NCBI GenBank assembly: GCA_964494105.1 | Contig: CAZBQI010000001.1 | Coordinates: 3,126-67,125 of the forward strand | Direction: 5' to 3' | DNA: 64,000 nt | Source of the DNA: an uncultured Candidatus Saccharibacteria bacterium | GTDB lineage: Bacteria > Patescibacteriota > Saccharimonadia > CAZBQI01 | Shown: positions 1-64,000 of the stretch, one piece after another | Layout of the letters: each line of letters opens with the position of its first letter | Numbering within the stretch: the stretch's first letter is position 1 | Program-made: the position numbers and the translations under genes | Notes under the pieces: generated by a model | Seen by the model: the letters and a program-made list of their open reading frames with translations, nothing else | The model's database searches: none | What the model was told of the DNA's origin: nothing

Positions 1-168
1 AACACGGCTGCGATGGCGTTTTTTTGGCTGGAAAGTTCGTTTCGGCATAGAGTAGTAGCTTAACGTGGAAAAGGGTGTTTCGTCAACCCAGCAAGCAGTG
101 TTTGTGAGGGCTGAGGTTGCCACAGGAGCCGATCTAAATAGACACAATTTACAACCTTCATGTCGAAC

Positions 169-266
169 TTATCCACAATCGTTTTCTGTAGTTATAGAAA
201 AGTTTATCCACACTCCTTCCGCAATTGTCCACAGATTAACAGATAGACCTAGAAAAATGTGGATAA
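169..266. promoter_or_regulatory. Cluster of four DnaA boxes upstream of dnaA (TTATCCACA at 169-177 and 204-212, TTGTCCACA at 225-233, inverted TGTGGATAA at 258-266); oriC/dnaA promoter region
   Basis: Three exact and one 1-mismatch matches to the TTATCCACA consensus within 100 bp, immediately 5' of dnaA. Confidence 0.7.
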
Positions 267-359
267 ATATGGGCTAATTTGTTGATGTTCGATTTTTGCT
301 TGTGGAAAGGTGCGGGTTCGCCTAGTATATTGAATACGTGAGTCTAGGAGGCCAAGAGC

Positions 360-1703
360 TTGAGTAATAACGACGTACTATGGCAAACAGTTTTGGGAGA
401 AATCGAGGTGGTGCTTTCGGGGGCTACTTTTTCTACTTGGTTTAAGAACACCAGCCTACTAAGTGCTGACAGTGGCAACGCCTTAATTGGTGTGCCAAAT
501 ATATTCACCAAAAAGCAATTCGAAGAAAAATATCGCGGTTTAATCGAAAAAACCTTGCGCAAAAATGGTGTTGACCTAAAATCTTTAAATTTTAAGGTCG
601 CTTTGAACTCGAACGTCAAGAGAGTGGCTCCTCCCGGGCCAAACTTAGTTAACCCGGTGCCCGGCTCTCGCCCGGCCGTCGAACCACCTCGTAGTACCCT
701 CAATAAGCGCTACACCTTTAGTAATTTCATTGTCGGCGGTAGTAACGAGCTGGCCTATGCCGCCGCCCAAGCAATCGCCCGCGAACCGGGAGAACGCTAC
801 AACCCCTTTTTTGTATATGGCGGGGTTGGACTTGGCAAAACCCATCTCATTCAGGCTATCGGTAACGAGATAAAAAGTCGCCAGCCCGACTTTGTAATTG
901 AATACGTTACCAGTGAGCGCTTTAAAAATGAATTTGTGGCTTCTATTTTGCGTAACACCAAGAACTTTAGTCATAAATATCGCAATGTTGATGTGTTGAT
1001 TATCGACGACATGCAGTTTATTGCCGGCAAAGAAAAAACCCAAGAGGAATTCTTCCACACCTTTAACACTCTCCACCAAAACAACAAGCAAATTATCATC
1101 TCTAGTGACAAGCCACCAAAGGCCATTCCTACTCTTGAGGAGCGTTTACGCTCACGCTTTGAATGGGGCATGAGCGCCGACATCCAGGCGCCTGATTTTG
1201 AAACCAGAATGGCAATTATTCAAGCTAAAACCGCTCATTATGCCGTCGCTATGCCGGTTGAGGTAATCGAATACATCGCTGCCAATATTCAATCCAACAT
1301 CCGGGAGTTAGAAGGAGCCATCACCAAACTACTTGCCCACTGTGAAATGCGCGGAGCACAGCCGACAGTCGAGATGGCCGAGAACCTACTTACAAGCACC
1401 GGCGTAAAGTCGAAACACCTAACACCAAAGCACATTATTGATAAGACCGCACGATATTTTAACCTCAGTATTACCGAAATTACCGGACCAAAAAGAGACA
1501 AAGAGATTGTGGAACCCAGGCAGATAGCAATGTATTTAATGCGTACCGAACTACACCTTAGTTTCCCGCAAGTGGCAAAACAGCTTGGTCGTAGCGATCA
1601 CTCGACGGCTATGCACTCCGTCGACAAGATCGAAAAAGCTTTGACCGAAAACCAACAAATGCGCCAAAAAGTCTTAGAACTGAAGGAAAAACTATATGTA
1701 TAG
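360..1703 (+). CDS. dnaA: Chromosomal replication initiator protein DnaA (TTG start, AGGAGG RBS at 345-350)
   Basis: 447 aa; Walker A GGVGLGKTHL; AAA+ core; C-terminal DNA-binding helix-turn-helix (IAMYLMRTELHLSFPQVAKQLGRSDHSTAMHSVDKI); first gene of a dnaA-dnaN-recF run. Confidence 0.95.
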   Translation: MSNNDVLWQTVLGEIEVVLSGATFSTWFKNTSLLSADSGNALIGVPNIFTKKQFEEKYRGLIEKTLRKNGVDLKSLNFKVALNSNVKRVAPPGPNLVNPVPGSRPAVEPPRSTLNKRYTFSNFIVGGSNELAYAAAQAIAREPGERYNPFFVYGGVGLGKTHLIQAIGNEIKSRQPDFVIEYVTSERFKNEFVASILRNTKNFSHKYRNVDVLIIDDMQFIAGKEKTQEEFFHTFNTLHQNNKQIIISSDKPPKAIPTLEERLRSRFEWGMSADIQAPDFETRMAIIQAKTAHYAVAMPVEVIEYIAANIQSNIRELEGAITKLLAHCEMRGAQPTVEMAENLLTSTGVKSKHLTPKHIIDKTARYFNLSITEITGPKRDKEIVEPRQIAMYLMRTELHLSFPQVAKQLGRSDHSTAMHSVDKIEKALTENQQMRQKVLELKEKLYV

Positions 1704-1943
1704 AGCTGTGGATAGTCTGGTTAAAAGCTGGTTACAAAATTGTGTAAATATCAACCAAAAATATTTCTTGTGTATAATTCTTGGTTTTTCCGCTTTTCTT
1801 GCACAACTTGTGCAACTAGTTTTCGTCAGCCAAAATCAGCCAAAAATGGCTCTTGTAAGTAATCGTCATGGACTTTTCCGCTTTTCCACAACTTATAATC
1901 AACAAGATTCTTCTTATTTTAATAAATTAATAAAGGAACCAAT
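1704..1943. promoter_or_regulatory. AT-rich dnaA-dnaN intergenic region with degenerate DnaA boxes (tgtggatag at 1713-1721, ttttccaca near 1877-1885) and a tandem cttgtgcaa repeat (1797-1820); candidate second oriC half / DNA unwinding element
   Basis: 240 bp non-coding, AT-rich, between dnaA and dnaN; degenerate boxes and short direct repeats seen directly; bipartite origins flanking dnaA are known in many bacteria. Confidence 0.4.
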
Positions 1944-3050
1944 ATGAAGGTAAATGTTTTACAAACAAATCTACATAAAGCACTTAATGTAGTTGGGAAA
2001 ATTGTTGGCAATCGAGCCACACTGCCAGTACTGGCTAATGTCTTAATAAAAACCGACTCAAACCGACTCAAGATTTCTTCGACCAACTTAGAGATCGGAA
2101 TTAATACCTGGATCGGGGCTAAAGTGGAACAAACCGGGGCAATCACGGTTCCTGCCCGCTTAATGGCCGACTATGTGTCTAGTTTGACCGAAGGCAATAT
2201 AGGGATTGAGCAATCAAAGCAAACTCTTCATTTAAAAAGCCACCAAACCGATTCGCACATTAACGGCATTGAGGCCAAAGAGTTCCCCAGTATCCCCGAG
2301 TTTAATAAAGCTCCACTTTTGCAGGTTGAAGCCAAAAAACTCAAAGACGCCCTGGCACGAGTTGTGGGTGCGGCATCATTTGATGATACTCGGCCAATTC
2401 TAAATGGTCTGCTATTTAGCACGAACAAAACAAAGCTGACGATTGTGGCTACAGACAGCTATCGATTAGCCGAAAAAGTTTTGGATTTGGCGGTGGCGCC
2501 AACCGAACAGCTAAAGATTATCGTGCCGGCCAGAACCACCCAAGAGTTGCTTCGTATGATCGATAACGAGTCCGGAGATGTCGAGTTGTTGGCTGAAGAA
2601 AATCAAGTAATGTTTCGTTTTAACGACACAGAGCTAATATCACGACTGATTGACGGTGAATACCCAGACTACCAGCAATTAATTCCGACAGACGTCTTAA
2701 CAAGCGTAGAGCTACCCACCAAAGAGATCCAGGGTGTCACCAAGCTGGCTGCCTTATTTGCACGTGAAAGTGGTGGCAGTGTAACGCTAAGCGTTAATGC
2801 AAAAGACCAGAAATTAGAAACGAGAGCCACTGCTACCCAAGTGGGAGATTCGGTTTCGTCGATGGACGCCAAAATTACTGGTGAAGACGCCACAATATCC
2901 CTTAATTCTCGCTACTTGCTCGACGCCCTAGCATCACTAAACAGCGAACAGCTAAGAATAGAAATAACGGGCAAGATTAACCCTTGTCTGTTGCGACCGC
3001 TAGAAAAAACCGGAGAGTACCTACACCTCATAATGCCACTAAGAGGCTAA
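1944..3050 (+). CDS. dnaN: DNA polymerase III beta sliding clamp
   Basis: 368 aa; N-terminus MKVNVLQTNLHKALNVVGKIV and three-domain length typical of DnaN; directly follows dnaA. Confidence 0.93.
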   Translation: MKVNVLQTNLHKALNVVGKIVGNRATLPVLANVLIKTDSNRLKISSTNLEIGINTWIGAKVEQTGAITVPARLMADYVSSLTEGNIGIEQSKQTLHLKSHQTDSHINGIEAKEFPSIPEFNKAPLLQVEAKKLKDALARVVGAASFDDTRPILNGLLFSTNKTKLTIVATDSYRLAEKVLDLAVAPTEQLKIIVPARTTQELLRMIDNESGDVELLAEENQVMFRFNDTELISRLIDGEYPDYQQLIPTDVLTSVELPTKEIQGVTKLAALFARESGGSVTLSVNAKDQKLETRATATQVGDSVSSMDAKITGEDATISLNSRYLLDALASLNSEQLRIEITGKINPCLLRPLEKTGEYLHLIMPLRG

Positions 3051-3120
3051 GGGAGGGTGGGGGCTAGCCGCTACTTGGAAGTTTTGATAAGCACTATGTT
3101 AAACAAACTACCACTAAAAT

Positions 3121-4209
3121 ATGCGAAGAGTAGTTAGTCGCATGGCTCTTAAAAATTTAAACATAATAAATTTTCGTTCCTATAAAAGTAGGGCGATAAC
3201 ACTTCACCCTCAGCTAAATTTAGTAATTGGGCCAAACGGTAGCGGAAAGACTAACTTATTAGAGGCTCTTTACGTATTAACGCAAACAAAATCTTATCGC
3301 GCTCGCGACGAGGAGCTAATAATGCATGGCCAAAGCGGGTATTCTCTCACGGGAACAGCTGGTCCAATCGAGTATAGGGTTAAGTATTCTACGCTTCCAA
3401 GAAAACTAAAGACTATCCAAACTAATTCTCGATCGCAGCGCCTAGAGGAATACATTGGCCAACTACCCTCTGTGTTGTTTGAGCCAAATAGTGTATTTAT
3501 TGCCAGTGGCGCGCCCGCTATTAGAAGAGCATATATTGATGGTGTTTTGTGTGGTATCGATGAGCGCTACCTGGTTGATTTAGTTCACTACAAGCGTGCC
3601 CTGAAGCAACGCAACGTCCTGCTAAGAGCACGACCCCGCGATATAGAGGCGCAGATTTTTGCTTGGGATATCAAGCTTGTCGAATTAAGCGATCATATCT
3701 TTAAGCAGCGCCAAGCCTTTACCAGGTTTTTAAATGACAGTGCAACCAAATTGTACGCTGAAATTGCCGGATCGTCTGTGGTAGTCGAAACCAACTATCA
3801 AAGCAGTAGCGACCAGCGCGATTATGCTTCGTCTTTCTTGCAACTATTGCAAAAGCACCTTAAGCGCGACTTAATTTTTGGCAATACTGGCGACGGCATA
3901 CATCGAGACGACCTAGCTATTTCGTTTAATGGCAAACCGGTTCAATCCGTAGCGTCGCGTGGCGAGGTGCGCACCCTCACACTTGCCTATAAACTGCTAG
4001 AAATGGCATATATCGAGCAACAAACAAAAAGACACCCGATAATTCTGCTAGATGATGTATTTAGTGAATTAGATACTAGGCGTCGAGAGTTCTTATTGTT
4101 AAAACTAAACAAATGCCAGTCATTCATCACTACAACAGACCTACATGGCATAAAAGTTGCATCTAAAAACGATCACACAGTAATTAAGCTAGGGAGTAAA
4201 AATGCTTGA
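3121..4209 (+). CDS. recF: DNA replication and repair protein RecF
   Basis: 362 aa; Walker A GPNGSGKTNLLEAL; SMC-like ABC signature region; dnaA-dnaN-recF synteny. Confidence 0.9.
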   Translation: MRRVVSRMALKNLNIINFRSYKSRAITLHPQLNLVIGPNGSGKTNLLEALYVLTQTKSYRARDEELIMHGQSGYSLTGTAGPIEYRVKYSTLPRKLKTIQTNSRSQRLEEYIGQLPSVLFEPNSVFIASGAPAIRRAYIDGVLCGIDERYLVDLVHYKRALKQRNVLLRARPRDIEAQIFAWDIKLVELSDHIFKQRQAFTRFLNDSATKLYAEIAGSSVVVETNYQSSSDQRDYASSFLQLLQKHLKRDLIFGNTGDGIHRDDLAISFNGKPVQSVASRGEVRTLTLAYKLLEMAYIEQQTKRHPIILLDDVFSELDTRRREFLLLKLNKCQSFITTTDLHGIKVASKNDHTVIKLGSKNA

Positions 4210-4480
4210 AGAGGCTAGGCGACACCTTGAGAAAAAAGCCAAACAACTTGATCTTGGCCGGGCGCAGGCGCTGGCCGATATTCAGGCGATATTAGATGGG
4301 CGCTACCCGCAGATGACGCAAGCCAAAAGCATAAATGAGGGCGTATTAAAGGTGCTAGTGGAATCATCGGCGGTGGCGAGTGAGCTGAGGCTTAATCAGG
4401 TGGAAATTTTAAAGCTTGCGAATAAAAAGCAAGCATATTTGATCGAGAGAATATACATCCAGACCGGTTCTTTCAAATAA
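4202..4480 (+). CDS. Small DUF721-like protein commonly found downstream of recF
   Basis: 92 aa, overlaps the recF stop by 8 nt (translational coupling); position and size match the recF-associated DUF721 family. Unlike the canonical arrangement, gyrB does not follow. Confidence 0.45.
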   Translation: MLEEARRHLEKKAKQLDLGRAQALADIQAILDGRYPQMTQAKSINEGVLKVLVESSAVASELRLNQVEILKLANKKQAYLIERIYIQTGSFK

Positions 4481-4508
4481 ACTTCAGCTAATTGGTATCT
4501 AATAAAAT

Positions 4509-5996
4509 CTAATAGACTTCGTAATTGATTTGAACAAGCGAGGAGTCGATACCAGAATCCTTTAGATAGGCGAGGGCCTCTTCGCGATAACGATTAATAA
4601 GTTCATCATAAGATGCGCCATTATTTTGGGCCGAGTAGTCTATTCCCTGAACCGGTCTCGGGGCGAATGTCTTAATAGTAACAAGAGGCTTGTTACTAGC
4701 TATTGTATAAGTAATTTCATAATGGTCTTCGGTTCTTGGTAGTGCCTTATTAAGCTTATCTATCAAATTGGCGTTCCCGGTCTTTGTGAACATTATTCTA
4801 AATAGCCCACCATTGTTTGACGGTGAAGATGTTCCGAAATATATCTGGTTCTGTGTGCAAGCAATGCTGGTGAGATCGTTTTGCTTGGTCAATAAGTTAG
4901 TAGATCTATTTTCGAGGTTATAAAGCCAAAGCCCAAGAGTATCGCCAAAAGTCACCTTGTTTTCATCACACCAGCTAATAGGAAGTGTCTTGATTTGTTT
5001 TTTCTCGATTGTTCCAACAACGGCCTTCTTTTCGGTGTCATATATTTTGATGACACTATCGAGTGCGTAGGCCAGAAGTTTACGACTTGGCGACCAGGCA
5101 GCAGCCACTACAATTCTGCCCTCATCCAGTACTCGCTTTTCTTTACTATTAATATCAAGAATGGTCAGTCCGCCACCTTGATACTCTTCAAAATTTACCT
5201 CGTTTAGTTTTGCTTTTTCATTGTCGGTATGTGGGTAGCCCGAAGGGATGCTAAATACCGCCACCTTGCGCTCGCCATCATAGGCAATATTTGAATCGGC
5301 ATCTTTCGTAGAAAATACTTTTCTAGCTACCAATTCACCCTGTTGTTTTACAAAAACATCCTTACCTGTGCTGACGGCGAAACTGCTGGAGTCCACTCCG
5401 AGTGCGATTTTTGATGTACTGGTTAGTTTTGTAAAGACGGTGTTGGTTATCTCTTGCTTGTTGTTATTTACAATTTCGTATAGCTTGCCCTGGTTGGTGA
5501 TAGCTATGCCGTACTGATTATTTGCTTGAAGGTCGTTTATCCCAAAAAGATCAGTTAAATATGGCTGGGTTATACCACTTGCACCGTCGTATTTATTGGC
5601 AATTTGGGTTGTTGGGACCACAAAAATAACATCATTATTTTGGACAGAAACGTTTCTTGCCGGCTGGTCGGATAAGTCTTCGACTGGTTTCTGTGGTTCG
5701 GGCTTTAAAGCAACTTTGGTGGCGCTCCTTGGGTTAATACTGACTACCATTGTGCTGGTGTTGCCGTTATAGTCGGCAAATACGGCGTATTGCCCGCGAT
5801 TTAGTCGACGTTTTAGTTCGCTAGATTTTTTCTTGGCTAGCTCTTGGCCGGCTTCGTTTTCGATGCGTAGCGTATAGTTATCGTCGGGAGCGGTGATAAT
5901 TACTGTGCCACTATGCCACCAGCGCCAGCCAACAAATATAATACCGACTACAATTAAGGCAACGGCACAGATTTGTAATATACGTTTGATATTCAT
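4509..5996 (-). CDS. Membrane-anchored (N-terminal TM) beta-rich surface protein, possibly TolB/PD40-like propeller; hypothetical
   Basis: 495 aa; N-terminal hydrophobic anchor ILQICAVALIVVGIIFVGW then beta-strand-rich Ser/Thr/Asn-rich sequence (WSPSRKLLAYALDS); first gene of the minus-strand T4SS-like block. Confidence 0.5.
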   Translation of the reverse strand: MNIKRILQICAVALIVVGIIFVGWRWWHSGTVIITAPDDNYTLRIENEAGQELAKKKSSELKRRLNRGQYAVFADYNGNTSTMVVSINPRSATKVALKPEPQKPVEDLSDQPARNVSVQNNDVIFVVPTTQIANKYDGASGITQPYLTDLFGINDLQANNQYGIAITNQGKLYEIVNNNKQEITNTVFTKLTSTSKIALGVDSSSFAVSTGKDVFVKQQGELVARKVFSTKDADSNIAYDGERKVAVFSIPSGYPHTDNEKAKLNEVNFEEYQGGGLTILDINSKEKRVLDEGRIVVAAAWSPSRKLLAYALDSVIKIYDTEKKAVVGTIEKKQIKTLPISWCDENKVTFGDTLGLWLYNLENRSTNLLTKQNDLTSIACTQNQIYFGTSSPSNNGGLFRIMFTKTGNANLIDKLNKALPRTEDHYEITYTIASNKPLVTIKTFAPRPVQGIDYSAQNNGASYDELINRYREEALAYLKDSGIDSSLVQINYEVY

Positions 5997-5999
5997 CTT

Positions 6000-7985
6000 T
6001 TAAAGACTACTCCCTCGCCCGCCGTCAGGGAAATCATCACAAAGTGTTGGTTCCCCAACACCGTCCGGCACAACCACGCCATTCGTTAGTGGGTTAACAG
6101 TACCATTGGCACTGCCCTGGACGCCACCTTGCTTCTGGACGTTAAAATGCAAGTGTGCGCCGGTGCTTCGACCAGTATTACCTGATTTGGCAATTTCTTG
6201 GCCCTTGGTAACAGTATCGCCTTCGGCAACCAAGATTTCGCTCAAGTGTCCGTAGAGTGTCCAAAAGCCATTGCCATGATTAATAACAATGGCGTTGCCA
6301 TACCCGCTAGTTAAGCTCCCGCTAATACCGGCAAATTCTACCGTGCCGGCATCAGCCGCAAAAACTTTACTACCAACGGGAACACCGATATCAAGCCCGG
6401 AGTGTCTGCCGTAACTCCGTACATCCCCCCAGCAGGCAGTGAGGGTTCCTGCTGGCTCGACTGGCCACTGGAACTGGCCACTGGCGGTGGCGCCGGGGCA
6501 GCCATTTGTATTACCCGCTGCCGGCGTGGTAGCGCCACCGGTACTAGGCGCTACGCCCGGATTACCTACTACTCCACCGTACAGCCAGTAGCCCCGCAGT
6601 ACGGTATTTACATACTCACTAGAGTGGTTATAGTGCCAAATGGCGTTCGAAATACTGTGGGCTTGCGCGCCACCGTTTGGATCGCCCAAGGGGGCACCAA
6701 TAATTCCGCCATTTGCCGCCAAATAATTAGCTGCGCCATACGCCGCGTCGGTTAAATTTTGAATATCAGCCACGCCATTCTCATCGCCGTCTACACCATA
6801 AGCTCTCCAGGTATCATTTAAGAACTGAAACGGTCCATTTGCCCCCTTGTCGGAACTTGCCCAAGGGCCTTCATGGTTAGGCCAGCCGGCACCATTTCCA
6901 CCGCCATGCTCGCCGTAGTGGAAAATTCCCGCAATCAACGCCGGCTCGACATTGAACCGCGCCCCGGCGGCGGTAAAAATACTATTATATGGCTCCGGTA
7001 CGCCATTTGGGCCGGTAGGCAGGGTGCCGGGAGGTAGCCCAGACCCGAGTGCGCTACAGGTACAACCATCCGCGGCGTCATTAGCGGCGGCATCACTTGG
7101 GTCGCTACCGCTACTGCCGGTAACCTCGGTAGCAATAAGTTCGGCGAGTGATACGGCGCCGGCGCTTGTGTTATGAATAAAATCGCCCTCTAGATAATCG
7201 TTGGTATCAGCCGGTGGGCTGGTGTTGGTACGCAGACTTACGTTGGTTGGGCCGGGAATGTTTTTCGGGTCACTGGATGCGCCAAAGTTATTTTTGTACT
7301 CACTAATCACGCTGTAGCCCAGGCTCCCCGCCTCGTCATAAATTACTCGGTTGCGTCGGGAGTATTCACCCGGGTTGGCAGTTGCGCCAACATCAACGTA
7401 GTAGTAATTGGCATCGGGGTTTAAATCTTTCAAGTCACCAACAAAGCTTCGCAGTCTGGTAGTAAAGTTGCTTTCTACTGTGGGTGGGTTCGTGCCCAAT
7501 TCAATAATAATGGCATCGGCTTGCCGGATGGCTTCGGCATCGGCCGTTAGAGCATCATCAATTGTTTGGGCGGGGGGTGCCCCAGGAAAATTAGCACCAC
7601 CCGAAGTGTACGATCTGCCCGGTACAGCGTTACGAGTTAGTTGCCAGTTATTGTTGCGAAACTTATCTTCGATAGTGCCTTTGGTTTGAAGATGGTAACC
7701 CTTGGAGTCACCAATTAAATAGGCTTTTTTAGTTTGCGCGTCGTCAACACTCGGGCCCTGTTGGGCATCGGCAATTTGCTCGGCACAAGCACCGTTATAG
7801 TGCTGGGTGTTGTGCAGGATGGCATGGATGTTAAGGTCGGTTATGGCCGACACCGACTGCAATGGCACCAGCCAAGTGCTAACTAGTGTCAGCATAAATA
7901 CGCCGATTACGAATTTATGTACGTGATTTATGGGTAAGGCTTGCGGACGAGAAAACAAGCCGATCATTTCTTTACCAGCTTCCAT
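6000..7985 (-). CDS. Secreted multi-domain peptidoglycan hydrolase: N-terminal SGNH/GDSL-like esterase, central lysozyme-like lytic transglycosylase, C-terminal M23 (LytM) endopeptidase; VirB1-like cell-wall opener for the adjacent T4SS
   Basis: 661 aa; signal/TM FVIGVFMLTLVSTWLVPLQSVSA; GDSL-like block YLIGDSKGY plus IIIELGTN; transglycosylase-like GPFQFLNDTWRAYGVDGDENG..DAAYGAANYL; M23 HSGLDIGVPVGSKVFAADAGTV..GYGNAIVINHGNGFWTLYGHL..TGRSTGAHLHF. Confidence 0.75.
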   Translation of the reverse strand: MEAGKEMIGLFSRPQALPINHVHKFVIGVFMLTLVSTWLVPLQSVSAITDLNIHAILHNTQHYNGACAEQIADAQQGPSVDDAQTKKAYLIGDSKGYHLQTKGTIEDKFRNNNWQLTRNAVPGRSYTSGGANFPGAPPAQTIDDALTADAEAIRQADAIIIELGTNPPTVESNFTTRLRSFVGDLKDLNPDANYYYVDVGATANPGEYSRRNRVIYDEAGSLGYSVISEYKNNFGASSDPKNIPGPTNVSLRTNTSPPADTNDYLEGDFIHNTSAGAVSLAELIATEVTGSSGSDPSDAAANDAADGCTCSALGSGLPPGTLPTGPNGVPEPYNSIFTAAGARFNVEPALIAGIFHYGEHGGGNGAGWPNHEGPWASSDKGANGPFQFLNDTWRAYGVDGDENGVADIQNLTDAAYGAANYLAANGGIIGAPLGDPNGGAQAHSISNAIWHYNHSSEYVNTVLRGYWLYGGVVGNPGVAPSTGGATTPAAGNTNGCPGATASGQFQWPVEPAGTLTACWGDVRSYGRHSGLDIGVPVGSKVFAADAGTVEFAGISGSLTSGYGNAIVINHGNGFWTLYGHLSEILVAEGDTVTKGQEIAKSGNTGRSTGAHLHFNVQKQGGVQGSANGTVNPLTNGVVVPDGVGEPTLCDDFPDGGRGSSL

Positions 7986-8959
7986 AGCTTATTTTCAAAA
8001 CCGGCCACTAAATCGGCCTTTGGCGTGTTGGAGATGTTGGTGGGTATGGGTTTATCGGCCAGCACGCCGTACTCGGTTGTAGTGTTGGTTTTTAAATCAA
8101 GAATTTGGTATTTTACATCGACCCCATTTGCACGAGCTATCTGCAGGATATCTCCATGTAGAGCAAAATTGGTCTGTTCTTCACTATCGATTTGGTTTTG
8201 GGCCGAATCAACCACAACCATTTTTCCGTTAGCATCGACTACCAATAGTTTGTCGTTTTCTCTTAGCAATAATGACTTCTTTTGACTATCTACGTTATAG
8301 ACTTCAACGCCCGCCATTTCTTTTACAGTGTTGCCCGCGGTATTAATAATTCGCAGGTTGCCAACTAGTGACTCGACCTCGTTGTAAGACATTAACCCAA
8401 TGTTTTCACCAATGGCGTAGACCTCTTCGATGTTTGTGCCAGTATAAGAATGTAATACTTGGCCGTCGATTGATTCAACCGTGATGGTACTGGTGCCATC
8501 AGGACTGGTTTTTAAAATAATTACACTACCGTCATTACGCCAGACTGCTTGGCTACCGGTGAATGAACGAAGTTGTTGTTTTGAGCCGACATCGAAAATT
8601 ACACCCAAATTCTCTCGCACTATGCTAAAGTGCTTAGAATCTTGACTGATATCTAAGGCGCCCTCGCCGTACGCACCTAAGTTGGTTTTGCTTTGCCCGT
8701 CATAAATAACCCACTCTTGCAGTTTGCTTTTATAGACTATCCCTCTGGCATAACTAATTAAGCGACGGCTTTGACTATGATTAAGATTGCTATCTTTGTT
8801 TTCTGGCGGGATGTAGGTGTTATCGACAAATTCCGCTTTTAGGGTGCCACGCTCCTCGGGTTTATTCGAGGGTCTAACGAAAATTGCCCAGGCTGTACCA
8901 AAGAGAATTAGAATTGCGACTAAAATTACGATAATTCGCTTGCGACTACTAGTTTCCAT
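7964..8959 (-). CDS. Membrane-anchored hypothetical protein (start taken at internal METSSRKR; the 9163 start of the ORF track would overlap the upstream gene by 215 nt)
   Basis: Basic stretch then TM (RKRIIVILVAILILFGTAWAIF) followed by ~300 aa beta-rich ectodomain; ATG at 8959 overlaps the stop of the 1061-aa gene by ~11 nt. Confidence 0.5.
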   Translation of the reverse strand: METSSRKRIIVILVAILILFGTAWAIFVRPSNKPEERGTLKAEFVDNTYIPPENKDSNLNHSQSRRLISYARGIVYKSKLQEWVIYDGQSKTNLGAYGEGALDISQDSKHFSIVRENLGVIFDVGSKQQLRSFTGSQAVWRNDGSVIILKTSPDGTSTITVESIDGQVLHSYTGTNIEEVYAIGENIGLMSYNEVESLVGNLRIINTAGNTVKEMAGVEVYNVDSQKKSLLLRENDKLLVVDANGKMVVVDSAQNQIDSEEQTNFALHGDILQIARANGVDVKYQILDLKTNTTTEYGVLADKPIPTNISNTPKADLVAGFENKLWKLVKK

Positions 8960-11900
8960 TGATCGACCAGTGCCAAGGTTCGCTCGGCAAGTTTTGAAAT
9001 CCATAATTTGTGGAGTTGGCTGCCAGCCATTGGTAGCAGGCAGTAGAGCGGTACCGGCAGTTATTAAAATCAATCGCCACTCCCCAGCCGTGATTTGATC
9101 TACCAACGGGCGCAGTTGGTACTCGACACTGGCTGGAAGATGTCCAGTTAGGCGGGCAACCATTGGCTTGGCCGGCGCGGAGCTGACCGGCCAGGTCGCG
9201 GAAGCCGCTACCGCTGAGGATTACACCAGCGTCTTCGGCGTCGCTGATCATATTCTGCACACACTGAGCAACGTCTTGGCGGACACCACGGTTGATGACA
9301 GCGTTGTTCCCTCGGCTGATAATTGGCTCAACTATCGGTATTCCGGGTGCGTTTCCGTCGGCGGGTACCGGCGCTGGCAAAGCCGGGCTTCCTGGTTGGG
9401 GCGAACAGCTAGTGGTAAAGGCCGGGCCTCCGCCTATGTTACCAACGGCAGCGCCCACGGCAGCGCCAGTGCCCAGCCCGCTGTCATCCTCTTCGTTTTG
9501 GAGCGACGTCGATTCCCGTAGTATGAATTCGTCTTTTTTATACAAAACAAAACGCTGGCCTATCACACTTTTTTGTAAGCTATCGCCCCCATCACCAAAA
9601 CAGTCAGCGTATTCAGAACTGTTAAACCGCACAATCATGCGTGCGGTGCTGTCTTTGAAGCACTTGCCATATTTTGCCTCGAGCGCATCGTACTGTGGTT
9701 CTACAATTTTTGCGTTTTCTCGGGGGCACCATGATTCATCGTCGATGCATTTATCAAATAAGTTCAACGGCACGCCGAATTGCTTAATGCCATAGGGGCC
9801 TTCACCCGAGGCCGCCCAAATTGGCTGGCTACGTTCGCTGTACGAGATAACTTTTTCGTGGACGAAATTCATAGGGCTAATGTTGGCAAGTGCGGTTGTG
9901 GCGAAAGTTCTGACTTCGCTTAGGCTGGTTGGCACGCGGATGACAAACTGGGCTGCCAGCGAGCGAATATTACCGGTGTCAAATATACGGGCGTACCAAC
10001 TGCGCGTGCTGTCTTTTTCGTACTGGATACGGTTAAGTTCGGCTGAGTATTCGTTAATCTGATCAGGCGTTAAGACCATGGCACCGGATTGCTTGTCCAT
10101 TTCTAGGCCAATTATCTCAGTCCCGGCACCGGCCTTGTTAAAGCCGGCCGACGCTTCTTCTTGCGAAGCGTTATCGGAGCCCGAGTAGGCCTCGACCATT
10201 CTGGGCATCAGCCAGTCGGTCATTAAGATTTGAACTGTTAGTGCTCCACCTGACTTAACGACTGTTGTTCCGAGCACCTTAATTGCTAGCTTCATTGTTT
10301 GCCATACGCCCTGAGCTACAACTTCCGACGTACTTAAACTCCATATTGCTAATAGAAATTCTACGAGACTAGTTATGGCCTGACCAATATAGCTTAGAAT
10401 GGCTCTACAGGTAGCCTCAAAAGCAAAGTCAGCTTTTGGACCAAGAGCATTCCAAGAAGTTTCGAGTATGTTCTTGATAGCTTCAGGTGATTCACCCATA
10501 GCTTTCTGAGGGTATAGTTCCTCGGGCATGTCGTACTTTTCGCCTTTCGAGGCCATCCCCAGGCCACTCCGATATTCGGTGGAATACTCAAAGTCGCCCA
10601 ATGAATCTACGCAGGCCTGGACTGCTTTCGAGGTAACATCCCCTTCTTTTTGCTGATCGGCACAATTAAATATGCTGTAGGAAAACCGGGCATAGTTTTC
10701 ACTGCGCTTTTCAATGACTTTCTCGATGTTATAGACGTAAGCGTCATATAATAAGCATATTGTAACTGCTACTGCATTCAGCACGCTAAGACCTCTCAAA
10801 ATGGCAAATGCAGGCCTAGCCTTAAATGATTCGATGATTCGCTCTAATATCCTGGTTCGCTGGGGGACGGCTGCTTCGCCGGCCGCATCAGCTGCTTCAT
10901 CCGTAAAATCACCGTTCTTTATGCGGTCTTGGTTCCTTTTTGTTTCGTCGTCAACCTCTTGGCTAAGGCTAACAACTCGATCAGGATCGCGTATGGCTAG
11001 GTCTTGACGTTTTTGATCGATATTTAGTGCTTCGACGCGGTTTTTTCCTTTAAATATTCTGCCTAAATCGTCAAACCGAATTAGTCGTAGTTTTAGTTGA
11101 CGTCGTATATCGAGCAGTAGTTTTCCGCGCCAGATTTTATTTCTCATGGCGTTGATAGATAATATTTCCTCCTCGAGTTCCTTAACAGCGGCCATTTTTT
11201 GCGCTCGAGTTGCATTCTCTGGTAATAAGTACTCGCGACCGGTGGTTAAGTTGCGATAACCACGAAAGTCATTGGTCAAGCGTAAGTTCCACTTGCGCCG
11301 GCTTTTCATAACTAGTTCTATGCCATCAGCTCGCCCAAGGCGCGTCAGTGCCGATTGCGGGTTATAGCCGACCAACAAATCTGTTACGCCCCCGCGCCGG
11401 ATAGGGTTTAGCCGACCGGTGCTTTCGGCCGACACCAAGCCCTCGCTGGCAACGAGCTGACCAACCCGCCTAGCTAGCTGTAGGTTAAAGCGAGCCAGGT
11501 GAACGTCAATCAAATATTGTTTAACGTGCTCGGGTTTGTAAAGGAACGCGAAAAAGAACAGCAATACCCCCATACCGGCGACCACACCCAGCACACCCCA
11601 CACACTAAAGCCCAGCAATTTGCGAACAAACATTTTTCGAGCTGTTTTTCGGACCGGGTGTTTTTTGTGCTTACTTTTTTCGTGATAGTAAGATTCGCTT
11701 GCATCATCGAAGAATTCTTTGGCCGATTCGCCTAGCAACCTGCCGGTTGCTTGTGAACCAACCGACTTAATCAATTTTTCTTTTAGCTTATTTCCGGCCT
11801 CTTTATCGGCGACGTCATCTTTGTTTTGATGGCTGGTAGCCAGCTGGTCGAACTGGGCAATTTCGCCTGGTTGCAGTGGCACGGTTGGCTTGTCGACCTG

Positions 11901-12134
11901 TGGGCTGGTAGGTGTACCTATTGGGTTGGTTGGTATGTTTGGGGCGCCTAGATTTGGAGTACCAATTTTTGGAGCTGATGATGTCTTAGCCGAGCGAAAC
12001 GGCACCCTCGGCTTAATTGGCATGCCGGGGTGACGGGGGGGCTTTATTGGTAGGGCTGAGTCACTGCCAAGGCCGGGAGTCTTGCGACGATCTTTGTCTG
12101 GATTGCGCTGGCGCAAGTCTCCGCCCTGATTCAT
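8949..12134 (-). CDS. Giant (1061 aa) single-pass membrane protein with Pro-rich cytoplasmic N-terminus, large extracytoplasmic region and a C-terminal LAS/M15B (VanY-like D-Ala-D-Ala carboxypeptidase) domain; T4SS-associated
   Basis: N-terminal PKIGTPNLGAPNIPTNPIGTPTSPQVDKPTVPL; TM LLGFSVWGVLGVVAGMGVLLFFFAFLY; C-terminal SGFRDLAGQ ... RSNHGWGVAIDF matching the M15 SxHxxGxAxD zinc-binding signature; stop overlaps VirB4 start region (operon). Confidence 0.65.
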   Translation of the reverse strand: MNQGGDLRQRNPDKDRRKTPGLGSDSALPIKPPRHPGMPIKPRVPFRSAKTSSAPKIGTPNLGAPNIPTNPIGTPTSPQVDKPTVPLQPGEIAQFDQLATSHQNKDDVADKEAGNKLKEKLIKSVGSQATGRLLGESAKEFFDDASESYYHEKSKHKKHPVRKTARKMFVRKLLGFSVWGVLGVVAGMGVLLFFFAFLYKPEHVKQYLIDVHLARFNLQLARRVGQLVASEGLVSAESTGRLNPIRRGGVTDLLVGYNPQSALTRLGRADGIELVMKSRRKWNLRLTNDFRGYRNLTTGREYLLPENATRAQKMAAVKELEEEILSINAMRNKIWRGKLLLDIRRQLKLRLIRFDDLGRIFKGKNRVEALNIDQKRQDLAIRDPDRVVSLSQEVDDETKRNQDRIKNGDFTDEAADAAGEAAVPQRTRILERIIESFKARPAFAILRGLSVLNAVAVTICLLYDAYVYNIEKVIEKRSENYARFSYSIFNCADQQKEGDVTSKAVQACVDSLGDFEYSTEYRSGLGMASKGEKYDMPEELYPQKAMGESPEAIKNILETSWNALGPKADFAFEATCRAILSYIGQAITSLVEFLLAIWSLSTSEVVAQGVWQTMKLAIKVLGTTVVKSGGALTVQILMTDWLMPRMVEAYSGSDNASQEEASAGFNKAGAGTEIIGLEMDKQSGAMVLTPDQINEYSAELNRIQYEKDSTRSWYARIFDTGNIRSLAAQFVIRVPTSLSEVRTFATTALANISPMNFVHEKVISYSERSQPIWAASGEGPYGIKQFGVPLNLFDKCIDDESWCPRENAKIVEPQYDALEAKYGKCFKDSTARMIVRFNSSEYADCFGDGGDSLQKSVIGQRFVLYKKDEFILRESTSLQNEEDDSGLGTGAAVGAAVGNIGGGPAFTTSCSPQPGSPALPAPVPADGNAPGIPIVEPIISRGNNAVINRGVRQDVAQCVQNMISDAEDAGVILSGSGFRDLAGQLRAGQANGCPPNWTSSSQCRVPTAPVGRSNHGWGVAIDFNNCRYRSTACYQWLAANSTNYGFQNLPSEPWHWSINGN

Positions 12135-14257
12135 GAGTGCGTCTGCCTTAAGTCAATAGTGGTGCCGGCTTTAACGTCATCAGACGGAGATTTCTGCGCC
12201 GGGGCTATTGGTGGCTGGGTAGCGTCTGCACTACTAGGGGCCGATGGCTCAACGTTAGGTGCTTTGCTATCCGGCTGATTATTTGCCGGTGCTTCCGTCT
12301 GCGCTGGTGGCTCAGATGATGGCGCCAGTTGTGGTCCGGGTAGTGTAATTTTTGGTTGGGGTTTTCCCTGTTCTTCGTTGATTTGCGCCACACTCGCAAT
12401 AACACTGGCGGTTGTAGCGCCTTCTTCTTCCATGGCTTCAATTGCCTTGATTTGCTGAGGGTTAGTGGTAATTAGTTCAGTTTCGGTACTTGAAGCATCG
12501 ATTCTGACGTGAACGTGATTGGAGCCGGCAAAAAATAATCCCTGGCCAACGGGGAATTGGCTGAGTTTTTTGTGTTCGGAATCGGTGAGTTTAAAGGTAC
12601 TGGCTACAATGTCTACCGCCGATGGTGCTTGCTTGAGGAGCAACTGGATGCTGGAGTTAGCAACCACTGCTCGGCCCATGCGCGAGCTTAGAAAGTCCTC
12701 GACGTCTTGAGAAATTGTGGTTAGCCCTAGGTTGTATTTACGGGCACGTTTAGCCACGCTAAACAGAAAATTAGCCGAATCTTCGTATCTCATTAATTGC
12801 CAGGCCTCGTCGACAATTAAATAGCGTTTGATTTGGTCGGATTTTACCCGATTCCAGATGTGATTGAGAATAATATACATAGCTACCGGTCGTAATTCGT
12901 CTTCGAGGTCGCGAATATTGAAAACAATAAAGTCGTTTTCGATGCCAACGTTTGATTGGTTCGAGAAAATACCCGAAAACGTCCCGGTAGTATACTTTCG
13001 TAGTCGCTGAGCCAACGCCGGACCATAACCTTCCATCGATACCAGTGTTTCGTATAGGTCGCCAATGGTTGGGGGTGTGGCCGAATGAGTAAGTGGATCG
13101 GCTGTAATGCCGGCTTTGGCGTAGGTGGCAATTAGTGCTTGGTCTAGGTCGCCTTCTTCGGCGGGGCTAATTTGTCCACCCATCATTAAGCGCAACATAC
13201 CATGAAGGGTAATGAGGTTTGCACGCAGGGAGTTTTCGGCCTCCTCTTGGTCGAGCACATGGGGTAAATCAAACGGGTTAAAATAGGTTTTGCTGGTTAG
13301 GCTTAAGCGCAGATAGGCTCCACCGACTGCTGTGCATAGCCTTTCGTATTCGTTTTCGGGATCGATAATTAGAATTTGAATACCCATCATCAAACTTCTA
13401 ATGGCTTCGAGTTTTACCGTAAAACTCTTACCGGCACCAGATTTTGCAAATACCACTAAGTTGGCATTTTCAAGGCTAAAGCGGTCAAAAATAACCAAGC
13501 CGTTATTATGCATATTAATGCCGTAAAGTATGCCGGCCTCTTGGCTTAAGTCGGCCGAGGTAAACGGAAAGCTGGTAGAAAGCGCACCCGTATCCATGTT
13601 GCGTTTTATTTGGAGTTGATCGGTTGCTTGTGGCACGGTTGAATTCAAACCCTGTTCCATTTGGACGGTGGCCGGCTTACTGTAAACAAGATTCTGACCA
13701 AATATCCCCTCAATTTTGTGCTGAGTGTAATCTAGCGCATCAAGTGTAGAGGCGTAGATGGTTAGGTACAAACAAAAACGAAAGAACCTTTCCTCGCCCA
13801 CCTGCAGGCTGTCTCGAAGCTGTTCAGCATCGTTAATGGCGGCTTCGGTGCCCGGGTCTCGCACTCGGCCTTTTTCGGCTAATATCTGCTCGGTGGCCTC
13901 TAGCTGACCAACTTTTTTGCGAAGGTTTTCTAGCACCACTCGGCTTTCAACCGGGTAGATAAACATGCTGACATCAATCGATTCGTCGATGTTAATTATT
14001 TCCGAAAGCCAGCCGGTGTAAATTTGTCTGGGATAGCCATAAACATAAATGGTGCGGGCAAAACGCGAACCGAGCTTAAAAAAGGAAGATTGAAATTCAA
14101 TAGAGGGTGGTGCGATAAAATCGCGCAAGCTGGTAACACCCTTGCGGAACTCTTCTTCAACCTCGCGCTTTTCCCGAAGTTGCTGTTGTTCGGCTTTCGT
14201 TAGGCTGGGTTTTTTACTAAAAAGGCCCATTTTTTTCTTCCCGTGCAAATAGCACAT
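12131..14257 (-). CDS. virB4: Type IV secretion ATPase VirB4/TrbE/CagE family (C-terminal ~700 aa portion; see upstream ORF and frameshift)
   Basis: Walker A VVFAKSGAGKSFTVK, Walker B LIVDEAWQLM, Gram-positive VirB4 N-domain motif DFIAPPSIEF..YPRQIYTGWL; Pro-rich C-terminal tail. Confidence 0.85.
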   Translation of the reverse strand: MCYLHGKKKMGLFSKKPSLTKAEQQQLREKREVEEEFRKGVTSLRDFIAPPSIEFQSSFFKLGSRFARTIYVYGYPRQIYTGWLSEIINIDESIDVSMFIYPVESRVVLENLRKKVGQLEATEQILAEKGRVRDPGTEAAINDAEQLRDSLQVGEERFFRFCLYLTIYASTLDALDYTQHKIEGIFGQNLVYSKPATVQMEQGLNSTVPQATDQLQIKRNMDTGALSTSFPFTSADLSQEAGILYGINMHNNGLVIFDRFSLENANLVVFAKSGAGKSFTVKLEAIRSLMMGIQILIIDPENEYERLCTAVGGAYLRLSLTSKTYFNPFDLPHVLDQEEAENSLRANLITLHGMLRLMMGGQISPAEEGDLDQALIATYAKAGITADPLTHSATPPTIGDLYETLVSMEGYGPALAQRLRKYTTGTFSGIFSNQSNVGIENDFIVFNIRDLEDELRPVAMYIILNHIWNRVKSDQIKRYLIVDEAWQLMRYEDSANFLFSVAKRARKYNLGLTTISQDVEDFLSSRMGRAVVANSSIQLLLKQAPSAVDIVASTFKLTDSEHKKLSQFPVGQGLFFAGSNHVHVRIDASSTETELITTNPQQIKAIEAMEEEGATTASVIASVAQINEEQGKPQPKITLPGPQLAPSSEPPAQTEAPANNQPDSKAPNVEPSAPSSADATQPPIAPAQKSPSDDVKAGTTIDLRQTHS

Positions 14258-15134
14258 CCCGTGAGTCGCCCTTGCCTTTTGTTACTATCGGCGCCTCGAG
14301 TTCATTAATATCAACCAGGTGTTCGGCAGCTGAAGTTATTGGGTTGTAAACATTGTAGTAAAGCTCTATTAGTTCCTGAGTATTAAGTGTAACGGCGTTA
14401 ACCGACATGTCGTTTAGGCCGTTTAAAACGACAAATGCTCTTTCCTTGAGTTCGTCAATGTAGCGTTTATAGTCGACTGAGTTGATGTTGATGGTTTTAT
14501 GTTTATTGCCCATTAAGGCATTTAAGCTTAGTATTCCACCACTCTTTACAGATAGATTTGGGTGGTAGGGAACGACCACATAAAATTGCTTGCTCATGAT
14601 GTTGGAATTTTCAATCAAGTACTTGATGTAGTCGATATAATCCTCCATTAATAGCCCAAGCATTACCTTTTCTTGATCGCGTTGAATTTTCTCTAGTTTC
14701 TCGATGTAGTTATTTAAATCAACCCGCTGTGAGCGCACGTAAATTTGAATTTCAAAAAAGAGCGAGTTTAAAAAAGACTGGTAGCTGGATTCAACGGCTT
14801 CTCTTTCCTGGCTACTCATGAGGTCGAAGTTGATCGACTGGCACATTACTACCGCCCGCAAACTGCCATCGCGCATAATTACCAAGCCGTCGCGAATTTC
14901 GGCGATTTGCAAAGAATTCTGAGTAGTTGTGACTGCTTTTTTATTGGGCTTTTTTGATTCGGGTTTGGCTGTAGTGGTAGTACGAGCTTTTTGGGCCGGT
15001 CTAGAGGCTTGATTAGCTGGGGCATGCGTGGTGGCACCTCCCAGTACCGGCCGAGGCGGAGGTGTTGGCGCAGTCGTAGGCTGACTGTTTGGATTAGACG
15101 GTAGTGTTGGTTGTATATTTTGATCTGGTGGCAT
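14217..15134 (-). CDS. Probable N-terminal portion of VirB4 (Pro-rich N-terminus + VirB4 N-domain motif), separated from the ATPase ORF by a frameshift in an A7 run
   Basis: 305 aa; IRDGLVIMRDGSLRAVVMCQSINFDLMSSQEREAV resembles the conserved start of VirB4/TrbE proteins (..DG.l..kDGsl.a.....g..f.l.s..E); overlaps the downstream ORF by 41 nt around T7 at 14230-14236. Confidence 0.55.
   Translation of the reverse strand: MPPDQNIQPTLPSNPNSQPTTAPTPPPRPVLGGATTHAPANQASRPAQKARTTTTAKPESKKPNKKAVTTTQNSLQIAEIRDGLVIMRDGSLRAVVMCQSINFDLMSSQEREAVESSYQSFLNSLFFEIQIYVRSQRVDLNNYIEKLEKIQRDQEKVMLGLLMEDYIDYIKYLIENSNIMSKQFYVVVPYHPNLSVKSGGILSLNALMGNKHKTININSVDYKRYIDELKERAFVVLNGLNDMSVNAVTLNTQELIELYYNVYNPITSAAEHLVDINELEAPIVTKGKGDSRDVLFAREEKNGPF
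14230..14236 (-). repeat. A7 homopolymer (T7 on plus strand) at the junction of the two VirB4 reading frames
   Basis: Read directly: gaagaaaaaaatggg on minus strand; a 1-nt change in run length fuses the 305-aa and 708-aa ORFs. Confidence 0.8.
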
Positions 15135-15311
15135 ACAAGAATCGGGCCCCTTTATATGTAGGTGGATGAAAAAGCCAATTCACCCCTAAAAACATGAGCA
15201 CTTTAGGCTGGGGTTAGTATATCATTTTGACTACTGTTAAAGAAGCACCAATAGTTAACTTTTTTTAAGTTGAGGTTTTATGAAAATGTTTTCGTGAAAA
15301 TATTGTATTAT

Positions 15312-15977
15312 TTAAACGCTTTTAGCGGGCGTTTTTGCCAATTGCATTTTGGCAATTGCCTGGGCTTTGACTGCGGTCTTGCTTGATGCTTCGAGCTTGG
15401 CAATATCTTTTGCGTCAGGGTTATTATGTACATCGAGCATGTCTTCGTACGAATGCACCTCTATCGGCTCTTCTGGCTTGGCATTTAAACTATCCATGCT
15501 GATTAGTCGATCACCGTCGTCGACCACCAAATTACCCACACCGACATTGATATTTGGGTCTTTGGCTATCCAGCCACGGCTATCAACAATTTTGGCTAGT
15601 TGTTCGAGCTGACCATGAACCTGTAAAATACTGACTTTATCTGGCAATATTGCCTTGAGTTTGGGTGGCACCAGATGAATATTCTCGTGCAGGCCTTCTG
15701 AATTCCACTTGCGAACCCTGGGTTTAAAGCGAAAATTTAGCGCCGCTAGTAAATATATTTCCACCGGCTGGTCTGGGCGACGGTAAATTCCCAGCACAAG
15801 GCATATTAGCGTTATCGGTAGTGGAATCAGTACTAGCGGTTGGTATAGCTTATAGAAAACGTAACACAGCGCTATGCCAATAGCGGCTATTACCAGAAAA
15901 ATAAATTGCTTGAAGGTAAATGGGCCAAGCAGTTTGTCTTCGGCTTCGACATCTTGGGGGATTTTATATTGAGCCAT
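15312..15977 (-). CDS. PrgI/VirB3-like small membrane protein with two N-terminal TM helices and a long soluble tail (start at internal MAQYKIP)
   Basis: MAQYKIPQDVEAEDKLLGPFTFKQFIFLVIAAIGIALCYVF..LVLIPLPITLICLVLGIY: N-terminal motif and 2-TM hairpin typical of Gram-positive VirB3 analogues; lies immediately upstream of VirB4. Confidence 0.5.
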   Translation of the reverse strand: MAQYKIPQDVEAEDKLLGPFTFKQFIFLVIAAIGIALCYVFYKLYQPLVLIPLPITLICLVLGIYRRPDQPVEIYLLAALNFRFKPRVRKWNSEGLHENIHLVPPKLKAILPDKVSILQVHGQLEQLAKIVDSRGWIAKDPNINVGVGNLVVDDGDRLISMDSLNAKPEEPIEVHSYEDMLDVHNNPDAKDIAKLEASSKTAVKAQAIAKMQLAKTPAKSV

Positions 15978-16173
15978 AACATAAGTATTATGTATCAAGT
16001 GTCAAGTATCAAGCGGATTGGTTCGGACTTGGGCCAATTAAAAATTAGATTATATGGAATCTCTAAACTTGTTACTACCGTCTACAAACTACCATTTGGT
16101 GGGTTGCTTTGATTCACAACCGGGCCGGCATCGTCCTAAATATGGGTTTTTTGGTACAGACCGCTTATGGTTA

Positions 16174-16680
16174 TCAAGTTGATGATGCTGTCTGGCTGTT
16201 TGGCCGAGCGGCTGATGGGGTTTTTTGGTAAACGCCGGCAATGGATGATTGCTCGATAATGTGCCCTTGCATAGCAGCGAGCAGATCCTTTTTGCTTACG
16301 TTCGGATTGTCACTAAACAGCGTATCTAGGGCGTAGAGGGTGAATCTATACAAGTGCGCACCATTTGGCGGGCAAGGCCCGGTGTAAGCATTTTCGCCGG
16401 CGCTGTTTTTGCCCTGTATGCATCCTGGGGGCACTATGCCTTCCTCGATTAGCGTTGTATCTGGGGGGATGTTAAACAACACCCAATGGTCGTACACTTC
16501 GCCGTTACCGGCTGGGTCGGTGGCGGCATCGGGGTCTTCAACAATCAGCGCAAAGCTTTTGGTGTTTGCGGGCGGATTAAAAATCCGCAAATTGGGATTA
16601 ATATTCCGGCCTTGGCAGGTATAGGTCGAGGGAATATGTACAGACAATGTAAAATCTGGTGAAAATAAATTTAAGGCCAA
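16174..16680 (-). CDS. YbhB/YbcL family phosphatidylethanolamine-binding protein (PEBP/Raf kinase inhibitor-like)
   Basis: 168 aa; DPDAATDPAGNGEVYDHWVLFNIP and HLYRFTLYALD motifs characteristic of bacterial PEBP family. Confidence 0.8.
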   Translation of the reverse strand: MALNLFSPDFTLSVHIPSTYTCQGRNINPNLRIFNPPANTKSFALIVEDPDAATDPAGNGEVYDHWVLFNIPPDTTLIEEGIVPPGCIQGKNSAGENAYTGPCPPNGAHLYRFTLYALDTLFSDNPNVSKKDLLAAMQGHIIEQSSIAGVYQKTPSAARPNSQTASST

Positions 16681-16769
16681 TTACGCTCCGTTATTTAGTG
16701 CTTTGCACCTATGATTTTACCATAAGCGTTGTGGTTCTGACTGCTCATAGGGCGCTATCTTGGCTCGAT

Positions 16770-18500
16770 TTATATAGTGCCTTCGTCTTCGTCTTCTTCG
16801 ACAATGCTATAGCTTGGACGATCAGGATAACGCATATCGAGTTTACCCACATTTTCATACGCATACCTTCCCGCTTTGGCTACTCCACGACCGGTGGCTC
16901 GTCCGGCTGTGGCTATTCCACGACCGGTTGCGGTGATTCCGCGCATACCAACCCTGCCGGCTACTTTGCCAACCCGAAGAGCCTTCTGCGCTCTTTCGGC
17001 TCTCCTTTCCTGGCTTCTTAGTTTTCGCGCCGGTGCTTCAGCATCTCGATTATTTCGCTTATGTTCCCGCTGTTCATAACGGTGTTCGACTTTATGAACG
17101 TATTTTGCCCGGCGCTGGGCTCGTCTAATTCTCCGGTCATACTTAGCAACTTTACCAGTCCATTTGGTCTTGCCGGGTTTCATGTCTAGAAAACGTTTGA
17201 TGTTGGTATCTAGAGTTGGGCGTTGTTTTGGGGCAACTCTGCTTAGAGTTTCTGCAATAATGCGATCGGTTGCTAATTGGGTTAGCTCGGTGTCGCTGAG
17301 ATCGGGGTTGTCACTCTTTAGTTGCTTTATAATTTCGGTTTTATAGGTACGTAGATTTTTAATATAGCTAGGACTCAAAACATCTCTTGGCGTCAGTTCA
17401 AAGACGGGCTCCCGTAACTTATCCCCTTCAGCGTTGTAAAAACCGTCAGTAAGGGGATCTCGCTTGACTGGTAAACGATCCTTGCCCAAGAGGGTTCGAT
17501 TGCCCTGCGCAGTTTCAGCTACATAGGCTACCGCTGGTCCATCGGTGGTGAATAATTGATCCCCAGCTACAGGATCTTTGTATCCCTCAACATTAAAAAA
17601 TGGTACGCCATCAGTTTCGCCGGCAAACCCGGTAACGTTTACCACGTATTGACCTTTAGGAGTTTTAATTAAGGCCTTTCTTGCTTCTGTGGTTGCAGGT
17701 TCAGCTACGACTTCAGGAACTTCATTGACAATTACCGCCACGGCCGAGCTATTGCGCTCGCCTCTAGATATAGCTTGTAGTGCGCGGGAAATTTCAGCGG
17801 CCGTTGCATAGCCGTTGGCGATATCCCTTATGCGTTCGGCTGTGTCTACACCCTCAATACCTCTTGAAACTAAAATTATGCGGTCGCCAGCCTGTACCTG
17901 CATACTTTGTACGCTAAATTCTTTGGCACCTGGTTCTTTGCCCAAGGGTACAGTTTTTCCACTTTCTTCCACGGTATCGTCATCAGTGTCGAGTGTGATT
18001 TTTTTATCAATGGGTTCTTTGGCTTTGTTTTCAAAAGGAAATATATCGTCGCCTCGTACCACGTAGGCGCCGATATCACCTACTCTGCCGATGGTCACAA
18101 AGGCTTTATTGCCCTCAACACCAAATACAGCCGAGGCCATTTCTGCTTCAGGTTTTCTGCCGGGCGGCATCATTCGGCCTTGTTCAGCTATTTCCCGATT
18201 AACTCGGGCAAATGCTCCTTGCATAAACTGTTCTGCTGAGTCCAAATTAGGTGGCTGTATAAGATGGTCGCTAAGCTGATCAACAACTTCCACGCTGGCT
18301 TGGGCGATTCGTGCGCCGTCGCGTACGGCTTCTAGGCCATTTGCTATGGCTACCAAACTACCATTTGGTTTAACCAGAGTGCTGTCGACTGATTCTGGGG
18401 TGGGTATCTCGGGAGCGCTGGCGCTTTCTAAAGAGAAATTAGCTCCGGGTATTTCGCCGAAGTCGCCGGGGGCTATTCCTGTAGGTGCTGGCATATGCAT
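16770..18500 (-). CDS. Hypothetical 576-aa protein; weak PP2C-phosphatase-like N-terminal half (GDRIILVSRGIEG) and strongly Arg/Lys-rich C-terminal tail with GRG repeats
   Basis: Long ORF with coding-like composition; C-terminal RRIRRAQRRAKYVHKVEHRYEQREHKRNNR..GRVGMRGITATGRGIATAGRATGRG; domain call weak. Confidence 0.45.
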   Translation of the reverse strand: MHMPAPTGIAPGDFGEIPGANFSLESASAPEIPTPESVDSTLVKPNGSLVAIANGLEAVRDGARIAQASVEVVDQLSDHLIQPPNLDSAEQFMQGAFARVNREIAEQGRMMPPGRKPEAEMASAVFGVEGNKAFVTIGRVGDIGAYVVRGDDIFPFENKAKEPIDKKITLDTDDDTVEESGKTVPLGKEPGAKEFSVQSMQVQAGDRIILVSRGIEGVDTAERIRDIANGYATAAEISRALQAISRGERNSSAVAVIVNEVPEVVAEPATTEARKALIKTPKGQYVVNVTGFAGETDGVPFFNVEGYKDPVAGDQLFTTDGPAVAYVAETAQGNRTLLGKDRLPVKRDPLTDGFYNAEGDKLREPVFELTPRDVLSPSYIKNLRTYKTEIIKQLKSDNPDLSDTELTQLATDRIIAETLSRVAPKQRPTLDTNIKRFLDMKPGKTKWTGKVAKYDRRIRRAQRRAKYVHKVEHRYEQREHKRNNRDAEAPARKLRSQERRAERAQKALRVGKVAGRVGMRGITATGRGIATAGRATGRGVAKAGRYAYENVGKLDMRYPDRPSYSIVEEDEDEGTI

Positions 18501-18832
18501 AATTTATCCTGATGGTACTATAGCATAAGCTTGATAAAATTACAAGCACAGTATATTAACTACTAAATTTAACCACTAGTATGCTATTTGGGTACGAGTT
18601 CCGGGTTTGCAGGCACTTCTCTGAAGTTAAATTTTAGTCCGGCGTAGTCGACTGCATAGAAGCCGTCGCTTGTTTTGTATACAAATTCTCTGTATTTATA
18701 ATTAGTTATAAGCTCTTGAGCCATTAGGCCGATATATTGAGTATTCGGTTTGTTTTTATAAGAGAATCTTTATATGTAAATATCGTCATCAAATTTCCCG
18801 ACTTTCGTGTGCACATTTTTAAGCCGTCTGTC

Positions 18833-20611
18833 TTAACGAATAGGAGCAACTGGCGGAATAGGTGGTGCGGGTGGTGGTGGGCCAACTGGTGGTGCGGGTG
18901 GTGCTGGAGCTGGGCCAGGTGGCGGTGGCGGGAGTGGTCCGGGCGGTGGCGGTCCGGCCGCGCCTGGTTGTTCTTTTGATATTCTTGTTGCCGTCGATAC
19001 GCCATCGGCGGTAGATGGCGCGTAGCCAGATCGCTTTAGCCCTACGGTATCTGTATCGAGTGCCCCACTGCCACGCAGTGTTGTTTCTAGCGCTATATTG
19101 GTTTGAGCGCTGTGGTAGTTACCCCACGTAGTTGCCATATCATTTAGTCGGCCTAAGCGAATAGCATCACCGCTAGCTTGAGCATCTTGGATTTCAGGTG
19201 CCAGAAATTGTGGCATCAAATCACCGGTAGACGTTTTGGCTCGCTGGATGTCGCCGGTGGTTAGCTGTGTCATGTCGCGCCTAAATTTATCTGCCCCCTC
19301 CGGCTCGGTCCAGTTATGGATAGTGCCGGTATTATCCATTGTGGTACCCAAAGAGGCTTCAAATTGCCCTTGCCCCTTGGCTGCTTCTTGAACTGTGCGA
19401 AAAACACTGGCTCGGGCACTGCGGTCTTCGATATCGTTAAGTCCATGAACGGCATCGGCGCTAATTCTGCCCTGTGAAGCTACTGCGATAGCCGCGGCGG
19501 ATGTTCGGCCCTCGCGGGTCATCTTTACAGAGTGAGCCAAGTTAAGCTGGTCTAGGGCAACTTGTTGATCGTGTGGGTCTAAGTGTTGAGCTCGCACGTA
19601 GGCTTCGGCTGCGTCAATATCACCATGGCTAGCAGTGATTGCATTCAACGCGTGATGATTATTAATTCCAGCTTCGTTCAGTTCTTTTGCCCCATGAAGC
19701 GAGTGTTGCAGATGGGCGGCACTACGCTTAGCCCTACCTTTATCAGTAACTCCAAATCGGCCAGTGCCAATTTGGCCCATTCGGTTCATGAATCGACCAC
19801 GACGGGTATCGGTGTTAAATCTTGTGCCGTGCCGGCTTTCGGCAGCTTGGTTCTTGGTAGTGTCCCAAGCCCATTTTTGTGCCGGAGCAGCCATTTTTTT
19901 GCCGGCGTTAGTGACGGCACTACTAATGCCGTTTATTAATGAGCCGGCAAAGCGGAAAGTAAATGGAATAGCAACCAGAGGTGCTACTAAACAGCCAAGA
20001 GCGATTACGGCAAGGATTATTTCTTCAAATGTGCCGGAACTGCCACTGCCCACTTGGGTAACAACCGAAACCGAAACAATCGCCGATACCACATAAAGCG
20101 CATTGATAATTGGGAACATCAGTAAAATCCGCAGGAGTACACTAAACCATTGCTTGGCGTATTTTTCGGTATTGGGCAGTACCCACAAAAGCATCGCAAT
20201 TGGCGACACAATTACCAGGGCAATGATAATAACCTGCCGAATCACCAGGGTTATTAGCACCGAAAATATCATTGGTAAAATCATCAGCGCTAGTGCCAGT
20301 GCGAGCGCCGGAAACAGCGCTACGGCTGCAATACCGCCAAGTAACACCGACAATGCACCACCAATGCCGGCGATCGAACCTGCATCAATACCATCAATAT
20401 TTAGTGCATCAACAATTGCTCTGGCTATATCGGCCGGGCTACTGCCATTGGTGCTAACACCCGGTACAACGGCAAAAAGCCCACGAATTCCCTGTCCCGC
20501 GACGTTGGTGAAGTCGATCATGAATTGACATAAATAGATAGAAAGCTGAATAGCAATCACGGCAATTATTAGCCGAGGGAGCATTTTCTTTATGGCATAA
20601 GCGTCTAACAT
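18833..20611 (-). CDS. Polytopic membrane protein, VirB6/TrbL-like T4SS channel component candidate, with poly-proline C-terminal tail
   Basis: 592 aa; at least 6 predicted TM helices in the first 250 aa (LIIAVIAIQLSIYLCQF, AVALFPALALALALMILPMIFSVLITLVI, IIIALVIVSPIAMLLWVL, ILLMFPIINALYVVSAIVSV, ILAVIALGCLVAPLVAIPF); C-terminus GPPPPGPLPPPPPGPAPAPPAPPVGPPPPAPPIPP. Confidence 0.5.
   Translation of the reverse strand: MLDAYAIKKMLPRLIIAVIAIQLSIYLCQFMIDFTNVAGQGIRGLFAVVPGVSTNGSSPADIARAIVDALNIDGIDAGSIAGIGGALSVLLGGIAAVALFPALALALALMILPMIFSVLITLVIRQVIIIALVIVSPIAMLLWVLPNTEKYAKQWFSVLLRILLMFPIINALYVVSAIVSVSVVTQVGSGSSGTFEEIILAVIALGCLVAPLVAIPFTFRFAGSLINGISSAVTNAGKKMAAPAQKWAWDTTKNQAAESRHGTRFNTDTRRGRFMNRMGQIGTGRFGVTDKGRAKRSAAHLQHSLHGAKELNEAGINNHHALNAITASHGDIDAAEAYVRAQHLDPHDQQVALDQLNLAHSVKMTREGRTSAAAIAVASQGRISADAVHGLNDIEDRSARASVFRTVQEAAKGQGQFEASLGTTMDNTGTIHNWTEPEGADKFRRDMTQLTTGDIQRAKTSTGDLMPQFLAPEIQDAQASGDAIRLGRLNDMATTWGNYHSAQTNIALETTLRGSGALDTDTVGLKRSGYAPSTADGVSTATRISKEQPGAAGPPPPGPLPPPPPGPAPAPPAPPVGPPPPAPPIPPVAPIR
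18846..18965. repeat. GC-rich GGTGGYG-type low-complexity repeat encoding the poly-Pro tail (source of spurious overlapping ORFs 18724-19005/18737-18979)
   Basis: ggtggtgcgggtggtggtgg...ggtggcggtggcggg read directly. Confidence 0.7.
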
Positions 20612-20699
20612 ATTTCACCTTTGGTGGAATATAAAGCATCAACAAACAAACCCCAATATTCAAACAAATTCCAATTTCGAAATTTCAAGTCCACAAACA

Positions 20700-21107
20700 T
20701 CATTGGCTTTTTACTACGATTGCGTTAAATATTTTTACTAATTCTATAGCTTCTCGTTGCAGAACAGTCACCGTAGATTCTAACTCCCTTGGTGTGTCCA
20801 AAAGCCTTAGCCAATAACCGCTTTCTTTTGCTTCTTTTCTAGATATTTTTACTCGCATTACAAAGTCTTTCTTGCTAAGCGATTCATTTGCCTCTATATT
20901 ATTTGCGCCAACAGACCCAGATGAACGTACAAGCTGTTTGCAATCTTCAATATTTGCAGTTGTTTTTGAGAGTTTTTTTACAAGCGCACGGCAATCTTGT
21001 GCAAAACTGAATGTTCTTTCTTCTAAATCATATTGTTTACTATTTTGAACATTGGAGTTTAAGACTTGTTTGCTATTTGGAGTTTGAGTTTTGGAATTTG
21101 TGATCAT
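20700..21107 (-). CDS. Four-helix-bundle protein (TIGR02436-like; the family often encoded within 23S rRNA intervening sequences)
   Basis: 135 aa; SFAQDCRALVKKL..SSGSVGANNIEANES..KDFVMRVKISRKEAKESGYWLRLL matches the conserved core of this family. Confidence 0.65.
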   Translation of the reverse strand: MITNSKTQTPNSKQVLNSNVQNSKQYDLEERTFSFAQDCRALVKKLSKTTANIEDCKQLVRSSGSVGANNIEANESLSKKDFVMRVKISRKEAKESGYWLRLLDTPRELESTVTVLQREAIELVKIFNAIVVKSQ

Positions 21108-21109
21108 CT

Positions 21110-22339
21110 TTAGCTCTTGCCTCCGGTAGCCTGGGAATAAATGATAATTATAAATACCAGTACCAGCCCGACATTAGCCAGGTCGCGGAAACCTTTCCAA
21201 CTACGGTAAGCCGGATTACCCTGCTGAACTACCTTGGGGTCGGTAAGCAGTAAGTCTTCGATAACGGTACCGGTTTTGTCGAGGGCATCACGGACGAGCC
21301 GAATGGTCCCACAAATTATCCACGTTAAGCCCGATTCGGCATCGCAGTTTTCATCGTCGTCGCGTCCACCACCACCGCCACCACCATCTGCGCCAGTGCC
21401 ACTCCCGACGCCGTCACTTGAAGTGTCGCCAGGGCTATCTTCTGCTGCGATTACAGTATCGTATTCATTGCCTCCACCAATATCACTGACTTTAAAAGTT
21501 TGCTTTCCATTAATTGCTGTCATATCTGTTTTCTTAGCAGCGCGGCTCCCATCTTGGACTTTTAAAAATTGGTCACCGCCACAATCGTCCCGAATATAAC
21601 GGCCATCAGACCCGCTGTCTGAACACCAAACAAAGTCTTCTGTTCCACCTAGAAGCGATATAGCCGTATCTATACCTTCATTGTAGGCATAGGAAATATT
21701 GAAATTATCAAGCGCGCTTTGGTCAAGCAAGCCTGCGACACTTACCTTGCTCACATCGGGCGTATCAGTGCCCTGTTCCTCCCATTTGCTAAATCGTGGG
21801 CCTGAATCGGTAAAAATTACTCTGGTAGAAGCATCAATATCTTGCCAAAAACTATCATTGACCTCGATGGCTACTTCAATGTCGCGCATTCTATCGATAA
21901 TTGTTGCGGCAACGATGCGCTTGTCGTAATAATTGTTATTATTAAAGTCTATATCTTCATTTAAAGCATCGGCAAACTCATTAATGCGGCTCTCGCGATT
22001 GTCACCTTCTATGTCATATTGAATATTAATTTCTTGCCCATCCCAGTCAGAATCTATATACTCCCCGGCGAAAATGTCTTCAAATGTTTTTTCTTGCCCG
22101 CCATCGGTAAAGGCCGGGTTATCACTGCCGGCGTCAAAATTAAGCTTTAAGTGCGAGCGGTTAATGAATTTGATTTTACCCCTTTCAAACCAACTGGCAG
22201 GTCCATGTCTGCTTGTTAGCGGAACAGGTTTTATGTCTTCTGCATTAGCGGCACGCACTGACGCATAGGGCGCAAATAGGCTAGCAACAGCGAATACCAA
22301 TAGTATTAATGAAAACAGCAAGTTTTTGGTTCTAGTCAT
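21110..22339 (-). CDS. Secreted acidic/Gly-rich protein with N-terminal signal peptide and C-terminal hydrophobic anchor; hypothetical surface protein
   Basis: 409 aa; LLFSLILLVFAVASLFAPYASVRA signal; poly-Gly GSGTGADGGGGGGGRDDDE; C-terminal VGLVLVFIIIIY. Confidence 0.55.
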   Translation of the reverse strand: MTRTKNLLFSLILLVFAVASLFAPYASVRAANAEDIKPVPLTSRHGPASWFERGKIKFINRSHLKLNFDAGSDNPAFTDGGQEKTFEDIFAGEYIDSDWDGQEINIQYDIEGDNRESRINEFADALNEDIDFNNNNYYDKRIVAATIIDRMRDIEVAIEVNDSFWQDIDASTRVIFTDSGPRFSKWEEQGTDTPDVSKVSVAGLLDQSALDNFNISYAYNEGIDTAISLLGGTEDFVWCSDSGSDGRYIRDDCGGDQFLKVQDGSRAAKKTDMTAINGKQTFKVSDIGGGNEYDTVIAAEDSPGDTSSDGVGSGTGADGGGGGGGRDDDENCDAESGLTWIICGTIRLVRDALDKTGTVIEDLLLTDPKVVQQGNPAYRSWKGFRDLANVGLVLVFIIIIYSQATGGKS

Positions 22340-22444
22340 TTTGCTTTTGCTTTTGCCTCACCCATTTAACTCTACGAGCCTAATTTTATACTATTTTGCT
22401 TTACAAGTATAAGTGGGAATTGTGATATTTTTCAGATGTTACTA

Positions 22445-23239
22445 TTAAGCAGAAAAATCGTCACTTGGGTCTTGATGTGTTTCGGTATAAATCGTCGTGC
22501 CGGTTTCTTCGTCGAGCCTCAGGGTTGTAATTGATATCACCGGCCCATCAGTTGCAAGGATATCGCCATAAAAACCACTTGCGCTCAGGCTTCCTGGCGT
22601 AGCTGTTCGTCGCACTAAGTGTGAGCTATAAAGTGCTCGCACCATAAGCTCACCGGGGTTTCCTGGCAAAACAGCAAAATCATCATTTGGGCCATCAACA
22701 TTATCTGGGTCATCTTTGCCGTCAAGCAAGAATTCCGGGCGGACAAAGAATGGGTACGTCGCAGCAAATTCTACATGTGTCGGGTTTAAATCAGCTACAG
22801 ATACGCCAAAAACCGCCGCTAACAATTCGGGGCTACGCAAGTTAATGGCAGCGTAATGATTATTTATGGCTGCCATCGCAGCTTGAACCGGGTCTGAGGT
22901 GTCTACCTCTGAAAGTGTAACTGGATAATCTGTTTCGCGGAGCAAAGCTTTCTCGTTTTCGGATAAAGTGCTGGATGCTATAGCTACTTCCCTGGCTTCT
23001 GGTGTCGCTTCTACCCGGCTAGACACTAATGGTTCAAGTGGTGCACTCTCTTCGCTATCTTGGCTTCTCTCAAACAGAGTGTATCCACCCAAAGCGGCGC
23101 CACCAATACCAATTAATGCGCCGGTTGTGCCAAGCCCAATAAGAAAGTGTCGCCGTGTCATATCTGGTGCCGTGGGTTCGGTACCATCAAAACGATGTGG
23201 GCCAATGTCGGGGGCGCCAGGTGTTGTTGCGATAGCCAT
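22445..23239 (-). CDS. Tat-signal (twin-arginine) exported hypothetical protein
   Basis: 264 aa; MTRRHFLIGLGTTGALIGIGGAALG matches the S/T-RRxFLK Tat motif followed by a hydrophobic h-region. Confidence 0.55.
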   Translation of the reverse strand: MAIATTPGAPDIGPHRFDGTEPTAPDMTRRHFLIGLGTTGALIGIGGAALGGYTLFERSQDSEESAPLEPLVSSRVEATPEAREVAIASSTLSENEKALLRETDYPVTLSEVDTSDPVQAAMAAINNHYAAINLRSPELLAAVFGVSVADLNPTHVEFAATYPFFVRPEFLLDGKDDPDNVDGPNDDFAVLPGNPGELMVRALYSSHLVRRTATPGSLSASGFYGDILATDGPVISITTLRLDEETGTTIYTETHQDPSDDFSA

Positions 23240-23314
23240 AAAAGTTGCCTTTTTACACGAAAACTATACCATTATCACAAATAAAATGCAAGCACATATT
23301 TGTCAATAACATTT

Positions 23315-23325
23315 TAAGCTATAAT
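23315..23325 (+). promoter_or_regulatory. Extended -10 element TAAGCTATAAT upstream of the first pilin paralog (possible -35 TTGTCA at 23300-23305, 14-nt spacer)
   Basis: Consensus TATAAT at 23320-23325; identical 11-mer recurs upstream of the sixth pilin paralog at 25867-25877. Confidence 0.45.
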
Positions 23326-23344
23326 ATGGTAAGAAAGATAGCTT

Positions 23345-23767
23345 ATGCTTAAAACCACAAATCAAAAATCTTTCATTTTTGCGCTCATCGGTCTAGCCAT
23401 TGTTAGCTGTTTTTTGCTGGCCACGTTAGTTAGTTCTTCTTTTGTCGTGGCTGCGCCCACACCGACCCCCGTCGGGGGTTCAGCTAGTGGTTGCACCGAG
23501 TTGGCGATTGATGTGGGTGCGGCAGCTTGTGGGAAAAATCGACTGATGAAATATATAACCGCTTTGGTGCGGTTTCTTTCGCTGGGGGTTGGAATAATCG
23601 TAGTGATTATGATTATTGTGGGTGGCATTCAATACACTAGCTCTGGCGGTGATGCTGGGGCGGTAGCAGCAGCCAAGAGCAGGATATTTAATGCTATTTT
23701 GGCACTGCTGTTGTATATTTTTACCATTGCCATATTAAACTGGCTGGTCCCAGGGGGAATAGTTTAA
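23345..23767 (+). CDS. VirB2/TrbC-like T4SS pilin paralog 1 (signal peptide, Cys pair, C-terminal 2-TM hairpin)
   Basis: 140 aa; CTELAIDVGAAAC; C-terminal GVGIIVVIMIIVGGIQYTSSGGDAGAVAAAKSRIFNAILALLLYIFTIAI = two hydrophobic helices around a GG loop. Confidence 0.55.
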   Translation: MLKTTNQKSFIFALIGLAIVSCFLLATLVSSSFVVAAPTPTPVGGSASGCTELAIDVGAAACGKNRLMKYITALVRFLSLGVGIIVVIMIIVGGIQYTSSGGDAGAVAAAKSRIFNAILALLLYIFTIAILNWLVPGGIV

Positions 23768-23835
23768 ATGTGTATTATATTTGCGTATCGATTGCAATTA
23801 ACTGAGATGATACCTGGCTTAAGGAATAGTTTTAC

Positions 23836-24603
23836 ATGAAAACAGCTCAAAAAATCTATCTCTTATTAGTGATAAGTGCTTTTACATTTGGCATGAGTTT
23901 TGTTTCTAGTTTTATCTCTAGCCCGCCTGTAAAAGCTGCTTCGGAGCTACAATTTCACTTCTTTTGTCGTAGTGGCGCCGCAGTAGTCAAAGAAACAGTC
24001 AGTGGTGGCACAGCAATAAAATGTGAAGACGGCTCTGCTCTTGGTAGGCACATTGGTGATGACGAGGAAAATATATTCACCACTTTTAATGTCGAATGCG
24101 CCAGAGGTACACCCAATTTAGATTCGGTTTCTAATATATTTAGCTGTGATGGTGGCGGGGGTGCTGAACCACAGGTAACAAAAGTAGATGATGATAGTGC
24201 AGGCCAGCCACCACCTGGCTCTGGAGGTGGCTCTGGTGGAGGTGGTTCTGGCGGCGGATCTGGAGGCGGTGGTACCAGTGGCGTTTGTGGTAGTGGCGAC
24301 ATGTTATTTGGAATAATTCCAACTTGGTACAAGTACCTGGAGTTTTCACCCGATTGCACAGTAATAATAAGCAAGATAGATGACTTTTTAAAAATCGGCG
24401 GGGCGGTAATTGAAATTGTGCTACGTCTGGGGGCAATAGCGGCTATCGGGTTCATCATCTTTGGTGGTTTTCGCTTTGTTACTAGCATGGGCGACCCCGA
24501 AGGCATCAAAAACGCGCGGAATACCATCATTAATGCTGTAATTGGTTTGGCTTTAATGATTCTTTCTACCACTATCGTTAGCTTTATAGCGGGGAGGCTG
24601 TAA
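23836..24603 (+). CDS. VirB2/TrbC-like pilin paralog 2 with long variable region and Gly/Ser linker
   Basis: 255 aa; signal peptide; GSGGGSGGGGSGGGSGGGGTSG linker; C-terminal AIAAIGFIIFGGFRFVTSMGDPEGIKNARNTIINAVIGLALMIL. Confidence 0.55.
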   Translation: MKTAQKIYLLLVISAFTFGMSFVSSFISSPPVKAASELQFHFFCRSGAAVVKETVSGGTAIKCEDGSALGRHIGDDEENIFTTFNVECARGTPNLDSVSNIFSCDGGGGAEPQVTKVDDDSAGQPPPGSGGGSGGGGSGGGSGGGGTSGVCGSGDMLFGIIPTWYKYLEFSPDCTVIISKIDDFLKIGGAVIEIVLRLGAIAAIGFIIFGGFRFVTSMGDPEGIKNARNTIINAVIGLALMILSTTIVSFIAGRL

Positions 24604-24890
24604 TGTTTGAAAACACAATTTTTTATACGCTTGCCCAGCTAAGGGGTGCGCATGGGTTGCCGAACCCCGACACATCTAACGTGCTCGAGACCGTGCTTAA
24701 GACTTCTTTTGTAATAATTGGGGCGCTCGCAGTGATATTTGTAATTATTGGCGGGTTTCAATACGTTCTGTCGGGTGGCAATCCGAATAATACCAGTCGG
24801 GCCAAAGAGACAATTATCTATGCCATTGTGGGTTTGGTGGTTTCGCTTCTGGCATTTAGCATAGTAGACTTTGTGGTAGGAAAAGTATGA
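24603..24890 (+). CDS. VirB2/TrbC-like pilin paralog 3 (short form)
   Basis: 95 aa; FVIIGALAVIFVIIGGFQYVLSGGNPNNTSRAKETIIYAIVGLVVSLLAF; start overlaps the preceding stop (ATGA...). Confidence 0.55.
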   Translation: MFENTIFYTLAQLRGAHGLPNPDTSNVLETVLKTSFVIIGALAVIFVIIGGFQYVLSGGNPNNTSRAKETIIYAIVGLVVSLLAFSIVDFVVGKV

Positions 24891-25261
24891 AAAAAGCAGT
24901 GATAGCCTTATTCGTTCTAGTGATTGCCGGTGCGCTTTCGCTGGGTTCTGTATGGGCCGACACCAAAACCGAGGTTTGCGAAGGGCTTAAGCAAGGTAGT
25001 CCGAGCGTACAGTGCGATCCGGATAGCTCCGATAAGATTATTGTTGATACAATTGATAAGGTTTTAGGGGTGTTGTCGTTTGCAATTGGGGCGCTCTCGG
25101 TATTGATGATAATCTTTGGTGGGTTTCGCTACGTTGTCTCGGGTGGTGACAGCTCGGGGGTAGAAGGCGCGAAAAATACCATATTGTACGCCATTGTTGG
25201 TTTAGTTATTGCCTTTTTGGCGCGGCCGATAATCGTTTTCGTGATTGGGTGGTTTGTTTAA
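24887..25261 (+). CDS. VirB2/TrbC-like pilin paralog 4
   Basis: 124 aa; signal peptide; CEGLKQGSPSVQC; LSVLMIIFGGFRYVVSGGDSSGVEGAKNTILYAIVGLVIAFL. Confidence 0.6.
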   Translation: MKKAVIALFVLVIAGALSLGSVWADTKTEVCEGLKQGSPSVQCDPDSSDKIIVDTIDKVLGVLSFAIGALSVLMIIFGGFRYVVSGGDSSGVEGAKNTILYAIVGLVIAFLARPIIVFVIGWFV

Positions 25262-25843
25262 ATGAAGTTACTTACTGCTGTTTGTTGCCTGATGTTTTTT
25301 GGTTTATTCGTGATGAGTATGCCGGTATTTGCCCAGGACAGAAAAATAACCCCTCGACCAGGTGCTACAACTCCTGCACCTGAGGCAACTCCGGGCGTAC
25401 CCGAAGCAACCCCACCAGCAAGTGGTGGCGGAGGTTCAGGTAGCGGTAGCGGAAGCGGAAGTGGCGGAGGCAGTACTAATCCCTTTGCTGCCGAAATTTG
25501 CGAAGGCGCCAAGAATGGCGCCGGCAGTGATTGTTCCGGCTCGTCTTTTCTAAAAGGCCTAAAGAATATTGCCAATATTATCTTGTTTCTAATTGGGGCG
25601 GTAGCGGTAATAATGATAATTATCGGCGGGTTTCGCTATGTTGTCTCGGGTGGTGACAGCTCGGGGGTGGAAGGCGCGAAAAACACCATATTGTACGCTG
25701 TGATTGGCCTAATAGTGGCGGCGCTTTCTTTTGCGATTGTAAATTTCGTTATAACATCAATTTCCGGTTCCGGTAGTGGCGGGGGGACCGGGAGTACACC
25801 GGGTAGCTCAAGCGGACCACCCGGGGGGTCCAGTGGACCATAA
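25262..25843 (+). CDS. VirB2/TrbC-like pilin paralog 5 with Gly/Ser linkers on both sides of the pilin core
   Basis: 193 aa; signal peptide; SGGGGSGSGSGSGSGGGS; CEGAKNGAGSDC; VAVIMIIIGGFRYVVSGGDSSGVEGAKNTILYAVIGLIVAAL; C-terminal SGSGSGGGTGSTPGSSSGPPGGSSGP. Confidence 0.6.
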   Translation: MKLLTAVCCLMFFGLFVMSMPVFAQDRKITPRPGATTPAPEATPGVPEATPPASGGGGSGSGSGSGSGGGSTNPFAAEICEGAKNGAGSDCSGSSFLKGLKNIANIILFLIGAVAVIMIIIGGFRYVVSGGDSSGVEGAKNTILYAVIGLIVAALSFAIVNFVITSISGSGSGGGTGSTPGSSSGPPGGSSGP

Positions 25844-25847
25844 GGTG

Positions 25848-25877
25848 TTGCATATCAGCAAAAGCATAAGCTATAAT
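25848..25877 (+). promoter_or_regulatory. Sigma70-like promoter (TTGCAT -35 at 25848-25853, 18-nt spacer, TATAAT -10 at 25872-25877 within TAAGCTATAAT) for pilin paralog 6; RBS AAGGAG at 25888-25893, GTG start
   Basis: Read directly from sequence. Confidence 0.5.
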
Positions 25878-25901
25878 GTTTTTAAATAAGGAGTACTTAC
25901 A

Positions 25902-26333
25902 GTGAAAGCCCTAAAAAATAAAATCTCGAAATTGCTTACTATAACCGCCAGCGCCGGTATTTTCTTTATGTTGTTATTCGCCCCGGTGTTTGCACAGGAT
26001 GTAGCATGCGATCCAACAACCGGCTCTAGCGGCCTGCAGAACGGCGCCAACTGTGCTCAAGCGTCGGGTACCTCAGATCAATTGTTCGGTGAAGACGGTC
26101 TGTTTAAGAAGGTCAGTAATATCTTGGTCTTCTTGGTGGGTGCGGTATCGGTTATCATGCTGATTATCGGTGGTTTTCGCTATGTGGTCTCGGGTGGCGA
26201 CAGCTCAGGGGTGGAAAGCGCGAAAAACACCATCCTCTATGCCATCGTTGGTATTGTGGTGGCGTTTCTGTCATATGCCGCCGTCAACTTCGTTATCGGT
26301 GGACTTTCTAATACTACCGGCGCTGGCGGTTAA
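25902..26333 (+). CDS. VirB2/TrbC-like pilin paralog 6 (GTG start)
   Basis: 143 aa; signal peptide; CDPTTGSSGLQNGANC; VSVIMLIIGGFRYVVSGGDSSGVESAKNTILYAIVGIVVAFL. Confidence 0.6.
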   Translation: MKALKNKISKLLTITASAGIFFMLLFAPVFAQDVACDPTTGSSGLQNGANCAQASGTSDQLFGEDGLFKKVSNILVFLVGAVSVIMLIIGGFRYVVSGGDSSGVESAKNTILYAIVGIVVAFLSYAAVNFVIGGLSNTTGAGG

Positions 26334-26375
26334 GCAAACCTTTTGACTCGCGTCCATCGCTTGAACGCTATTATA

Positions 26376-26408
26376 TAAAAAAACCCCGCCAAATTTGGCG
26401 GGGTTTTT
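26376..26408. terminator. Bidirectional rho-independent terminator between the pilin array (+) and hsp20 (-)
   Basis: aaaaaaccccgccaaatttggcggggttttt: 7-bp GC stem flanked by A-tract and T-tract. Confidence 0.8.
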
Positions 26409-26433
26409 AGTTGCAAAGTGAATTTTGCCTTGG

Positions 26434-26955
26434 CTAGTCCTTGATGGCAATTTTCTTTACTTTGTCTTGTTCTGTTTTGGGGATGCGCACCGTCAGCATG
26501 CCATCTTTTAGTTCGGCTTCGGCTCGCTCCTCTTTTACCTGAACTGGCAAAATAATCGAACGCGAGAATTCACCCCAATAGCATTCTTGTACAAAAAAGT
26601 CTCCGGCTTGAACATCTTGGCTAGAGCTTCGTTTACCCCGCACAGTGAGAGTGTTCTCAACAATGCTTAGGTCGATGTCGCCCTTAGCTACGCCGGGAAC
26701 CGGCGCTACAACGTAGATGTCCTCTTTGGTTTGGTATACATCAACTGCAAGCTGGCCGGGTACTTCGGTGTCTTCGAAGAAATCATCACTACTGCTGGCG
26801 GTATCTGCTTCTGCTTCGTCGACTACGCTTGTGTCGTCATCGTCGTCATCGTTTAAAAAGTCATCGTCTAACTGATCCATAAATAAATCGTCATCGTCTT
26901 TGGTTTTTTGTGCCACGAGGTGCCTCCTTTGTCTATGCAACAATATTTTGTGCAA
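26434..26955 (-). CDS. Hsp20/alpha-crystallin family small heat-shock protein with highly acidic N-terminal extension
   Basis: 173 aa; alpha-crystallin core LAVDVYQTKEDIYVVAPVPGVAKGDIDLSIVENTLTVRGKR..AELKDGMLTVRIPK; N-terminal DDDDLFMDQLDDDFLNDDDDDD. Confidence 0.85.
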   Translation of the reverse strand: MHKILLHRQRRHLVAQKTKDDDDLFMDQLDDDFLNDDDDDDTSVVDEAEADTASSSDDFFEDTEVPGQLAVDVYQTKEDIYVVAPVPGVAKGDIDLSIVENTLTVRGKRSSSQDVQAGDFFVQECYWGEFSRSIILPVQVKEERAEAELKDGMLTVRIPKTEQDKVKKIAIKD

Positions 26956-27168
26956 AACTTGTTATTAATATTGTGCTTGAATCTTTAATTTTAGTAACTA
27001 GAGTTTCTATTTTTCCCTAAGTATAGCTAAACTAAAGCGAGTTAGGCAAGCCAAGAATTAGTAGCAGGTATCATGAAGCCAGTAGCCAGTATAAATGGCA
27101 AAACCCTAACATTTTATCTAACGACAAGCCACTGCATTTCGTGCTAAATCAAACTTGATACTCACTGC

Positions 27169-27855
27169 TTGCTACTAGATACTGATGTGGTGATAATTGA
27201 CAGTGTTCTTGATTTAATTGCTCCATTTTCTTGCGTTAAATGCCACAACGAAGGCGAATTAGTCTGCGATAGCTGTAAACGGACATTATCTAAGCCCAAA
27301 AAATCAACCTGTGCCCTGTGCAATTCGCTTACCAACAACTTTCGCTTATGCAAACGTTGCCAACATCAAACCAAGCTTCGAGGGGTTTTGGTGGCATCAC
27401 ATTATGAGGGCGAGGTAAAACAGCTGATTCAAATGCTCAAATACGAACGAGCTATGCGGGCGGCTAATTACTTGGCAGAGTTGCTAGTTCCGCAGGTAAA
27501 GCCCCGAGATTATGATTATATTTCTTGGGCACCGGTGAGTTCACGACGGTTTCGCCAGCGCGGGTATAATCAGGCTAAGTTGATTGCTAAACAAATTGCC
27601 GCTCAAACCAAAGTTCCCTATATAGAAACACTTGGGCGCCTGGGGCACGCGCGCCAAGTAGGAACCGGTCGCAAGCTAAGAACACAGCAGTTAAAGGGCA
27701 GTATGTACGCAGTTAAACCAGAGCGCTTTAAAAGCAAACGAATAGTAATAGTTGATGATGTGCTAACAACCGGGGCAACCCTAAGCGAGTGCGCGAATGT
27801 GCTCATGGCAGCGGGCGCAAAATCGGTTTGGGGCGCAGCCGTTGCCAAGCACTAA
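27169..27855 (+). CDS. comFC: ComF family protein (ComFC-like phosphoribosyltransferase with N-terminal zinc ribbon); DNA-uptake/competence-associated
   Basis: 228 aa; four CxxC pairs (CVKC..CDSC..CALC..CKRC); PRTase motif RIVIVDDVLTTGATLSECANVL. Confidence 0.75.
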   Translation: MLLDTDVVIIDSVLDLIAPFSCVKCHNEGELVCDSCKRTLSKPKKSTCALCNSLTNNFRLCKRCQHQTKLRGVLVASHYEGEVKQLIQMLKYERAMRAANYLAELLVPQVKPRDYDYISWAPVSSRRFRQRGYNQAKLIAKQIAAQTKVPYIETLGRLGHARQVGTGRKLRTQQLKGSMYAVKPERFKSKRIVIVDDVLTTGATLSECANVLMAAGAKSVWGAAVAKH

Positions 27856-27881
27856 TAGTAACCATATAATTACAGCGATAC

Positions 27882-27971
27882 GGAGGGGTGACCGAGCGGT
27901 TGATGGTGCTAGTCTTGAAAACTAGTGTGCCGGAAACGGTACCGTGGGTTCGAATCCCACCCCCTCCGCCA
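27882..27971 (+). tRNA. tRNA-Ser (anticodon TGA), CCA encoded
   Basis: ggaggggtg acc gagcggttgat ggt; anticodon stem-loop ctagt-cttgaaa-actag; long variable arm; T-arm gtggg-ttcgaat-cccac; 3' cccctccgcca. Confidence 0.9.
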
Positions 27972-28106
27972 TCCTCCGTCGTTTGCCTTCCGGGCAAACT
28001 ATGGAGGATAGTTGAAAGGTATGAGAACCCAAACTGCGCAGCAGGGGGTTCGTTAATTTAGCCAGCGCGCAAGAATTTATTCTGAGCACTGGCGCGAATT
28101 AGCCAT

Positions 28107-28124
28107 ATCCCACCCCCTCCGCCA
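28107..28124 (+). repeat. Exact 18-nt direct repeat of the tRNA-Ser(TGA) 3' end (atcccaccccctccgcca; first copy 27954-27971) 135 bp downstream of the tRNA; att-like scar
   Basis: Identical 18-mer read directly at both positions; lies ~30 nt upstream of the SDR gene start. Confidence 0.8.
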
Positions 28125-28154
28125 GCAAGATAATATTTGTTAATGAGGAAGAAT

Positions 28155-28910
28155 ATGAATAAAGACAACTTTGCTCTTATTACCGGTGGCAGCTCTGGAA
28201 TTGGTGCAGCCGTTGCCCAGCTTTTGGCTAAAGAGGGTAAAAACCTCATTTTGGTTGCACGTCGGAAAGATAAGCTCAACGAGATAAAAGCGGATATTGA
28301 GGATAAATATAAGATCACTGTTCAGGTTTATGGTGTAGATCTTAGCGGCACAGATAAAATAGAAGAGTTATTTAACGAGATCAAAAATGTTGACGTTGAT
28401 GTCTTTATAAACAATGCCGGCTTGGCGCTTAGCAAAACCTCATTCGAGGATTACGCCTGGGAAGACTTTAACCAGATGATAGAAATTAACATCAAGGCGT
28501 TTACGCGTGTTGCCCAGCTGGCCATTCCCCATTTAAAGAAAACAACCGGCCATATTGTGAATATTAGCTCGGTTGCAGGGGTAGAAGCGTACGAGGGTGG
28601 TTCGGTTTACTGCGCTTCAAAAGCTTATGTAAGGATGATTAGTAGTGCGCTACGGATAGATTTAATGGGAACGGGGATTCGCGTAACAGATATTGCCCCC
28701 GGTGCAGTCGAAACAGAATTCTCACAAGTGCGCTTTAAAGGAGATACTGAACTGGCCAAGAAAGTGTACGAAGGGTTTACGCCACTGGTTGCTACAGATA
28801 TTGCCGAGGCAATTGTTTTTGCCCTCTCGCGGCCAAAGAGCGTGGACATACAGTACATGCAGATAATGCCAACTGCCCAGGCCAGCGCCACTCGGATTGC
28901 TAAAGAATAG
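28155..28910 (+). CDS. Short-chain dehydrogenase/reductase (SDR) family oxidoreductase (start at MNKDNF with GAGGAAG RBS)
   Basis: TGGSSGIGAAVAQ Rossmann motif; NNAG; catalytic YCASKAYV. Confidence 0.85.
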   Translation: MNKDNFALITGGSSGIGAAVAQLLAKEGKNLILVARRKDKLNEIKADIEDKYKITVQVYGVDLSGTDKIEELFNEIKNVDVDVFINNAGLALSKTSFEDYAWEDFNQMIEINIKAFTRVAQLAIPHLKKTTGHIVNISSVAGVEAYEGGSVYCASKAYVRMISSALRIDLMGTGIRVTDIAPGAVETEFSQVRFKGDTELAKKVYEGFTPLVATDIAEAIVFALSRPKSVDIQYMQIMPTAQASATRIAKE

Positions 28911-29736
28911 CCTTTGTTTCGGCTACATCATGCGTGCGGATAATATCGGCGCCGTTTTTGGCTGCAAGTTTAGCTGCAGCCAAAGAGGGCTCGAGCCGCT
29001 CACCTACAGATAGTTTCCCACCTTTGCTTAAAAACCCCTTGCGTGATGCGCCAACCAGAATCCGATATTGGCTAAACCGCTGCTTTAACTCGCGTAAACG
29101 CTCTAATATCTCAAAACTATATTTTGGATCACCGCTTACAAACGCGCCCATGCCGGGGTCGAGTACAATTTGGCTTTCCGCTATTCCATTTAATAATGCG
29201 TAAGCAATGCGTTGCTGCCAAAAATCACCAATTGTTTTTATTACATCGTCGTAGCGCAATAAATTGTTATTCGTTCTGGTTTTATTGCCATTCGCCTGCA
29301 AAGCAACGGCTGCATACATTATGCAGACATCAATTTTAGAGCCTGCCACTAATTGTGCCATGCCCTTACTACCACGCAGCCCGCTGACGTCGTTGAGCAT
29401 ATCTATTCCAAAGTTGAGTGCTTTGGCTAAAACATCACTTTTATAGGTATCGACTGAAACTTTGAAATTGAGTTTCTGTTTTAGTTCTTGGGCAAGCTTG
29501 AGTGCCGGTTCTATTCTTGCCCATTCCTCATTGGCAGAAATATCTTGGCTGCCAGGGCCGGTGCTTTCGCCCCCTATGTCCAAAATGTCTGCCCCTGCAT
29601 TAATGGTTAATTTGAGGTGTTGGCGTAAGTCCTGTTCGCCACCGGACTTTTGGAGACGGCTAGCGTAAAGGCTATCTGGCGTCATGTTAATTACGGCCAT
29701 TAATTGGGGTTGTCTCATTGGCTTAAACTGATCCAA
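28900..29736 (-). CDS. folP: Dihydropteroate synthase
   Basis: 278 aa; ILDIGGESTGPG and GADIIRTHDV pterin-binding motifs. Confidence 0.88.
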   Translation of the reverse strand: MDQFKPMRQPQLMAVINMTPDSLYASRLQKSGGEQDLRQHLKLTINAGADILDIGGESTGPGSQDISANEEWARIEPALKLAQELKQKLNFKVSVDTYKSDVLAKALNFGIDMLNDVSGLRGSKGMAQLVAGSKIDVCIMYAAVALQANGNKTRTNNNLLRYDDVIKTIGDFWQQRIAYALLNGIAESQIVLDPGMGAFVSGDPKYSFEILERLRELKQRFSQYRILVGASRKGFLSKGGKLSVGERLEPSLAAAKLAAKNGADIIRTHDVAETKAIL

Positions 29737-30541
29737 ATGTTTTTAGCTTGTATAAATCTTGGATTTTTTTGGTAAAGGTGCCCGGAACCTTAAATACGTG
29801 CTCATCAAGTATCGCTACAGGCACCACACCGCGAACAGTACTGGTAATGAACATTTCGTCAGCCCCGAAAAATTCACTTAAACTTACTTCGCGCTCATCT
29901 GTCGGCATCAGGTTAGAAGCTACGTGCAAGACAATACTGCGCGTGATTCCGCCCAATATATACTTTGCCGGAGTGATGAGTTTGCCCGATTTTACCGCAA
30001 ATATATTACAAAAACTGCCTTCTCTAGTGTAGTTATCGGTGCCTACCAATAACGCCTCGTCTGCCCCCTTTTTGTGGGCGTATTGTTGAGCCAAAATGTT
30101 GGCGATCATTGAGGTAGATTTTATTTCTGGTGCGGTTCGGGCAATTTTATAACTCACCATTGTTAACGGTTTTAGCTCATCATTTTTAATGGCTTTGGCC
30201 GTAATTAAAATCGTTGGCTGGCCGGCTTTATTGACGACGAAGTTTGCTGAGCCGGCGGTGAGGGTTATGCGAATACGCAGATCATCACCCTTAAAACAGC
30301 AATTTTTTTGCACTAAATCTTCTAGCACGGTGTCGAGCTCGGCTTTTGCAATTGGCATGGGAATTTGCAGAGAACGAGCGGATATCTTAAGGCGTTCAAA
30401 GTGCTCGTGTACGTACTTGAGTTGGCCGTTGTAAGTGCGCAGTGTTTCGTAAACACCATGACCAAATAAGAACCCGGCATCGCTGATTGGGGTTGTAGCC
30501 GATTCCTCGTCTAGATATTGGCCATTTAAGTAGATAAACAT
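29723..30541 (-). CDS. Class IV (fold type IV) aminotransferase, PabC-like 4-amino-4-deoxychorismate lyase or branched-chain/D-amino-acid aminotransferase; start corrected to MFIYLNG (ORF-track start at 30835 would run through a tRNA gene)
   Basis: MFIYLNGQYLDEESATTPISDAGFLFGHGVYETLRTY..; ATG (cat) at 30539-30541; adjacent to folP. Confidence 0.75.
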   Translation of the reverse strand: MFIYLNGQYLDEESATTPISDAGFLFGHGVYETLRTYNGQLKYVHEHFERLKISARSLQIPMPIAKAELDTVLEDLVQKNCCFKGDDLRIRITLTAGSANFVVNKAGQPTILITAKAIKNDELKPLTMVSYKIARTAPEIKSTSMIANILAQQYAHKKGADEALLVGTDNYTREGSFCNIFAVKSGKLITPAKYILGGITRSIVLHVASNLMPTDEREVSLSEFFGADEMFITSTVRGVVPVAILDEHVFKVPGTFTKKIQDLYKLKTFGSV

Positions 30542-30636
30542 AAAATTTACACCTTTGAACGCATAGTAACACAGAATTGATATGCTACAATAACCTCTGT
30601 TACTTTGCGAACATTTACTTTTGCGAAGCATGCAGA

Positions 30637-30729
30637 TGGAGAGGTACCCAAGAGGCTGAAGGGGCTGGTTTGCTAAACCGGTAGGTCGGGGAAACCTGGC
30701 GCGGGAGTTCGAATCTCCCCCTCTCCGCC
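30637..30729 (+). tRNA. tRNA-Ser (anticodon GCT), CCA encoded
   Basis: ggagaggtacccaagaggctgaagg...ctggt-ttgctaa-accgg (one G-U pair), long variable arm, gagttcgaatctc T-arm, cctctccgcca. Confidence 0.85.
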
Positions 30730-30813
30730 AATTATTGATGGCAATAAACATCGTGAGTATGCACCGAGATAACGAGAGAGATAAACGCTTATGTCTGCTG
30801 TATAATACTTTGT

Positions 30814-31425
30814 ATGAATCCAGAGCAAGAAACAAAGTCGGGAAATCAAGCTGAAAAAAATGAGTTAGCTAAAAACATGTCGACAAGCTCAACACAGTCG
30901 TCAAGTAAGCTTGCCGAATCTGAAGCTAGCCCAGATAAGCAATTTGATGATGCCCCGGATCCTGAGGCTGAGCTTTTTGCTTGGGAGGCGTCGGAATATA
31001 TTGAACATAATCGCAATGCGATGTGGTATGTGATTTTTACAGTGGTGACAATATTGTTGGCTGGTGGCTCGGTAGTTTTACTGCGCGAATGGCTGGGAGG
31101 CGTGGTGTTAATTCTGATGGCAATTGCAGTGCTTATGTTTGCGCGTCGACCCCCGAAAACCCTTAAGTGTAGCTTACAAAATAGTGGTATAAATGTTGGC
31201 GAGCGTTTTTATCCTTACGTTTCGTTTCGGTCATTCAGCTTAGTATCGGACGGAGCGCTAGAGAGTCTAGAGTTCGATCCGTTGAAGCGATTTATGCCAC
31301 GATTAAGCGTTTTCTTTGCACCTACCGACGAAGCGAAAGTACTGAGCGTTCTATCTTCGCGTCTTCCACAGGGCGACCGAGAGCAAGACGTTGTTGATCG
31401 ATTAGCGCGTAAACTTAAAATTTAG
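30814..31425 (+). CDS. Hypothetical membrane protein with two adjacent TM helices (start uncertain, possibly M at 30877)
   Basis: MWYVIFTVVTILLAGGSVVLLREWLGGVVLILMAIAVLMFA. Confidence 0.5.
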   Translation: MNPEQETKSGNQAEKNELAKNMSTSSTQSSSKLAESEASPDKQFDDAPDPEAELFAWEASEYIEHNRNAMWYVIFTVVTILLAGGSVVLLREWLGGVVLILMAIAVLMFARRPPKTLKCSLQNSGINVGERFYPYVSFRSFSLVSDGALESLEFDPLKRFMPRLSVFFAPTDEAKVLSVLSSRLPQGDREQDVVDRLARKLKI

Positions 31426-31591
31426 GTGATCGCATCGCCATTAGCATGAATTTTAACCGGGCAGGCAACCCATCGACAGATACAAACGGCACTGCCCTTG
31501 ATCAGATCTTTAGCGATGTAATGGTTCAGCCGCATATTGCTTAGTTGTAGATTTTTTTTATGGTACGTACTTTGAGTCGATCAAGAACTAC

Positions 31592-31975
31592 TTAATGGTC
31601 TGGACGTAAATATAGTCGCCAAAGCGTTTTTAGATATCCGTGACGTAGGCTATAAACCAATGATGCTAAAAAGCCGACAGGGTCATTAATGGCAGTGTGT
31701 AGGTGCGCGCGTATTTCTTTGCCGTATCTACCAAGCCACAAGTGCTTGTCTTCAAAGTGATAAACTTCGTGTCGCAAAACAGCCCGCTTCACTCTCTTTG
31801 GTAAACCATTTATAAGATAAATTTTGCCGGCATAGTTATATCCTGAAATATAAAGACCAGATTCTTGAAATTTTTCGCCGTTGACGTAATTAATCGGGTA
31901 ATTTTTATCGTTCGCTCTATAGGTTACTTGCTTAGTAACTTTTAGAGTATCGGCAATATCGCTTAGTTTAGTCAT
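31592..31975 (-). CDS. Small hypothetical protein with HExxH motif (RHEVYHF); possible minimal zinc metallopeptidase-like protein
   Basis: 127 aa ORF between two tRNA genes; HEVYH read directly; no further family evidence. Confidence 0.35.
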   Translation of the reverse strand: MTKLSDIADTLKVTKQVTYRANDKNYPINYVNGEKFQESGLYISGYNYAGKIYLINGLPKRVKRAVLRHEVYHFEDKHLWLGRYGKEIRAHLHTAINDPVGFLASLVYSLRHGYLKTLWRLYLRPDH

Positions 31976-31991
31976 AAAGTAAAAAGCTAGT

Positions 31992-32006
31992 GGTACGCCC
32001 GACAGA
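31992..32006 (-). repeat. 15-nt exact repeat of the tRNA-Arg 3' end (tggtacgcccgacag; tRNA copy at 32143-32157), ~135 bp downstream of the tRNA in its own orientation
   Basis: Identical 15-mer (16 of 17 with flanks) read directly at both positions. Confidence 0.75.
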
Positions 32007-32142
32007 AGTAGCGGCTGCGCCTTCTCCGCTCAAAAGTGCTCGAAGTAAACTTCTGCGCGCTTTATCGCTTCGCCGAACCTCAACGGTTCGTATTCGCTAC
32101 GCGAATCTACCAGTGAAAAAGCCGGCACGCCGGCACTTTCAC

Positions 32143-32219
32143 TGGTACGCCCGACAGGATTCGAACCTGTGACCTCTGGCTCCGCAAGCCAACGCTCTAT
32201 CCAGCTGAGCTACGGGCGC
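32143..32219 (-). tRNA. tRNA-Arg (anticodon read as GCG), CCA encoded, followed by a GC hairpin + T-run terminator (32120-32140 on plus strand)
   Basis: Reverse complement GCGCCCGTAGCTCAGCTGGATAGAGCGTTGGCTTGCGGAGCCAGAGGTCACAGGTTCGAATCCTGTCGGGCGTACCA folds as canonical 77-nt cloverleaf; D-loop like E. coli tRNA-Arg. Confidence 0.8.
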
Positions 32220-32294
32220 TCGTCGCCATCTGCTTTCAGCATTCGTTTACAAAAAGATATTTTGCAAACTCTAGCTTCTCGCGATGTCTACTCT

Positions 32295-32330
32295 TAAATT
32301 AACAAGTAGCTATAGCTACTTGTTAATTTA
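32295..32330. promoter_or_regulatory. 36-bp perfect palindrome taaattaacaagtagcta|tagctacttgttaattta in the divergent region between tRNA-Arg (-) and the tRNA-Ser(CGA) locus (+)
   Basis: Both 18-nt half-sites are exact reverse complements, read directly. Confidence 0.7.
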
Positions 32331-32394
32331 GTATAAGTAAGGACAAATACTATCATATCAGATAAAGAGTTACGCTATAATTACACCAGAATGA

Positions 32395-32431
32395 GGAGAG
32401 GTGACCGAGCGGTTGAAGGTGCTGCTTCGAT
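32395..32431 (+). pseudogene. 5' fragment of a tRNA-Ser-like gene (acceptor + D-arm + start of anticodon stem), no 3' half
   Basis: ggagaggtgaccgagcggttgaaggtgctgct is near-identical to the first 30 nt of tRNA-Ser(TGA) at 27882; followed by two perfect hairpins (32434-32456, 32462-32490) then an intact tRNA. Confidence 0.6.
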
Positions 32432-32509
32432 CAATGTCAAACAATTTGTTTGACATGAGTAGCTTGCTGTTACAATTTAAAACAGCAAGCGCTAAAGCAG
32501 TGCAAATAT

Positions 32510-32599
32510 GGAGAGGTGCTGGAGCGGTTGAACAGGACGGTCTCGAAAACCGTTGGTCATTTCGGTGACCCGTGGGTTCGAATCCCACCCTCTCCGCCA
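32510..32599 (+). tRNA. tRNA-Ser (anticodon CGA), CCA encoded
   Basis: ggagaggtgctggagcggttgaacagg; acggt-ctcgaaa-accgt; long variable arm; gtggg-ttcgaat-cccac; cctctccgcca. Confidence 0.88.
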
Positions 32600-32609
32600 A
32601 GGTTGAACT

Positions 32610-33200
32610 ATGACAAATATATATCTAACACTTGGTATACTCAGCGGGCTTCTAATTATTGTGGCCGATATTCCCTACGCCCTCGACTCGCTCAAGGGCA
32701 AAACTAAGCCCCACCGAATAACTTGGGGGACTATTTGTTTATTAAACATAATCGGTATTGCCAATCAGGCTGCCAGTGGAGCCAAAGGTTCGCTTGGTTT
32801 ATTTATTGGAATGGCTTTGGCAACGGCTGTTATTTTTGCAATATCACTTTTTAAGGGCGTTGGTGGCCACACCAAGCTTGATATTGCCTGCCTAATAGGT
32901 GCCGGACTAGGATTGCTACTTTGGTACGCGCTCAAAACACCGACTGCGTCGATTATTGCTAATTTATTTGTTGCTACTTTCGCGATGATACCAACACTAC
33001 AGAAGGCCTATGTTGCGCCCGGTAGCGAAACTAGAATTACCTGGCTTATAGGCACGCTGGCGGCTTGTCTGGGAATATTAGCTGTTAATAGCTCAAGCGG
33101 TATACTGTATGTAATGCCGGTATATGCTGCATTGTCGCAACTTGCAGTATATTTAATACTGGTTCTTAAGAATAATTCGGGGAGTATAAATGAACGATAA
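32610..33200 (+). CDS. Hypothetical polytopic membrane protein (about 6 TM helices)
   Basis: 196 aa, hydrophobic throughout (LTLGILSGLLIIVADI, ITWGTICLLNIIGIANQAA, LFIGMALATAVIFAISLF, IACLIGAGLGLLLWYAL ...). Confidence 0.55.
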   Translation: MTNIYLTLGILSGLLIIVADIPYALDSLKGKTKPHRITWGTICLLNIIGIANQAASGAKGSLGLFIGMALATAVIFAISLFKGVGGHTKLDIACLIGAGLGLLLWYALKTPTASIIANLFVATFAMIPTLQKAYVAPGSETRITWLIGTLAACLGILAVNSSSGILYVMPVYAALSQLAVYLILVLKNNSGSINER

Positions 33201-34143
33201 TCCACAGATTGTAGTAGCCGGCTCAATTGCGTTTGACCGGATTATGAATTACGCCGGTCGATTTAAAGACGTCATTAAGCCGGAGAAAATTCATGTGTTA
33301 TCTTTGAGCATATTGCTCGACAAAATCGAGGACACACGTGGAGGTATCGCAGCGAATATTGCTTACAACTTAGCCCTACTCAAAGAAAACCCGGTGCTAC
33401 TGGGCAGTATTGGACCAGATGGTTCAATCTACGTTGAACATATGCAGAGGCTGGGGGTGAACATCGATTATTTGCATTTTAGCGAATTGCCCACAGCTAC
33501 TTTTAATGTTTTTACCGACAAAGACGACAATCAAATTGGTGGTTTTTATGGTGGCGCCATGAATGATAGCGCTCGACTTACTCTTGAGCCCTGGTACAAC
33601 AGTAATTCAATAATTGTTATTTCTCCCCATCACCCACCGGCCATGCGTCGTCAATTGGCCGAGGCCAAGACGCATAATATGCGCGTGGTTTACGATATAT
33701 CTCAGCAGGTGGCTAACTGTCCGGTCGAAGATCTGCGGGCAGGCATTGAGGTTGCTGAACTAGTTGTAGTAAACGACTACGAAGCGGCTATGCTGTTTGA
33801 GCGTTCCGGTTATTCGCAAAAGGAAGTTATTGATATGTTGGATGTTTTGGTAATAACCAGAGGTAAGGAAGGTTCAGATATATATGCACACAAGTACAAG
33901 CCACTAAAAGTAAAAGCTGTATTATCAGACAACCAACAAGACCCAACCGGTGCCGGTGACGCCTATCGAGCCGGTTTCTTGTATGGCTATGTGCGAAGTT
34001 GGGATTTAGAAATCTGCGGGCAAATGGGCGCAGTGGCGGCCTCGTTTGCGGTAGAAGAACACGGAACGCAGAAGCACTATTTCGATATCGAGGGTTACAA
34101 ACAACGATACAAAGAAAGTTTTGGGCAAGAAATATCATTATAG
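33190..34143 (+). CDS. PfkB-family carbohydrate/nucleoside kinase (candidate adenosine kinase given the adjacent ahcY)
   Basis: 317 aa; C-terminal anion-hole/ATP motif DPTGAGDAYRAGFLYG; N-terminal GS..D typical of ribokinase fold. Confidence 0.75.
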   Translation: MNDNPQIVVAGSIAFDRIMNYAGRFKDVIKPEKIHVLSLSILLDKIEDTRGGIAANIAYNLALLKENPVLLGSIGPDGSIYVEHMQRLGVNIDYLHFSELPTATFNVFTDKDDNQIGGFYGGAMNDSARLTLEPWYNSNSIIVISPHHPPAMRRQLAEAKTHNMRVVYDISQQVANCPVEDLRAGIEVAELVVVNDYEAAMLFERSGYSQKEVIDMLDVLVITRGKEGSDIYAHKYKPLKVKAVLSDNQQDPTGAGDAYRAGFLYGYVRSWDLEICGQMGAVAASFAVEEHGTQKHYFDIEGYKQRYKESFGQEISL

Positions 34144-34396
34144 TTTTATTAAATAACTTTTGGGTGCAAAAGTAACAAAACTTTCCGAATAGGACGAAAT
34201 ACTCGATGTAAATGTTTCTCTTCAAGAAGCAGGAACCTGCGGTACTCTGCACCTAAGGCGCTATCGGACAGTCCTCGATTCTTGCATCTTTCACTAGCAC
34301 ATTTACTCGTGATCTCTCTATATTCGGGTTTAGGATTAAGTCTTATAAGTTCAATAATTACTTGCTACAGACAGCATGATACTTGATACTAATAAG

Positions 34397-35680
34397 ATGA
34401 GTGACTACAAAATAGCTGATATAAAACTTGCAAAATTTGGGCGTGACGAAATAGCTTTGGCCGAGGACGAAATGCCGGGCTTGATGTCGTTACGACGTGA
34501 ATTCGGCAAGTCAAAGCCGCTCAAAGGAGCGCGCATAACCGGTTCAATTCATATGACCGTCCAGACAGCCGTACTAGTAGAGACCCTACAAGCGCTGGGT
34601 GCCGAAGTTCGCTGGAGTTCGTGCAATATATTTTCGACCCAAGACCACGCAGCCGCGGCACTGGCCAAGGCAGGTACGCCGGTTTTTGCCTGGAAGGGTG
34701 AGAGCGAAGAGGAATATTGGTGGTGTATCGATCAAACCTTGAAGTTCAAAGACGGGCCAAATTTGCTGCTTGATGACGGCGGTGACCTGACGGCACGAGT
34801 GCACGATAAATTCCCCAAACTAATTCCTAGCCTGCGGGGTGTTAGCGAGGAGACCACCACCGGGGTCAAGCAATTAACCAAATGGGTGCGCGACGGCACA
34901 CTCAAGATCCCGGCTATTAATGTAAATGATTCTGTAACGAAATCTAAATTTGACAACCTCTACGGTTGCCGTGAGTCGCTGGTGGATGGCATTAAACGCG
35001 CCACCGATATAATGCTAGCGGGTAAAGTGGTGCTGGTGGCAGGCTTTGGCGACGTGGGCAAAGGTAGCGCTGCTAGTTTGCGTTCGTATGGCGCGCGCGT
35101 ATTGGTAAGCGAAGTTGACCCGATTTGTGCTTTACAGGCGCTGATGGAAGGCTATGAGGTGGTTACTATGGACGAGGCCGCTGCTAGAGCCAATATATTT
35201 GTTACAGCTACTGGCAATCGCGACATTATTACGCTAGAGCATATGAAACAAATGCCAAATGGCGCAATTGTCTGTAACATTGGCCATTTTGATACCGAAA
35301 TTCAGGTAAATGAGCTAAATAAAGCCAAAGGCGTAAGGCGAGAAACCATTAAACCCTTGGTAGATAAATATACTTTCCCAAGTGGCAAATCAATTGTACT
35401 TTTAAGCGAGGGGCGACTAGTAAACCTTGGTAATGCCACCGGCCACCCCAGCTTTGTTATGAGCAATTCGTTTAGTAACCAAGTTCTGGCGCAAATTGAA
35501 CTATTTACCAAGCACTACTCTATCGGCGTACACCGCTTAAGCAAGAAACTGGACGAGAAAGTGGCTGCTATTCATGTCGAGGCGTTGGGGGCGAAGCTCA
35601 CCAAACTAAGCAGTGACCAGGCCGAATACCTGGGTGTTGATCCGGATGGACCGTACAAAGCCGATCATTATAGGTACTAA
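34397..35680 (+). CDS. ahcY: Adenosylhomocysteinase (S-adenosyl-L-homocysteine hydrolase)
   Basis: [31 protein letters not shown]-terminus; NAD-binding [10 protein letters not shown]; ~427 aa; start set at MSDYK (ATG 34397) inside the ORF-track frame. Confidence 0.9.
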
Positions 35681-36447
35681 GCCGTAGCTGCAGTTAGTGC
35701 ATCACTAGCTTCATGCATCAGGTGGTCGTACTGATCGGGTTGCAGTCTCTTTTGCTCAATTAAGCCCTGCACCATGTTTTCTACGGGCTCATTACCGATT
35801 GCTAGCTGTATGCCGGGTGTTACTTTTTGTCCAGTAATAGCGGCTTCTACTGTTAGTACGGGTAAGAGCGCATGGGCTTTATCTACCACAGGGTAAAATG
35901 TTCCATTAGCTAGATTAATGCCTGCCGTGTCGGCTGAAGCGATGTCGCATTTTATATCCCCTGCCTCGAATTGCTCAAAACTAACACGTGGCAATAGTAA
36001 TCCATCAGAGTGATCGCCAGTTAAATATAGTCCAAATGTATTTTCACCCTTTTCATTAGGACCAATAATCCCAAAAACTGTGTCTGTTGCTCTTAAAGCT
36101 TGATCGGCGGTAATTAAGTTTGCCCTAAGCACATGGACTCGTTCAGCATATTCCCGGTGTAGCTTCTGTGATGGATCGTGTCGCATATTGCCAACAAATC
36201 TCATGCTTGGAACCTGCCTTAAAGCAACCAACGTGGCAGCTCTATTAAGTGCAGCATTTGGCCCCTCAAAATGGCTAAGCCTATCTTGCAATTCATCAAA
36301 AATGCTGCGAGCGTTATCTGATAGCTCCCAGCGAGTATATGTTGTAGCTTCTGCACGGGGTACCCAGATGCTTTGCAACTCATTGGGCGCTATAAATTCT
36401 GGCATCCATTCATAGTATGTAGCAGGGTCGTTATCGTTATTTATCAT
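35677..36447 (-). CDS. Hypothetical protein (start probably at internal MINNDND)
   Basis: Long ORF, no recognisable motifs. Confidence 0.4.
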
Positions 36448-36493
36448 CAAACTTATAGTGACATAATATGATAAGAAAGTCAAAACATGTATA

Positions 36494-36907
36494 ATGAGTT
36501 TTATGGATAAAAAAGACTGTATTTTTTGCCAAGTTGTCACTGGCACTAACCCGACAAACAAAGTTTACGAAGACGACGACGTGTTGGCATTTTTAGATAT
36601 TCACCCTGTTAATCCCGGTCATACACTGGTTATTCCCAAGGAGCACACAGAATTTTTCGAAGACATGGGTGGCGAACGCTACCAGCACGTGATGAACGTG
36701 GTGCACATGATGGCCCGAAAAATTAAAACGGAACTTAAGCCCGCCAGAGTAGGCCTAATGATTTGGGGTTTTGAAGTCCCCCACACTCACATTCACGTAG
36801 TACCCCTCAATAAAGCCGAAGATTTTGGCATGAACCGTAAGCCCGGCTATGAAGCTAGCGACGAAGAGCTGAAGGCTATAAAAGCTAAACTAGACCAAAC
36901 CGCTTAA
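36494..36907 (+). CDS. HIT (histidine triad) family nucleotide hydrolase/transferase
   Basis: 137 aa; DIHPVNPGHTLVIPKEH and HTHIHVVP (HxHxHxx) motif. Confidence 0.85.
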   Translation: MSFMDKKDCIFCQVVTGTNPTNKVYEDDDVLAFLDIHPVNPGHTLVIPKEHTEFFEDMGGERYQHVMNVVHMMARKIKTELKPARVGLMIWGFEVPHTHIHVVPLNKAEDFGMNRKPGYEASDEELKAIKAKLDQTA

Positions 36908-36960
36908 CCTTGCATTTTCTATTAAAAAGGTAAATACTACCTCGAGAAAGAGGCAACATA

Positions 36961-37587
36961 GTGGTATCTCGATTGAGCAGAACTAATGAAACTAGCGGAA
37001 ATAGCGGTGGTGAACACGAGCAGGCATCTGTGGGTGATGTTGCTTTTATGGGGCGCATGTTGGCACACGGCGTAGGTTTAGTTGTGCGTGAAACAATTAA
37101 ATCAATGCGTGATGAAATGAGAGCTGCGCCATATGCCCCACCAAATGGCACATTAGCCGAAAGAGCTAGGCGGGCTAGCGGTTTTGTACTCTGGGCAATA
37201 GATGGCACAAGACCACCTCAAGCAAGCGAATTGCGGGCATTACATGACGAAGAAAAAGCCGGTGAAGCCTACCGACAGCTTACTGCTGTATTAAGTAGCG
37301 TGATCGACGAAGGTATTGAAGGTGAGATTGACTTAGAAACCCGCAATGGAATGATTTTAAATCGAAATGAAGGTGAAACATCGCTTAGATACGATGCAAT
37401 TCGTCCCGGTGGCGATTATTATGTTGTTTTGAGCCTCTACCCCGAAGTTGATGGCACATCACAACTGCCCGACATTTCATATGTATATCGCGATGGTCAG
37501 AGTTCGAGTCCACCCGAACCTGCATCAGCTGGTCAGATAAATGTTTTTGCCCGCGAACTGAACAGCTCGACACTAATAAATTCCTAG
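36961..37587 (+). CDS. Hypothetical protein
   Basis: 208-aa ORF, no recognisable motifs. Confidence 0.4.
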   Translation: MVSRLSRTNETSGNSGGEHEQASVGDVAFMGRMLAHGVGLVVRETIKSMRDEMRAAPYAPPNGTLAERARRASGFVLWAIDGTRPPQASELRALHDEEKAGEAYRQLTAVLSSVIDEGIEGEIDLETRNGMILNRNEGETSLRYDAIRPGGDYYVVLSLYPEVDGTSQLPDISYVYRDGQSSSPPEPASAGQINVFARELNSSTLINS

Positions 37588-37621
37588 CAATTTCTTACTA
37601 GTAAAGTTATACTAGTAATTA

Positions 37622-38473
37622 GTGGGTAGTCTTGAGGCAAAACAAATATCTAATAAACTGCGTGGTTTGCGCGAAGGCTTGGGTTTAACCCAACAGGACG
37701 TTGCTGCCAAAGCCGGTGTATCGCTCTCGACATACACAAAAATAGAAGAAGGAACCACCAAGCGTCCATCGGCTACGGTACTTTTTAAGCTGGCTGGGGC
37801 GCTAGGGGTAAGCATCGATAGCTTACTAACAAATGCGCCAGTTGTTGCGACCCCTGTTATTAAGCCTAAGATTAGTTTTGTTTACTTTGATATTGGTGGG
37901 GTTCTGGTTCATACAGAGTCTAGTTTTTTACAGCCACTAAGTTTACGTTTGAATCGTCCGCTCGATCACGTCCGTCAGGTTTATCATACTTACATGCGGG
38001 TGGCGTGCAGAGGAATGCTATCACTCGAAGACCTGCAGTGGCTACTAATTTTAAGACTAAATGTTCGCTACCGTGCCGAAAAGCGCCGGAAGTTATTTAA
38101 GCACTGGGTAGATGATATGAAACCCGCAACCGAAGCCCAGCAATTGGCTACAGAGGTTGCGAATAGTTATCCGGTAGGTTTATTAACCGACACAGTTGAT
38201 GGCTGGGTCGAGCAAATGCGAGATAAGGGTATACTGCCGGAGCTACCCTGGAAGGTAACTATTAAGTCAAACGAAATTGGCTTTCTAAAGCCAGAAAAAG
38301 AAGTTTTCGAAATTGCTACAAAGAAAGCCAACGTGCCACCGAATGAAATACTATTCATTGATGATCGGAAGCAAAATGTGCGTGGCGCGAGGGAGTTTGG
38401 GTGGCAGGCAGAATGGTATAACGAGCTCAATCAGAATGCATCGGTGGCTCGGATAAAGCGAAAATATTTCTAG
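37622..38473 (+). CDS. Fusion of an N-terminal XRE-family helix-turn-helix domain with a C-terminal HAD-like hydrolase domain
   Basis: LRGLREGLGLTQQDVAAKAGVSLSTYTKIEEG (HTH_3); C-terminal VYFDIGGVL..FIDDRKQNVRGAREFGW (HAD motifs I and IV-like). Confidence 0.6.
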   Translation: MGSLEAKQISNKLRGLREGLGLTQQDVAAKAGVSLSTYTKIEEGTTKRPSATVLFKLAGALGVSIDSLLTNAPVVATPVIKPKISFVYFDIGGVLVHTESSFLQPLSLRLNRPLDHVRQVYHTYMRVACRGMLSLEDLQWLLILRLNVRYRAEKRRKLFKHWVDDMKPATEAQQLATEVANSYPVGLLTDTVDGWVEQMRDKGILPELPWKVTIKSNEIGFLKPEKEVFEIATKKANVPPNEILFIDDRKQNVRGAREFGWQAEWYNELNQNASVARIKRKYF

Positions 38474-41025
38474 TTCTTAAACTGTAAGAGCTGACGTTCT
38501 AGGGTGGTTTGTTTGGCTTTAGCCTTGTCTAGCATTTGTTTGGTTTCTTCGACAACTGCTTTCGGTGCGTTTTCGGTATAGCCACGATTTGATAGCTTTT
38601 TGTCTAAGCTCTTTATTTGCATACCGACCGATTTACTCTGGTCTAATAGTTTTGTCTGATAGTCTGTAAGTGTTGTGCGGTCTACTCCTAGCCAGATTGG
38701 TAAATTTACGGACGTTAGCTGTAGCCCACTCCCGTTATCTACGCTCTTAACTGCACTTGCACCGCTAAGGCGTTGGATTATTTCACTGTTGTCGTTTACC
38801 AAACTGATACTACTGTGATAAAGGGCAACATCAGTTAGCTCTAAATCGCGTTTGAGTGAGCGGGTTTCTTTAACAATGGATTGTATTTGATCAAAATCTG
38901 CCACCAGGTTACGGGCGGTTCGGGGCAGTTCATCAAAATCGGGCCAAGGCGTAGTTATTAACTGTGTATTATCGGACATTTGCTGCCATATAACCTCTGT
39001 TACAAAAGGCACAAATGGGTGAGCTAATTTCAGAATGGTTTGCAGTCCAAACAACAGCATTTCCTGATTTTTGCTGACTTTGTTTGCCTCAATATACCAG
39101 TCGGCAAAGTCGTCCCACAGTACGTGATAAACCAAGTACGTGGCCTCGTTTATGCGATAGCCATTTAGCTTGGCGGTAATCGATTTAGTAGTTTTGTTGA
39201 GCTGGCTATATAACCAGGCATCGGCAGCTGATTTTATCGTAGGATTCGGTCGAGCATTTTCGGCATTATCCAGCACATAGCGGGCGACATTCCATAGCTT
39301 GTTGCAAAAGTTTCGTTGCGCCATAATGTTAGCCTCGCTCAGAGGTGAATCGTTACCCGGTGTGTTGGTAATGGCGCCGGCCATGCGTAAGGCGTCGGTA
39401 CCGTATTTGGCTGTCATCTCGAGTGGATCAAGCACATTACCTTTACTTTTACTCATTTTCTTGCCGTGCGGGTCGGTAACTAGCCCCCAAAGATAGACGT
39501 TTTTAAACGGAATCTCCCCTGTTTTGTACAAGCCAAACATTACCATCCGCGTTACCCATTTGTGCAAAATTTCGCGGGCAGTACCCATTAGAGTGGTCGG
39601 GTAAAATGTGTCAAAATCTCCGGTTGTCATTAGCGTTGCAAATGGCCACTGACCGCTAGAAAACCAGGTGTCAAAGGTGTCGGTTTCTAAGCGGTATTTC
39701 CCCTCTCCGTAATAAGCTTTTGCTTCGTCTTCGGTGGTTGCGATAATGAAGGTTTTCTTGCCGGGCGTTTTAGCTTTGGCGTAATAAACAGGCATTCTTA
39801 TGCCGTACCAGTTTTGGCGACTAATACACCAATCGTGCTCTTGCTCGAGCCAGTTCAGGGCAATTTTGCGAAAGTTTCGTGGGAACATCGTAATGGTCTC
39901 GGACTTAAATGCTTCGATTACTCCCCTGTTGAGTTCTTTTATTCGTAAAAACCACTGCCGACTAATCTGCGGTTCTACTACCGTGCCACAACGATCATGT
40001 ACAGCCACATTGTGAGTGTATTTTTCATCAATCTTTACTAGTAAACCTTTACTCTTTAGTTTTTCGGCAACTTTAATACGAGCATCGGAAATATGCATAC
40101 CGGCGTATTCCCGGGCGATAGGTAGCAACTTGCCTGTCTTATCAATAATTTGTTCTTTATCAAGCTGGTGGCGTTCGGCGATGTCAAAATCAACCGGGTC
40201 ATGCCAAGGGGTAATTGTCATGGCGCCGGTGCCAAACTCGCGGTCGATAGCGTCGTCTTTTATCAGGGTAGCTTTGACTTTGCCATTTATCCATTCGGCT
40301 TCGAATGCATCGCCATCTTTAAATTGTGCGTAGCGCTTGTCGGCCGGGTGAACAACCACGTATTTATCGCCAAATTTAGTTTCGGGCCGGGCAGTTCCGA
40401 TTTGAAAAGGACCGTACTGAAAGGTGTAAAACGGAATGGTTTCCTCGCGGTGTTCGATTTCAATATCAGCAAAACTACTTTCGCAATTAGGACACCAATT
40501 TACAATGCGATTACCCCTGTAGATGTGCCCGTCTTTGTGTAGCTGGGCAAACGTTTCATAAACAATTTTTATAATGTCGTCATCGAGTGTAAATTTTAGC
40601 CTATTCCAGTCGGCGCTAAAGCCCATTTGTTTAAATTGACTTAGAATTGTCCCCTGCTGACTAACAGTAAATTCTAGTACTTGTTTGTAAAAATCCTCTT
40701 GGCCAAGATCAAAACGGGTCTTTCCCTGAGGCGCTAAGACATCGCGCTCGTAAACAAACTGAGTTTCTATTCCTGCATGGTCGGTGCCAGGAAACCAGAG
40801 GGTTGGGTGGCCCTGCATACGGCGGTAGCGAATAATAATGTCCTCGAGTGTGTAGCCCACGGCGTGGCCGGCGTGCAGTTTTCCGTTGGCATTTGGCGGA
40901 GGCATAACAATCGTAAACGGCTCTTTGTTGCCTCGCTCAACAGGGACAAAGCTATTGGATTTTTCCCACAGCTTATATACATCGGCCTCATAGCGAGCAG
41001 GTTCATAGTTCTTAGGGAGTTTCAC
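38470..41025 (-). CDS. valS: Valine--tRNA ligase
   Basis: 851 aa; class I HIGH region PPPNANGKLHAGHA; KMSKS as KMSKSKGN; C-terminal coiled coil typical of ValRS. Confidence 0.85.
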   Translation of the reverse strand: MKLPKNYEPARYEADVYKLWEKSNSFVPVERGNKEPFTIVMPPPNANGKLHAGHAVGYTLEDIIIRYRRMQGHPTLWFPGTDHAGIETQFVYERDVLAPQGKTRFDLGQEDFYKQVLEFTVSQQGTILSQFKQMGFSADWNRLKFTLDDDIIKIVYETFAQLHKDGHIYRGNRIVNWCPNCESSFADIEIEHREETIPFYTFQYGPFQIGTARPETKFGDKYVVVHPADKRYAQFKDGDAFEAEWINGKVKATLIKDDAIDREFGTGAMTITPWHDPVDFDIAERHQLDKEQIIDKTGKLLPIAREYAGMHISDARIKVAEKLKSKGLLVKIDEKYTHNVAVHDRCGTVVEPQISRQWFLRIKELNRGVIEAFKSETITMFPRNFRKIALNWLEQEHDWCISRQNWYGIRMPVYYAKAKTPGKKTFIIATTEDEAKAYYGEGKYRLETDTFDTWFSSGQWPFATLMTTGDFDTFYPTTLMGTAREILHKWVTRMVMFGLYKTGEIPFKNVYLWGLVTDPHGKKMSKSKGNVLDPLEMTAKYGTDALRMAGAITNTPGNDSPLSEANIMAQRNFCNKLWNVARYVLDNAENARPNPTIKSAADAWLYSQLNKTTKSITAKLNGYRINEATYLVYHVLWDDFADWYIEANKVSKNQEMLLFGLQTILKLAHPFVPFVTEVIWQQMSDNTQLITTPWPDFDELPRTARNLVADFDQIQSIVKETRSLKRDLELTDVALYHSSISLVNDNSEIIQRLSGASAVKSVDNGSGLQLTSVNLPIWLGVDRTTLTDYQTKLLDQSKSVGMQIKSLDKKLSNRGYTENAPKAVVEETKQMLDKAKAKQTTLERQLLQFKN

Positions 41026-41164
41026 GCCACGGATTCCTCGTTATCATCCCATGATACTACAGGGGCACCAGGCTTTCTAACATAATTAGAACATTCCATA
41101 TGAAATTGTCAAGTCTTTGTGATACTTCATTGACAAAATGACAAAATAGTGACACAATATATTA

Positions 41165-42523
41165 ATGACAGAACTGAGGTTAAATGACCAAGCCGAAGGT
41201 TATTCCCCAATCCAGAAACCGAGTGGTGTGCACGAACCCACACTTGCGGATTTCCCGCCATTAACTGAGCGGGTATATCAACGAGCTGTTAATTTAAAGG
41301 GTTTACTAAGCGAATACCCAGTAAAGAGGGTGACTGTTCAGAAAGATAATGAGTGTGATCTCGCCTGTCCAGGATGCTATGTGGGTCAGTGGATTGAAGC
41401 GGACGGAGCTGTGCGATTAAGTAATCCTCGCAGAAGAACCGATGAGGATACGATACTCGCACAGACTGATTCCTTGCCGGCACTAGAAGAATTCTTTTAT
41501 TTGGGTGCTGAGCCAAGCTTGCGGCCAGCTAATACTGCTTCGCTGCTTGCAGCAGCAGCAAATAGGGGTTTAAGGATAATGTCTGTCACTAATGGACAAG
41601 GCGCAGGGGCAAGAAACGAGACGGCCTTTGGAAAAGCTATTGCCGAACAGGGCATGCATAAACTTAATGTAAGCATTGATTCTCTGGATCCAGATGTAAA
41701 TGACTTTCTAAGGGGCAAAAGCGGTGCGATGGAGCGAACGATTGAAACCATTAAGCAGGGTATAGAAACTGGCTGGCCAATTAAGGCACAAATGACAGTA
41801 TGGGGCGCCAATTATGCGACAATTCTAGACTCAGTTGAGAAGCTCTATGAGATGGGAGTTAGAGGTTTTGCGTTTCACTCTGGTTCAGTAGAGGCAACTG
41901 CGGATTTTCGAGAACGTGGTCTTGAAGTTATCGATCCACTTAGCTGGCGAGCACTTGCCGCAAAATTGATGGAGTTTGCGCATAATCATCAGGGAGAACT
42001 TACCCATTTTAATGTGCCGCTACTGTATCTTGACGAAGACGAACTTGCTACGGTGTTTCAGGATGAAACAATCATGGAAGCATATATGGGACATGTAGAT
42101 GCAGTTGAGACGGGTAGTACTCGGCCACTTCCATTTAAGCTGTGCCCGGCTTTTGGATCTCCAGAAAACCCCGGACCACCGCAAGTTTATGTATATGCAA
42201 ATGACGGTGATGGTGAGATTTCTGTTTGTCAGGTGCATACGGGTGCGACAGGCGCCAAATTTGCAACTTGGGATGACAAACAGGGCGAGTTTCAAGTAAT
42301 AAAGGGTTCAAGAAACCAATTAAAGGTCATGGAGCAATCTCCTCATCTTTGTCCTTCTACCCCGTCAGTTACTGGTGGGGCTGATTCCGATAGAGTTGTA
42401 ACCCAAGCGGGTAATTTATACTATGGCTGTCGGTATTTGAGTAACAATCAACTGCCGAATATAGACTGGACCAGATATTCAGGCTATTACGAACAAGCTC
42501 TCAGTCATTACGAGGGAGAATAA
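41165..42523 (+). CDS. Radical SAM domain protein with a ~250-aa Cys-containing C-terminal extension of unknown function
   Basis: CDLACPGCY (CxxxCxxC); FYLGAEPSL glycine-rich SAM motif; scattered Cys later, no canonical SPASM spacing. Confidence 0.65.
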   Translation: MTELRLNDQAEGYSPIQKPSGVHEPTLADFPPLTERVYQRAVNLKGLLSEYPVKRVTVQKDNECDLACPGCYVGQWIEADGAVRLSNPRRRTDEDTILAQTDSLPALEEFFYLGAEPSLRPANTASLLAAAANRGLRIMSVTNGQGAGARNETAFGKAIAEQGMHKLNVSIDSLDPDVNDFLRGKSGAMERTIETIKQGIETGWPIKAQMTVWGANYATILDSVEKLYEMGVRGFAFHSGSVEATADFRERGLEVIDPLSWRALAAKLMEFAHNHQGELTHFNVPLLYLDEDELATVFQDETIMEAYMGHVDAVETGSTRPLPFKLCPAFGSPENPGPPQVYVYANDGDGEISVCQVHTGATGAKFATWDDKQGEFQVIKGSRNQLKVMEQSPHLCPSTPSVTGGADSDRVVTQAGNLYYGCRYLSNNQLPNIDWTRYSGYYEQALSHYEGE

Positions 42524-42554
42524 AGCGCAAGAAGGGTGCATTCCCCTCGGCAAT

Positions 42555-43619
42555 CTACTTTGTAGGCAAGGCCTCAAGTAGTAGCGGGCTATTGGCTCGC
42601 TTCTGCTGGCTAGCGGATTGGGCTTTGAAATAGCCGAGGGCGGCTACCATAGCGGCATTGTCCGTGCAGAGTTCGGTTGGTGGACATAGTAGATTTACTT
42701 TTTTCCAAGGCCCGGCCTTGGAAAGCGTTTGCAGTGAGGAGTTAAGTTGATGTCTTAATTCTTGGTTAGCAGCTACTCCACCGGCTAGTGCTACCGAGTG
42801 TGGCTGGAACTCCTTGTATGCCTTAAGTGTTTTCGCTACCAATGTATGGACGGCGGCGTGCTGAAAGCTCGCAGCGGTATCATTTATTTGTTTTGCGTTT
42901 AACAATTTAGCAATTTCAGTTGACGGGAAAGTGTAGTCTTTGCCGACCAGTGCTTGCAAATGGCGCAGGACAGCCGTTTTAAGGCCAGAAAAGCTGAATT
43001 CGAGCGTGTTCCCGAGTTTGGCCTCGGGAAAGGCGTAGGCGTGCGCGTTGCCACGCGTAGCGGCTTTTGCAATGGACGGCCCACCCGGGTAGGGAAGCCC
43101 TAGCACTTTGGCAACTTTATCGAAGGCTTCACCCGCGGCGTCGTCACGCGTTTTACCCAATATTTCGTATTTGTCGTGATTGCTATACAGCATAAGCTGG
43201 GTATGACCGCCAGAAACAGTTAGTGAGAGTAGCGGAAATTGTGGCGGTTCGTTCTCTAGCCAGTTCGCATAAGTGTGCGCAACCACATGATCGACGCCAT
43301 AGAGTGGTTTATGCTTTGTGAGTGCTAAAGTTTTAGCTGTCAGCACGCCTATAAGCAGTGAACCCAATAACCCGGGTCGATTACTAACAGCAATGGCGTC
43401 GATGTCATTCCAGGTTAGGTCGGCTCTAGTGATAGCTTTGTCGACAAGGGGCAAAATTACTTCGATGTGCGAGCGAGCTGCTACCTCCGGCACAACTCCC
43501 CCAAATTCGCGGTGGGCATCTATTTGACTAGAAACTACGTTTGATAGGATTCTTTGCCCATCTGCGACTACTGCAACAGCTGTTTCGTCGCAACTGGTTT
43601 CTATACCTAGAACATTCAT
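42555..43619 (-). CDS. tsaD: tRNA N6-adenosine threonylcarbamoyltransferase TsaD (Kae1/Gcp family); start at MNVLGIETS
   Basis: MNVLGIETSCDETAVAVV N-terminus; HxxxH-containing ASKHA fold length; ATG (cat) at 43617-43619. Confidence 0.88.
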   Translation of the reverse strand: MNVLGIETSCDETAVAVVADGQRILSNVVSSQIDAHREFGGVVPEVAARSHIEVILPLVDKAITRADLTWNDIDAIAVSNRPGLLGSLLIGVLTAKTLALTKHKPLYGVDHVVAHTYANWLENEPPQFPLLSLTVSGGHTQLMLYSNHDKYEILGKTRDDAAGEAFDKVAKVLGLPYPGGPSIAKAATRGNAHAYAFPEAKLGNTLEFSFSGLKTAVLRHLQALVGKDYTFPSTEIAKLLNAKQINDTAASFQHAAVHTLVAKTLKAYKEFQPHSVALAGGVAANQELRHQLNSSLQTLSKAGPWKKVNLLCPPTELCTDNAAMVAALGYFKAQSASQQKRANSPLLLEALPTK

Positions 43620-43681
43620 CTCAAAAGAATAGGCGAATGCTAAGCCTTTATAAAATACTAAAAACATGTTATAAAAAGTTT

Positions 43682-44290
43682 ATGAGTATGAACGCCCTGG
43701 CTTACAAAGAACCACTCCCTGATGAAACTTCAGTTGAGCAAGCGTGCGAGATGGTGAATGCGTCGCCAATACATTTGCGAACTGTCAGTGCCGAAACAAT
43801 GAAAACTAGTTACGATAAATTTACGTTGACACTGCCCTTTGACTGTACGGTACTAGGGCATATTAATCAGGAATTTTATGGACCGATAAGGATAATGCAT
43901 CTAATGCGCATAACGGTAAATCACGAGCTGTGGGGCAAAGGTATTGGCCGGCGTTTACTGCGAGCTAGCTTGGCATATGCGCAGGACCAAGGTGCGCAAG
44001 AAGTCCGCTCAACTGTAGCCAGTGCGGCCATGATTAAGCTAAGGGAGGAGGTGTTCGGCGAGAGCATGTCGTTCCATGATGTGCCAGCATTTGGCGAGCG
44101 AAAAATTGAATTGCCCATGTATCCAGATCAAGCAATCGACAGCTTGAACCGAGTGTGGGGTGAAGACGAAGTTGATCTAAGTAATATCCAGGGCCGAAGT
44201 TTCTTTGTTTTGGTTGACATATCTAATTTAGATACAGCTGGCTGGGAGCGACCAGTTTCCCCCATGACAAGTCAGACGTTTTCGGAGTAA
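43682..44290 (+). CDS. GNAT-family N-acetyltransferase (RimI-like by context next to tsaD)
   Basis: ITVNHELWGKGIGRRLLRASLAYA acetyl-CoA binding motif (Q/RxxGxG/A). Confidence 0.6.
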   Translation: MSMNALAYKEPLPDETSVEQACEMVNASPIHLRTVSAETMKTSYDKFTLTLPFDCTVLGHINQEFYGPIRIMHLMRITVNHELWGKGIGRRLLRASLAYAQDQGAQEVRSTVASAAMIKLREEVFGESMSFHDVPAFGERKIELPMYPDQAIDSLNRVWGEDEVDLSNIQGRSFFVLVDISNLDTAGWERPVSPMTSQTFSE

Positions 44291-44299
44291 TATTGATGC

Positions 44300-45763
44300 A
44301 TGAGTGGTTTTAAGAAAAAGTTAAAAAAAACATTGCCGAACTGGCTATATGCCCCGCTTTTGCCAATTTATCACTATGGGCGAGCGGTTTCGGCCGGTAT
44401 GAAATACGGACATCCCGCTAAAGACCTAAAGGTAATCGGTGTGACCGGGACTAATGGCAAAACGACAACCGCCACCTATATTGCCAGTATTTTGCGAGCA
44501 ACTGGCGCTAAAGTGGGGTTGGCCACAACGGCCCAATTTCAAATTGGAGATGAGACTTGGGATAACGAACTAAATACCACCGTTACCAATCCCTACACAG
44601 TTCAAAAACTACTGCGAAGAATGAAGGACGCCGGGGTTGAATGGGTGGTTATGGAAGTGACGTCGCACGCACTTACCCAGTACCGGGTACATGGAATTCA
44701 GTTTCACACAGCAGTCATGACAAATTTAACGCGTGACCATTTAGATTACCACGGCACTATGGAAAAGTATGCTGCAGCCAAGGCTAGGTTATTAAAAATG
44801 GCTAAATTTGAAGTTGTGCTTAATTACGATGACGATTGGTTTGATTATTTTGCTAAAGCTAGCCACCAGGCGCAATTTACCTACGGAACAAATATTGAAT
44901 GTGACGTCCAGTTACTCAAGGCCAATCTGAGGGCGGATGGTTCAAAGATAATGTTTAAGTATGGCAATAGCGAAGTTGTGGCTAACCTTCACTTGCCTGG
45001 CAAGTTCAACGTTTATAACGCTATGGGTGCGGCTGCTACTGGTTTGGGACTTGAGCTTTCGCCCGAGACGGTAGCCAAGGGGCTCGAAGCACTAGAAGCG
45101 GTGCCCGGCCGGATGGAAAAGATTGATGAGGGCCAAAATTTTGCCGTGGTGGTAGATTACGCACACGATGGTGATGCGTTTCGCAAAGTATTTGAATCAA
45201 TTAAGCCACTAACCAAAGGTAGCTTGATAGCCGTTTTTGGCGGTGAAGGCGAACGCGACCCGGGCCGCTGGAGTGGCATGGGCGAAGCTGCGGGGGAGCT
45301 GTGTGATATTGCCGTAATTACCGACGACGAGCCATTGCATGAAGACCCGTCGAAAATCCGCCAAGCAATTGCTGAAAGCGTAGCTAAGGGCGGTAATGCG
45401 AAGTTATTTGAAATTGCCGATCGATACGAAGCCATTGCCAAGGCCTTTAAGCTCGCCAAGCCGGGAGACACCGTAATGCTACTGGCACTTGGCCACCAAA
45501 AGTTTCGTCTGGTTGGCGACAAACGGTTGCCGTGGGATGACCGCGCTGTTGCGCGTGAGCTTTTGGGTGGCAAGCCAGCCAACTTGCCAGAAATAGAACT
45601 TGAAGAAAAGGTTCCGGTAGAGCTACCAAAAAACGAAGAAAAAGAAACTGATAAAGAAGAAAAATCAGAGTCGCATCATAAGAATCACGAACAAAAATCC
45701 GATGCGAAGGAATCTAAAAAAGAATTATCTGAAGTCGATTCAAGTGTAGAAGATAAGGGTTAG
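44300..45763 (+). CDS. Mur ligase family protein (MurE-like UDP-N-acetylmuramoyl-tripeptide synthetase) with Lys/Glu-rich C-terminal tail
   Basis: VIGVTGTNGKTTTATYIASIL P-loop; TNLTRDHLDYHGTMEKY; DYAHDGDAF. Confidence 0.75.
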   Translation: MSGFKKKLKKTLPNWLYAPLLPIYHYGRAVSAGMKYGHPAKDLKVIGVTGTNGKTTTATYIASILRATGAKVGLATTAQFQIGDETWDNELNTTVTNPYTVQKLLRRMKDAGVEWVVMEVTSHALTQYRVHGIQFHTAVMTNLTRDHLDYHGTMEKYAAAKARLLKMAKFEVVLNYDDDWFDYFAKASHQAQFTYGTNIECDVQLLKANLRADGSKIMFKYGNSEVVANLHLPGKFNVYNAMGAAATGLGLELSPETVAKGLEALEAVPGRMEKIDEGQNFAVVVDYAHDGDAFRKVFESIKPLTKGSLIAVFGGEGERDPGRWSGMGEAAGELCDIAVITDDEPLHEDPSKIRQAIAESVAKGGNAKLFEIADRYEAIAKAFKLAKPGDTVMLLALGHQKFRLVGDKRLPWDDRAVARELLGGKPANLPEIELEEKVPVELPKNEEKETDKEEKSESHHKNHEQKSDAKESKKELSEVDSSVEDKG

Positions 45764-46136
45764 TCTCTATTAAATCACTTTTTATATTGTTTCATTTTAA
45801 TTTGCTACCTTTTGGCCGGACAAAAGGTAGCACCCAAACCGGCGGGCGGTTGATAAAACAGCTATGTATTCATATTTACTCGTCAGCCCGGGTTTCTGCG
45901 GAACTCTGCGCTCAAAGAGCACATCAAACAGTCCTCGAAACTCTGGCTTCTCGTAAATACTCATATATCGGTTTTATCAAAGCCCGAGATTAAATTCCCC
46001 CGAATATAAAGGAGCCAAAGCGACGTCCTATTCGGGCACTTTAGCTACTTTGGTGACAAAGTAGATTTAATAAAAACTAGTCTGCAATTTTTGCTTACAA
46101 AAGTAAGGTTAGAGAAAGAATTGAATAATTTAAGGA

Positions 46137-46913
46137 CTAGAATTCAACGTCGCGGGATTCGCGGTCGAGTTGCCGTAACTTTTTTATAAATTCTTTTCTT
46201 GTCTCGGCGGCGTAGGGGTTGCCACTTTCAATAGTTTCGAAAAGCTCTTTGGTGTGATGAGATTCAAGTTCGGTCAAATGTACAATTTCAGACAGGCCTA
46301 ATACGTTTTTAAAGGTGCCGGTGTCGATATCGCTACGCTCAATGTTCATATTTAGTAGTCCACGCCCGATAAAGAAGGTAAGCGAGTGAATAATGGCCAT
46401 TTTTCTATCGTGAGTATCCGGGTCCATTTCAATGACGTTAAGCTTGAGCTTTTCAGATAGGAATTGTTTGATGTCATTATAAAAGCTAGGGTCGTTAAAA
46501 CGCACCGGATGCACTACTATCGGCTGGCCATCTAGTCCGCTTGAGGCGCTTTGGGGGCCAAATATCGGATGAGTTGCCATAATCTGCACGTGCCTGGGCA
46601 AGCCCTTTAGCAGCATTTCAATTGGCTTCACCTTGACCGAGCAAATGTCTACAACAAGACTGCCCGGTGCAAGATATGGGTAAACATTTCGTAGCCAATC
46701 TTTATATGATCCAAGCGGAATAGCTGGAATGACGATGTCACATTCGGCGGCGGCTTTAAACGACTCTACCTGAACATGATCAGGTAAATTGAGTTCGCTC
46801 GGGTCTTTGGTGGTTGCGAGTTTGATATCTAGGTATGGTGCCAGTTGTTCGACTAAAAGTGCTCCGAAACTACCATAACCATGTATGCCAACTGACATTA
46901 TTTTTGACTTCAC
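46137..46913 (-). CDS. tyrA: Prephenate/arogenate dehydrogenase (TyrA family)
   Basis: 258 aa; N-terminal Rossmann MSVGIHGYGSFGALLVEQL; His-containing dimerisation/catalytic region. Confidence 0.65.
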   Translation of the reverse strand: MKSKIMSVGIHGYGSFGALLVEQLAPYLDIKLATTKDPSELNLPDHVQVESFKAAAECDIVIPAIPLGSYKDWLRNVYPYLAPGSLVVDICSVKVKPIEMLLKGLPRHVQIMATHPIFGPQSASSGLDGQPIVVHPVRFNDPSFYNDIKQFLSEKLKLNVIEMDPDTHDRKMAIIHSLTFFIGRGLLNMNIERSDIDTGTFKNVLGLSEIVHLTELESHHTKELFETIESGNPYAAETRKEFIKKLRQLDRESRDVEF

Positions 46914-47010
46914 CCGGCTATTTTAACATTTGTTGCACGCGGTAGTCAGTGTTGCAAAGTTAGCTTATCGCAATTTAAATAATTGCCTGCAACTTCTACT
47001 ACCAGGTACA

Positions 47011-48450
47011 ATGAAATTGATGCAAGTTAACCCGAATATTTTTCGAGCGTATGACCTAAGGGGGTTAGTAGGCAAAGAGCTTTCGCCGGAACTCTCCGAA
47101 CACCTAGGCAAAGCTTTTGGCACCATGCTCAAGCGCGACGGCATTCATGAAGCGGTGGTGGGGCGTGATTCTCGTGAAACCGGCCCCGAGTACAGCGAGC
47201 GTTTGATAAAAGGACTATCGTGGGCAGGTATTGATGTAGTAGACATTGGTATGACCATGGTCGGCACATTTTATTGGTCTCAGCATTTTCTAAAGCGTCG
47301 TGGCGGTGTATACGTTAGTGCTTCGCATAATCCACCGGAATATAACGGCTATAAATTTGCCAACGACTATTCTGAGACTTTAGTGAGCGAAGGCATGCGC
47401 GAACTACGGCGCTTGGTTGAAACTGAACAGTACGAACAAGGCGAAAAAGAAGGGCAAGTAACCCAAAAGGACATCTTGCCAGATTATTCTGCTGACTTAG
47501 TAAAACGGCTACCGCTAGAGCGAAAGCTAAAAGTGCTAGTTGATGGCTCGAACACGGTTGGTGGGCAAATAGTGCCATACATTCTAAATGCGGCCGGGGC
47601 TGAAGTTGTAGAAAGACATACCAATGTGGACCCAGCCTTTCCGCTAGGAGTAGCTAACCCCATAGAAGATAAGGTAATGGAGCGAGTATCTAAGGAAACA
47701 CTTGGTGCCGGGGCAGACATTGGTTCTACCTACGACGCCGACGGCGACCGCATCGGAATTGTTGACGAAAAAGGCAATAAAATACTGAACGACGTATTAG
47801 TGGCATTGATGGCAGTAGACGTTTTAGCTGATCACCCCGGTGCTACCATAATGTTTAATACGCTTTGTTCCAAAGTTGTGAGCGAAACTATTTTAGCTAA
47901 CGGCGGCAAACCATTTATGTGGCGTACGGGGCACTCTTTCTTAAAGAAAAAGAATCAAGAAATAAAGGCAGCCTACATTGGTGAATTGAGTGGTCACTTC
48001 TTTTTCTCGGCTGATTTTTATAATCATGACGACGGAGCTTATTCCACCATGCGAGTTTTGCGCTTTTTGAGCCGTAATAAAAAGCCATTAAGCGAACTGA
48101 TAGCCGAGCTCCCTCACTATATTTCGAGCCCGGAGATTAGTGTGTATTGTGCCGACGAAAAGAAGGCCGAGCTAATGAGTAAGATTGCCCCAATACTGAA
48201 AAAGGATTTCCCTGAGGCGGAGATTATTGACGACGAGCGAGCGGGTGACGGCGTGCGCCTAGAGATGCCAAATCGGATGTTTATTGTGCGTTACTCACAG
48301 AATGGTCCATATATAACCATGAAATTCGAAGCTAAAACGCAAGCAGACTACGATAAGTTGAGAACGTACATTCTAGATTTGCTCAAACAGTTCGAAGAGA
48401 TCGACTGGGAAAACGATATCAATACAAATTTGGAGTATTTACAAGGCTAA
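47011..48450 (+). CDS. Phosphoglucomutase/phosphomannomutase family (start likely MKLMQVNPNIFRAYDLRG)
   Basis: Active-site Ser motif SASHNPPEYNGYKF; Mg-binding DADGDR. Confidence 0.88.
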   Translation: MKLMQVNPNIFRAYDLRGLVGKELSPELSEHLGKAFGTMLKRDGIHEAVVGRDSRETGPEYSERLIKGLSWAGIDVVDIGMTMVGTFYWSQHFLKRRGGVYVSASHNPPEYNGYKFANDYSETLVSEGMRELRRLVETEQYEQGEKEGQVTQKDILPDYSADLVKRLPLERKLKVLVDGSNTVGGQIVPYILNAAGAEVVERHTNVDPAFPLGVANPIEDKVMERVSKETLGAGADIGSTYDADGDRIGIVDEKGNKILNDVLVALMAVDVLADHPGATIMFNTLCSKVVSETILANGGKPFMWRTGHSFLKKKNQEIKAAYIGELSGHFFFSADFYNHDDGAYSTMRVLRFLSRNKKPLSELIAELPHYISSPEISVYCADEKKAELMSKIAPILKKDFPEAEIIDDERAGDGVRLEMPNRMFIVRYSQNGPYITMKFEAKTQADYDKLRTYILDLLKQFEEIDWENDINTNLEYLQG

Positions 48451-48504
48451 GTGCGCTTGCAAAAGTATTGCAAATAATAACAAAAAGTGCTATAATAGGC
48501 ACTT

Positions 48505-49161
48505 ATGACAGAATTATCAGAAATTGCACCACAACTTTCAGAGGAACTATTTCCCCAGTTTGAGTTTCCGATTGGCAAATTTCATACGTCTGCGAGGTGG
48601 TTATTTGATAATGTAGAGCAAATACCCTCTGAGGTTTTAGTTGAACTAGGAATATCACACACTGTCGATGATGGAATTGAGACTTTGAGTCTAGCCGCCA
48701 ATTTACCATACGAAAGCTATGGCAGATTAACATTCAGTGATTTGCCGAGGGTAGATAAATCACCAGATGCTGTAAAAATACCAGGAATGATTAAGGTAAG
48801 TCGTCCAGCTGGCGCCAATGACTTAAGTACGCTTCTAATTGATATCCGACGTCAAGATGGCGAACCAATGCCGACGGTACGATTTGAGCCAGTAGGTGAT
48901 GAAGCAATACACGCACTTGTGGTAGTGCGTGACGGGAAATTAATGCAAGTAGGCGCGCTTAACAAAAATGATGTACCGATACCGGTTGAATTCGATTGGC
49001 AAGATCCAAAGGCTGTTTTAGTTGGTGTGGGTACACTGTTTATGAAGCGTCAGCGTCAAATCGGTGAAGATTCGCGGGTGCCATTAAGTGTGCAAAAATC
49101 AGTATTTGATGGTAAGGGTAGAGTTGCCGGACTTAAGGTCAGGGATAGTCAGAGTGGCTAA
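48505..49161 (+). CDS. Hypothetical protein
   Basis: 218-aa ORF; translationally coupled to the next gene. Confidence 0.45.
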   Translation: MTELSEIAPQLSEELFPQFEFPIGKFHTSARWLFDNVEQIPSEVLVELGISHTVDDGIETLSLAANLPYESYGRLTFSDLPRVDKSPDAVKIPGMIKVSRPAGANDLSTLLIDIRRQDGEPMPTVRFEPVGDEAIHALVVVRDGKLMQVGALNKNDVPIPVEFDWQDPKAVLVGVGTLFMKRQRQIGEDSRVPLSVQKSVFDGKGRVAGLKVRDSQSG

Positions 49162-49681
49162 TTCTCAGCACGTGCCAGTTGCATTCACGACAAACAATGA
49201 ACATGCAGCAGCCAAATTGAGTACAGAATTTCGTAATTTAGAGCTAGACCCAGATACGAGCACTGTGTTGTATGGTGAGTTTCGGCCGAGGGGCTTACTG
49301 GAAGTGATTCACCGCGTCAAAGCAAAAATAGCTAAACAGCCGGAAGTTCAGCTTTACCCGCTTCAGCCAAAGGACGGGGTTGTACCGCTGGGAGCGTTGG
49401 CAATTGACACCGGATGGTATAAAGATGACACGATGGCTGGCAAAAATATGGAGCGCAACCTACTAAAGCTGAGTGAGACTAGTAAGGGTTTGGCCGTAAT
49501 CGACGAGGACGGAATTATTATTGGTTTTGATGCATTGGCACTTTATGATTTAAGCGAGGCTATTCATGATGGCGTGCCTGTGGCCGGTATTAATAGGAGT
49601 GTAAAAGTAATTGACGATTACTTAAGTAGAACTCCGCTTGGCGAAGAGTCGCTAGCACACCAGTTTGCATTATTGGAATAG
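49154..49681 (+). CDS. Hypothetical protein (GTG start overlapping upstream stop in GTGGCTAA; AGGGA RBS at 49142-49146)
   Basis: ORF-track 49088 start would overlap the upstream gene by 74 nt; GTG at 49154 gives a 4-nt overlap. Confidence 0.4.
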   Translation: MANSQHVPVAFTTNNEHAAAKLSTEFRNLELDPDTSTVLYGEFRPRGLLEVIHRVKAKIAKQPEVQLYPLQPKDGVVPLGALAIDTGWYKDDTMAGKNMERNLLKLSETSKGLAVIDEDGIIIGFDALALYDLSEAIHDGVPVAGINRSVKVIDDYLSRTPLGEESLAHQFALLE

Positions 49682-49731
49682 AATTGACCGATAAGTAAAA
49701 AGACTAAATTAGCCAGCTAGACAGATTATAT

Positions 49732-50304
49732 TTATGCAGTTTGTATCGTTGTTGCGCTGTCAATTTGGCTTGCTTGATAAGTTATTTCCGCGTCCCACAA
49801 AACTTGCAAAACGGCCCCGTATACGTACGTTGCTTTAGGGATTGCCTCTCCCTCTTTCTTCATCAGCAATTCGTAAGGAATTGGGTTGGCCATGTTGTGC
49901 ATGACATCAGCTATTTTTGTCCGGCGAGCCAGAGTATTGGTGCTTAGCCGATTTATATAAGAGAAATACTCTTCGCGCGTGCCTTGGCCATCGATGTCTT
50001 CTCTTCGCGTAAGACAGTCAAGCGCATCCAGCACCTCTGTAGATACACCAATATCTTTTAACCAGCCTATGTATTCGCTGGGTTTTTTGTGATGCTCGGG
50101 CGCATCGTGTAGTAGTGAAGTTGCAGTAATCAATTCCGCTTCTTCTGGCGTAAATAAATCTCCAAAAAGCCCCGATGCAATCCTGGCTACTTCCTCGACG
50201 TGGGTAATGTAGGGAGTACCCGAAAGTCGCTCTTGACCGTCATGGGCTATATTGGCAATAGCATGTGCCCGCTCAACTTGGGGTGGCGTAAAAGTTCGCC
50301 TCAT
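49732..50304 (-). CDS. Small HD-domain hydrolase related to the RelA/SpoT (p)ppGpp hydrolase domain
   Basis: 190 aa; GTPYITHVEEVARI...LLHDAPEH resembles the SpoT HD motif (YITHPLEVA...LLHDvvED). Confidence 0.65.
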   Translation of the reverse strand: MRRTFTPPQVERAHAIANIAHDGQERLSGTPYITHVEEVARIASGLFGDLFTPEEAELITATSLLHDAPEHHKKPSEYIGWLKDIGVSTEVLDALDCLTRREDIDGQGTREEYFSYINRLSTNTLARRTKIADVMHNMANPIPYELLMKKEGEAIPKATYVYGAVLQVLWDAEITYQASQIDSATTIQTA

Positions 50305-50369
50305 AAGGGCACCTTTCTTAATTAATTATATAATTATACAATAAGTAAGATTTGTCAATTCAATAGATA

Positions 50370-50398
50370 TTGACACAAAACTCTTAGCTAGCTAGTAT
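50370..50398 (+). promoter_or_regulatory. Sigma70-like promoter of groES-groEL (TTGACA 50370-50375, 17-nt spacer, TAGTAT 50393-50398)
   Basis: Read directly. Confidence 0.55.
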
Positions 50399-50409
50399 AT
50401 TTATACAAA

Positions 50410-50436
50410 TTAGCACTTCGCACGGTAGAGTGCTAA
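50410..50436 (+). promoter_or_regulatory. CIRCE element (HrcA operator) TTAGCACTT-N9-GAGTGCTAA between the groES promoter and RBS
   Basis: 8/9 + 9/9 match to the TTAGCACTC-N9-GAGTGCTAA consensus. Confidence 0.85.
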
Positions 50437-50473
50437 AATATTCATAAGATAAATTGTAAATGAAGGAGTTAAA

Positions 50474-50731
50474 GTGAGTAAAATTCACCCATTAGCTGAC
50501 CGCATTGTGGCTGAACCACTAGAGGCCAGCGACAAAACAAGTTCTGGTATTTATTTGCCAAGCGACGCTAAGGAACAGCCAAAATTGGCAAAAGTCGTAG
50601 CAGTTGGCAAAGAAGTAAAGGAAATCAAAATTGGCGATACTATATTGCACAGTGAATACTCTACAAGCAAGGTCGAAGGCCGAGAGTATGTAATTGCCAA
50701 AGAAAAAGAAATATTAGCGGTAGTTAAATAA
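50474..50731 (+). CDS. groES: Co-chaperonin GroES (GTG start, GAAGGAG RBS)
   Basis: 85 aa; MSKIHPLADRIVAEPLEASDKTSSGIYLP mobile-loop region. Confidence 0.9.
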   Translation: MSKIHPLADRIVAEPLEASDKTSSGIYLPSDAKEQPKLAKVVAVGKEVKEIKIGDTILHSEYSTSKVEGREYVIAKEKEILAVVK

Positions 50732-50736
50732 GGAGA

Positions 50737-52410
50737 TTGCAAATGGCTGGAAAGAAGATCTTTTATAACGATGATGCTCGCAAGCGAGTACTCGAGGGTG
50801 CCGAGGCACTGTACAATGCAGTAAAAGTAACAATGGGCCCCAAGGGTCGAAACGTTATTATCAACAAAAGCTATGGCAGTCCTACGGTTAGCCATGATGG
50901 CGTAACCGTGGCTAAGGCTGTAGAAATTGAACAAAAAGACGATGAAAAATTAGGCCAAAGTGTTGGGGCAGAGCTAGTAAAGCAGGCTGCCAGCAAAATG
51001 AACGACGTAGCAGGCGATGGTACAACTACCGTAACAGTACTGACATATCATATCTTGGCCGAAGCGAACCGCTTAATTGCTGCCGGACATAATCCGATGG
51101 ATTTGCGCCGTGGTTTAGACCAGGCAGCCAAGCACGTCATGACTAAAATTGGTGGACTAACCGAACAAGTTGGTAACAACAAATCGCGAGTTGCCGAAGT
51201 TGCCACCATTTCGTCTGGTGACAAGCAGATTGGTGAGCTGATTGCTGATGTTATCGATAAGGTTGGAAAAGAAGGCGTTGTAACTGTCGAAGAGTCACAA
51301 GGGCTCGAAATGGAAAGCGAAGTAGTAGAAGGCTTTACGATGGACCGCGGGTTCGTTTCGCCCTACATGGTAACTGATGCTGCCCGCATGGAAGCCGTTT
51401 ATGATAAGCCATTAATCTTGGTAACCGATAAAAAGATTTCAAGTGTCCAAGAGTTTTTGCCGATTCTAGAAAAAGCTGCTCAAAGTGGCAAGAAGGATTT
51501 GGTAATAATTGCCGAAGACGTAGAGGGCGAGGCACTGGCTACCTTAATTTTGAATAAGCTCAAAGGCGTATTCAACGCACTGGCAGTGAAGGCTCCGGCC
51601 TTTGGCGATAGGCGCAAAGAGATGCTAGAAGACATTGCCATCTTAACTGGTGCAACATTGATCTCGGAAGAGCGTGGTGAGAGTTTTGAAAACGCCGACC
51701 TTAGCGCGCTTGGAACAGCTCGAAAGCTGATTGCCGACAAAGACAACACGACCATTATTGAAGGCGCCGGCCAAAAGAGCGAGATTGAAGCTCGAATGGC
51801 TCAGATTCGTAAGCAAATCGAAACTGCAACCAGTGAATACGACAAAGAAAACCTTGAAAAGCGCCTAGCTGCTCTGCAGGGCAAAGTGGCTGTAATCCGT
51901 GTTGGTGGTGCTAGTGAAACTGAGATCGAAGAAAAGAAATTCCGCGTCGATGACGCCGTAGCTGCTACTAAAGCGGCAGTTGCCGAAGGCATTGTAGCCG
52001 GTGGTGCAGTTACGCTTGTAGACCTAGCGAGGTTAATAACACCGGAATCTCAAACCGGAAGCAGTGAAGCTGCCGGATGGTCGCTTCTTCACAATGCGCT
52101 ACTACAGCCATTTAAGCAGTTAATGGACAACTCTGGGCTAAACGCCGAAGAGAAATTGGCCAAGGTGCTTGAAAGCAAGAAAAATGGCCAGGGATTTGAC
52201 GTAAATAACCCCGGCGTTTTAGTGGCCTTGAAAGATAAGGGTATTATTGACCCGGCCAAAGTTATAAAAGAAGCGATTCAAAATGCCGTATCGGTCGCGG
52301 GTACTGCCATGACCATGGGTGGTCTAATAGTTGACCTACCCGAAGAGCCGTCAGCCGCCGGTGGTGGTATGCCAGGTGGTGGTATGGGTGGAATGGGCAT
52401 GGGAATGTAG
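50737..52410 (+). CDS. groEL: Chaperonin GroEL
   Basis: 557 aa; [18 protein letters not shown]; C-terminal GGM repeat [16 protein letters not shown]. Confidence 0.95.
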
Positions 52411-52485
52411 CCCAGCAAAAATAAAGAAATGCCTGCTTGCCGGCAGGCAGGGCTCCACCTATTCGACAGGCTCAAGGCAAGCCTA

Positions 52486-52521
52486 TAAAAAACCCCGGCC
52501 AAAATAGCCGGGGTTTTTTTT
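52486..52521. terminator. Bidirectional rho-independent terminator after groEL
   Basis: aaaaaaccccggccaaaatagccggggtttttttt. Confidence 0.85.
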
Positions 52522-52536
52522 GCGATAAGCTAGGTG

Positions 52537-53223
52537 TTATTTAGAGCTACCGTCTACAACTGCCCTGAGGGCGGAAACCTTTTTGTCGATCTCTTCTTTG
52601 CGCGCCTTGTGGCCGTCAATTTCTGTTTGAAGCTCTTTAATTTTCTCTTCGCTATTGTTTATTTCGGTATCTAGACCCTCGGCCTCATTTGCAAGCCGCG
52701 TAATCAGGTCGTTAACTTCACGGTCAACATCTTCTACTACTTCGTTGTTACTAGGTTCACTAACAGGTTCGGGTTCGTCAGGGGAATCCATTGCTGGTTC
52801 CTCATCTTTTTCTGGTTCTTCATCTGTTTTGATGTCGATTGTAGCGGGGGAATCTTCTTCTTTGGGTTCGTCATTTACAGCGGTTAGCTCTTCTTCGTGC
52901 TCATTATTGTCGCTTAGTACGTCGTCGTGAATTACCGGCTCTACTGAATCGGTAGCTTCTTCGTCGTCTTGATGAGGATGAATAATGGTAGGGCCATCAC
53001 CACTAAGGGTTGTTGAAGGATCATCGGCAGTAATGTCGTCCATGTTGGGCTGGTCGGTGCCATTAGTAGTAGCACCGGCTTGACCCTCGGGGATGTCGAC
53101 ATCCTCTAATAGGTCCTTGATGTTCTCTTCTTTGCCGGCTACGTCATTATGTTCGTCTTGATCATCTACCGCTGGGTCAGTAGTAGGTTGTGCGGGTGTT
53201 TTGTTTCTTCCAAATAATGCCAT
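52537..53223 (-). CDS. Highly acidic hypothetical protein with C-terminal coiled coil (start probably MALFGRNK)
   Basis: Asp/Glu-rich low complexity; heptad-like C-terminus (LITRLANEAEGLDTEINNSEEKIKELQTEIDGHKARKEEIDKKV). Confidence 0.45.
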   Translation of the reverse strand: MALFGRNKTPAQPTTDPAVDDQDEHNDVAGKEENIKDLLEDVDIPEGQAGATTNGTDQPNMDDITADDPSTTLSGDGPTIIHPHQDDEEATDSVEPVIHDDVLSDNNEHEEELTAVNDEPKEEDSPATIDIKTDEEPEKDEEPAMDSPDEPEPVSEPSNNEVVEDVDREVNDLITRLANEAEGLDTEINNSEEKIKELQTEIDGHKARKEEIDKKVSALRAVVDGSSK

Positions 53224-53369
53224 GCATATACTATAACAAAGCTTATGTTTATTAGTCACTACCTTTTTTGGTTTTTTGCCTAATATTGACTAAATATGGG
53301 TTGACTATGAAGCAAGTGCAAGTTAAAAATACAGATAGAACATCAATAATAATCTAAACAAGGAAATAC

Positions 53370-53702
53370 ATGGCAAGTACCGATGCAATTCCGAACCCAA
53401 GTGACGAACTGGGAGGGTTGCTATCTGTTGATGGTGCAAGCGCCACCCCGCCATCAGAAATTATCGAAGCTGCGCAAGCAGTTCTAGGATATAGCATATC
53501 TCATGGATCTGAAGAAGCGGAAGACATAGCCTGGGGTTTAGTCGTGAGTGAATTAGTTAGGGCTGATACACCCGATCCAGACCACACAGAACGGATAGCT
53601 CTTAGGGCTGATGGCGCGATGAGTAGTTATCTTGGTCTTATAATGGCGTCACGCTTTGAAAGGTTTGTTATTATCGACCCTGCAGCGCGTTATGCTGATT
53701 AA
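53370..53702 (+). CDS. Hypothetical protein
   Basis: 110-aa ORF. Confidence 0.35.
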   Translation: MASTDAIPNPSDELGGLLSVDGASATPPSEIIEAAQAVLGYSISHGSEEAEDIAWGLVVSELVRADTPDPDHTERIALRADGAMSSYLGLIMASRFERFVIIDPAARYAD

Positions 53703-53733
53703 AAATAGTAAAAATTTAGTATACTAAAGCCTA

Positions 53734-54768
53734 GTGTTAGACGATCTTAATTATATTGCTCAAAAAGACCCTACAGATGCATTAGCTTTAGCAGCTGAGC
53801 TGCCTAAGCAACTTCTTTATAGTGATTTCGAATTTAATCCCACTGATATAGATCAGATTGAAAATATAGTGGTTGCAGGAATGGGTGGCTCTGCACTGAC
53901 AGCCATGATTTGCCAAGCCTGGTGGGCAAGCCGGCTAGGCGTACCTTACGAAATCGTTCGTGGCTATGATTTACCAAAGTATGTTGGCAAAAGCACATTG
54001 GTAATTGCCTCTAGCTACTCGGGTAATACCGAAGAAACCGTTGCTTGCTTTAATCAAGCTCAAAGCCTGGGCGCTACTATTGTAGTAATTTCTGCCGGCG
54101 GTAAATTGAAAGAACTTGCCACACAGCATGGTCACAACTTCTTGCCGTTACCGGCTGGTTATCAGCCACGTATGACAATCGGGCTAAGTTTGTCAGTTTT
54201 TGCCCGTGTATTTGAAAAGCTTGGATTGGTGTCTGGCGTAGTGAGCGAACTAGAACAAGCCTCAAAATTACTGGAATCGTACACTAGCAAATGGTCAAAA
54301 GAGGTAAAAACTGCCGAGAACCCAGCTAAACACCTTGCCGAAGAACTTATGGGTAAAAGTATGGTTATCTACGCTGGGCCAACGCTCACCCCGGCTGCCT
54401 ATAAAATGAAAGCCGGATTTAACGAAAGCGCGCGCAATGTGGCTTTTTGGAATATGTTGCCAGAAATGAATCACCAGGAACTTATGGGCTGGACATCGCA
54501 CCCCATAGATAAGCCATTTGGGGTGATCGAGCTGCGTTCTAGCCTCGACCACGAGCGAGTCAATAAGCGGTTTGAGGTAATGAATAAACTACTTTCTGGG
54601 CGAATGCCCAGGCCATTCGAGGTCCAGGTTGAAGGTAAAAACTTAATTGAGCAAAATTTGTGGGCGATTATGTTTGGTGATTTTGTTAGCACTTATTTAG
54701 GCATCCTAAATGGCGTAAACCCAAATACATCAGAGACCATCGAGAAGTTTAAGAAAGAACTTGGATGA
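53734..54768 (+). CDS. SIS-domain bifunctional phosphoglucose/phosphomannose isomerase
   Basis: 344 aa; IVVAGMGGSALTAMI and VIASSYSGNTEET SIS motifs. Confidence 0.75.
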   Translation: MLDDLNYIAQKDPTDALALAAELPKQLLYSDFEFNPTDIDQIENIVVAGMGGSALTAMICQAWWASRLGVPYEIVRGYDLPKYVGKSTLVIASSYSGNTEETVACFNQAQSLGATIVVISAGGKLKELATQHGHNFLPLPAGYQPRMTIGLSLSVFARVFEKLGLVSGVVSELEQASKLLESYTSKWSKEVKTAENPAKHLAEELMGKSMVIYAGPTLTPAAYKMKAGFNESARNVAFWNMLPEMNHQELMGWTSHPIDKPFGVIELRSSLDHERVNKRFEVMNKLLSGRMPRPFEVQVEGKNLIEQNLWAIMFGDFVSTYLGILNGVNPNTSETIEKFKKELG

Positions 54769-54819
54769 GTCCCGTTAGAAATAAACAATTTTATGTTCAA
54801 TTATTAGGTTTTCACTCAA

Positions 54820-55296
54820 TTGAAAATTATCAGGGTGAAAGGAATTTCTAACGGGATGAGCGACCAGGTGCCTCAATTTGACCCAAAAGATTTTTCGACT
54901 AAGTCGTATGTAAAACGGGTAGAAAAGCCGTGGGGCTATGAGCTGCACTGGGTGCCTGAGGGTAAACCGTACATGGGTAAAATTGAACATATTAGCGCTG
55001 GAGCGCGAATGTCGTTGCAGGTTCACGACCAAAAACAGGAAAGCTGGTTTATGATGAGCGGTAAAGCCAAGGTAGTTTGGGAGGATGACACCGGTAAAAT
55101 GGTAGAGACAGAGCTTGAGCCAGGGAACGGTTACTCAACTGCAGTTGGGCAAAAGCACCGCTTGGTAGGAATTACCGACTGCGACATTATTGAGGTTTCA
55201 ACGCCAGAGCTCGGTACAACCTGGCGCCTAGAAGACGATTATGAGCGACCGAATGAAACCCCGGAACAACGTAAAAAGGAACGGGGAGAAGAATGA
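54820..55296 (+). CDS. Cupin-domain protein (mannose-6-phosphate isomerase type II-like cupin)
   Basis: VEKPWGYELHWV ... SLQVHDQKQESWFMMSGKAKV cupin motifs. Confidence 0.7.
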   Translation: MKIIRVKGISNGMSDQVPQFDPKDFSTKSYVKRVEKPWGYELHWVPEGKPYMGKIEHISAGARMSLQVHDQKQESWFMMSGKAKVVWEDDTGKMVETELEPGNGYSTAVGQKHRLVGITDCDIIEVSTPELGTTWRLEDDYERPNETPEQRKKERGEE

Positions 55297-55784
55297 AGCT
55301 TGAAATAGACGTTGAACTGGTAAAACCAACAGTTATTTATGCCATTGGTGCACCCGGCTGTGGCAAGACTACCAGGTTAAAACCGTATGCCACTGAGATA
55401 AATGCAACCTATCTAAACCCGGACGAAATTCGCAAGTGGGTACTAGACGACGAGTTTGATCGCACTGACGACACGCTAGTGTGGGATATTCTTAATTCCA
55501 GCGTAAAACTTGCCCTCAAAGCTGGTCGACATGTAATTATTGATGCTAAAAACAGCGATCCACATTACCGCCAACAAGACGTAAATAACTACAAAACATA
55601 TGGCGCCAAGAAGATCGTGGCAGTGTTCTTCAACCGCAAGCTAGATGAATGTCTAGCCAATAATGCCGAGCGAGCCCACCCTGTACCCGCTAGAGACTTA
55701 AAAAACGTACACGAAATCTTGCAAACAACACCGCCGTCTAAAAATGAGGGTTTTGACGAAGTTATTCAGCCAGATTTGTCTTAA
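55293..55784 (+). CDS. P-loop kinase of the AAA_33/zeta-toxin-like small kinase fold
   Basis: Walker A IGAPGCGKTT; 163 aa; 4-nt overlap with the cupin gene. Confidence 0.6.
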   Translation: MKLEIDVELVKPTVIYAIGAPGCGKTTRLKPYATEINATYLNPDEIRKWVLDDEFDRTDDTLVWDILNSSVKLALKAGRHVIIDAKNSDPHYRQQDVNNYKTYGAKKIVAVFFNRKLDECLANNAERAHPVPARDLKNVHEILQTTPPSKNEGFDEVIQPDLS

Positions 55785-55787
55785 TAG

Positions 55788-57008
55788 TCACTCGTAACGA
55801 AGCGCTTCGATCGGGTTTTTGCGAGCAGCTTTTATGGCCGGAGCCATTCCAAACACAACCCCCACAACGGTAGAGACACTCACAGCAATCACAAAGGCAT
55901 TTGCGTTAAAAATGGGCGTTATGTCGGTAGTGGCTTTAACAATTATCGAAAGGCCAAAAGATGCAAGCACTCCGAGCAGGCCACCAAAAAGGCTTAATAC
56001 GACGGCCTCAATTAAAAACTGCCCCAAGATCTGACGGTTACTAGCCCCAATTGCTTTGCGCACACCGATTTCGCGAGTTCTCTCGGTCACGCTAACGAGC
56101 ATAATATTCATAATGCCAATGCCACCGACAAACAGAGATATTGCGGCGATGGCGGCTACAAAACTAGTAAGTATGTTTAGAATGCTTTCGAATATTTTTA
56201 ACTGATCATCGGCTGTAAGTACGGTGAAGTCTTCTTGCCCGCCATGTAGTGTTTTTAGGTCTTGACGAATGGCTGATACGACCCCGCCAACAGCTTGTGG
56301 TGTAGCGGCAGTAGCATCAATTTCCATTATGTTAGCAACGCCACCGTTGAGCGCCTTACCGGTTTCGAACGGCAGGTATATGGCATCGCCGAAAGAAGGT
56401 CCAAAGTTTAAGCCACCTTCTTTTTCGGGTTCCATAACACCGACCACGATGAACTCAGTGTTGCGAATAAGGACTGTTTTACCAAGTGGTTTGCCGTCGG
56501 GGAATAATTGCTTGGCGATATTGGAACCCAGGGTGACTGTTTTGGTATCGCCATCTTGCAAAAATCGCCCTTCGCCTACTTTACGATTCACAATGGTAAT
56601 GGTTTCTGGTTGGGTGGCAATTACAAATGCGTTTTCGGCTTTTTGGTTGCCGGCGGTTGGTACGCCCGAGATAATCATCATAGGCGCGGCAGCGGTTACC
56701 CCAGGTATTTGTTTTACTTTGGCAACATCGGCTTCTGTAAGCGTAGAAGCGCCTAAGCTAGCGGCAAAATTAAACCCTGTGGAGTTGCCTTCCTCGTCGG
56801 TGGTGACTGATTTGCCCGGATTAACCTGAATCAAGTTAGCCCCAAAGCCGGATACCTGATTAGATACTTCGTTCTTGACTCCACCGCCAATGGCAATAAC
56901 CGTAACAACCGAGCTAACACCGATAATAATGCCTAACATTGTTAAAAATGAGCGCATTTTGGCGTGTCGGAGGCTAGTTAACGCCATTCCCAGGTTTTTG
57001 AGTATCAT
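55788..57008 (-). CDS. ABC transporter permease, FtsX/MacB family
   Basis: 406 aa; N-terminal TM, large periplasmic MacB-like domain, three C-terminal TMs; 4-nt overlap with the upstream ATPase gene. Confidence 0.85.
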   Translation of the reverse strand: MILKNLGMALTSLRHAKMRSFLTMLGIIIGVSSVVTVIAIGGGVKNEVSNQVSGFGANLIQVNPGKSVTTDEEGNSTGFNFAASLGASTLTEADVAKVKQIPGVTAAAPMMIISGVPTAGNQKAENAFVIATQPETITIVNRKVGEGRFLQDGDTKTVTLGSNIAKQLFPDGKPLGKTVLIRNTEFIVVGVMEPEKEGGLNFGPSFGDAIYLPFETGKALNGGVANIMEIDATAATPQAVGGVVSAIRQDLKTLHGGQEDFTVLTADDQLKIFESILNILTSFVAAIAAISLFVGGIGIMNIMLVSVTERTREIGVRKAIGASNRQILGQFLIEAVVLSLFGGLLGVLASFGLSIIVKATTDITPIFNANAFVIAVSVSTVVGVVFGMAPAIKAARKNPIEALRYE

Positions 57009-57760
57009 TTGGCTTTCCTTTTAGTTGTTGATCTAGATCTTTTGCGCGTTGGGGTTTTTCGTGTGGTTGTTCGGGCGGTGTTTTGGCTACCTAGAATTCG
57101 GCCGTCTTTAAGTCGGATTATGCGTCCGGCTTGGCGAGCCAAAGTAGCATCATGTGTCACGAGGATGATGGTTGTTCCCTGATCATTCAATCGCTTTAGT
57201 ACGCGCATTACCATCGCACCGTTTTTGCTATCAAGGTTACCGGTGGGTTCGTCGGCTAGTAGCAAACTTGGTTGATTCGCCAATGACCGAGCTATTGCCA
57301 CCCGTTGCATCTCTCCGCCGGAGAGCTGGCTAGGGCGGTATTTCATTCTTTTTTCTAAGCGTACAATTTTGAGTAATTTGCCCGAGCGAATCCGGCGTTG
57401 TTTACGGCGGAAACGGTTGTACATCATTGGTAGCTCTACATTTGCCCTGGCCGTTAGGCGCCCTAGTAGGTTGAAGTTTTGAAATACGAAACCAATTTCT
57501 TGTCGTCGAAGTTTGGCTAGGGCTTTTTCTTTGAGCGGGTTAACGTGTGTGTCATTTAGGTGGTAGCTACCGGTGGTAGGCCGGTCTAGCAGGCCAATAA
57601 TGTTCATAAGAGTTGTTTTGCCGGAACCGCTGGCGCCAGTAATAGCAACAAATTCACCGGGCTTAATTGAAAGCTTCACATTGCGCAGTACTTGAGTGGC
57701 AGCGCTGCCTTTGCCATAAGTCTTGCCGATACCCTCTAATTTAATAAGAGCTTTTGCCAT
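57005..57760 (-). CDS. ABC transporter ATP-binding protein (MacB/LolD-type)
   Basis: GASGSGKTTLMN Walker A; LSGGEMQRVAIAR signature; LLADEPTGNLD Walker B. Confidence 0.9.
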   Translation of the reverse strand: MAKALIKLEGIGKTYGKGSAATQVLRNVKLSIKPGEFVAITGASGSGKTTLMNIIGLLDRPTTGSYHLNDTHVNPLKEKALAKLRRQEIGFVFQNFNLLGRLTARANVELPMMYNRFRRKQRRIRSGKLLKIVRLEKRMKYRPSQLSGGEMQRVAIARSLANQPSLLLADEPTGNLDSKNGAMVMRVLKRLNDQGTTIILVTHDATLARQAGRIIRLKDGRILGSQNTARTTTRKTPTRKRSRSTTKRKAK

Positions 57761-57844
57761 AGTGCTATTAAGTTTAGCAGAGAATACTCGTAAATATTAC
57801 AAGATTTATAAGAGTTGAAGAGTTTTTGGATTAGCTTAGATGTA

Positions 57845-57862
57845 ATGGCGGAGAGGGAGGGA
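57845..57862 (-). repeat. Exact 18-nt repeat of the tRNA-Ser(GGA) 3' end (plus-strand tggcggagagggagggat; tRNA copy 57958-57975), 95 nt downstream of the tRNA in its orientation
   Basis: Identical 18-mer read directly at both positions. Confidence 0.8.
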
Positions 57863-57957
57863 TGAACGCTTCGCTACTCCCTACGTGCCTTTCTCGATGC
57901 AAGCACCTGCGAGAGACACTTGTGATTGAACCTTAGAACCGAATCCTTCTTTTCTTC

Positions 57958-58049
57958 TGGCGGAGAGGGAGGGATTCGAACCCTCGAAGCCCGTTGCCGA
58001 ACTTACCACCTTTCCAAGGTGGCGCACTAAACCGCTATGCGACCTCTCC
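57958..58049 (-). tRNA. tRNA-Ser (anticodon GGA), CCA encoded
   Basis: Reverse complement ggagaggtcgcatagcggtttagtgcgcc accttggaaaggtgg (ccacc-ttggaaa-ggtgg) long variable arm gaggg-ttcgaat-ccctc cctctccgcca. Confidence 0.85.
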
Positions 58050-58114
58050 AGATATGATAATTTTAACACTTCTCAGAGATTGTAATACATGGAAATATAT
58101 GCTATAAAATATAT

Positions 58115-58498
58115 ATGGCTAGCCCTGAATCTATTTCAGAACAAGATCAATCAATATCTGAGATACTTGGAACTCCATGTCAAACAGTAGCACTTTCACC
58201 CGAATTAACTCGCTCATTAGTTGAATTCTATTTGACCGATTTAGTTAGAGGCGAGGATCCTGGTGTTTACAAGCCTGAGTATATAGCACGTCAGCGACGA
58301 AAAATGATAGAAGATATTGAACTGGGATTCTACGAAGGTATTGCCGATACTAATGGCCAGCTAGTTGTTGCCCTCTGGGATGGCGAAAGTCAGGTGGGCA
58401 GGTCTATGACACCAATTTTCATGCATAAAGATTTTGAAGGAAAAAAAGAAGATCTCACGCGTTATCTGACACTACGTTCATATGGATTTGATTCATAA
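58115..58498 (+). CDS. Hypothetical protein
   Basis: 127-aa ORF followed by a terminator. Confidence 0.4.
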   Translation: MASPESISEQDQSISEILGTPCQTVALSPELTRSLVEFYLTDLVRGEDPGVYKPEYIARQRRKMIEDIELGFYEGIADTNGQLVVALWDGESQVGRSMTPIFMHKDFEGKKEDLTRYLTLRSYGFDS

Positions 58499-58640
58499 GT
58501 TGCAATAGTTAACAGAGAAGCGTAAGCTGTAACGCATGGGCAATATAACAAACAAGGAGCTACAGTTCTCTACGTCTTTTGGCGTATATGAACGCGCAGA
58601 GTCTGTGAGTTAATCAGCAATATATTTATTTGATTAATTA

Positions 58641-58668
58641 ACGGGCCTGCAAGGGCCCGTTTTCTATT
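58641..58668 (+). terminator. Rho-independent terminator candidate
   Basis: aacgggcctgcaagggcccgttttctatt: 8-bp GC-rich stem followed by T-run. Confidence 0.6.
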
Positions 58669-58697
58669 GCTCAAATTATTAATAATATGGAGTAAAC

Positions 58698-60452
58698 GTG
58701 GGAATAACCCGACGTACATTACATTATTACTGGGGTGCAACCAAGCGCTATAAAGGCGCAGTGGCTATCTTTATGCCGTTAATTACGGTCGCTGTTTTAG
58801 CGAACGATATCGGACGTAGTTTTGTTGTCAGCCTGATTATTAATAACCTCAGCAAATATACAGCCGGGGCAGATACCACTTACCTTTGGCAGTTGTTTGC
58901 CGCCTTTGTTGGTTTAACGATTATCGGTAGTTTGGCCTGGCGAATTGAAGTCATTGTATACATGCGACAAGCAGCTAAGTCACTGGCTGATCTTGAGCGC
59001 ATGATGTTTAAGCGCTTAATGCAACATAGCTACAAATTCTTTACTAATCGATTCGCCGGTTCACTAGTAACACAGTTTAACCGCTTTCTGCGTTCTTACG
59101 AGAGCTTAGAAGATGTGTTTTCTTTCGAGATTTATACAATGTTCATTCGGACGGTCTTTGCGATTATTGTTTTGCTATTTGTGGCTCCATGGATTGGCTG
59201 GGGGCTGCTTGCGTGGGTAATTTTCTTTATTTTGAGTGTGAGTTTTCTGGCTTACAAAAAAATGCCAATATCGAAAATTTCCTCTAAAGCCGACACAAAA
59301 ATTACCGGAGAAGTGGCTGATGCCGTGAGTAATGTATTGACGGTTAAAATGTTTGCTCACAGTGGGTTCGAAAACAAGCGCTTTACGAAAACAAGTGCCG
59401 AGCGATCTCGCTTGCGGTTACGTTCGTGGACGTTCGACGAGTACATTCGTGCCTATCAAACTGTGCTGATGGTAATATTCGAGATCACGGTAATATACTT
59501 TTCGATTAAGTTTGTAATTGATGGCTCTATGAATGTTGCGGCAGTACTACTGGCACAGCTTTACATAAGCCGTATTTATAACGATTTATGGAACTTACAG
59601 AATATTATTCGTCGAGTTGAAATGAGCTTATCAGAAGCTGTAGAAATGACGGAAATACTAGATTTACCTCTAGAGGTGGCCGATATTAAGCATCCAAAAA
59701 AAGCTGATTTCAGTGAAGGGAAGATTGAATTTAAGGATGTTACCTTTAAATACGGTAAACGCGACAAATTAGTGTTCGATAATTTCAATTTGACTATTCG
59801 ACCCGGTGAACGCGTTGGGTTGGTTGGTCATTCCGGTGGTGGAAAAACAACGCTCACAAAGCTCTTGCTTCGCTTTGCGGATGTATCGGGTGGGGCGGTG
59901 TTAGTTGATGGGCAAAATATTGCCAGTATTCCCCAAGAGGACTTACGGGCGAATATAGCCTATGTACCGCAGGAACCAATTTTGTTCCACAGAAGTCTAA
60001 TGGAAAATATTCGCTATGGCCGGCTAGATGCTACCGACGAGGAAGTTTACGAGGCGGCACGCATGGCTCATGCGGCAGACTTTATTGACTCGTTACCAGA
60101 CAAATACGAAACGCTGGTCGGTGAGCGTGGGCTTAAACTAAGTGGCGGTCAAAAACAGCGCGTTGCGATTGCCCGAGCCATGCTTTCTAAGGCACCTATT
60201 CTGTTGCTTGACGAGGCTACTAGTTCGCTAGACAGCAAGAGCGAAAAGCTAATTGCGGAGGGCTTAAGTGCGCTCATGGAAAAACGCACTACAATCGTGA
60301 TTGCCCACCGGCTCTCAACTATTCGGCGACTTGATCGGATTTTGGTCTTGCACAACGGTGATGTGACTGAGCAGGGCACTCATGATGAGTTGCTCAAGAG
60401 AAACGGCATATATAAGGAGCTTTGGGGTCACCAGTCCGGTGATTTTATGTAG
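58698..60452 (+). CDS. ABC exporter, fused permease/ATPase (MsbA/ABCB-type)
   Basis: 584 aa; 6-TM N-terminal half; GHSGGGKTT Walker A; LSGGQKQRVAIARA; ILLLDEATSSLD. Confidence 0.9.
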   Translation: MGITRRTLHYYWGATKRYKGAVAIFMPLITVAVLANDIGRSFVVSLIINNLSKYTAGADTTYLWQLFAAFVGLTIIGSLAWRIEVIVYMRQAAKSLADLERMMFKRLMQHSYKFFTNRFAGSLVTQFNRFLRSYESLEDVFSFEIYTMFIRTVFAIIVLLFVAPWIGWGLLAWVIFFILSVSFLAYKKMPISKISSKADTKITGEVADAVSNVLTVKMFAHSGFENKRFTKTSAERSRLRLRSWTFDEYIRAYQTVLMVIFEITVIYFSIKFVIDGSMNVAAVLLAQLYISRIYNDLWNLQNIIRRVEMSLSEAVEMTEILDLPLEVADIKHPKKADFSEGKIEFKDVTFKYGKRDKLVFDNFNLTIRPGERVGLVGHSGGGKTTLTKLLLRFADVSGGAVLVDGQNIASIPQEDLRANIAYVPQEPILFHRSLMENIRYGRLDATDEEVYEAARMAHAADFIDSLPDKYETLVGERGLKLSGGQKQRVAIARAMLSKAPILLLDEATSSLDSKSEKLIAEGLSALMEKRTTIVIAHRLSTIRRLDRILVLHNGDVTEQGTHDELLKRNGIYKELWGHQSGDFM

Positions 60453-60515
60453 GCCACTTCTTAGTTATAAGTGCGAAAAACAAGTCACATGCATTAGCGT
60501 ATAATTGCATGAGAA

Positions 60516-61220
60516 ATGTACGAATTACCAAGCAATTTATATCCGTGGCTTGTTGGGAGTGTTGTACTTTTGCTTTTTGGTTTTCGCGGCTACGCCAATT
60601 ATCGCAGGCTACACAATCCACTTTCTCTTCTATTTGCAGTTAGTGGCTTTCTAATTGGTGGAGCTTTCTTTTTTTGGTCGGTGCCATTCTTTTTTGTAGA
60701 CACCAATGGGGCGATGATCATAGTTTCGCTAATTGGTGATGCTATGTATTATGCGATGCTGTCGCTACAGCTATACATAACTTATTACCTTGTTCTCAAA
60801 GAAAAAATTGTAACATCGTATGTAATTGTGCCAGCAGTGATGCTAGGTATAGCTGGGTGGCTTAGTCATTTATACGGCTACATTAAGTATGGTTTATCTG
60901 TCGCAAGCGGGTCTTTTGAGTACACTTTGCCACTATTATCATCGGTAATTCAGTTATTCCTTTTGGCGAATGTATTTCTGATAGGTGTCATTATGCTTTC
61001 GAAGATAAAACAGCAATCCAGCGCTCGTGGTAAAGCTGGAATACTTGGGATTTCGGCCATTTACATTTTGTCTGCACTAGGTGGGATGTTAAATATTCTT
61101 TTGTCAGGTGAGCCAAACCAGTCACCAGCCATCATTTTGAGCTATGCTGCCGGCTTTGCTCTTTTTGCCGGACTTCTAATCCTGGCAAGGCTATTAAGCA
61201 TAAAAAGAAAAAATGGGTAG
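60516..61220 (+). CDS. Hypothetical polytopic membrane protein (paralog A of a tandem pair)
   Basis: 234 aa, ~7 TM; N-terminus alignable to the following gene (..LP.N..P.L.G....L.FG.RG..NY...R.PLS..FA.SGFL...G.F..SVPF.F). Confidence 0.55.
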   Translation: MYELPSNLYPWLVGSVVLLLFGFRGYANYRRLHNPLSLLFAVSGFLIGGAFFFWSVPFFFVDTNGAMIIVSLIGDAMYYAMLSLQLYITYYLVLKEKIVTSYVIVPAVMLGIAGWLSHLYGYIKYGLSVASGSFEYTLPLLSSVIQLFLLANVFLIGVIMLSKIKQQSSARGKAGILGISAIYILSALGGMLNILLSGEPNQSPAIILSYAAGFALFAGLLILARLLSIKRKNG

Positions 61221-61914
61221 CATACCAACCAACGTAATTCCTTATCTAATAGGGGCGCTCGCAACATTTGTCGTTGGGGTAAGATCTACTCAAAACTATC
61301 ATAAATTTAGATCACCGCTTAGTCGTCACTTTGCGATCTCCGGTTTCTTGGCGTCAGCCGGTCTTTTCTTATACTCGGTACCCTTTATATTTGGTTTGAG
61401 TGGAGATTCATTACGCTCACCCTTGCTTTTAGGTCGATTCTTTTTAGACTTGGTTGCGTACATTCAGGTTTATTTAATTTGGTATTTAACAAGTCTTCGT
61501 CGAGTTAGTCTTGGTTGGTTGGCATTGCCAGCAACTGCGATATTTATGATTGGTTATGCCATTCAGGTCAAATATCTATTGACTGCCAGTCTAGGTGTAG
61601 TTAATGGCAGCGCCACAACGGAATTTGTAGCCACGGCGGCGTATTTTCATGCGTTTGCACTATTAATAGTGTTTTGTGCCGGGCTGATTTTAGCAAAAAA
61701 CGCATTTGTTCAAAATGATACTCGTGGTAAGGTGAGGCTGTTTTCGGTTGCATTATTGTATATGGCTGCATCGGCTAGTGATTTTTATGGAGCGATATTT
61801 CTTGGTGGTTTAAACAACTCTTGGGTGGTTTTGGCGGGTTTCTTAGTAGCCTCCGGCGGATTCCTGCTGACTTCTTTTTTATTTACAGATAGAAAAGAAA
61901 CAGAGAAGAAGTGA
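61213..61914 (+). CDS. Hypothetical polytopic membrane protein (paralog B), 8-nt overlap with paralog A
   Basis: 233 aa, ~7 TM; shares N-terminal pattern with the preceding gene. Confidence 0.55.
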   Translation: MGSIPTNVIPYLIGALATFVVGVRSTQNYHKFRSPLSRHFAISGFLASAGLFLYSVPFIFGLSGDSLRSPLLLGRFFLDLVAYIQVYLIWYLTSLRRVSLGWLALPATAIFMIGYAIQVKYLLTASLGVVNGSATTEFVATAAYFHAFALLIVFCAGLILAKNAFVQNDTRGKVRLFSVALLYMAASASDFYGAIFLGGLNNSWVVLAGFLVASGGFLLTSFLFTDRKETEKK

Positions 61915-61975
61915 GTAATTGTACAATAAACTAGCAATATAGCAAATCATATTATATAATAAATCATTATGATTA

Positions 61976-63262
61976 GTGTTTTTTGGTGTGTTAGAGACCG
62001 CTATGTTTAGTGAGGCCAGTGCCACTATCGAGGGAGAGCCAGCTGAGGTTTTAGAACATAGTCTGCCCGGCGGGCATCAGCTATTTGAATACCCACGGAA
62101 TGACGGAACTTCACTTTCACTCGAAATTAATCCTACTGATTATGTGTTAGCGAGCCACAATGTTGAGCTTGCAGATGGGCCGTCTGGGTCTGTAGTAGTG
62201 ATTTCAGGCGGTGTAGCAACCGGCCCAAATGCGTATAGAGTTGGCGCTAATAATGCCGGTAACCAATCAGGCACCGGCCCGATATTCCTGATACATGCAA
62301 ATGAAGGCAGTTTAGGCCAACCGGTAATGCCGGCCCACATTGAGGCATTAGAGCACGGTTTTAGGAGAGTCGGGGAATTGCACCACGAACAATCTGTAAC
62401 GTGGGTTCAGCACTCATTAGGCGGGGTAAAAGGCGTCCGATTTATGTCTTCTCAGACGGAACAGGTAACGACAAGTGCTATTGAACAAGAAATGGAAACG
62501 ATAGTTCTTGAACAAGAAGCGCTTTTAGAATTAGAGGGCTTGACTATAGCGGCGGAAGCCGGAAATCCCGAAGTAACCAGTATGCTCGACAATATCGATA
62601 CGATTCTAATTGATTCCGGGGCCGGTCACGACGAATCTTTAGCAAAAAGACGATTGGCTATCGCTATGACCCACCAAACAGCTAGACTCCTCATAAGCAC
62701 AGCAAAAACTTTGCCACGGATGTATTTTGATTGGCGTCAGGATAACCCACCGTTGCTTGACGCAGGTGTAACAAAAGAATTCTCTAGAAATATGGCAAGA
62801 ATTATTAAACGGGCTGAAGATGCTGCATATGCCACAAGGAACCACCGTGATTTGCTAGTAGCGCTTAATAATCATCCGAAACTTGCTGGGAAAATAATTG
62901 TAATTGGGCGCGAAAAAGAGGCCACAGTTCATAAAAAGGGTGAAGTAAAAGAATTCCTAGAAAGTCTACCAGATGATATGGCTTGGGTATTACTGGCGGG
63001 TGAGCATGATTGCCTTAGTACCGACTCTGATGAGCTAACGAGGGTGCTAAGGCTTCGGAACACTGCTACACCAAAAGTGGTTTCTGACGAAGAACTTGCT
63101 GGGCACAGTGCGCATATTAAAGCAGTAACTCCGGAATTGCATAGATTTGCGCACGTGGCATTTAAATATGCAGGAAAGACGGCGGTAGCAGGTGCGGTAG
63201 CAGGTTTAGTAGTTGGTGCCAACGCATTAAGAAGACGGCATTCCAATAAGGCAAAGGAATGA
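61976..63262 (+). CDS. Hypothetical protein with possible alpha/beta-hydrolase nucleophile elbow (VQHSLGG) and C-terminal TM anchor
   Basis: 428 aa; HSLGG pentapeptide close to GxSxG; C-terminal AVAGAVAGLVVGANALRRRH. Confidence 0.4.
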   Translation: MFFGVLETAMFSEASATIEGEPAEVLEHSLPGGHQLFEYPRNDGTSLSLEINPTDYVLASHNVELADGPSGSVVVISGGVATGPNAYRVGANNAGNQSGTGPIFLIHANEGSLGQPVMPAHIEALEHGFRRVGELHHEQSVTWVQHSLGGVKGVRFMSSQTEQVTTSAIEQEMETIVLEQEALLELEGLTIAAEAGNPEVTSMLDNIDTILIDSGAGHDESLAKRRLAIAMTHQTARLLISTAKTLPRMYFDWRQDNPPLLDAGVTKEFSRNMARIIKRAEDAAYATRNHRDLLVALNNHPKLAGKIIVIGREKEATVHKKGEVKEFLESLPDDMAWVLLAGEHDCLSTDSDELTRVLRLRNTATPKVVSDEELAGHSAHIKAVTPELHRFAHVAFKYAGKTAVAGAVAGLVVGANALRRRHSNKAKE

Positions 63263-63990
63263 ACGAGTTTGCTAAGTTAGCTGATCGTCCAGAGGCAACA
63301 GCCGTTGTCGTAGTTGGTCGAGAATTAGTCACCAATACAATTGATACGCTTGCATGTGTTGCCGATGTATTTGAGCTTAGAGCCGATTTGTTACCTTCCC
63401 AAAAGGCCGAATACCTTGAGGAACGAGCAAAGGAGCTTGGGGCATTACCAGTGCTAGCCACAATACGAAGCGCCTATGAGGGTGGGAATTGGCGCTGGAC
63501 TGACGAAGAAAAGCTGGGATTATTTGAATCGTTATTACCGCACGTCAATGCCGTAGATGGCGAGGTCGAGTCTTTTAGTTTGCTTGCTGAATTAGAAGAA
63601 CTGGCGCACAGCGCAGACAGAATCTTAGTTGTTTCAAGTCACGACTTTGAAAATACACCGCAGCTAAAGGTTATGGAAGAAACTTATCGCCGGGCAATAG
63701 ATGCCGGAGCTGATTTCGTAAAACTGGCAGTTATGGCCGAAACCATTCAGGAATACGAGAGGTTAAAGGAGTTTGCCGGCAATCATCGTGGCGATAATTT
63801 AGCGACGGTGGCCATGGGTAAATTTGGCCCGCAATCAAGAGTTGAGCTTCCGGTTCGTGGGCTAACAGCTTTTACCTTTGCATCAGATGGTATTGAGGCA
63901 GTAGCGCCGGGTCAGTTAAGCATTACTGACTTACGCAAATTCTTGCAGTATTTTGACCCCGGTGGCTACGGCCGATTAGAGCATCGCTAG
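63259..63990 (+). CDS. aroD: 3-dehydroquinate dehydratase, type I
   Basis: 243 aa; VFELRADLL (elRvDll motif), ATIRSAYEGG, ADFVKLAVMA with the Schiff-base Lys position; 4-nt overlap with upstream gene. Confidence 0.7.
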   Translation: MNEFAKLADRPEATAVVVVGRELVTNTIDTLACVADVFELRADLLPSQKAEYLEERAKELGALPVLATIRSAYEGGNWRWTDEEKLGLFESLLPHVNAVDGEVESFSLLAELEELAHSADRILVVSSHDFENTPQLKVMEETYRRAIDAGADFVKLAVMAETIQEYERLKEFAGNHRGDNLATVAMGKFGPQSRVELPVRGLTAFTFASDGIEAVAPGQLSITDLRKFLQYFDPGGYGRLEHR

Positions 63991-64000
63991 CACCTGTATA

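Follow-up and report, generated by a model that had tools for sequence, protein, structure and literature searches.

The 64-kb window (the whole stretch of DNA that was analysed) from an uncultured Saccharimonadia bacterium carries genes for a type IV secretion system (T4SS) next to a probable replication origin, which raises the question of whether these genes are a mobile element lodged beside the origin or a resident part of the chromosome, and what the system is used for. The favored answer, with a probability of roughly 0.85, is that positions 4509-26408 are a chromosomal, origin-proximal T4SS that is a core feature of the Saccharimonadia (Patescibacteria) and the ortholog of SEML1_0004-0019 of Southlakia epibionticum. 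The main gene calls of the original prediction, a Gram-positive-type T4SS/pilus island with VirB2-like pilins, were all recovered in place (Table 1), and the system proved to be MPF_FATA-like in a Saccharimonadia/CPR genome.

Table 1. Features of the window, with the basis for each assignment
Feature	Coordinates	Strand	Basis
DnaA-box cluster, probable oriC upstream of dnaA	169-266		box search
dnaA; dnaN; recF; dciA (formerly DUF721)	360-1703; 1944-3050; 3121-4209; 4202-4480	+	conserved flank
495-aa protein: N-terminal membrane anchor, beta-propeller, C-terminal alpha/beta domain	4509-5996	-	jackhmmer, AF2, Foldseek
661-aa secreted hydrolase: SGNH-like N-domain (motif level), MltB-like lytic transglycosylase, M23 endopeptidase	6000-7985	-	Pfam
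331-aa membrane-anchored protein, narrow lineage	7964-8959	-	TM near N terminus
1061-aa giant, C-terminal M15B (VanY/LdcB-like) peptidase	8949-12134	-	Pfam VanY, jackhmmer
VirB4-family ATPase (CD1110/MPF_FATA type)	12131-14257	-	NCBIfam conju_CD1110, Pfam
305-aa TrsD-like protein, separately encoded VirB4 N-terminal domain	14217-15134	-	NCBIfam TrsD, synteny
PrgI/VirB3-like protein, 2 TM segments	15312-15998	-	Pfam PrgI
PEBP-family protein	16174-16680	-	Pfam PBP 5.3e-38
576-aa protein, degenerate PP2C-like domain (residues ~30-270)	16770-18500	-	NCBIfam, Pfam below cut-offs
VirB6-like C-terminal piece, 592 aa: TM2-TM5, cytoplasmic domain, Pro-rich tail	18833-20611	-	TM, tblastn, orthologs
Inserted cassette with 23S_rRNA_IVP gene (20700-21107)	20612-21109	-	Pfam, junction read
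VirB6-like N-terminal piece, 409 aa: signal peptide, extracellular domain, TM1	21110-22339	-	TM, tblastn, relatives
264-aa orphan between pilins and VirB6	22445-23239	-	slot of SEML1_0012
Six VirB2-like pilins	23345-23767; 23836-24603; 24603-24890; 24887-25261; 25262-25843; 25902-26333	+	PF18895
HSP20 (-); ComF (+)	26434-26955; 27169-27855		conserved far flank

The T4SS block begins 4 kb from the DnaA-box cluster, which contains all three perfect TTATCCACA boxes of the 64-kb window and one site with a single mismatch; three further one-mismatch boxes were located between dnaA and dnaN (1707-1890). As predicted, the block directly follows dnaA-dnaN-recF-DUF721, the last of these now named DciA (Pfam Bac_DnaA, 7.7e-70; DNA_pol3_beta, three matches; SMC_N, 3.9e-21; DciA, 2.9e-9), and relatives have the same flank. 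The genes on the far side, for HSP20 (Pfam HSP20, 8.9e-19) and ComF (DZR_2 and Pribosyltran), border the locus in relatives too, S. epibionticum (SEML1_0020 and SEML1_0021) among them.

Comparison with other Saccharibacteria T4SS loci revealed that dozens of Saccharimonadia species share the order ComF-HSP20-pilins-VirB6-PrgI-TrsD-VirB4-giant-hydrolase-recF-dnaN-dnaA. dnaN was no more than 9 kb from virB4 in 45 of the 52 species-level loci whose flanks were long enough, and dnaA was antiparallel to virB4 in every locus compared (43/43). SEML1_0001-0021 of S. epibionticum match nearly gene for gene, including six pilins, HSP20, and ComF, and Tn-seq found nearly all members of that locus to be essential (PMC10633639). 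Thus, the term island was not appropriate: both the locus and where it lies are conserved class-wide, and no integrase, flanking repeat, or marked compositional break was found (windowed GC content, 0.42 to 0.53 in the block versus 0.41 to 0.48 in the rest of the window). A survey of all open reading frames of at least 280 aa, and most of at least 200 aa, in the 64 kb detected no relaxase, VirD4, VirB11, integrase, or gyrB, in agreement with the predicted lack of a relaxase, coupling protein, and VirB11 and of gyrB from its usual place. A relaxase or coupling protein could be encoded outside the 64-kb window; VirD4 homologs have been reported far from virB4 in many Patescibacteria (PMC12102498).

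It is extremely improbable that the locus is an ICE (integrated conjugative element) of the ordinary kind, inserted beside the origin and transferring DNA from cell to cell. Its VirB4 does fall in conju_CD1110, a family characteristic of Gram-positive ICEs, and PrgI and TrsD are conjugation-type parts, but dozens of species with VirB4 identities of 65 to 80% have the locus at this chromosomal site, and this synteny largely refutes the ICE reading. Furthermore, relaxase, coupling protein, integrase, and flanking direct repeats were not found in the window, the flanking tRNA genes are outside the conserved HSP20-ComF neighbors, the GC content of the block is not distinct, and pilin arrays are not a feature of Gram-positive ICEs (PMC12102498).

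Profile searches of Pfam and NCBIfam matched the VirB4, PrgI, and pilin families. The predicted VirB4 ATPase scored above the curated cut-off for CD1110, a family of VirB4 proteins from Gram-positive ICEs (conju_CD1110, 5.2e-112; 375.5 bits versus 325), matched P-loop_TraG (3.4e-28), AAA_10, and DUF87 in Pfam, and has intact Walker A (KSGAGKS) and Walker B (LIVDEAW) motifs in its translation. It has at least 8,000 homologs, the best 120 of which share 64 to 81% identity; the named proteins among those 120 are from Ca. Saccharimonadales/Saccharibacteria. The protein has a low-complexity C-terminal tail of ∼110 aa and is without the usual N-terminal domain, the conju_CD1110 alignment starting at profile position 179. 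The adjoining TrsD-like protein (NCBIfam TrsD, 6.4e-9, under the curated cut-off) weakly matches the N-terminal parts of NCBIfam VirB4 profiles (VirB4_plasma 92-280; VirB4_CagE 19-201). Its gene is next to virB4 in 78/80 species-level loci, and its orthologs bear a precomputed PF26593 TraC-like assignment. The PrgI/VirB3-like protein was also as predicted, with a Pfam score of 54.5 bits (1.8e-14; cut-off, 27) and two TM segments (residues 33-51 and 54-72); it probably starts at the Met at residue 8, and it is present in 71/80 species-level loci. The ancestry of the system very probably lies in monoderm MPF_FATA, CD1110/pCF10-like conjugation machinery that lost its relaxase/coupling-protein link and gained an array of VirB2-like pilins.

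Four enzymatic domains had been assigned to two cell wall hydrolases, and three of them were recognized in Pfam. The 661-aa protein has an SLT_2 domain (3.6e-9) and a Peptidase_M23 domain (3.5e-30; matches in the PDB down to 1.9e-17) with HxxxD and HxH motifs. Its SGNH domain is evident at the level of GDS, GTN, and DxxH motifs and was not detected by Pfam in the protein from the window; the ortholog in L085 has a weak Lipase_GDSL_2 match in addition to M23. The third domain recognized is the VanY/M15 peptidase (2.3e-10) of the 1061-aa giant. In the translations, neither M23 nor M15 has lost its metal-binding motifs. The giant has a basic N-terminal region, three hydrophobic segments, and a conserved central core (residues ∼350 to 900). 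It was previously considered possibly lineage specific, but an iterative search found its family in 71 related loci, directly downstream of virB4 in 68, with conservation concentrated at query positions 350 to 900. A search of the PDB with the family profile matched only M15B carboxypeptidases (8.9e-15), with no match to the central core. The slot just downstream of virB4, which the giant occupies, is presumably that of the PrgK-type hydrolase in the pCF10 gene order. The S. epibionticum equivalent of the giant, SEML1_0007, is essential.

The polytopic VirB6/TrbL-like assignment held through orthologs rather than through the protein in the window. The 592-aa piece, with four TM segments, passed no profile threshold by itself (Pfam TrbL, E = 0.56), whereas PF04610 TrbL was matched by 11/39 orthologs; no other family turned up in more than two. 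VirB6 was found in 60/80 species-level loci. Residues 2 to 479 of the 592-aa piece map by tblastn to positions 6333-7781 of L082, within a 1044-aa open reading frame that bears a precomputed PF19590 TrbL_3 assignment. Residues 327 to 404 of the 409-aa protein (TM segments at residues 7-25 and 383-408) map to positions 6090-6320 of the same frame, 13 nt before the first match, and the two segments share a single open reading frame in 44/49 relatives. Thus, the 409-aa protein is not a separate surface protein, as had been proposed, but the N-terminal part of VirB6, detached by a cassette that interrupts virB6 between TM1 and TM2. The cassette gene encodes a four-helix-bundle 23S rRNA IVP (Pfam 23S_rRNA_IVP, 5.5e-12) and is not a T4SS gene. 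The junctions, read directly, consist of the TAA of the upstream piece, 2 nt, and the IVP ATG and then, after the IVP gene, an 88-nt gap and AAGGTG-N5-ATG; the flanks of the cassette can pair (duplex z, -3.0; 1/300 shuffles).

The inserted gene breaks VirB6 in two, which could leave the T4SS of this genome impaired. Inactivation by the cassette, leaving a decaying copy, is very doubtful, even though the 49 related loci that have both VirB6 segments all lack this interruption. The remaining genes are intact with their catalytic motifs, and both pieces keep all conserved junction residues because the cassette provides a stop codon, a Shine-Dalgarno-like AAGGTG, and an ATG. VirB6 is also divided into two open reading frames, cut elsewhere, in L014 and L006, and the system is essential in the relative S. 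epibionticum.

The other proteins of the block differ in how widely they are conserved. Of the proteins previously listed as possibly lineage specific, the 495-aa protein, like the giant, was not: jackhmmer recovered it in 35 related loci, in each beside recF or DciA, and it is a conserved accessory protein of the T4SS locus. Its TM segment spans residues 6 to 24, and its Pfam matches are weak WD40 matches only. The AF2 model (mean pLDDT, 57; 65 to 89 across residues 200 to 390) resembles WD40-type propellers in the PDB (Foldseek E, ∼1e-8; TM-score, ∼0.5). Narrow-lineage or hyperdivergent proteins are limited to those of 331, 264, and 576 aa. The 331-aa protein, whose mechanical open reading frame reaches 9163, has no Pfam or NCBIfam family and no match in 80 species-level loci; its counterparts by position in the close relatives L084 and L085 have 331 and 317 aa, and the 327-aa protein at that position in L083 is only 20% identical (E = 7e-4).

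The 264-aa orphan matched nothing but itself among 5.8 billion proteins. It has a Tat-like RR motif (weak TAT_signal match, 0.056), a Gly/Ala-rich TM segment, an acidic linker, and a domain of ∼170 aa; its AF2 model (pLDDT, 37) was unusable. The slot is hyperdivergent, with proteins of like build and zero sequence similarity in relatives, and its S. epibionticum counterpart, SEML1_0012 (TAT and NTF2-like), is non-essential. No VirB8-like protein could be demonstrated in the locus. The 576-aa protein has a PP2C-like domain (Stp1_PP2C, 3.7e-6; PP2C_2, 2.3e-4; both under cut-off) with three of the four metal-binding Asp motifs substituted, an orphan C-terminal half, and a strongly Arg/Lys-rich tail. 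Among 1.84 billion representatives its only full-length match was its own cluster, the others being PP2C domains with 25 to 33% identity. Its gene and the PEBP gene, which is missing from all 80 species-level loci and present at the equivalent place in the close relative L084, are narrow-lineage insertions and not parts of the T4SS.

The prediction of six VirB2/TrbC-like pilins was correct. Five passed the PF18895 T4SS_pilin gathering score (2.8e-12 to 4.8e-9); the first (20.9 bits, 3.8e-4) was below threshold and is a member of a conserved positional class. Each has two C-terminal TM helices, and genes 4 to 6 share 72 to 74% nucleotide identity across 179 nt. Pilins were upstream in 33/50 species-level loci, with the classes and their order conserved among species. 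That all six pilins are essential in S. epibionticum, that distinct classes are kept across species, and that the locus is without a coupling protein could suggest that the ATPase, VirB3, and VirB6 build only an adhesive filament that keeps the epibiont attached to its host, with no passage of substrates. This seems unlikely, since adhesion and motility of Saccharibacteria are credited to type IV pili (PMC10633639, PMC12857230, PMC11665869), and two large multidomain hydrolases and an extended VirB6 appear to exceed what a filament needs.

The recognition of a T4SS was correct but not new, because the locus had been described before and is essential for on-host growth of a cultured relative. 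The S. epibionticum locus was reported as essential, with pilins, without relaxase, and near the origin (Wang 2023; Quinonero-Coronel 2025). MPF_FATA ancestry, TrsD, PrgI, VirB2 arrays of 2 to 11 genes, the absence of relaxase, and proximity to dnaA/dnaN have likewise been described (PMC12102498; review, PMC12857230). This analysis established what the parts are, how they are ordered and conserved among species, and that the locus adjoins the origin; its small addition is the fixed class order in the pilin array, three ancient classes followed by a fourth in variable number.

A working model can be transferred, by homology only, from Gram-negative VirB and Gram-positive Prg systems. The TrsD-like protein would supply VirB4 in trans with the missing N-terminal domain, and VirB4 would dock on PrgI/VirB3 and the polytopic VirB6-like protein, which is divided in two here. 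Local opening of the peptidoglycan would fall to the giant M15B protein and the SGNH-SLT-M23 hydrolase, and VirB4 would extract pilins from the membrane to polymerize into a tube or pilus reaching the host bacterium, with anchored beta-rich proteins, including the 495-aa propeller, bracing the structure in the wall.

Such a machine might instead take up DNA, like Helicobacter ComB or Sulfolobus Ced, and feed host nucleotides or DNA to the epibiont, as has been raised in the literature (PMC11665869). comF adjoins the locus both here and in relatives, VirB4 is weakly similar to the import ATPases CedB (8.4e-13) and CedD (3.7e-6), far below the cut-offs, and a 2026 preprint describes tubular structures at the Patescibacteria-host interface and acquisition of host RNA. 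Nevertheless, DNA uptake is quite improbable as the function: S. epibionticum can dispense with comF (SEML1_0021) but not with the T4SS, deletion of comEC reportedly ended competence without affecting viability (review, PMC12857230), and no uptake-specific DNA-binding or channel component was recognized in the locus. The non-conjugative use originally suggested agrees with the published view of a host-interaction machine (PMC10633639, PMC12102498), whereas the accompanying suggestion of host-cell contact or uptake is speculative. Most likely, the T4SS serves contact-dependent exchange with the host cell, either export of protein or import of host material, rather than conjugation.

ORF listing and profile searches reproduced the gene calls of the original prediction for positions 4509 to 26408, a block that starts 29 nt past dciA (formerly DUF721). 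Thirteen minus-strand genes lie directly after dciA, and the array of six pilin genes follows. The window has three perfect DnaA boxes, all grouped at a single site 4.2 kb away, which places the likely oriC some 4 kb from the start of the locus. [quoted passage not shown]

Features of the locus and its surroundings. Minus-strand genes are numbered in their order from dciA; positions preceded by an L number refer to loci of relatives around VirB4 homologs.
Feature	Position	Strand	Identification or context
DnaA boxes (three perfect)	169-266		
dnaA	360-1703		flank of locus; profile search
dnaN	1944-3050		flank of locus; profile search
recF	3121-4209		flank of locus; profile search
dciA	4202-4480		flank of locus; profile search
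T4SS core operon	4509-23239	-	genes 1-13
Genes 1-4		-	495-aa anchored protein; 661-aa hydrolase; 331-aa anchored protein; 1061-aa protein ("giant")
Genes 5-7		-	VirB4; 305-aa TrsD-like protein; PrgI
VirB4 C-terminal extension	12131-12460	-	
Genes 8 and 9	16174-18500	-	PEBP protein; 576-aa PP2C-like protein; between PrgI and VirB6
Gene 10	18833-20611	-	592-aa polytopic protein
Pro-rich end of gene 10	18833-18950	-	
IVP cassette	20612-21109	-	
Gene 11	20700-21107	-	23S_rRNA_IVP (PF05635)
Gene 12	21110-22339	-	409-aa protein; signal peptide and one C-terminal TM
Gene 13	22445-23239	-	264-aa protein; Tat-like RR motif
Six pilin genes	23345-26333	+	PF18895
HSP20 and ComF genes			beyond pilin array
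tRNAs	27882-27971, 30638-30730, 32510-32599, 57958-58049		Rfam
ORF overlapping a tRNA-Ser	29723-30835		
ORFs of 230-430 aa	35677-36561, 60516-61914, 61976-63262		no Pfam family at E ≤ 0.01
IVP genes at other sites of the locus	L081 7409-7666, L081 9215-9559, L082 1502-1882		
VirB6 as two adjacent ORFs	L014 5613-8031, L006 4284-7084		
Pilin-VirB6 slot proteins	L001 4368-5399, L006 3192-4241, L011 4369-5607, L082 4262-4963		

In agreement with the earlier call of a VirB4 ATPase, VirB4 matched P-loop_TraG (3.4e-28) and conju_CD1110 of NCBIfam (375.5 bits; curated cut-off, 325). The latter alignment began at profile position 179, and therefore the usual N-terminal domain appears to be absent and would be supplied by the separate TrsD-like gene. 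The 305-aa product of that gene matched NCBIfam TrsD at 6.4e-9 (35.9 bits, under the curated cut-off of 200), gave weak matches to N-terminal positions of VirB4 profiles, and was encoded next to virB4 in 78 of 80 species-level loci. At least 8,000 homologs of VirB4 were found; the best 120 listed were 64 to 81% identical, and the named ones among these were Candidatus Saccharimonadales or Saccharibacteria. On profile score and identity, VirB4 is assigned to the MPF_FATA-related Patescibacteria clade. Its C terminus carries a Pro/Ala/Gln/Ser-rich, low-complexity extension of about 110 aa, which is missing from most orthologs (about 625 to 640 aa) and contrasts with the VirB4 of Candidatus Southlakia epibionticum ML1. 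The PrgI/VirB3-like protein, with two transmembrane segments (TM), scored 54.5 bits against Pfam PrgI (cut-off, 27), in agreement with the earlier call.

The block had been described as an island. Eighty species-level loci around relatives of VirB4 were compared by tblastn, phmmer, and jackhmmer; PrgI was present in 71/80 and a VirB6-like protein in 60/80, and dnaN lay no more than 9 kb from virB4 in 45 of the 52 loci with enough flank. Windowed GC content was similar in the block (0.42 to 0.53) and in the remainder of the window (0.41 to 0.48), and DNA repeats were found among the pilin genes only. Judging from synteny and composition, this is a conserved core locus of the Saccharimonadia, not an island. 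The ORF scan covered all ORFs of the 64-kb window of at least 280 aa and most of at least 200 aa. No relaxase, VirD4, or VirB11, whose absence had been predicted, was among the scanned ORFs, nor was an integrase or gyrB, and no relaxase (MOB) family was matched in the window. VirB4 was the sole FtsK/HerA-type ATPase in the window, and no Pfam or NCBIfam match to VirB5, VirB7, VirB9, VirB10, or VirB11 was found in the locus or window. Outside the block, the scanned ORFs were housekeeping genes or had no match. An integrated conjugative element, a rival to which the family of VirB4 would point, was rejected because the position is fixed across species and because a relaxase, a coupling protein (T4CP), an integrase, and repeats other than those of the pilin genes are missing from the window; we consider this explanation scarcely credible.

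The Rfam search of the window returned five tRNAs and nothing else. Four are tRNA-Ser (anticodons tga, gct, cga, and gga), and these lie with one tRNA-Arg inside 30 kb. The tRNA-Ser at 30638 falls within a mechanically called ORF, the true start of which is probably further downstream because its Pfam match begins at residue 127. Tandem repeats in the window were limited to the Gly/Ser linker of pilin 2, and a promoter/terminator scan gave little above shuffles.

The block is confirmed as a Patescibacteria-type T4SS, and the finding, although correct, was already known, since the cluster has been published for S. epibionticum and surveyed across Patescibacteria. In S. epibionticum the same cluster lies directly after dnaA-dnaN-recF and encodes VirB4 with a neighbor of about 300 aa, PrgI, VirB6-like proteins, a multi-domain lysozyme/peptidase, a 1113-aa protein closing in a DD-peptidase domain, a TAT-signal NTF2-like protein, and six pilins; HSP20 and ComF come next (Wang et al. 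2023, Cell, PMC10633639). Nearly all members, including all six pilins, are essential by Tn-seq, and it is for this species only, by that method, that a need of the T4SS for epibiotic growth is known; the authors also remark on the pilins and on the absence of a relaxase and coupling protein (PMC10633639). The synteny comparison with Saccharibacteria loci that the original prediction had called for recovered shared flanks and parts. The window shares with S. epibionticum the dnaA-dnaN-recF side, the HSP20-ComF side, and the strand layout; VirB4, its TrsD-like neighbor of about 300 aa, PrgI, VirB6-like proteins, and a TAT-signal protein; a giant of about 1,100 aa with a DD-peptidase domain at its end, together with a wall hydrolase of several domains; small beta-rich proteins, anchored or exported, adjoining recF; and six pilins of the same array length pattern, the third being the shortest. 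The two differ in the wall hydrolase (SGNH-like, SLT, and M23 domains in the window versus two lysozyme-like domains and a cysteine peptidase), in VirB6 (one, split by the IVP cassette, versus two large proteins of 998 and 1088 aa), and in the anchored proteins (the 495-aa propeller and the 331-aa protein versus prealbumin-like and PEGA proteins). The PEBP and degenerate-PP2C genes are present in the window but not in S. epibionticum, in which the slot of the 264-aa protein is filled by a protein annotated as NTF2-like.

A survey across Patescibacteria describes MPF_FATA ancestry, TrsD, PrgI, VirB6, VirB2 arrays of 2 to 11 genes, proximity to dnaA/dnaN, and the absence of relaxases near virB4 (Quinonero-Coronel et al. 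2025, Microb Genom, PMC12102498). The window locus is one more instance of the surveyed T4SS; a fixed pilin class order and a VirB6 split by an IVP gene do not appear in the sections of the survey consulted. The T4SS superfamily, as listed in a 2025 review, has the Patescibacteria T4SS among its new members, and the review calls it the first T4SS found essential to its own carrier bacterium (PMC12857230).

With the Gram-positive MPF_FATA systems the locus shares the absence of outer-membrane core parts, and its VirB4 exceeds the cut-off for the CD1110 type (CTn2) of Clostridioides difficile. In pCF10 of Enterococcus faecalis the gene order is VirB6 (PrgH), VirB3 (PrgI), VirB4 (PrgJ), and a membrane-anchored wall hydrolase (PrgK), and the core order of the window locus agrees with that of this Prg/Pcf system. 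Unlike the mobile Gram-positive systems, the locus resides on the chromosome and is inherited vertically; it has no relaxase, T4CP, or recognizable PrgB-type adhesin, no VirB8-like PrgL demonstrable by sequence or AF2 model, and the VirB4 N-domain on a separate TrsD-like gene. VirB2-like pilins, which the Gram-positive systems lack, are present. These pilins resemble the VirB2/TrbC pilins of the Agrobacterium T-pilus and of F/RP4-type pili in being small and in combining two hydrophobic helices with a signal or leader sequence, but they belong to a monoderm envelope without VirB5, VirB7, VirB9, or VirB10.

Three of the four enzymatic domains predicted for two wall hydrolases were recovered by profile: SLT_2 (3.6e-9) and M23 (3.5e-30) in the 661-aa protein and a C-terminal VanY/M15 domain (2.3e-10) in the giant. 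The fourth, SGNH, held at motif level only (GDS/GTN/DxxH), with a weak Lipase_GDSL_2 match in one ortholog. The giant had been regarded as possibly lineage specific, but its family occurred in 71 related loci, immediately downstream of virB4 in 68. The N-terminal region differs between species, and the core (about residues 350 to 900) is conserved. The family profile matched M15B carboxypeptidases in the PDB; the same search found no solved relative of the core. The 495-aa protein, likewise thought to be lineage specific, occurred in 35 related loci, always adjoining recF or DciA. Structure prediction, which had been recommended for the anchored proteins, suggested with moderate confidence that it is an anchored beta-propeller, its matches being generic and WD40-like, but was unusable for the 264-aa protein (single-sequence AF2; pLDDT, 37).

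The 409-aa product of gene 12, originally listed as a surface protein, and the 592-aa product of gene 10 are, judged by alignment to orthologs, two pieces of one VirB6. Both align to the ortholog in L082 (a relative with 72% identical VirB4) at 4e-48, the two matches being 13 nt apart; that ortholog is a single 1044-aa ORF covering both pieces, and both segments lie within one ORF in 44/49 related loci. The VirB6/TrbL call did not stand on the window sequence taken alone (592-aa piece; Pfam TrbL E, 0.56) but is supported because orthologs match TrbL families: PF04610 is matched by 11 of 39, no other family recurring in more than 2 of them, and the L082 ortholog has a precomputed PF19590 (TrbL_3) match. 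A PDB profile search with the VirB6 family found no solved relative. The 592-aa piece ends in a Pro-rich stretch of about 45 residues.

The 23S_rRNA_IVP gene interrupts VirB6 precisely at the loop that joins TM1 to TM2. A TAA closes the upstream piece, the IVP ATG follows 2 nt later, and past the IVP stop an 88-nt gap leads to AAGGTG-N5-ATG, which restarts the downstream piece; the cassette thereby provides both the stop codon and, with its Shine-Dalgarno-like site, a new ATG. A decaying copy of the locus, of which an interrupted VirB6 might be a symptom, is very improbable: every residue that intact orthologs conserve near the junction is retained, and the other genes are intact, with their catalytic motifs present. 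In two related loci VirB6 likewise comes as a pair of neighboring ORFs, but there the cut follows the TM domain and no gene is inserted; the protein therefore seems to tolerate production in pieces. IVP genes at other sites of the locus in relatives suggest mobility outside rRNA. The flanks of the window cassette can pair (z, -3.0 versus shuffles). A general rule that IVP cassettes carry flanking stems was not supported, as three cassettes in relatives paired no better than shuffles and the whole-region fold gave a z of -0.57. An Avd role in a diversity-generating retroelement was rejected; the window has no reverse transcriptase and no TR/VR-type repeat.

The prediction of lineage-specific parts held for the 576-aa protein. 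Both its gene and the PEBP gene were missing from the 80 species-level loci, most of which have no room for them between PrgI and VirB6; the PEBP gene was found in a close relative (L084). In the 576-aa protein a degenerate PP2C-like domain is joined to an orphan C-terminal half, and a tail very rich in Arg/Lys precedes an acidic end; the protein had no full-length relative among 1.84 billion representatives. PP2C activity was rejected because three of the four Asp motifs for metal binding are lost and no PDB sequence matched. The Arg-rich tail is reminiscent of T4SS substrate signals. The 264-aa protein is an orphan, with no homologs for alignment and no PDB sequence match, and its topology fits a VirB8-like bitopic protein; its counterpart by position in L082 gave a BLASTP E value of 0.21. 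In each species the protein between the pilins and VirB6 has a basic N-terminal tail (often RR), then a TM rich in Gly/Ala, a linker of Ser/Thr/Pro/Glu, and a domain of 150 to 250 aa. Sequence similarity between the slot proteins of different species was undetectable, consistent with either extreme divergence or repeated replacement.

The pilin calls were borne out: five of the six proteins exceeded the PF18895 gathering score, and there were weak PF04956 matches. Comparison of the arrays of L001 to L082 showed that in 24 of 30 arrays with at least four pilin ORFs, classes 1, 2, and 3 (named for the order of the window genes) lead in that order, class 3 being short (about 95 to 100 aa; the window copy is without the N-terminal hydrophobic signal segment). 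The later positions were of class 4-6 type in 85 of 86 genes, with one to five copies per array; window genes 4 to 6 were 72 to 74% identical over 179 nt. From the conserved order we infer distinct structural roles rather than interchangeable variants, and, unlike the multicopy VirB2 of Bartonella and Anaplasma, the paralogs form ordered, conserved classes and not recent variants. A pilus serving adhesion only, with which the six pilins would be consistent, is considered unlikely.

The analysis established the parts of the locus with their order, their conservation, and intact catalytic motifs. By analogy with homologous systems of the Prg and VirB types, a membrane platform of PrgI and VirB6 would be powered by VirB4, helped in trans by TrsD; peptidoglycan would be remodeled by two enzymes, the M15B giant and the SGNH-SLT-M23 protein, and the pilins would assemble as a tube contacting the host. 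The kind of machine was recognized correctly in the original prediction, which erred in "island" and in some "lineage-specific" calls. The locus most likely serves contact-dependent exchange with the host rather than conjugation. DNA or nucleic-acid uptake through the same apparatus, with which the neighboring ComF gene would be consistent, is less likely still than adhesion. A 2024 perspective called the role of the Patescibacteria T4SS completely unknown, and a 2026 preprint reports tubular structures at the Patescibacteria-host interface that may be T4SS pili.

A joint reading that goes beyond the published description of the Patescibacteria T4SS is tentative, with a probability of about 0.3: the pilus would be heteromeric, with three ancient, non-interchangeable classes in fixed order and varying copies of a fourth, host-facing class, as opposed to a set of antigenic variants; VirB6 would work as two separately translated pieces after insertion of an IVS-like cassette in a protein-coding gene; and the lineage-specific 576-aa protein, with its Arg-rich tail and place in the operon, would be a translocated effector. 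If the second part were true, 23S_rRNA_IVP cassettes would move outside rRNA.

The window contributes a further uncultured example of a locus that has been mapped, surveyed over thousands of genomes, and tested by Tn-seq. The pilin class order, the giant's conserved core, the propeller fold of the protein adjoining recF, and the naturally split VirB6 may guide the design of mutants in cultured species. The Patescibacteria T4SS is a leading candidate for the way in which these ultrasmall epibionts exploit their hosts.

Follow-up and report, generated by a model that had tools for sequence, protein, structure and literature searches.

What does a protein that joins three predicted wall-cutting domains do inside the T4SS operon of an epibiont? 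The question is raised by an open reading frame in a 64-kb stretch of DNA, hereafter the window, which comes from an epibiont of the Candidatus Saccharibacteria (TM7). An earlier note, made from the sequence, described a 661-aa protein combining an SGNH esterase, a lytic transglycosylase and an M23 endopeptidase. The minus-strand reading frame, with its length counted from the first ATG to a stop codon at 6000–6002, and the quoted motifs were all found as described, and the chain does hold an SGNH domain, a glycan cutter and an M23 domain, each with its putative catalytic residues kept. Our analysis identifies the protein, hereafter the hydrolase, as one form of a wall-cutting cassette whose domains are mixed and matched at a conserved slot; what is uncommon is the particular domain set, above all the SGNH module.

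Gene, operon and export segment

The hydrolase gene sits within a genuine T4SS operon, as the earlier note had placed it. The operon runs in the order PrgI, TraC-like, VirB4, a 1061-aa VanY-tailed protein, a small protein and the hydrolase, and adjoins recF-dnaN-dnaA; the PrgI match reaches E = 1.8e-14, the TraC-like label is given by synteny, and the window also holds an array of VirB2-like genes (Table 1). Packing is tight around the hydrolase: ATGA couples its likely start to the stop of the gene before it, and the next gene begins 3 nt beyond its end. The gene order holds throughout the class: the succession PrgI, TraC-like, VirB4, ~1000-aa protein, hydrolase, ~400–500-aa protein, recF-dnaN-dnaA is kept in relatives down to ~30% identity, and VirB4 relatives were found in at least 578 Saccharibacteria/Patescibacteria species genomes. 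A housekeeping autolysin apart from the T4SS was considered and rejected, since the operon position is kept across 66 species loci. No rRNA was found within the 64-kb window, and the lineage was assigned from the relatives of VirB4.

The VanY/M15B tail of the 1061-aa protein, whose counterpart in Southlakia is SEML1_0007, is a predicted fourth wall-active domain in the operon. The small open reading frame that follows gave no family match and probably has an internal true start, and the 495-aa protein downstream of the hydrolase, kept at the same position in relatives, gives weak beta-propeller-like matches. Three features of T4SS hydrolases as a class are found here: an operon place near virB4, an export or anchor segment and a lysozyme-like domain. 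VirB1 profiles are reported to go with virB4 only seldom outside Paceibacteria, and other glycosidases may substitute for VirB1; epibiotic growth is stated to require the homologues of peptidases and lysozymes that lie downstream of virB4 (PMC12102498).

Table 1. Positions in the window of the hydrolase, its segments and neighbouring T4SS genes; residues are those of the hydrolase unless another protein is named.
Feature	Position	Strand	Remarks
Full hydrolase ORF	6000..7985	-	Likely start M7, giving 655 aa
Hydrophobic N-terminal segment (residues 24–47)	7845..7916	-	Hydropathy; AF2 helix
SGNH/GDSL esterase domain (residues 85–291)	7113..7733	-	Homologues, PDB profile, AF2 model
Linker 1, Gly/Ala/Ser/Pro-rich (residues 292–327)	7005..7112	-	Contains C308 and C310
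Compact MltB/SLT_2-type lysozyme-superfamily domain (residues 328–472)	6570..7004	-	Putative catalytic E359
Linker 2, Gly/Ala/Thr/Pro-rich (residues 473–503)	6477..6569	-	Contains C496
Peptidase M23, LytM/lysostaphin-type (residues 504–620)	6126..6476	-	Pfam, PDB, fold
C-terminal tail (residues 621–661)	6003..6125	-	pLDDT <50
495-aa protein	4509..5996	-	Starts 3 nt past hydrolase stop; hydrophobic N-terminus
Small conserved ORF between 1061-aa protein and hydrolase	7964..9163	-	L001 counterpart 317 aa
1061-aa T4SS protein right after VirB4	8949..12134	-	VanY/M15B DD-peptidase at its residues 950–1057
VirB4-type T4SS ATPase	12131..14257	-	P-loop_TraG E 3.4e-28
TraC-like gene (14217–15134) and PrgI/VirB3-like gene (15312–15998)	14217..15998	-	
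Four VirB2-like T4SS pilin genes, array	23345..25843	+	T4SS_pilin E 4e-4 to 1.6e-9

The second ATG of the reading frame (M7, 7967–7965) shares the sequence ATGA with the stop codon of the gene before it, and the 655-aa NCBI protein P0001 is 100% identical to the hydrolase; the true product is therefore probably 655 aa, with its start at M7. Near this start lies the hydropathy peak of the whole protein (KD19 1.86, residue 25), in a segment whose h-region, F25–L42, is followed by S-V-S-A ahead of I48, and AF2 places a helix at residues 19–39. The segment is a predicted Sec signal peptide or signal anchor.

The regions between and beyond the domains carry conserved cysteines of their own. Linker 1 is modelled at pLDDT <50, and its C308 column is Cys in 61 of the 67 slot proteins described below; the C496 column in linker 2 is Cys in all but one of them (66/67). 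The C-terminal tail gave no match to any known family and is kept among close relatives as TVNPLTNG..P.GV...C..FPDGGR, with columns T629–G636, C649 and F652–R657 invariant down to 49% identity.

Three domains in one chain

The M23 domain matches the Pfam family Peptidase_M23 at E = 3.5e-30, and the HxxxD and HLHF motifs read in the earlier note belong to a complete set of zinc and catalytic residues, H528-x3-D532, H580 and H611-x-H613 (in the stretch H611-L-H613-F), which is invariant down to 49% identity. PDB phmmer matches for the domain reach 1.9e-17, and Foldseek on the full-length model returns LytM, lysostaphin, zoocin A and ShyA at rmsd 1.4–3 Å. A three-domain layout is no proof of three activities, because two of the three domains of the conjugation protein PrgK are catalytically silent and regulate the third: its LytM and CHAP domains are inactive and down-regulate the muramidase domain (PMC11323569). 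It is quite unlikely that the hydrolase works in the same way, with the glycan cutter alone catalytic and the SGNH domain, the M23 domain or both serving as peptidoglycan-binding or autoinhibitory modules. The LytM domain of PrgK is without HxxxD and HxH, whereas H528, D532, H580, H611 and H613 are intact here, as are S94, N166, D268 and H271 of the SGNH domain.

The lysozyme-like core described in the earlier note is present in the middle domain. Its sequence, GPFQFLNDTWRAYG at residues 384–397, contains the motif G384-P-F-Q-F...T392-W393 and is accompanied by the loop D399-G-D-E-N-G-V-A-D407. SLT_2 matches the hydrolase with 36.7 bits (GA 24.3, E 3.6e-9) over profile positions 150–200 of 292 only, and TIGR02283 MltB_2 matches at E 1e-6, far under that family's cut-off; a profile of the middle-domain family matches SltB3, Slt35 and MltB at E 8e-10 to 6e-9. 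E359, which closes a predicted helix at residues 348–359, lies in a column that is Glu in 66 of the 67 slot proteins. In the profile alignment, the catalytic Glu of Slt35 (‘vETr’) sits one column before E359, a register ambiguity of one residue. At ~145 aa the domain corresponds to the MltB core alone, and the full multi-domain architecture of MltB is absent.

A fold search with the full-length model returned M23 proteins and one PatB, and no lytic transglycosylase among its best 50 matches, so that the identity of the middle domain is carried by the sequence profiles. These profiles place it in the lysozyme superfamily and do not separate a lytic transglycosylase from a hydrolytic muramidase; of the earlier description, the lysozyme-like core thus stands and the more specific label is one of two readings. 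Product chemistry is poorly predictable from sequence in this setting, since the ‘SLT’ domain of PrgK turned out to be a muramidase (PMC11323569). Judged by their profiles, two distinct lysozyme-superfamily families fill the slot. Orthology of the SLT_2-like core with the Phage_lysozyme2 cores found in other slot proteins was considered and rejected, as hhalign, run without slot protein L024, gave a probability of 2%. The question had arisen because MAFFT aligns E359, G384, Q387 and W393 between the two kinds of core. L024 itself bears both an SLT_2-like and a Phage_lysozyme2 domain.

The N-terminal domain contains the motifs YLIGDSKGY (residues 89–97) and IIIELGTN (159–166), from which the earlier note had read a GDSL-like block. 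Block I is G92-D93-S94, with G92 and S94 invariant in an alignment of 13 homologues, as are the whole of block III (G164-T165-N166), E162 and H271 of block V (D268-F-I-H271, DxxH); D268 is invariant among close relatives, and the Asp is absent from some distant ones. G123 (NAVPGRS) is a candidate for the oxyanion-hole Gly of block II, in a column where 11 SGNH-bearing slot proteins carry G and 4 carry S. A loop insertion at ~236–262 is modelled with low confidence.

Searching with domain profiles, as the earlier note had proposed, recovered the M23 and SLT_2 families on the hydrolase directly, whereas no SGNH family of Pfam or NCBIfam matched it at E<=1. The SGNH assignment came through relatives: nine of the 13 aligned homologues match Lipase_GDSL_2 (best E 6e-13), and a family profile of the N-terminal domain matches 38 solved SGNH structures in the PDB. 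Neither the SGNH domain nor the transglycosylase-type domain was therefore lost under profile search. Structure prediction, the second proposed check, agrees: the AF2 model of residues 80–292 has a pLDDT of 89 and a pTM of 0.89, and its 61 Foldseek matches in the PDB at E<=0.001 are nearly all SGNH proteins, with TM 0.6–0.65. The model indicates that the domain adopts the three-layer alpha/beta/alpha SGNH fold.

What this domain acts on is less sharply defined. Its best solved relatives by sequence are the C-domain of Staphylococcus aureus OatA (6VJP/6WN9, E 2.4e-8) and PatB, with OatA–PatB matches spanning E 2.4e-8 to 2.5e-4; the OatA match covers profile positions 68–195 of 197 only and leaves block I outside. 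The fold search is headed by CE2, CE3, acetyl-xylan esterases, TesA/lysophospholipase L1 and PAF acetylhydrolase. With transferases as the nearest solved relatives, and with generic carbohydrate esterases and thioesterases leading the fold search, these comparisons leave room for more than one substrate specificity. Ape1 structures are not among the PDB profile matches at E<=1, and we therefore leave the domain outside the Ape family; it plausibly acts as a peptidoglycan de-O-acetylase that works in an Ape1-like manner.

Two other activities would fit parts of this evidence. The first is that of an O-acetyltransferase, as in the OatA C-domain and PatB, which might for example shield the wall of the epibiont itself near the channel. 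These two families are the top profile matches and PatB turns up again in the fold search, but no AT3 or MBOAT acetyl-donor partner is fused to the hydrolase or adjacent in the operon, and adding O-acetyl groups would inhibit the glycan cutter beside it, which makes a transferase highly improbable. The second is an esterase or lipase for some other envelope ester, such as an acetylated polysaccharide, a teichoic acid or mycolyl-arabinogalactan, or for host lipids and lysophospholipids taken by a fatty-acid auxotroph. The heads of the fold search point this way, as does the JGI name of homologue P0016, ‘lysophospholipase L1-like esterase’, and Saccharibacteria are without fatty-acid synthesis. 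We nevertheless regard this as unlikely: the domain shares one chain with two others that are specific to peptidoglycan, and its top sequence-profile matches are peptidoglycan O-acetyl enzymes. Slot 1 elsewhere holds peptidoglycan amidases or a glucosaminidase, which likewise argues for a wall-directed role.

A variable cassette at a conserved slot

How typical is this domain set? We defined the slot as the gene after the big (~1000-aa) protein and took a census of it with Pfam at 66 Saccharibacteria species loci and with our own HMMs at 67 loci. Across the 66 loci the slot gene is nearly always a wall hydrolase, and the Pfam families found are Phage_lysozyme2 (40), SLT_2 (7), M23 (15), CHAP (9), Amidase_3 (8) and NlpC/P60 (7). 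With our own HMMs, a lysozyme-like core is present in 52 of the 67 slot proteins, alongside M23, CHAP, NlpC/P60, amidases or SGNH. The position is thus conserved and the flanking domains are swapped, and the wall hydrolase after VirB4 is among the least conserved parts of the Saccharibacteria T4SS. The earlier note called a de-O-acetylase, a glycan cutter and a peptide cutter in one chain an unusually complete tool; this was overstated, as PrgK and SEML1_0006 of Candidatus Southlakia epibionticum have three domains each and cassettes of two or three domains are usual at the slot.

SGNH domains occur in 14 of the 67 slot proteins, about one fifth of lineages, and the exact set of SGNH, SLT_2 and M23 in two of the 67 loci and, in a set of 1.84 billion representative proteins, in ~12 clusters. 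SGNH goes with five of seven SLT_2-type cores and with six of 44 Phage_lysozyme2 cores, a difference (Fisher p = 0.003) computed with phylogeny ignored, and the association may reflect the shared ancestry of one clade. A pattern scan of genome contigs with the hydrolase motifs AGIFHYGE and SISNAIWH found no relative. A phage or plasmid source of the SGNH and glycan-cutting part was considered and rejected: tblastn against 50,697 phage and 72,556 plasmid records gave no match to it.

Proposed role and known systems

We lean towards the view that the hydrolase is the wall-breaching enzyme of the Saccharibacteria T4SS, a functional counterpart of VirB1, TraG (pIP501) and PrgK. With its hydrophobic N-terminus serving for export or as an anchor, it would work at the T4SS site, where three active sites on flexible linkers would act in turn on one patch of peptidoglycan. 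The SGNH domain would strip O-acetyl groups, a block to lytic transglycosylases and muramidases, from C6 of MurNAc; the MltB-like domain would then cut the glycan strand, and the M23 domain would sever the peptide cross-links. The outcome would be a local hole for a secretion channel or pilus, in the wall of the epibiont, of its host or of both. The first step has a basis in PMC6627197 and PMC6174289, which describe O-acetylation at C6 of MurNAc as controlling lytic transglycosylases and blocking lysozymes, and in Neisseria, where the SGNH de-O-acetylase Ape1 requires the lytic transglycosylase LtgA for optimal function (PMC7083599).

Which wall is cut bears on a further alternative, that the cassette is mainly a host-directed weapon: placed at the contact zone, it would cut the wall of the actinobacterial host and not that of the epibiont, with domains matched to host chemistry and SGNH deployed against O-acetylated hosts. 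The extreme domain turnover at one conserved slot, reminiscent of phage endolysins, is hard to explain with the own wall as the sole substrate and so favours the host wall. Growth on the host also requires the T4SS, in which neither a coupling protein nor a relaxase is recognisable (PMC10633639), and a possible signal-peptidase site, V45-S-A47, would free a soluble enzyme. The characterised Gram-positive T4SS hydrolases PrgK and TraG, however, act on the donor's own wall, and the tblastn searches of phage and plasmid records gave no homologue of the SGNH and glycan-cutting part that would tie it to trans-acting lysins. We hold this alternative as possible and clearly the less likely of the two, although it overlaps with the wall-breaching role in the T4SS and does not exclude it.

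A bolder form, in which the gene is a rapidly reshuffled, host-directed ‘wall drill’ allele coupled to the essential T4SS, with a domain set tuned to host wall chemistry and an SGNH domain that frees the C6-OH for a true lytic transglycosylase, is more doubtful still. If it held, cassette type would become a predictor of host range for uncultured Saccharibacteria, and the fusion would be a single-chain version of the Ape1–LtgA partnership.

The mix-and-match slot, the presence of SGNH in about one fifth of lineages and its preference for the MltB-type cutter are testable handles on this T4SS. They bear on whether it acts on the host wall, on host O-acetylation as a barrier that the epibiont removes and on the relation of cassette type to host range. 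A predicted de-O-acetylase, glycan cutter and cross-link cutter in one chain would also be a candidate lysin against lysozyme-resistant, O-acetylated Gram-positive walls. To our knowledge, no T4SS before that of Saccharibacteria had been shown to be essential to the bacterium carrying it.

The closest systems by layout are PrgK (Enterococcus faecalis pCF10, ‘DELTA’ class) and TraG (pIP501), whose genes likewise belong to monoderm-type T4SS operons that include PrgI and VirB4, and which join an N-terminal membrane segment to an extracellular lysozyme-like cutter with peptidase domains; PrgK in addition carries three predicted hydrolase domains, including an M23/LytM domain (PMC11323569). The domain order is SGNH, SLT_2-like, M23 in the hydrolase, as opposed to LytM, SLT/MUR, CHAP in PrgK and SLT, CHAP in TraG. 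The M23 zinc site, intact here, is degenerate in PrgK; a long cytoplasmic N-terminal domain is absent here; and neither of them has a reported SGNH module. Their systems are plasmid-borne and conjugative, whereas the one described here is chromosomal, beside oriC, and essential.

By position, the counterpart is SEML1_0006 of Candidatus Southlakia epibionticum ML1, a protein of 643 aa with three wall-hydrolase domains, which occupies the same slot after a ~1100-aa DD-peptidase-tailed protein behind VirB4 and was scored essential by Tn-seq. Its domains are a glucosaminidase, a Phage_lysozyme2 and a cysteine peptidase, as opposed to SGNH, SLT_2-like and M23 here, and the two are analogous variants of the cassette and not full-length sequence orthologues.

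Single domains have their own parallels. The Neisseria pair of Ape1 and LtgA, where de-O-acetylation is a precondition for lytic transglycosylase action, likewise teams an SGNH enzyme with one that cuts glycan strands; the Neisseria enzymes are two proteins in a non-covalent complex, whereas the predicted activities here share one chain. The OatA C-domain and PatB share blocks I, III and V with the SGNH domain and act on the MurNAc C6 O-acetyl group, but they are transferases fed acetate by an AT3 or MBOAT membrane partner. With MltB, Slt35 and SltB (family 3), the middle domain shares a Glu-bearing helix and the motif GAxGxxQF(M/L)PxT(W/F)..Y..D.dGDG..D; compared with MltB, its core, ~145 aa set against a profile of 292 positions, is without the extra alpha and beta domains and is bracketed by conserved cysteines.

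Operon setting of the hydrolase

The hydrolase frame, 661 aa from its first ATG, lies where the earlier note placed it, and its translation contains all four motifs quoted there. A second in-frame ATG (M7, 7967-7965) shares an ATGA with the upstream gene's TGA stop, and P0001, an NCBI protein 100% identical to the hydrolase, is 655 aa long; M7 is therefore the most likely start. The downstream gene begins 3 nt past the hydrolase stop, and this gap and the ATGA overlap are characteristic of an operon with translational coupling. F25-L42, the sole strongly hydrophobic stretch, is N-terminal and followed by S-V-S-A, and is a predicted signal peptide or signal anchor.

Position inside a type IV secretion system (T4SS) block, also claimed earlier, is borne out by PrgI/VirB3-like, TraC-like, VirB4 and 1061-aa protein genes in same-strand order. 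After the 495-aa gene come recF, dnaN and dnaA on the opposite strand, and the gene order ending at recF-dnaN-dnaA recurs around homologues at 46% identity and lower. VirB4 relatives occur in at least 578 species genomes. Of these the best 80, at 63-73% identity, nearly all carry the label Candidatus Saccharibacteria, Saccharimonadales or Patescibacteria, which assigns the window to a Saccharibacteria (TM7) epibiont.

Features of the T4SS operon
Feature	Positions	Strand
PrgI/VirB3-like	15312-15998	-
TraC-like	14217-15134	-
VirB4	12131-14257	-
1061-aa protein, C-terminal VanY/M15B domain	8949-12134	-
Small ORF	7964-9163	-
Hydrolase	6000-7985	-
495-aa protein	4509-5996	-
VirB2-like pilin array, four genes	23.3-25.8 kb	

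The whole T4SS cluster adjoins dnaA-dnaN-recF at the presumed replication origin (region 360-26000), a linkage kept in distant Saccharibacteria (loci L001, L002, L005 and L006), and cumulative GC skew climbs steadily from ~20 kb onward. Between the core genes and the pilin array sit a phosphatidylethanolamine-binding protein (PEBP, E 5e-38; 16174-16680, -) and a homologue of the '23S rRNA-intervening sequence protein' (20700-21107, -). No other gene in the window is as GC-rich as the hydrolase gene (53.1%; 45.8% overall, neighbours 42-50%), with 65-68% in its linkers and 50-54% in its three domains, which could reflect Gly/Ala/Pro-rich composition or foreign origin.

Three predicted wall-active domains

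Profiles and conserved residues agree with the three domains named in the earlier note (SGNH, glycan cutter and M23, joined by Gly/Ala/Pro-rich linkers where model confidence is low), and AF2 models agree with SGNH and M23. For the M23 domain, Pfam Peptidase_M23 matches residues 527-620 at E 3.5e-30, phmmer against the PDB finds M23 enzymes to 1.9e-17 (Csd/TagE, ShyA, zoocin A, LytM, lysostaphin), and the full-length model overlays LytM, lysostaphin and ShyA at 1.4-3 Å. H528-x3-D532, H580 and H611-x-H613 are all present and invariant in relatives to 49% identity, whereas the LytM domain of PrgK, the pCF10 T4SS wall hydrolase of Enterococcus faecalis, lacks these motifs (PMC11323569); that the flanking domains here are regulatory rather than catalytic, as in PrgK, is accordingly improbable. 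The tail after M23 (residues 621-661, 6003-6125) has low model confidence and is strongly conserved in close relatives (TVNPLTNG...C..FPDGGR); it may serve as a signal for docking or secretion.

The SGNH domain fails the direct scan, with no Pfam or NCBIfam match in the query at E ≤ 1, a result that taken alone speaks against it; four independent lines restore it. Lipase_GDSL_2 matches 9 of 13 aligned homologues (best E 6e-13); G92 and S94 (block I), E162-G164-T165-N166 (block III) and H271 (block V) are invariant in the alignment, the query carrying D268-x-x-H271; a profile of the domain matches 38 solved SGNH proteins; and the AF2 model of residues 80-292 (pLDDT 89, pTM 0.89) has 61 PDB matches at E ≤ 0.001, nearly all SGNH enzymes. 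The top profile matches are the Staphylococcus aureus OatA C-domain structures 6WN9 and 6VJP, with PatB also among the matches and Ape1 not detected there. The nearest solved relatives thus act on the MurNAc C6 O-acetyl group, but they are transferases supplied by a membrane partner. Since no membrane acetyl-donor partner is fused or adjacent to the hydrolase, transferase activity is very improbable here; an ester outside peptidoglycan as substrate is unlikely, though less so, the closest solved relatives being peptidoglycan O-acetyl enzymes, which fits de-O-acetylation in cis.

The middle domain scores 36.7 bits against Pfam SLT_2 (gathering score 24.3), with just 50 of 292 profile positions matched. 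A profile built from the family and actinobacterial relatives matches SltB3, Slt35 and MltB at 8e-10 to 6e-9, all sharing with the hydrolase core a Glu-bearing helix and the motif GAxGPxQFxPxTW..Y..DGdGDG..D, while the core, at ~145 aa, is compact, unlike full MltB. E359 ends a predicted helix (348-359, AF2), and its alignment column holds Glu in 66 of the 67 proteins encoded at this operon slot; because the catalytic Glu of Slt35 aligns one column ahead, we regard E359 as the probable rather than proven catalytic Glu.

The core (6570-7004) has its closest non-Saccharibacteria relatives among actinobacterial lytic transglycosylases of ~365-380 aa, for example from Actinoallomurus (P0019-P0038), with 50-57% identity across ~85 aa. 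Since the hosts of cultivated Saccharibacteria belong to the Actinobacteria, a host origin of the core is possible. Sequence cannot tell anhydro-muropeptide formation by the middle domain from hydrolysis, and in PrgK the domain labelled 'SLT' proved to have muramidase activity (PMC11323569). The linker cysteines C308 and C496 (6477-7112) flank the core; their columns are Cys in 61 and 66 of the 67 proteins, with SLT_2-like or Phage_lysozyme2 cores and any flanking domains, which suggests a conserved disulfide clamp. PrgK dimerization is redox-dependent (PMC11323569).

A variable cassette at a fixed position

Our census covers the gene after the big (1061-aa-type) protein in 66 Saccharibacteria species loci and the window (n = 67). 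Pfam finds Phage_lysozyme2 in 40 proteins, Peptidase_M23 in 15, Lipase_GDSL_2 and CHAP in 9 each, Amidase_3 in 8, SLT_2 and NlpC/P60 in 7 each, Amidase_2 and Peptidase_C39_2 in 4 each, Glucosaminidase in 3 and GH3 in 1. HMMs built from the hydrolase family find SGNH in 14/67, SLT_2-type cores in 7 and Phage_lysozyme2-type cores in 46, or 52 with a lysozyme-like core, since one protein (L024:15362-17812) carries both types. The exact SGNH, SLT_2 and M23 set is confined to the window and L025, and SGNH, Phage_lysozyme2 and M23 in L016 alone; Pfam also shows Amidase_2, Phage_lysozyme2 and M23 among sampled proteins.

Searched exhaustively with phmmer, a set of 1.84 billion representative proteins yielded 95 matches at E ≤ 1e-30. 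Among 187 collected relatives, 12-13 combine SGNH, lytic transglycosylase (LT) and M23, 8 have SGNH, Phage_lysozyme2 and M23, 24 have LT and M23 without SGNH, and 7 have SGNH and LT with ALTC in place of M23. Census and relatives together indicate a three-slot cassette, with a predicted optional first slot (SGNH, amidase or glucosaminidase), a lysozyme-superfamily glycan cutter second, and M23, a cysteine peptidase or ALTC third. The window's cassette is an uncommon permutation of this scheme.

ALTC, our label for a ~150-aa C-terminal domain ending ...LPSGWPTW (P0012, P0013, P0015, P0017; L028:15114-17600; L086:14497-15774; also big-protein C-termini in L021, L023, L024 and L026), had no Pfam match in any member scanned and may be an uncharacterized wall-binding or catalytic domain. 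P0003 (973 aa) has a NagZ-like GH3 between SGNH and LT, hence four predicted catalytic domains, and P0050 (660 aa) and P0072 (461 aa) carry SGNH in tandem, as three or two copies. The big protein elsewhere in Saccharibacteria ends in M23, SGNH or ALTC rather than VanY/M15B, a second, independently shuffled wall-active module; counting VanY/M15B, the window's operon has four predicted wall-active domains.

Proposed de-O-acetylation in cis and known T4SS hydrolases

The best-supported reading, in which we infer every enzymatic step, is that the hydrolase opens peptidoglycan for the T4SS. MurNAc C6 O-acetylation blocks lysozymes and controls lytic transglycosylases (PMC6627197, PMC6174289), and in Neisseria the SGNH de-O-acetylase Ape1 depends functionally on the transglycosylase LtgA (PMC7083599). 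With an SGNH esterase preceding the glycan cutter on one chain, the O-acetyl block would be lifted in cis, and M23 would then cut cross-links. SGNH accompanies 5/7 SLT_2-type cores and 6/44 Phage_lysozyme2 cores (Fisher p = 0.003, on phylogenetically non-independent counts, so the support is only suggestive), a bias that would be expected if a free C6-OH is a stricter requirement for a true transglycosylase. Characterized Gram-positive T4SS hydrolases (PrgK, TraG) act on the donor wall (PMC11323569). The operon position is fixed while its domains turn over in an endolysin-like way, which argues that selection on the cassette would come at least partly from variable host walls. The hydrolase offers a clear, testable hypothesis on O-acetylated host walls, and the census may relate to host range.

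The T4SS of Southlakia epibionticum (SEML1_0005-0010) has the window's layout, and epibiotic growth of that strain requires the peptidase and lysozyme homologues that directly follow virB4 (Patescibacteria T4SS survey, PMC12102498). SEML1_0006 (643 aa), the positional counterpart and essential by Tn-seq, has a PF01832 glucosaminidase, a PF18013 phage tail lysozyme, both annotated as lysozyme-like, and a cysteine proteinase domain. To our knowledge, this gene class in Saccharibacteria is known to be essential, without biochemical characterization. In the limited searchable literature we found no T4SS hydrolase or Saccharibacteria wall enzyme described as carrying an SGNH module. The 'unusually complete' tool of the earlier note is uncommon in its domain set (2 of 67), but three-domain T4SS hydrolases were known before in PrgK (PMC11323569) and SEML1_0006. 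Compared with these multi-domain wall hydrolases, what appears new is the predicted SGNH module and an M23 domain with its motifs intact.

Follow-up and report, generated by a model that had tools for sequence, protein, structure and literature searches.

A conserved six-gene operon of VirB2/TrbC-like T4SS pilins on a Saccharibacteria chromosome, composed of six orthologous classes

The window (i.e., the whole 64,000-nucleotide stretch of DNA analyzed here) is part of a Saccharibacteria chromosome, with dnaA/dnaN nearby and a T4SS of the monoderm type upstream of an array of pilin genes. The array consists of six tandem plus-strand ORFs that span 23345-26333:

23345-23767, plus strand: p1, class-1 pilin, 140 aa (ORF call)
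23836-24603, plus strand: p2, class-2 pilin, 255 aa (PF18895, 36.8 bits)
24603-24890, plus strand: p3, class-3 short pilin, 95 aa (PF18895, 46.9 bits)
24887-25261, plus strand: p4, class-4 pilin, 124 aa (PF18895, 37.4 bits)
25262-25843, plus strand: p5, class-5 pilin, 193 aa (PF18895, 38.2 bits)
25902-26333, plus strand: p6, class-6 pilin, 143 aa (PF18895, 36.6 bits)

A C-terminal hairpin domain common to all six contains the invariant columns G, I, GG, S, G, A, I and A, and their likeness is real homology rather than chance, which bears out the original prediction of six tandem pilin paralogs. The most divergent paralog, p1, contains a signal peptide, a single Cys pair (CTELAIDVGAAAC) and an SSGGD loop in the hairpin. 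In p2, a signal peptide is followed by a four-Cys N-terminal extension of ~110 aa, a Gly/Ser linker, the class-2 signature C-x(n)-IPTWY-x(n)-C and a hairpin with an SMGD loop; the displayed position-2 pilins of other genomes have FP[AT]WY between the Cys pair, where the window has IPTWY. The extension is lineage-specific, and no homologue of it was found. While p3 has neither a signal peptide nor Cys and carries an SGGN loop, p4 has a signal peptide, the Cys pair CEGLKQGSPSVQC and an SGGD loop. A signal peptide, a Pro/Thr-rich and Gly/Ser-rich linker, the Cys pair CEGAKNGAGSDC, an SGGD loop and a Gly/Ser-rich C-terminal tail make up p5, and p6 starts with GTG after AAGGAG and contains the Cys pair CDPTTGSSGLQNGANC. 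Both p2 and p5 carry lineage-specific insertions in this genome.

The four Cys pairs quoted in the original prediction and the long Gly/Ser linkers ascribed to two paralogs (i.e., p2 and p5) are all present, and p2 additionally has six Cys that were missing from that list and probably form three pairs. Two features assigned to all six proteins apply to some of them only. In five, a hydrophobic N-terminal segment precedes V-x-A, with cleavage sites assigned by eye, but p3 lacks the segment; the S-G-G-D loop occurs in four paralogs, but not in p2 or p3. The signal peptidase sites and the disulfides are predictions made by eye.

Profile searches with the T4SS_pilin family PF18895, whose gathering cut-off is 26.6 bits for the whole-protein score, gave 36.6-46.9 bits for p2-p6. 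The score of p1 (20.9 bits; E 3.8e-4) was under the cut-off; p1 aligned to the same profile region as the others and shared the invariant columns. AlphaFold2 modeling of p6, the sole paralog modeled, yielded two helices at 67-96 and 101-140 (pLDDT 91-97). Sub-threshold matches to the TrbC profile PF04956 (gathering cut-off, 27.9 bits) were found for p6 (24.4 bits), p5 (22.5 bits) and p3 (19.9 bits) and covered positions 35-97 of the 98 in that profile, and p1, p2 and p4 had no PF04956 match. The direct link of the six pilins to VirB2 is weak: in hhalign, a 95-sequence profile gave no significant alignment with A. tumefaciens VirB2 (pTiC58), a single-sequence target of low power (probability 0.45%, E 0.13, 13 columns). 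Foldseek and a PDB profile search returned generic helical hairpins or nothing. For all six proteins the best NCBIfam match was the Mbov_0395 family (NF045849), at 17-36 bits and below its cut-off of 40.

The following features flank the array:

6000-12134, minus strand: two cell-wall hydrolase genes of the T4SS cluster, matching SEML1_0006 and SEML1_0007 in size and domains
6000-7985, minus strand: M23 plus SLT protein (Pfam domains)
7964-9163, minus strand: 399-aa ORF without a Pfam match, between both hydrolase genes and overlapping them
8949-12134, minus strand: 1061-aa protein with a VanY-type C-terminus (Pfam domains)
12131-14257, minus strand: VirB4-type ATPase (PF19044 TraG P-loop, 3.4e-28; AAA_10, 1.1e-10), corresponding to SEML1_0008
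15312-15998, minus strand: PrgI/VirB3-like T4SS membrane protein (PF12666, 1.8e-14), corresponding to SEML1_0010
22445-23239, minus strand: 264-aa protein with a twin-arginine-like signal (TRRHFLIGLG), divergent from the pilin operon and without a Pfam match
26434-26955, minus strand: hsp20, downstream synteny marker
27169-27855, plus strand: ComF-like phosphoribosyltransferase gene, downstream synteny marker
27882-27971, plus strand: tRNA-Ser, downstream synteny marker (block 26434-27971)

The VirB4 and PrgI/VirB3 genes are 7-11 kb upstream of the pilins on the opposite strand, and the VirB4-type ATPase is presumed to be the pilin assembly motor. The sole trace of VirB6 was a faint TrbL match at 18833-20611 (E 0.56); no VirB5 homologue was found, nor was a relaxase or coupling protein among the scanned T4SS-side genes (ORFs up to ~30.8 kb). 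Given the PF18895 matches, the sub-threshold TrbC matches in the right region, the hairpin fold and the adjoining T4SS cluster, the six genes are read as an array of VirB2/TrbC-like T4SS pilin paralogs, in agreement with the original prediction.

In Southlakia epibionticum ML1, SEML1_0014-0019 encode six PF18895 pilins, each scored GD/ES/ES in Tn-seq (Wang 2023, Cell; PMC10633639), although the essentiality of upstream genes could in part reflect polar effects within the operon. In both SEML1_0014-0019 and p1-p6, six PF18895 genes lie in tandem near dnaA/dnaN, with the T4SS genes on the other strand, and both are followed by hsp20 on the opposite strand, a ComF-like gene and tRNA-Ser in the same order (SEML1_0020-0022). 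Upstream, both have a TAT-signal protein, PrgI, VirB4 and two wall hydrolases. Judged by its position, size and signal, the 264-aa protein would be the counterpart of SEML1_0012, which is annotated with a TAT signal and an NTF2/VirB8-like fold (PMC10633639). The products are 132/185/103/126/127/138 aa long in S. epibionticum vs. 140/255/95/124/193/143 aa in the window, so that the short signal-less third gene and the six-gene pattern of size and order recur here; p2 and p5 are 66-70 aa longer than their ML1 counterparts, with the Cys-rich extension, the Gly/Ser linkers and the C-terminal tail. Only the window has genes for a PEBP, a PP2C-like protein, an IVP protein and a 409-aa secreted protein between the T4SS core and the pilins, and no seventh, SEML1_0024-like downstream pilin was found in it. 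With the pairing based on synteny, gene sizes and the Pfam annotations in the tables of that paper, we consider it probable that the window carries the conserved pilin operon, six genes long, of the chromosomal T4SS of Saccharibacteria, its genes pairing individually with SEML1_0014-0019 in size, order and flanks. The six-pilin Saccharibacteria operon has already been published and is essential in the one species tested.

Such arrays are also described in passages of Quiñonero-Coronel (2025, Microb Genom; PMC12102498) and of a 2025 FEMS review (FEMS Rev 2025). The former passages report 441 arrays of 2-11 PF18895/PF04956 pilin genes in Patescibacteria, near virB4 and the replication origin, as is the array in the window, whose within-array identity by BLAST (27-54%) is inside the range given there (mean 25%, maximum 54%). 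These passages stress variability and suggest an adaptation to host strains, whereas the present comparison points to six position-specific classes, which do not appear in the main-text passages of that paper.

The comparison covered 80 Saccharibacteria loci, and class counts were taken from 44 six-gene arrays with 264 pilins. The top related loci were all from Saccharibacteria or Patescibacteria MAGs. Array size had a mode of 6 (43/80), with 5-7 genes in 68/80 and a range of 5 to 8. For 249 of the 264 pilins, the nearest relative in another genome occupied the same array position, and for 260 an ortholog was closer than every paralog; the four exceptions were positions 4 and 5 of two genomes, the window included. 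The paralog p1 was the best match of the position-1 pilins of other genomes in 37/43 arrays, and the nearest neighbor of a position-1 pilin was another position-1 pilin in 43/44. Between genomes, hairpin identity at positions 1-6 was 0.44, 0.43, 0.44, 0.55, 0.64 and 0.78, respectively, and the cross-position identity of positions 1 and 2 was 0.25-0.37. Every position has its own conserved signature of signal, Cys and motif, Cys pairs included: position 3 lacks a hydrophobic N-terminal segment in 39/44 arrays and Cys in 38/44, and position 4 has its Cys pair in 41/44. Almost all of the 44 arrays keep an even number of Cys at positions 1, 2 and 4, which supports the proposed Cys pairing. The N-region was correctly predicted to be variable, as it diverges faster between species than the hairpin does (17-33 vs. 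40-78% identity). Class 6 is the most conserved class (n = 2824 homologues), and p6 is the best candidate for the major subunit. The six genes thus represent six orthologous classes of ancient origin whose order is fixed, and these classes with their conserved signatures point to fixed, non-redundant roles.

Positions 4-6 of the window also share a DNA segment in the conserved core:

25078-25191, plus strand: p4 copy of the shared core segment (GGFRYVVSGGDSSGVEGAKNTILYA region), 87.7% identical over 114 nt to 25585-25698 (BLAST)
25585-25698, plus strand: p5 copy (BLAST, in-register alignment and silent-site test)
26166-26251, plus strand: p6 copy, 83-84% identical to the p4 and p5 copies in register

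The original prediction described ~85-bp segments with ~90% identity. Homologous shared segments do exist, but the second and third copies had been placed 3-4 nt out of register, which leaves ~30% identity; in register (25115-25200, 25622-25707 and 26166-26251), the identities are 88, 83 and 84%. Between p4 and p5, 26/31 silent codons match before a breakpoint and 1/9 after it (maximum chi-square permutation p = 0.0002), and no significant silent-site breakpoint was found for p6 vs. p4 or p5. Within-genome silent codon identity is 0.47-0.48 for pairs 4-5 and 5-6 and 0.35-0.39 for the distant paralog pairs 1-2, 1-6 and 2-6. The p4 segment at 25078-25191 is likely a gene-conversion tract with p5. 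The suggested gene conversion between copies holds in this respect, but not as a source of diversity, and the results support in part a conversion that homogenises the conserved core and leaves the exposed part undiversified.

If the array is the conserved pilin operon, five of its products would reach the membrane via Sec and be cut by signal peptidase at V-x-A, and p3 would be inserted without a cleavable signal. In the membrane, the mature pilin would form a hairpin of two helices, with the short S-x-G-[DN] loop in the cytoplasm and the N-terminal segment outside the cell, where a disulfide would stabilise it in most classes. The upstream-encoded machine of the VirB4, VirB3 and VirB6 type may pull the hairpins from the membrane and assemble from them a pilus or conduit that crosses the wall and touches the host bacterium. 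The six proteins would be non-redundant structural classes (e.g., major and minor subunits), not interchangeable variants, whose exposed N-regions diverge quickly between species and whose class 4-6 cores may occasionally undergo gene conversion. Diderm VirB2/TrbC proteins have the architecture predicted for most of the six, with a signal peptide, two hydrophobic helices and a short polar loop, and their genes likewise sit with VirB3- and VirB4-type genes. In contrast to diderm VirB2, the host cell here is monoderm and N-terminal Cys loops are present, and the one VirB2 major pilin and one VirB5 minor pilin of the Ti plasmid virB operon compare with six classes here.

According to the 2025 FEMS review, no T4SS of Patescibacteria has been observed to form a pilus, so that filament assembly is extrapolated from the VirB2 paradigm. 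The six hairpin proteins might instead remain at or close to the cytoplasmic membrane and contribute, as a heteromer, to the T4SS translocation channel or its wall-spanning stalk, with no extended pilus; small pilin-like proteins in the conjugation systems of wall-less and Gram-positive bacteria would be comparable. With PrgI, a TraG P-loop VirB4 and wall hydrolases, the T4SS belongs to the monoderm type, which passages of PMC10633639 and PMC12102498 describe as generally pilus-less; one class has no signal peptide; and a fixed set of six essential classes would suit a defined complex better than a homopolymer. Mbov_0395, the below-cut-off best NCBIfam match of all six, is a monoderm T4SS component of Mycoplasma ICEs and aligns over nearly the whole 80-position profile, but mobile elements usually carry just one such gene, in contrast to the chromosomal six-gene operon here. 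The extracytoplasmic N-regions, which diverge fast and contain conserved disulfide loops and long flexible linkers, nevertheless resemble exposed surface parts, and the 2025 FEMS review favors a pilus-like structure, as a possibility only, so that we regard such a channel as improbable.

The repertoire suggested originally, in which the paralogs are alternative or exchangeable surface subunits and recombination at the shared 3' segment varies antigens or host range, is less probable still and very unlikely, since 249/264 nearest relatives in other genomes share the array position, the signatures (Cys loops included) are specific to each position and four contigs are identical across the array. 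The far greater divergence of N-regions than of hairpins between species, the lineage-specific insertions in p2 and p5, the variation from 5 to 8 genes per array and the host-strain adaptation suggested in passages of Quiñonero-Coronel et al. (PMC12102498) would agree with it, as would the p4/p5 recombination footprint and the excess of within-genome silent identity at positions 4-6, but the conversion tract lies in the conserved core, outside the exposed region. Only the 3' core is shared, and there is thus no two-sided cassette: no direct repeats of at least 60 nt were found outside it, further 5' only pairs of 22-25 nt occur, which often arise by chance in such scans, and the signal-peptide regions have no DNA similarity among copies. 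In systems of the Neisseria pilE/pilS type, silent or truncated donors lie beside an expression locus, conserved sequence flanks the variable segment on both sides and strains of one species differ. Here, each of the six copies is a complete ORF with a start codon, and all lie close together in one operon. The metagenome contigs L001-L004 match the window at 100% identity over 2.6-3.3 kb, and L005 has 1 mismatch in 650 nt, in a small sample in which some contigs may share a project. Recombination-driven systems have paralogs more alike than orthologs, the reverse of the 260/264 observed here, and the essentiality of all six S. epibionticum counterparts is unexpected for redundant variants. Rows of divergent virB2 copies are also found in the host-dependent Anaplasma phagocytophilum and Bartonella, where they are thought to serve antigenic variation or the range of host interaction (as cited in passages of PMC12102498); in contrast, the copies in the window are ancient orthologous classes kept across an entire bacterial class, and the counterparts of all six are essential in one model.

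Two candidate promoter elements and a terminator hairpin accompany the pilin operon:

23316-23325, plus strand: AAGCTATAAT, candidate -10 element of the operon promoter, 19 nt 5' of the p1 ATG
25868-25877, plus strand: second AAGCTATAAT, candidate internal promoter in the 58-nt gap 5' of p6
26379-26408, no strand assigned: intrinsic terminator hairpin ending the pilin operon (A-run, CCCCGCC/GGCGGGG stem, T-run)

A promoter-like site was found at 23300-23327, and AAGCTATAAT has only two exact copies in the 64 kb, one preceding p1 and one preceding p6. The p2 stop is overlapped by the p3 start (TAATG), the p3 stop and p4 start overlap by 4 nt and the p4 stop is followed by the p5 start without a gap; given these junctions, p2-p5 may be translationally coupled. 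The arrays keep a common junction pattern, with overlaps at 1-4, and the gap before gene 6 (median, 69 nt) is the only consistently large one. Transcription would start from the promoter 5' of p1, possibly also from a second one before p6, and end at 26379-26408. The terminator hairpin folds with -29.9 kcal/mol (z = -4.96), which none of 200 shuffles equaled, and it could also be used by hsp20 on the opposite strand.

The window carries six plus-strand ORFs that are arranged head to tail and encode VirB2/TrbC-like pilins (p1-p6, numbered by their place in the array).

Pilin ORFs of the window (coordinates, strand, product)
p1: 23345-23767, plus strand, 140 aa
p2: 23836-24603, plus strand, 255 aa
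p3: 24603-24890, plus strand, 95 aa
p4: 24887-25261, plus strand, 124 aa
p5: 25262-25843, plus strand, 193 aa
p6: 25902-26333, plus strand, 143 aa, GTG start preceded by AAGGAG

All six proteins share a C-terminal domain of ~67 residues with the invariant columns G, I, GG, S, G, A, I and A, and the original prediction of a paralog array was essentially right. Its assignment to the T4SS pilins also held: p2-p6 matched PF18895 (T4SS_pilin) with 36.6-46.9 bits, above the Pfam cut-off of 26.6, while p1 scored 20.9 bits, under that cut-off. PF04956 (TrbC/VirB2) matched only p3, p5 and p6, always below the Pfam cut-off, and the sole NCBIfam matches were sub-threshold ones to Mbov_0395, a pilin-like family of Mycoplasma ICE. 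At least 2824 homologues of p6 were found, some of which are named 'pilin [Patescibacteria group bacterium]'. The AlphaFold2 model of p6, built with 95 homologues (mean pLDDT 80), comprised a signal helix, a short helix within the Cys loop and a C-terminal hairpin of two helices (residues 67-96 and 101-140, pLDDT >90). A signal peptide and an SGGD loop had been expected in every copy; p3 is without a signal peptide, and two copies depart from the SGGD loop of the other four, p3 with SGGN and p2 with SMGD. The claimed Cys pairs are all four present, and p2 has six further Cys.

The same operon has already been published. In the part of the gene tables available for Southlakia epibionticum ML1, SEML1_0014-0019 are six plus-strand genes of 399, 558, 312, 381, 384 and 417 nt, all scored GD/ES/ES; PF18895 is listed for SEML1_0014-0016, 0018 and 0019, and likewise in an incomplete row directly before 0018 (Wang et al., 2023, PMC10633639). 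They are followed there by Hsp20 (minus strand), a K02242 ComFC gene and tRNA-Ser (PMC10633639). In the window, a terminator hairpin, hsp20 on the other strand, a ComF-like gene and tRNA-Ser lie 3' of p6, and size, order and flanks agree gene for gene with those of SEML1_0014-0019. The array, matched to that of ML1 by synteny and the published tables, is the window's version of a known and essential operon, that of the six pilins of the Saccharibacteria T4SS; as a system, it is not of a new kind. It should be noted that polarity can affect Tn-seq within an operon. The ML1 tables, as far as available, also list a further, non-essential pilin, SEML1_0024 (PMC10633639). Its counterpart is a seventh pilin gene found in about half of the related loci, on the opposite strand and 1.5-4 kb downstream (e.g., L012 9438-9854 and L013 8041-8574); a search with the hairpin HMM identified no such gene in the whole 64-kb window.

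Among the related loci from reference genomes, the best were all from Saccharibacteria or Patescibacteria MAGs. Two contigs with typical Saccharibacteria six-pilin arrays, L016 and L035, belong in the public records to MAGs that carry the names Magnetospirillaceae and Verrucomicrobiia, which probably reflects binning errors. With the hairpin HMM, 68 of 80 loci proved to have 5-7 pilins in tandem, 43 of the 80 having exactly six. For 44 six-gene arrays, the window included (264 pilins), all-against-all comparison placed the nearest relative in another genome at the same array position for 249 of 264 pilins, and an ortholog was nearer than any paralog for 260 of 264. In two genomes only, one of them that of the window, p4 and p5 were nearer to a paralog than to any ortholog. 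Because p4 and p5 of the window are atypical, a first, window-centred table of best matches had blurred this positional orthology, which the all-against-all analysis resolved. Between genomes, the identity of same-position hairpins increased from 0.44 (position 1) to 0.78 (position 6), and cross-position hairpin identity for positions 1 and 2 was 0.25-0.37.

Each position also has a signature of its own. A signal peptide and an even number of Cys were found at position 1 in all arrays but one, a signal peptide and a Cys pair at position 2 in 38 of 44 and at position 4 in 41 of 44, and positions 5 and 6 had a signal peptide and, in about half of the arrays, a Cys pair. Position 3 was without a signal peptide in 39 of 44 arrays and without Cys in 38 of 44. 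In the examples displayed, the Cys pair of position 2 encloses FP[AT]WY, the version of the window being IPTWY. Conserved junctions are the overlaps of genes 1-2, 2-3 and 3-4 and a space of ~69 nt ahead of gene 6. Between species, the predicted exposed N-regions were 17-33% identical, compared to 40-78% for the hairpin, which indicates that the exposed part evolves fast, yet inside six fixed classes. The contig with the nearest p6 relative that has flanking DNA (L086; P0003, 73%) holds the last pilin only, so that it allows no close-range comparison of arrays.

The N-region of p2 is the longest among 44 position-2 pilins. Residues ~35-150 (window 23938-24290) form an inserted, lineage-specific segment with four Cys and a Gly/Ser linker, N-terminal to the conserved class-2 Cys loop, and no homologue of the N-terminal extension was found among 5.8 billion proteins. 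In p5 (25262-25843), the N-linker is Pro/Thr-rich and Gly/Ser-rich and the C-terminal tail consists of 27 residues of Gly/Ser/Pro; both are at or close to the maximum for position 5 in the 44 arrays, and may be flexible spacers or glycosylation sites.

Six position-specific classes that are conserved throughout a bacterial class, and of which one is without a signal peptide and three have near-universal Cys pairs, speak for a defined structure of several subunits rather than for a variable repertoire. The most likely products of the array are subunits, six in number and non-redundant, of a pilus or conduit that spans the wall. We consider it possible, but rather doubtful, that six obligatory, non-interchangeable classes co-assemble across the monoderm wall as a VirB2-type filament or conduit that is heteropolymeric and has a defined order or stoichiometry. 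Class 6 would then be the major subunit, class 3, which lacks a signal, would serve as primer or base, and the Cys-loop classes 1 and 2 (FP[AT]WY) would be at the tip or in host contact. Such a heteropolymer would be compatible with an order that is fixed, with signatures that differ by class and with the published finding that all six genes are essential. To our knowledge, no heteromeric VirB2-type structure of this kind has been described. No pilus has been observed in Patescibacteria (2025 FEMS review), and a 2024 perspective describes the function of the T4SS and pilin array as 'completely unknown' (PMC11665869). Only a few envelope machines have been shown to be essential to Saccharibacteria living as epibionts, the T4SS and its pilin array among them. 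The cross-genome comparison narrows the options for array function, and the class signatures mark out where single-gene knock-downs, cysteine mutants and structural studies can be aimed.

The original prediction had read the array as a surface-variation system, and the same host-adaptation idea was raised by Quiñonero-Coronel et al. (2025, PMC12102498). In the accessible part of that study, 441 VirB2 arrays of 2-11 genes are reported from 383 assemblies, most abundantly in Saccharimonadia and Microgenomatia, with a mean identity of 25% and a maximum of 54% (PMC12102498). The DNA segments said to be shared by p4, p5 and p6 are homologous; the second and third copies had been quoted 3-4 nt out of register, and in register the segments are 83-88% identical. 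p4 and p5 share 114 nt at 87.7% identity, and use the same codon at 26 of 31 identical amino acids up to ...NTILYA and at 1 of 9 beyond it. The maximum chi-square test was significant for this breakpoint alone (permutation p = 0.0002), p6 having no significant breakpoint, and a longest-run permutation test of silent codons gave no significance (p 0.17-0.99). When silent identity within genomes was compared over all genomes, positions 4-5 and 5-6 had 0.47-0.48 and the distant paralog pairs 1-2, 1-6 and 2-6 had 0.35-0.39. The sharing is concerted evolution of the conserved core; it does not diversify the exposed region. Over the array, four metagenome contigs, which come from several accessions, match the window at 100% identity, and an exact degenerate-pattern scan of JGI metagenome contigs for the shared core gave 0 matches and hence no mosaic relatives to look at. 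Given the same-position relatives, the core-only conversion and the four identical contigs, the variation-system reading is unsupported.

Homology of the pilins to classical VirB2 was not demonstrable here: the PF04956 match stayed under its cut-off, and hhalign against A. tumefaciens VirB2 of pTiC58 was not significant. A Foldseek comparison of the p6 model with the PDB gave generic helical hairpins only (all E >1), which is neutral on VirB2, and the 95-homologue profile gave only a chance MacB match among PDB sequences (E 0.26). A tblastn search of p6 against 72,556 plasmids gave no match, and thus no close link to known conjugative plasmids. Unrelated small membrane proteins of holin-like or immunity type were rejected on the PF18895 scores, the T4SS synteny and the literature.

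dnaA, dnaN and a recF-like gene stand at the start of the window, whose minus strand carries a monoderm-type T4SS.

Minus-strand genes of the window
T4SS parts, minus strand: M23 plus SLT hydrolase; 1061-aa protein with a VanY-type end; VirB4 ATPase (TraG P-loop, AAA_10); PrgI/VirB3
16174-21107, minus strand: PEBP-family protein; PP2C-like 576-aa protein; 23S rRNA intervening-sequence protein; 592-aa membrane protein with a faint TrbL/VirB6 match (E 0.56)
21110-22339, minus strand: 409-aa secreted protein with a poly-Gly linker, a Cys pair and a single C-terminal hydrophobic helix; no Pfam match
22445-23239, minus strand: 264-aa protein with a twin-arginine-like signal (TRRHFLIGLG), divergent from p1; no Pfam match

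Judged by position, the 264-aa protein is the counterpart of SEML1_0012, for which the accessible part of the ML1 study gives a TAT signal and an NTF2/VirB8-like fold (PMC10633639). The gene for the 409-aa protein has the T4SS genes on one side and the pilin operon on the other, and the available part of the ML1 gene table has no gene of this size at the corresponding place. The interval 16174-21107, between PrgI and the pilin operon, holds genes unexpected for a T4SS cluster.

The strong terminator hairpin (26379-26408; -29.9 kcal/mol, z -4.96) has an A-run on one side and a T-run on the other and separates the convergent genes p6 and hsp20; a consensus terminator scan did not report it. The exact 10-mer AAGCTATAAT has two copies only in 64 kb, at 23316-23325 and 25868-25877, 19 nt 5' of the p1 start and 24 nt 5' of the p6 start, respectively. 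These candidate -10 elements may belong to the operon promoter and to an internal promoter for p6, the most conserved pilin. Five tRNA genes, at 27882-27971, 30638-30730, 32143-32219, 32510-32599 and 57958-58049, comprise four for tRNA-Ser, which differ in anticodon, and one for tRNA-Arg. As the tRNA-Ser at 30638-30730 falls within an ORF that was called in its longest form at 29723-30835 on the other strand, the true start of this ORF is probably further downstream.
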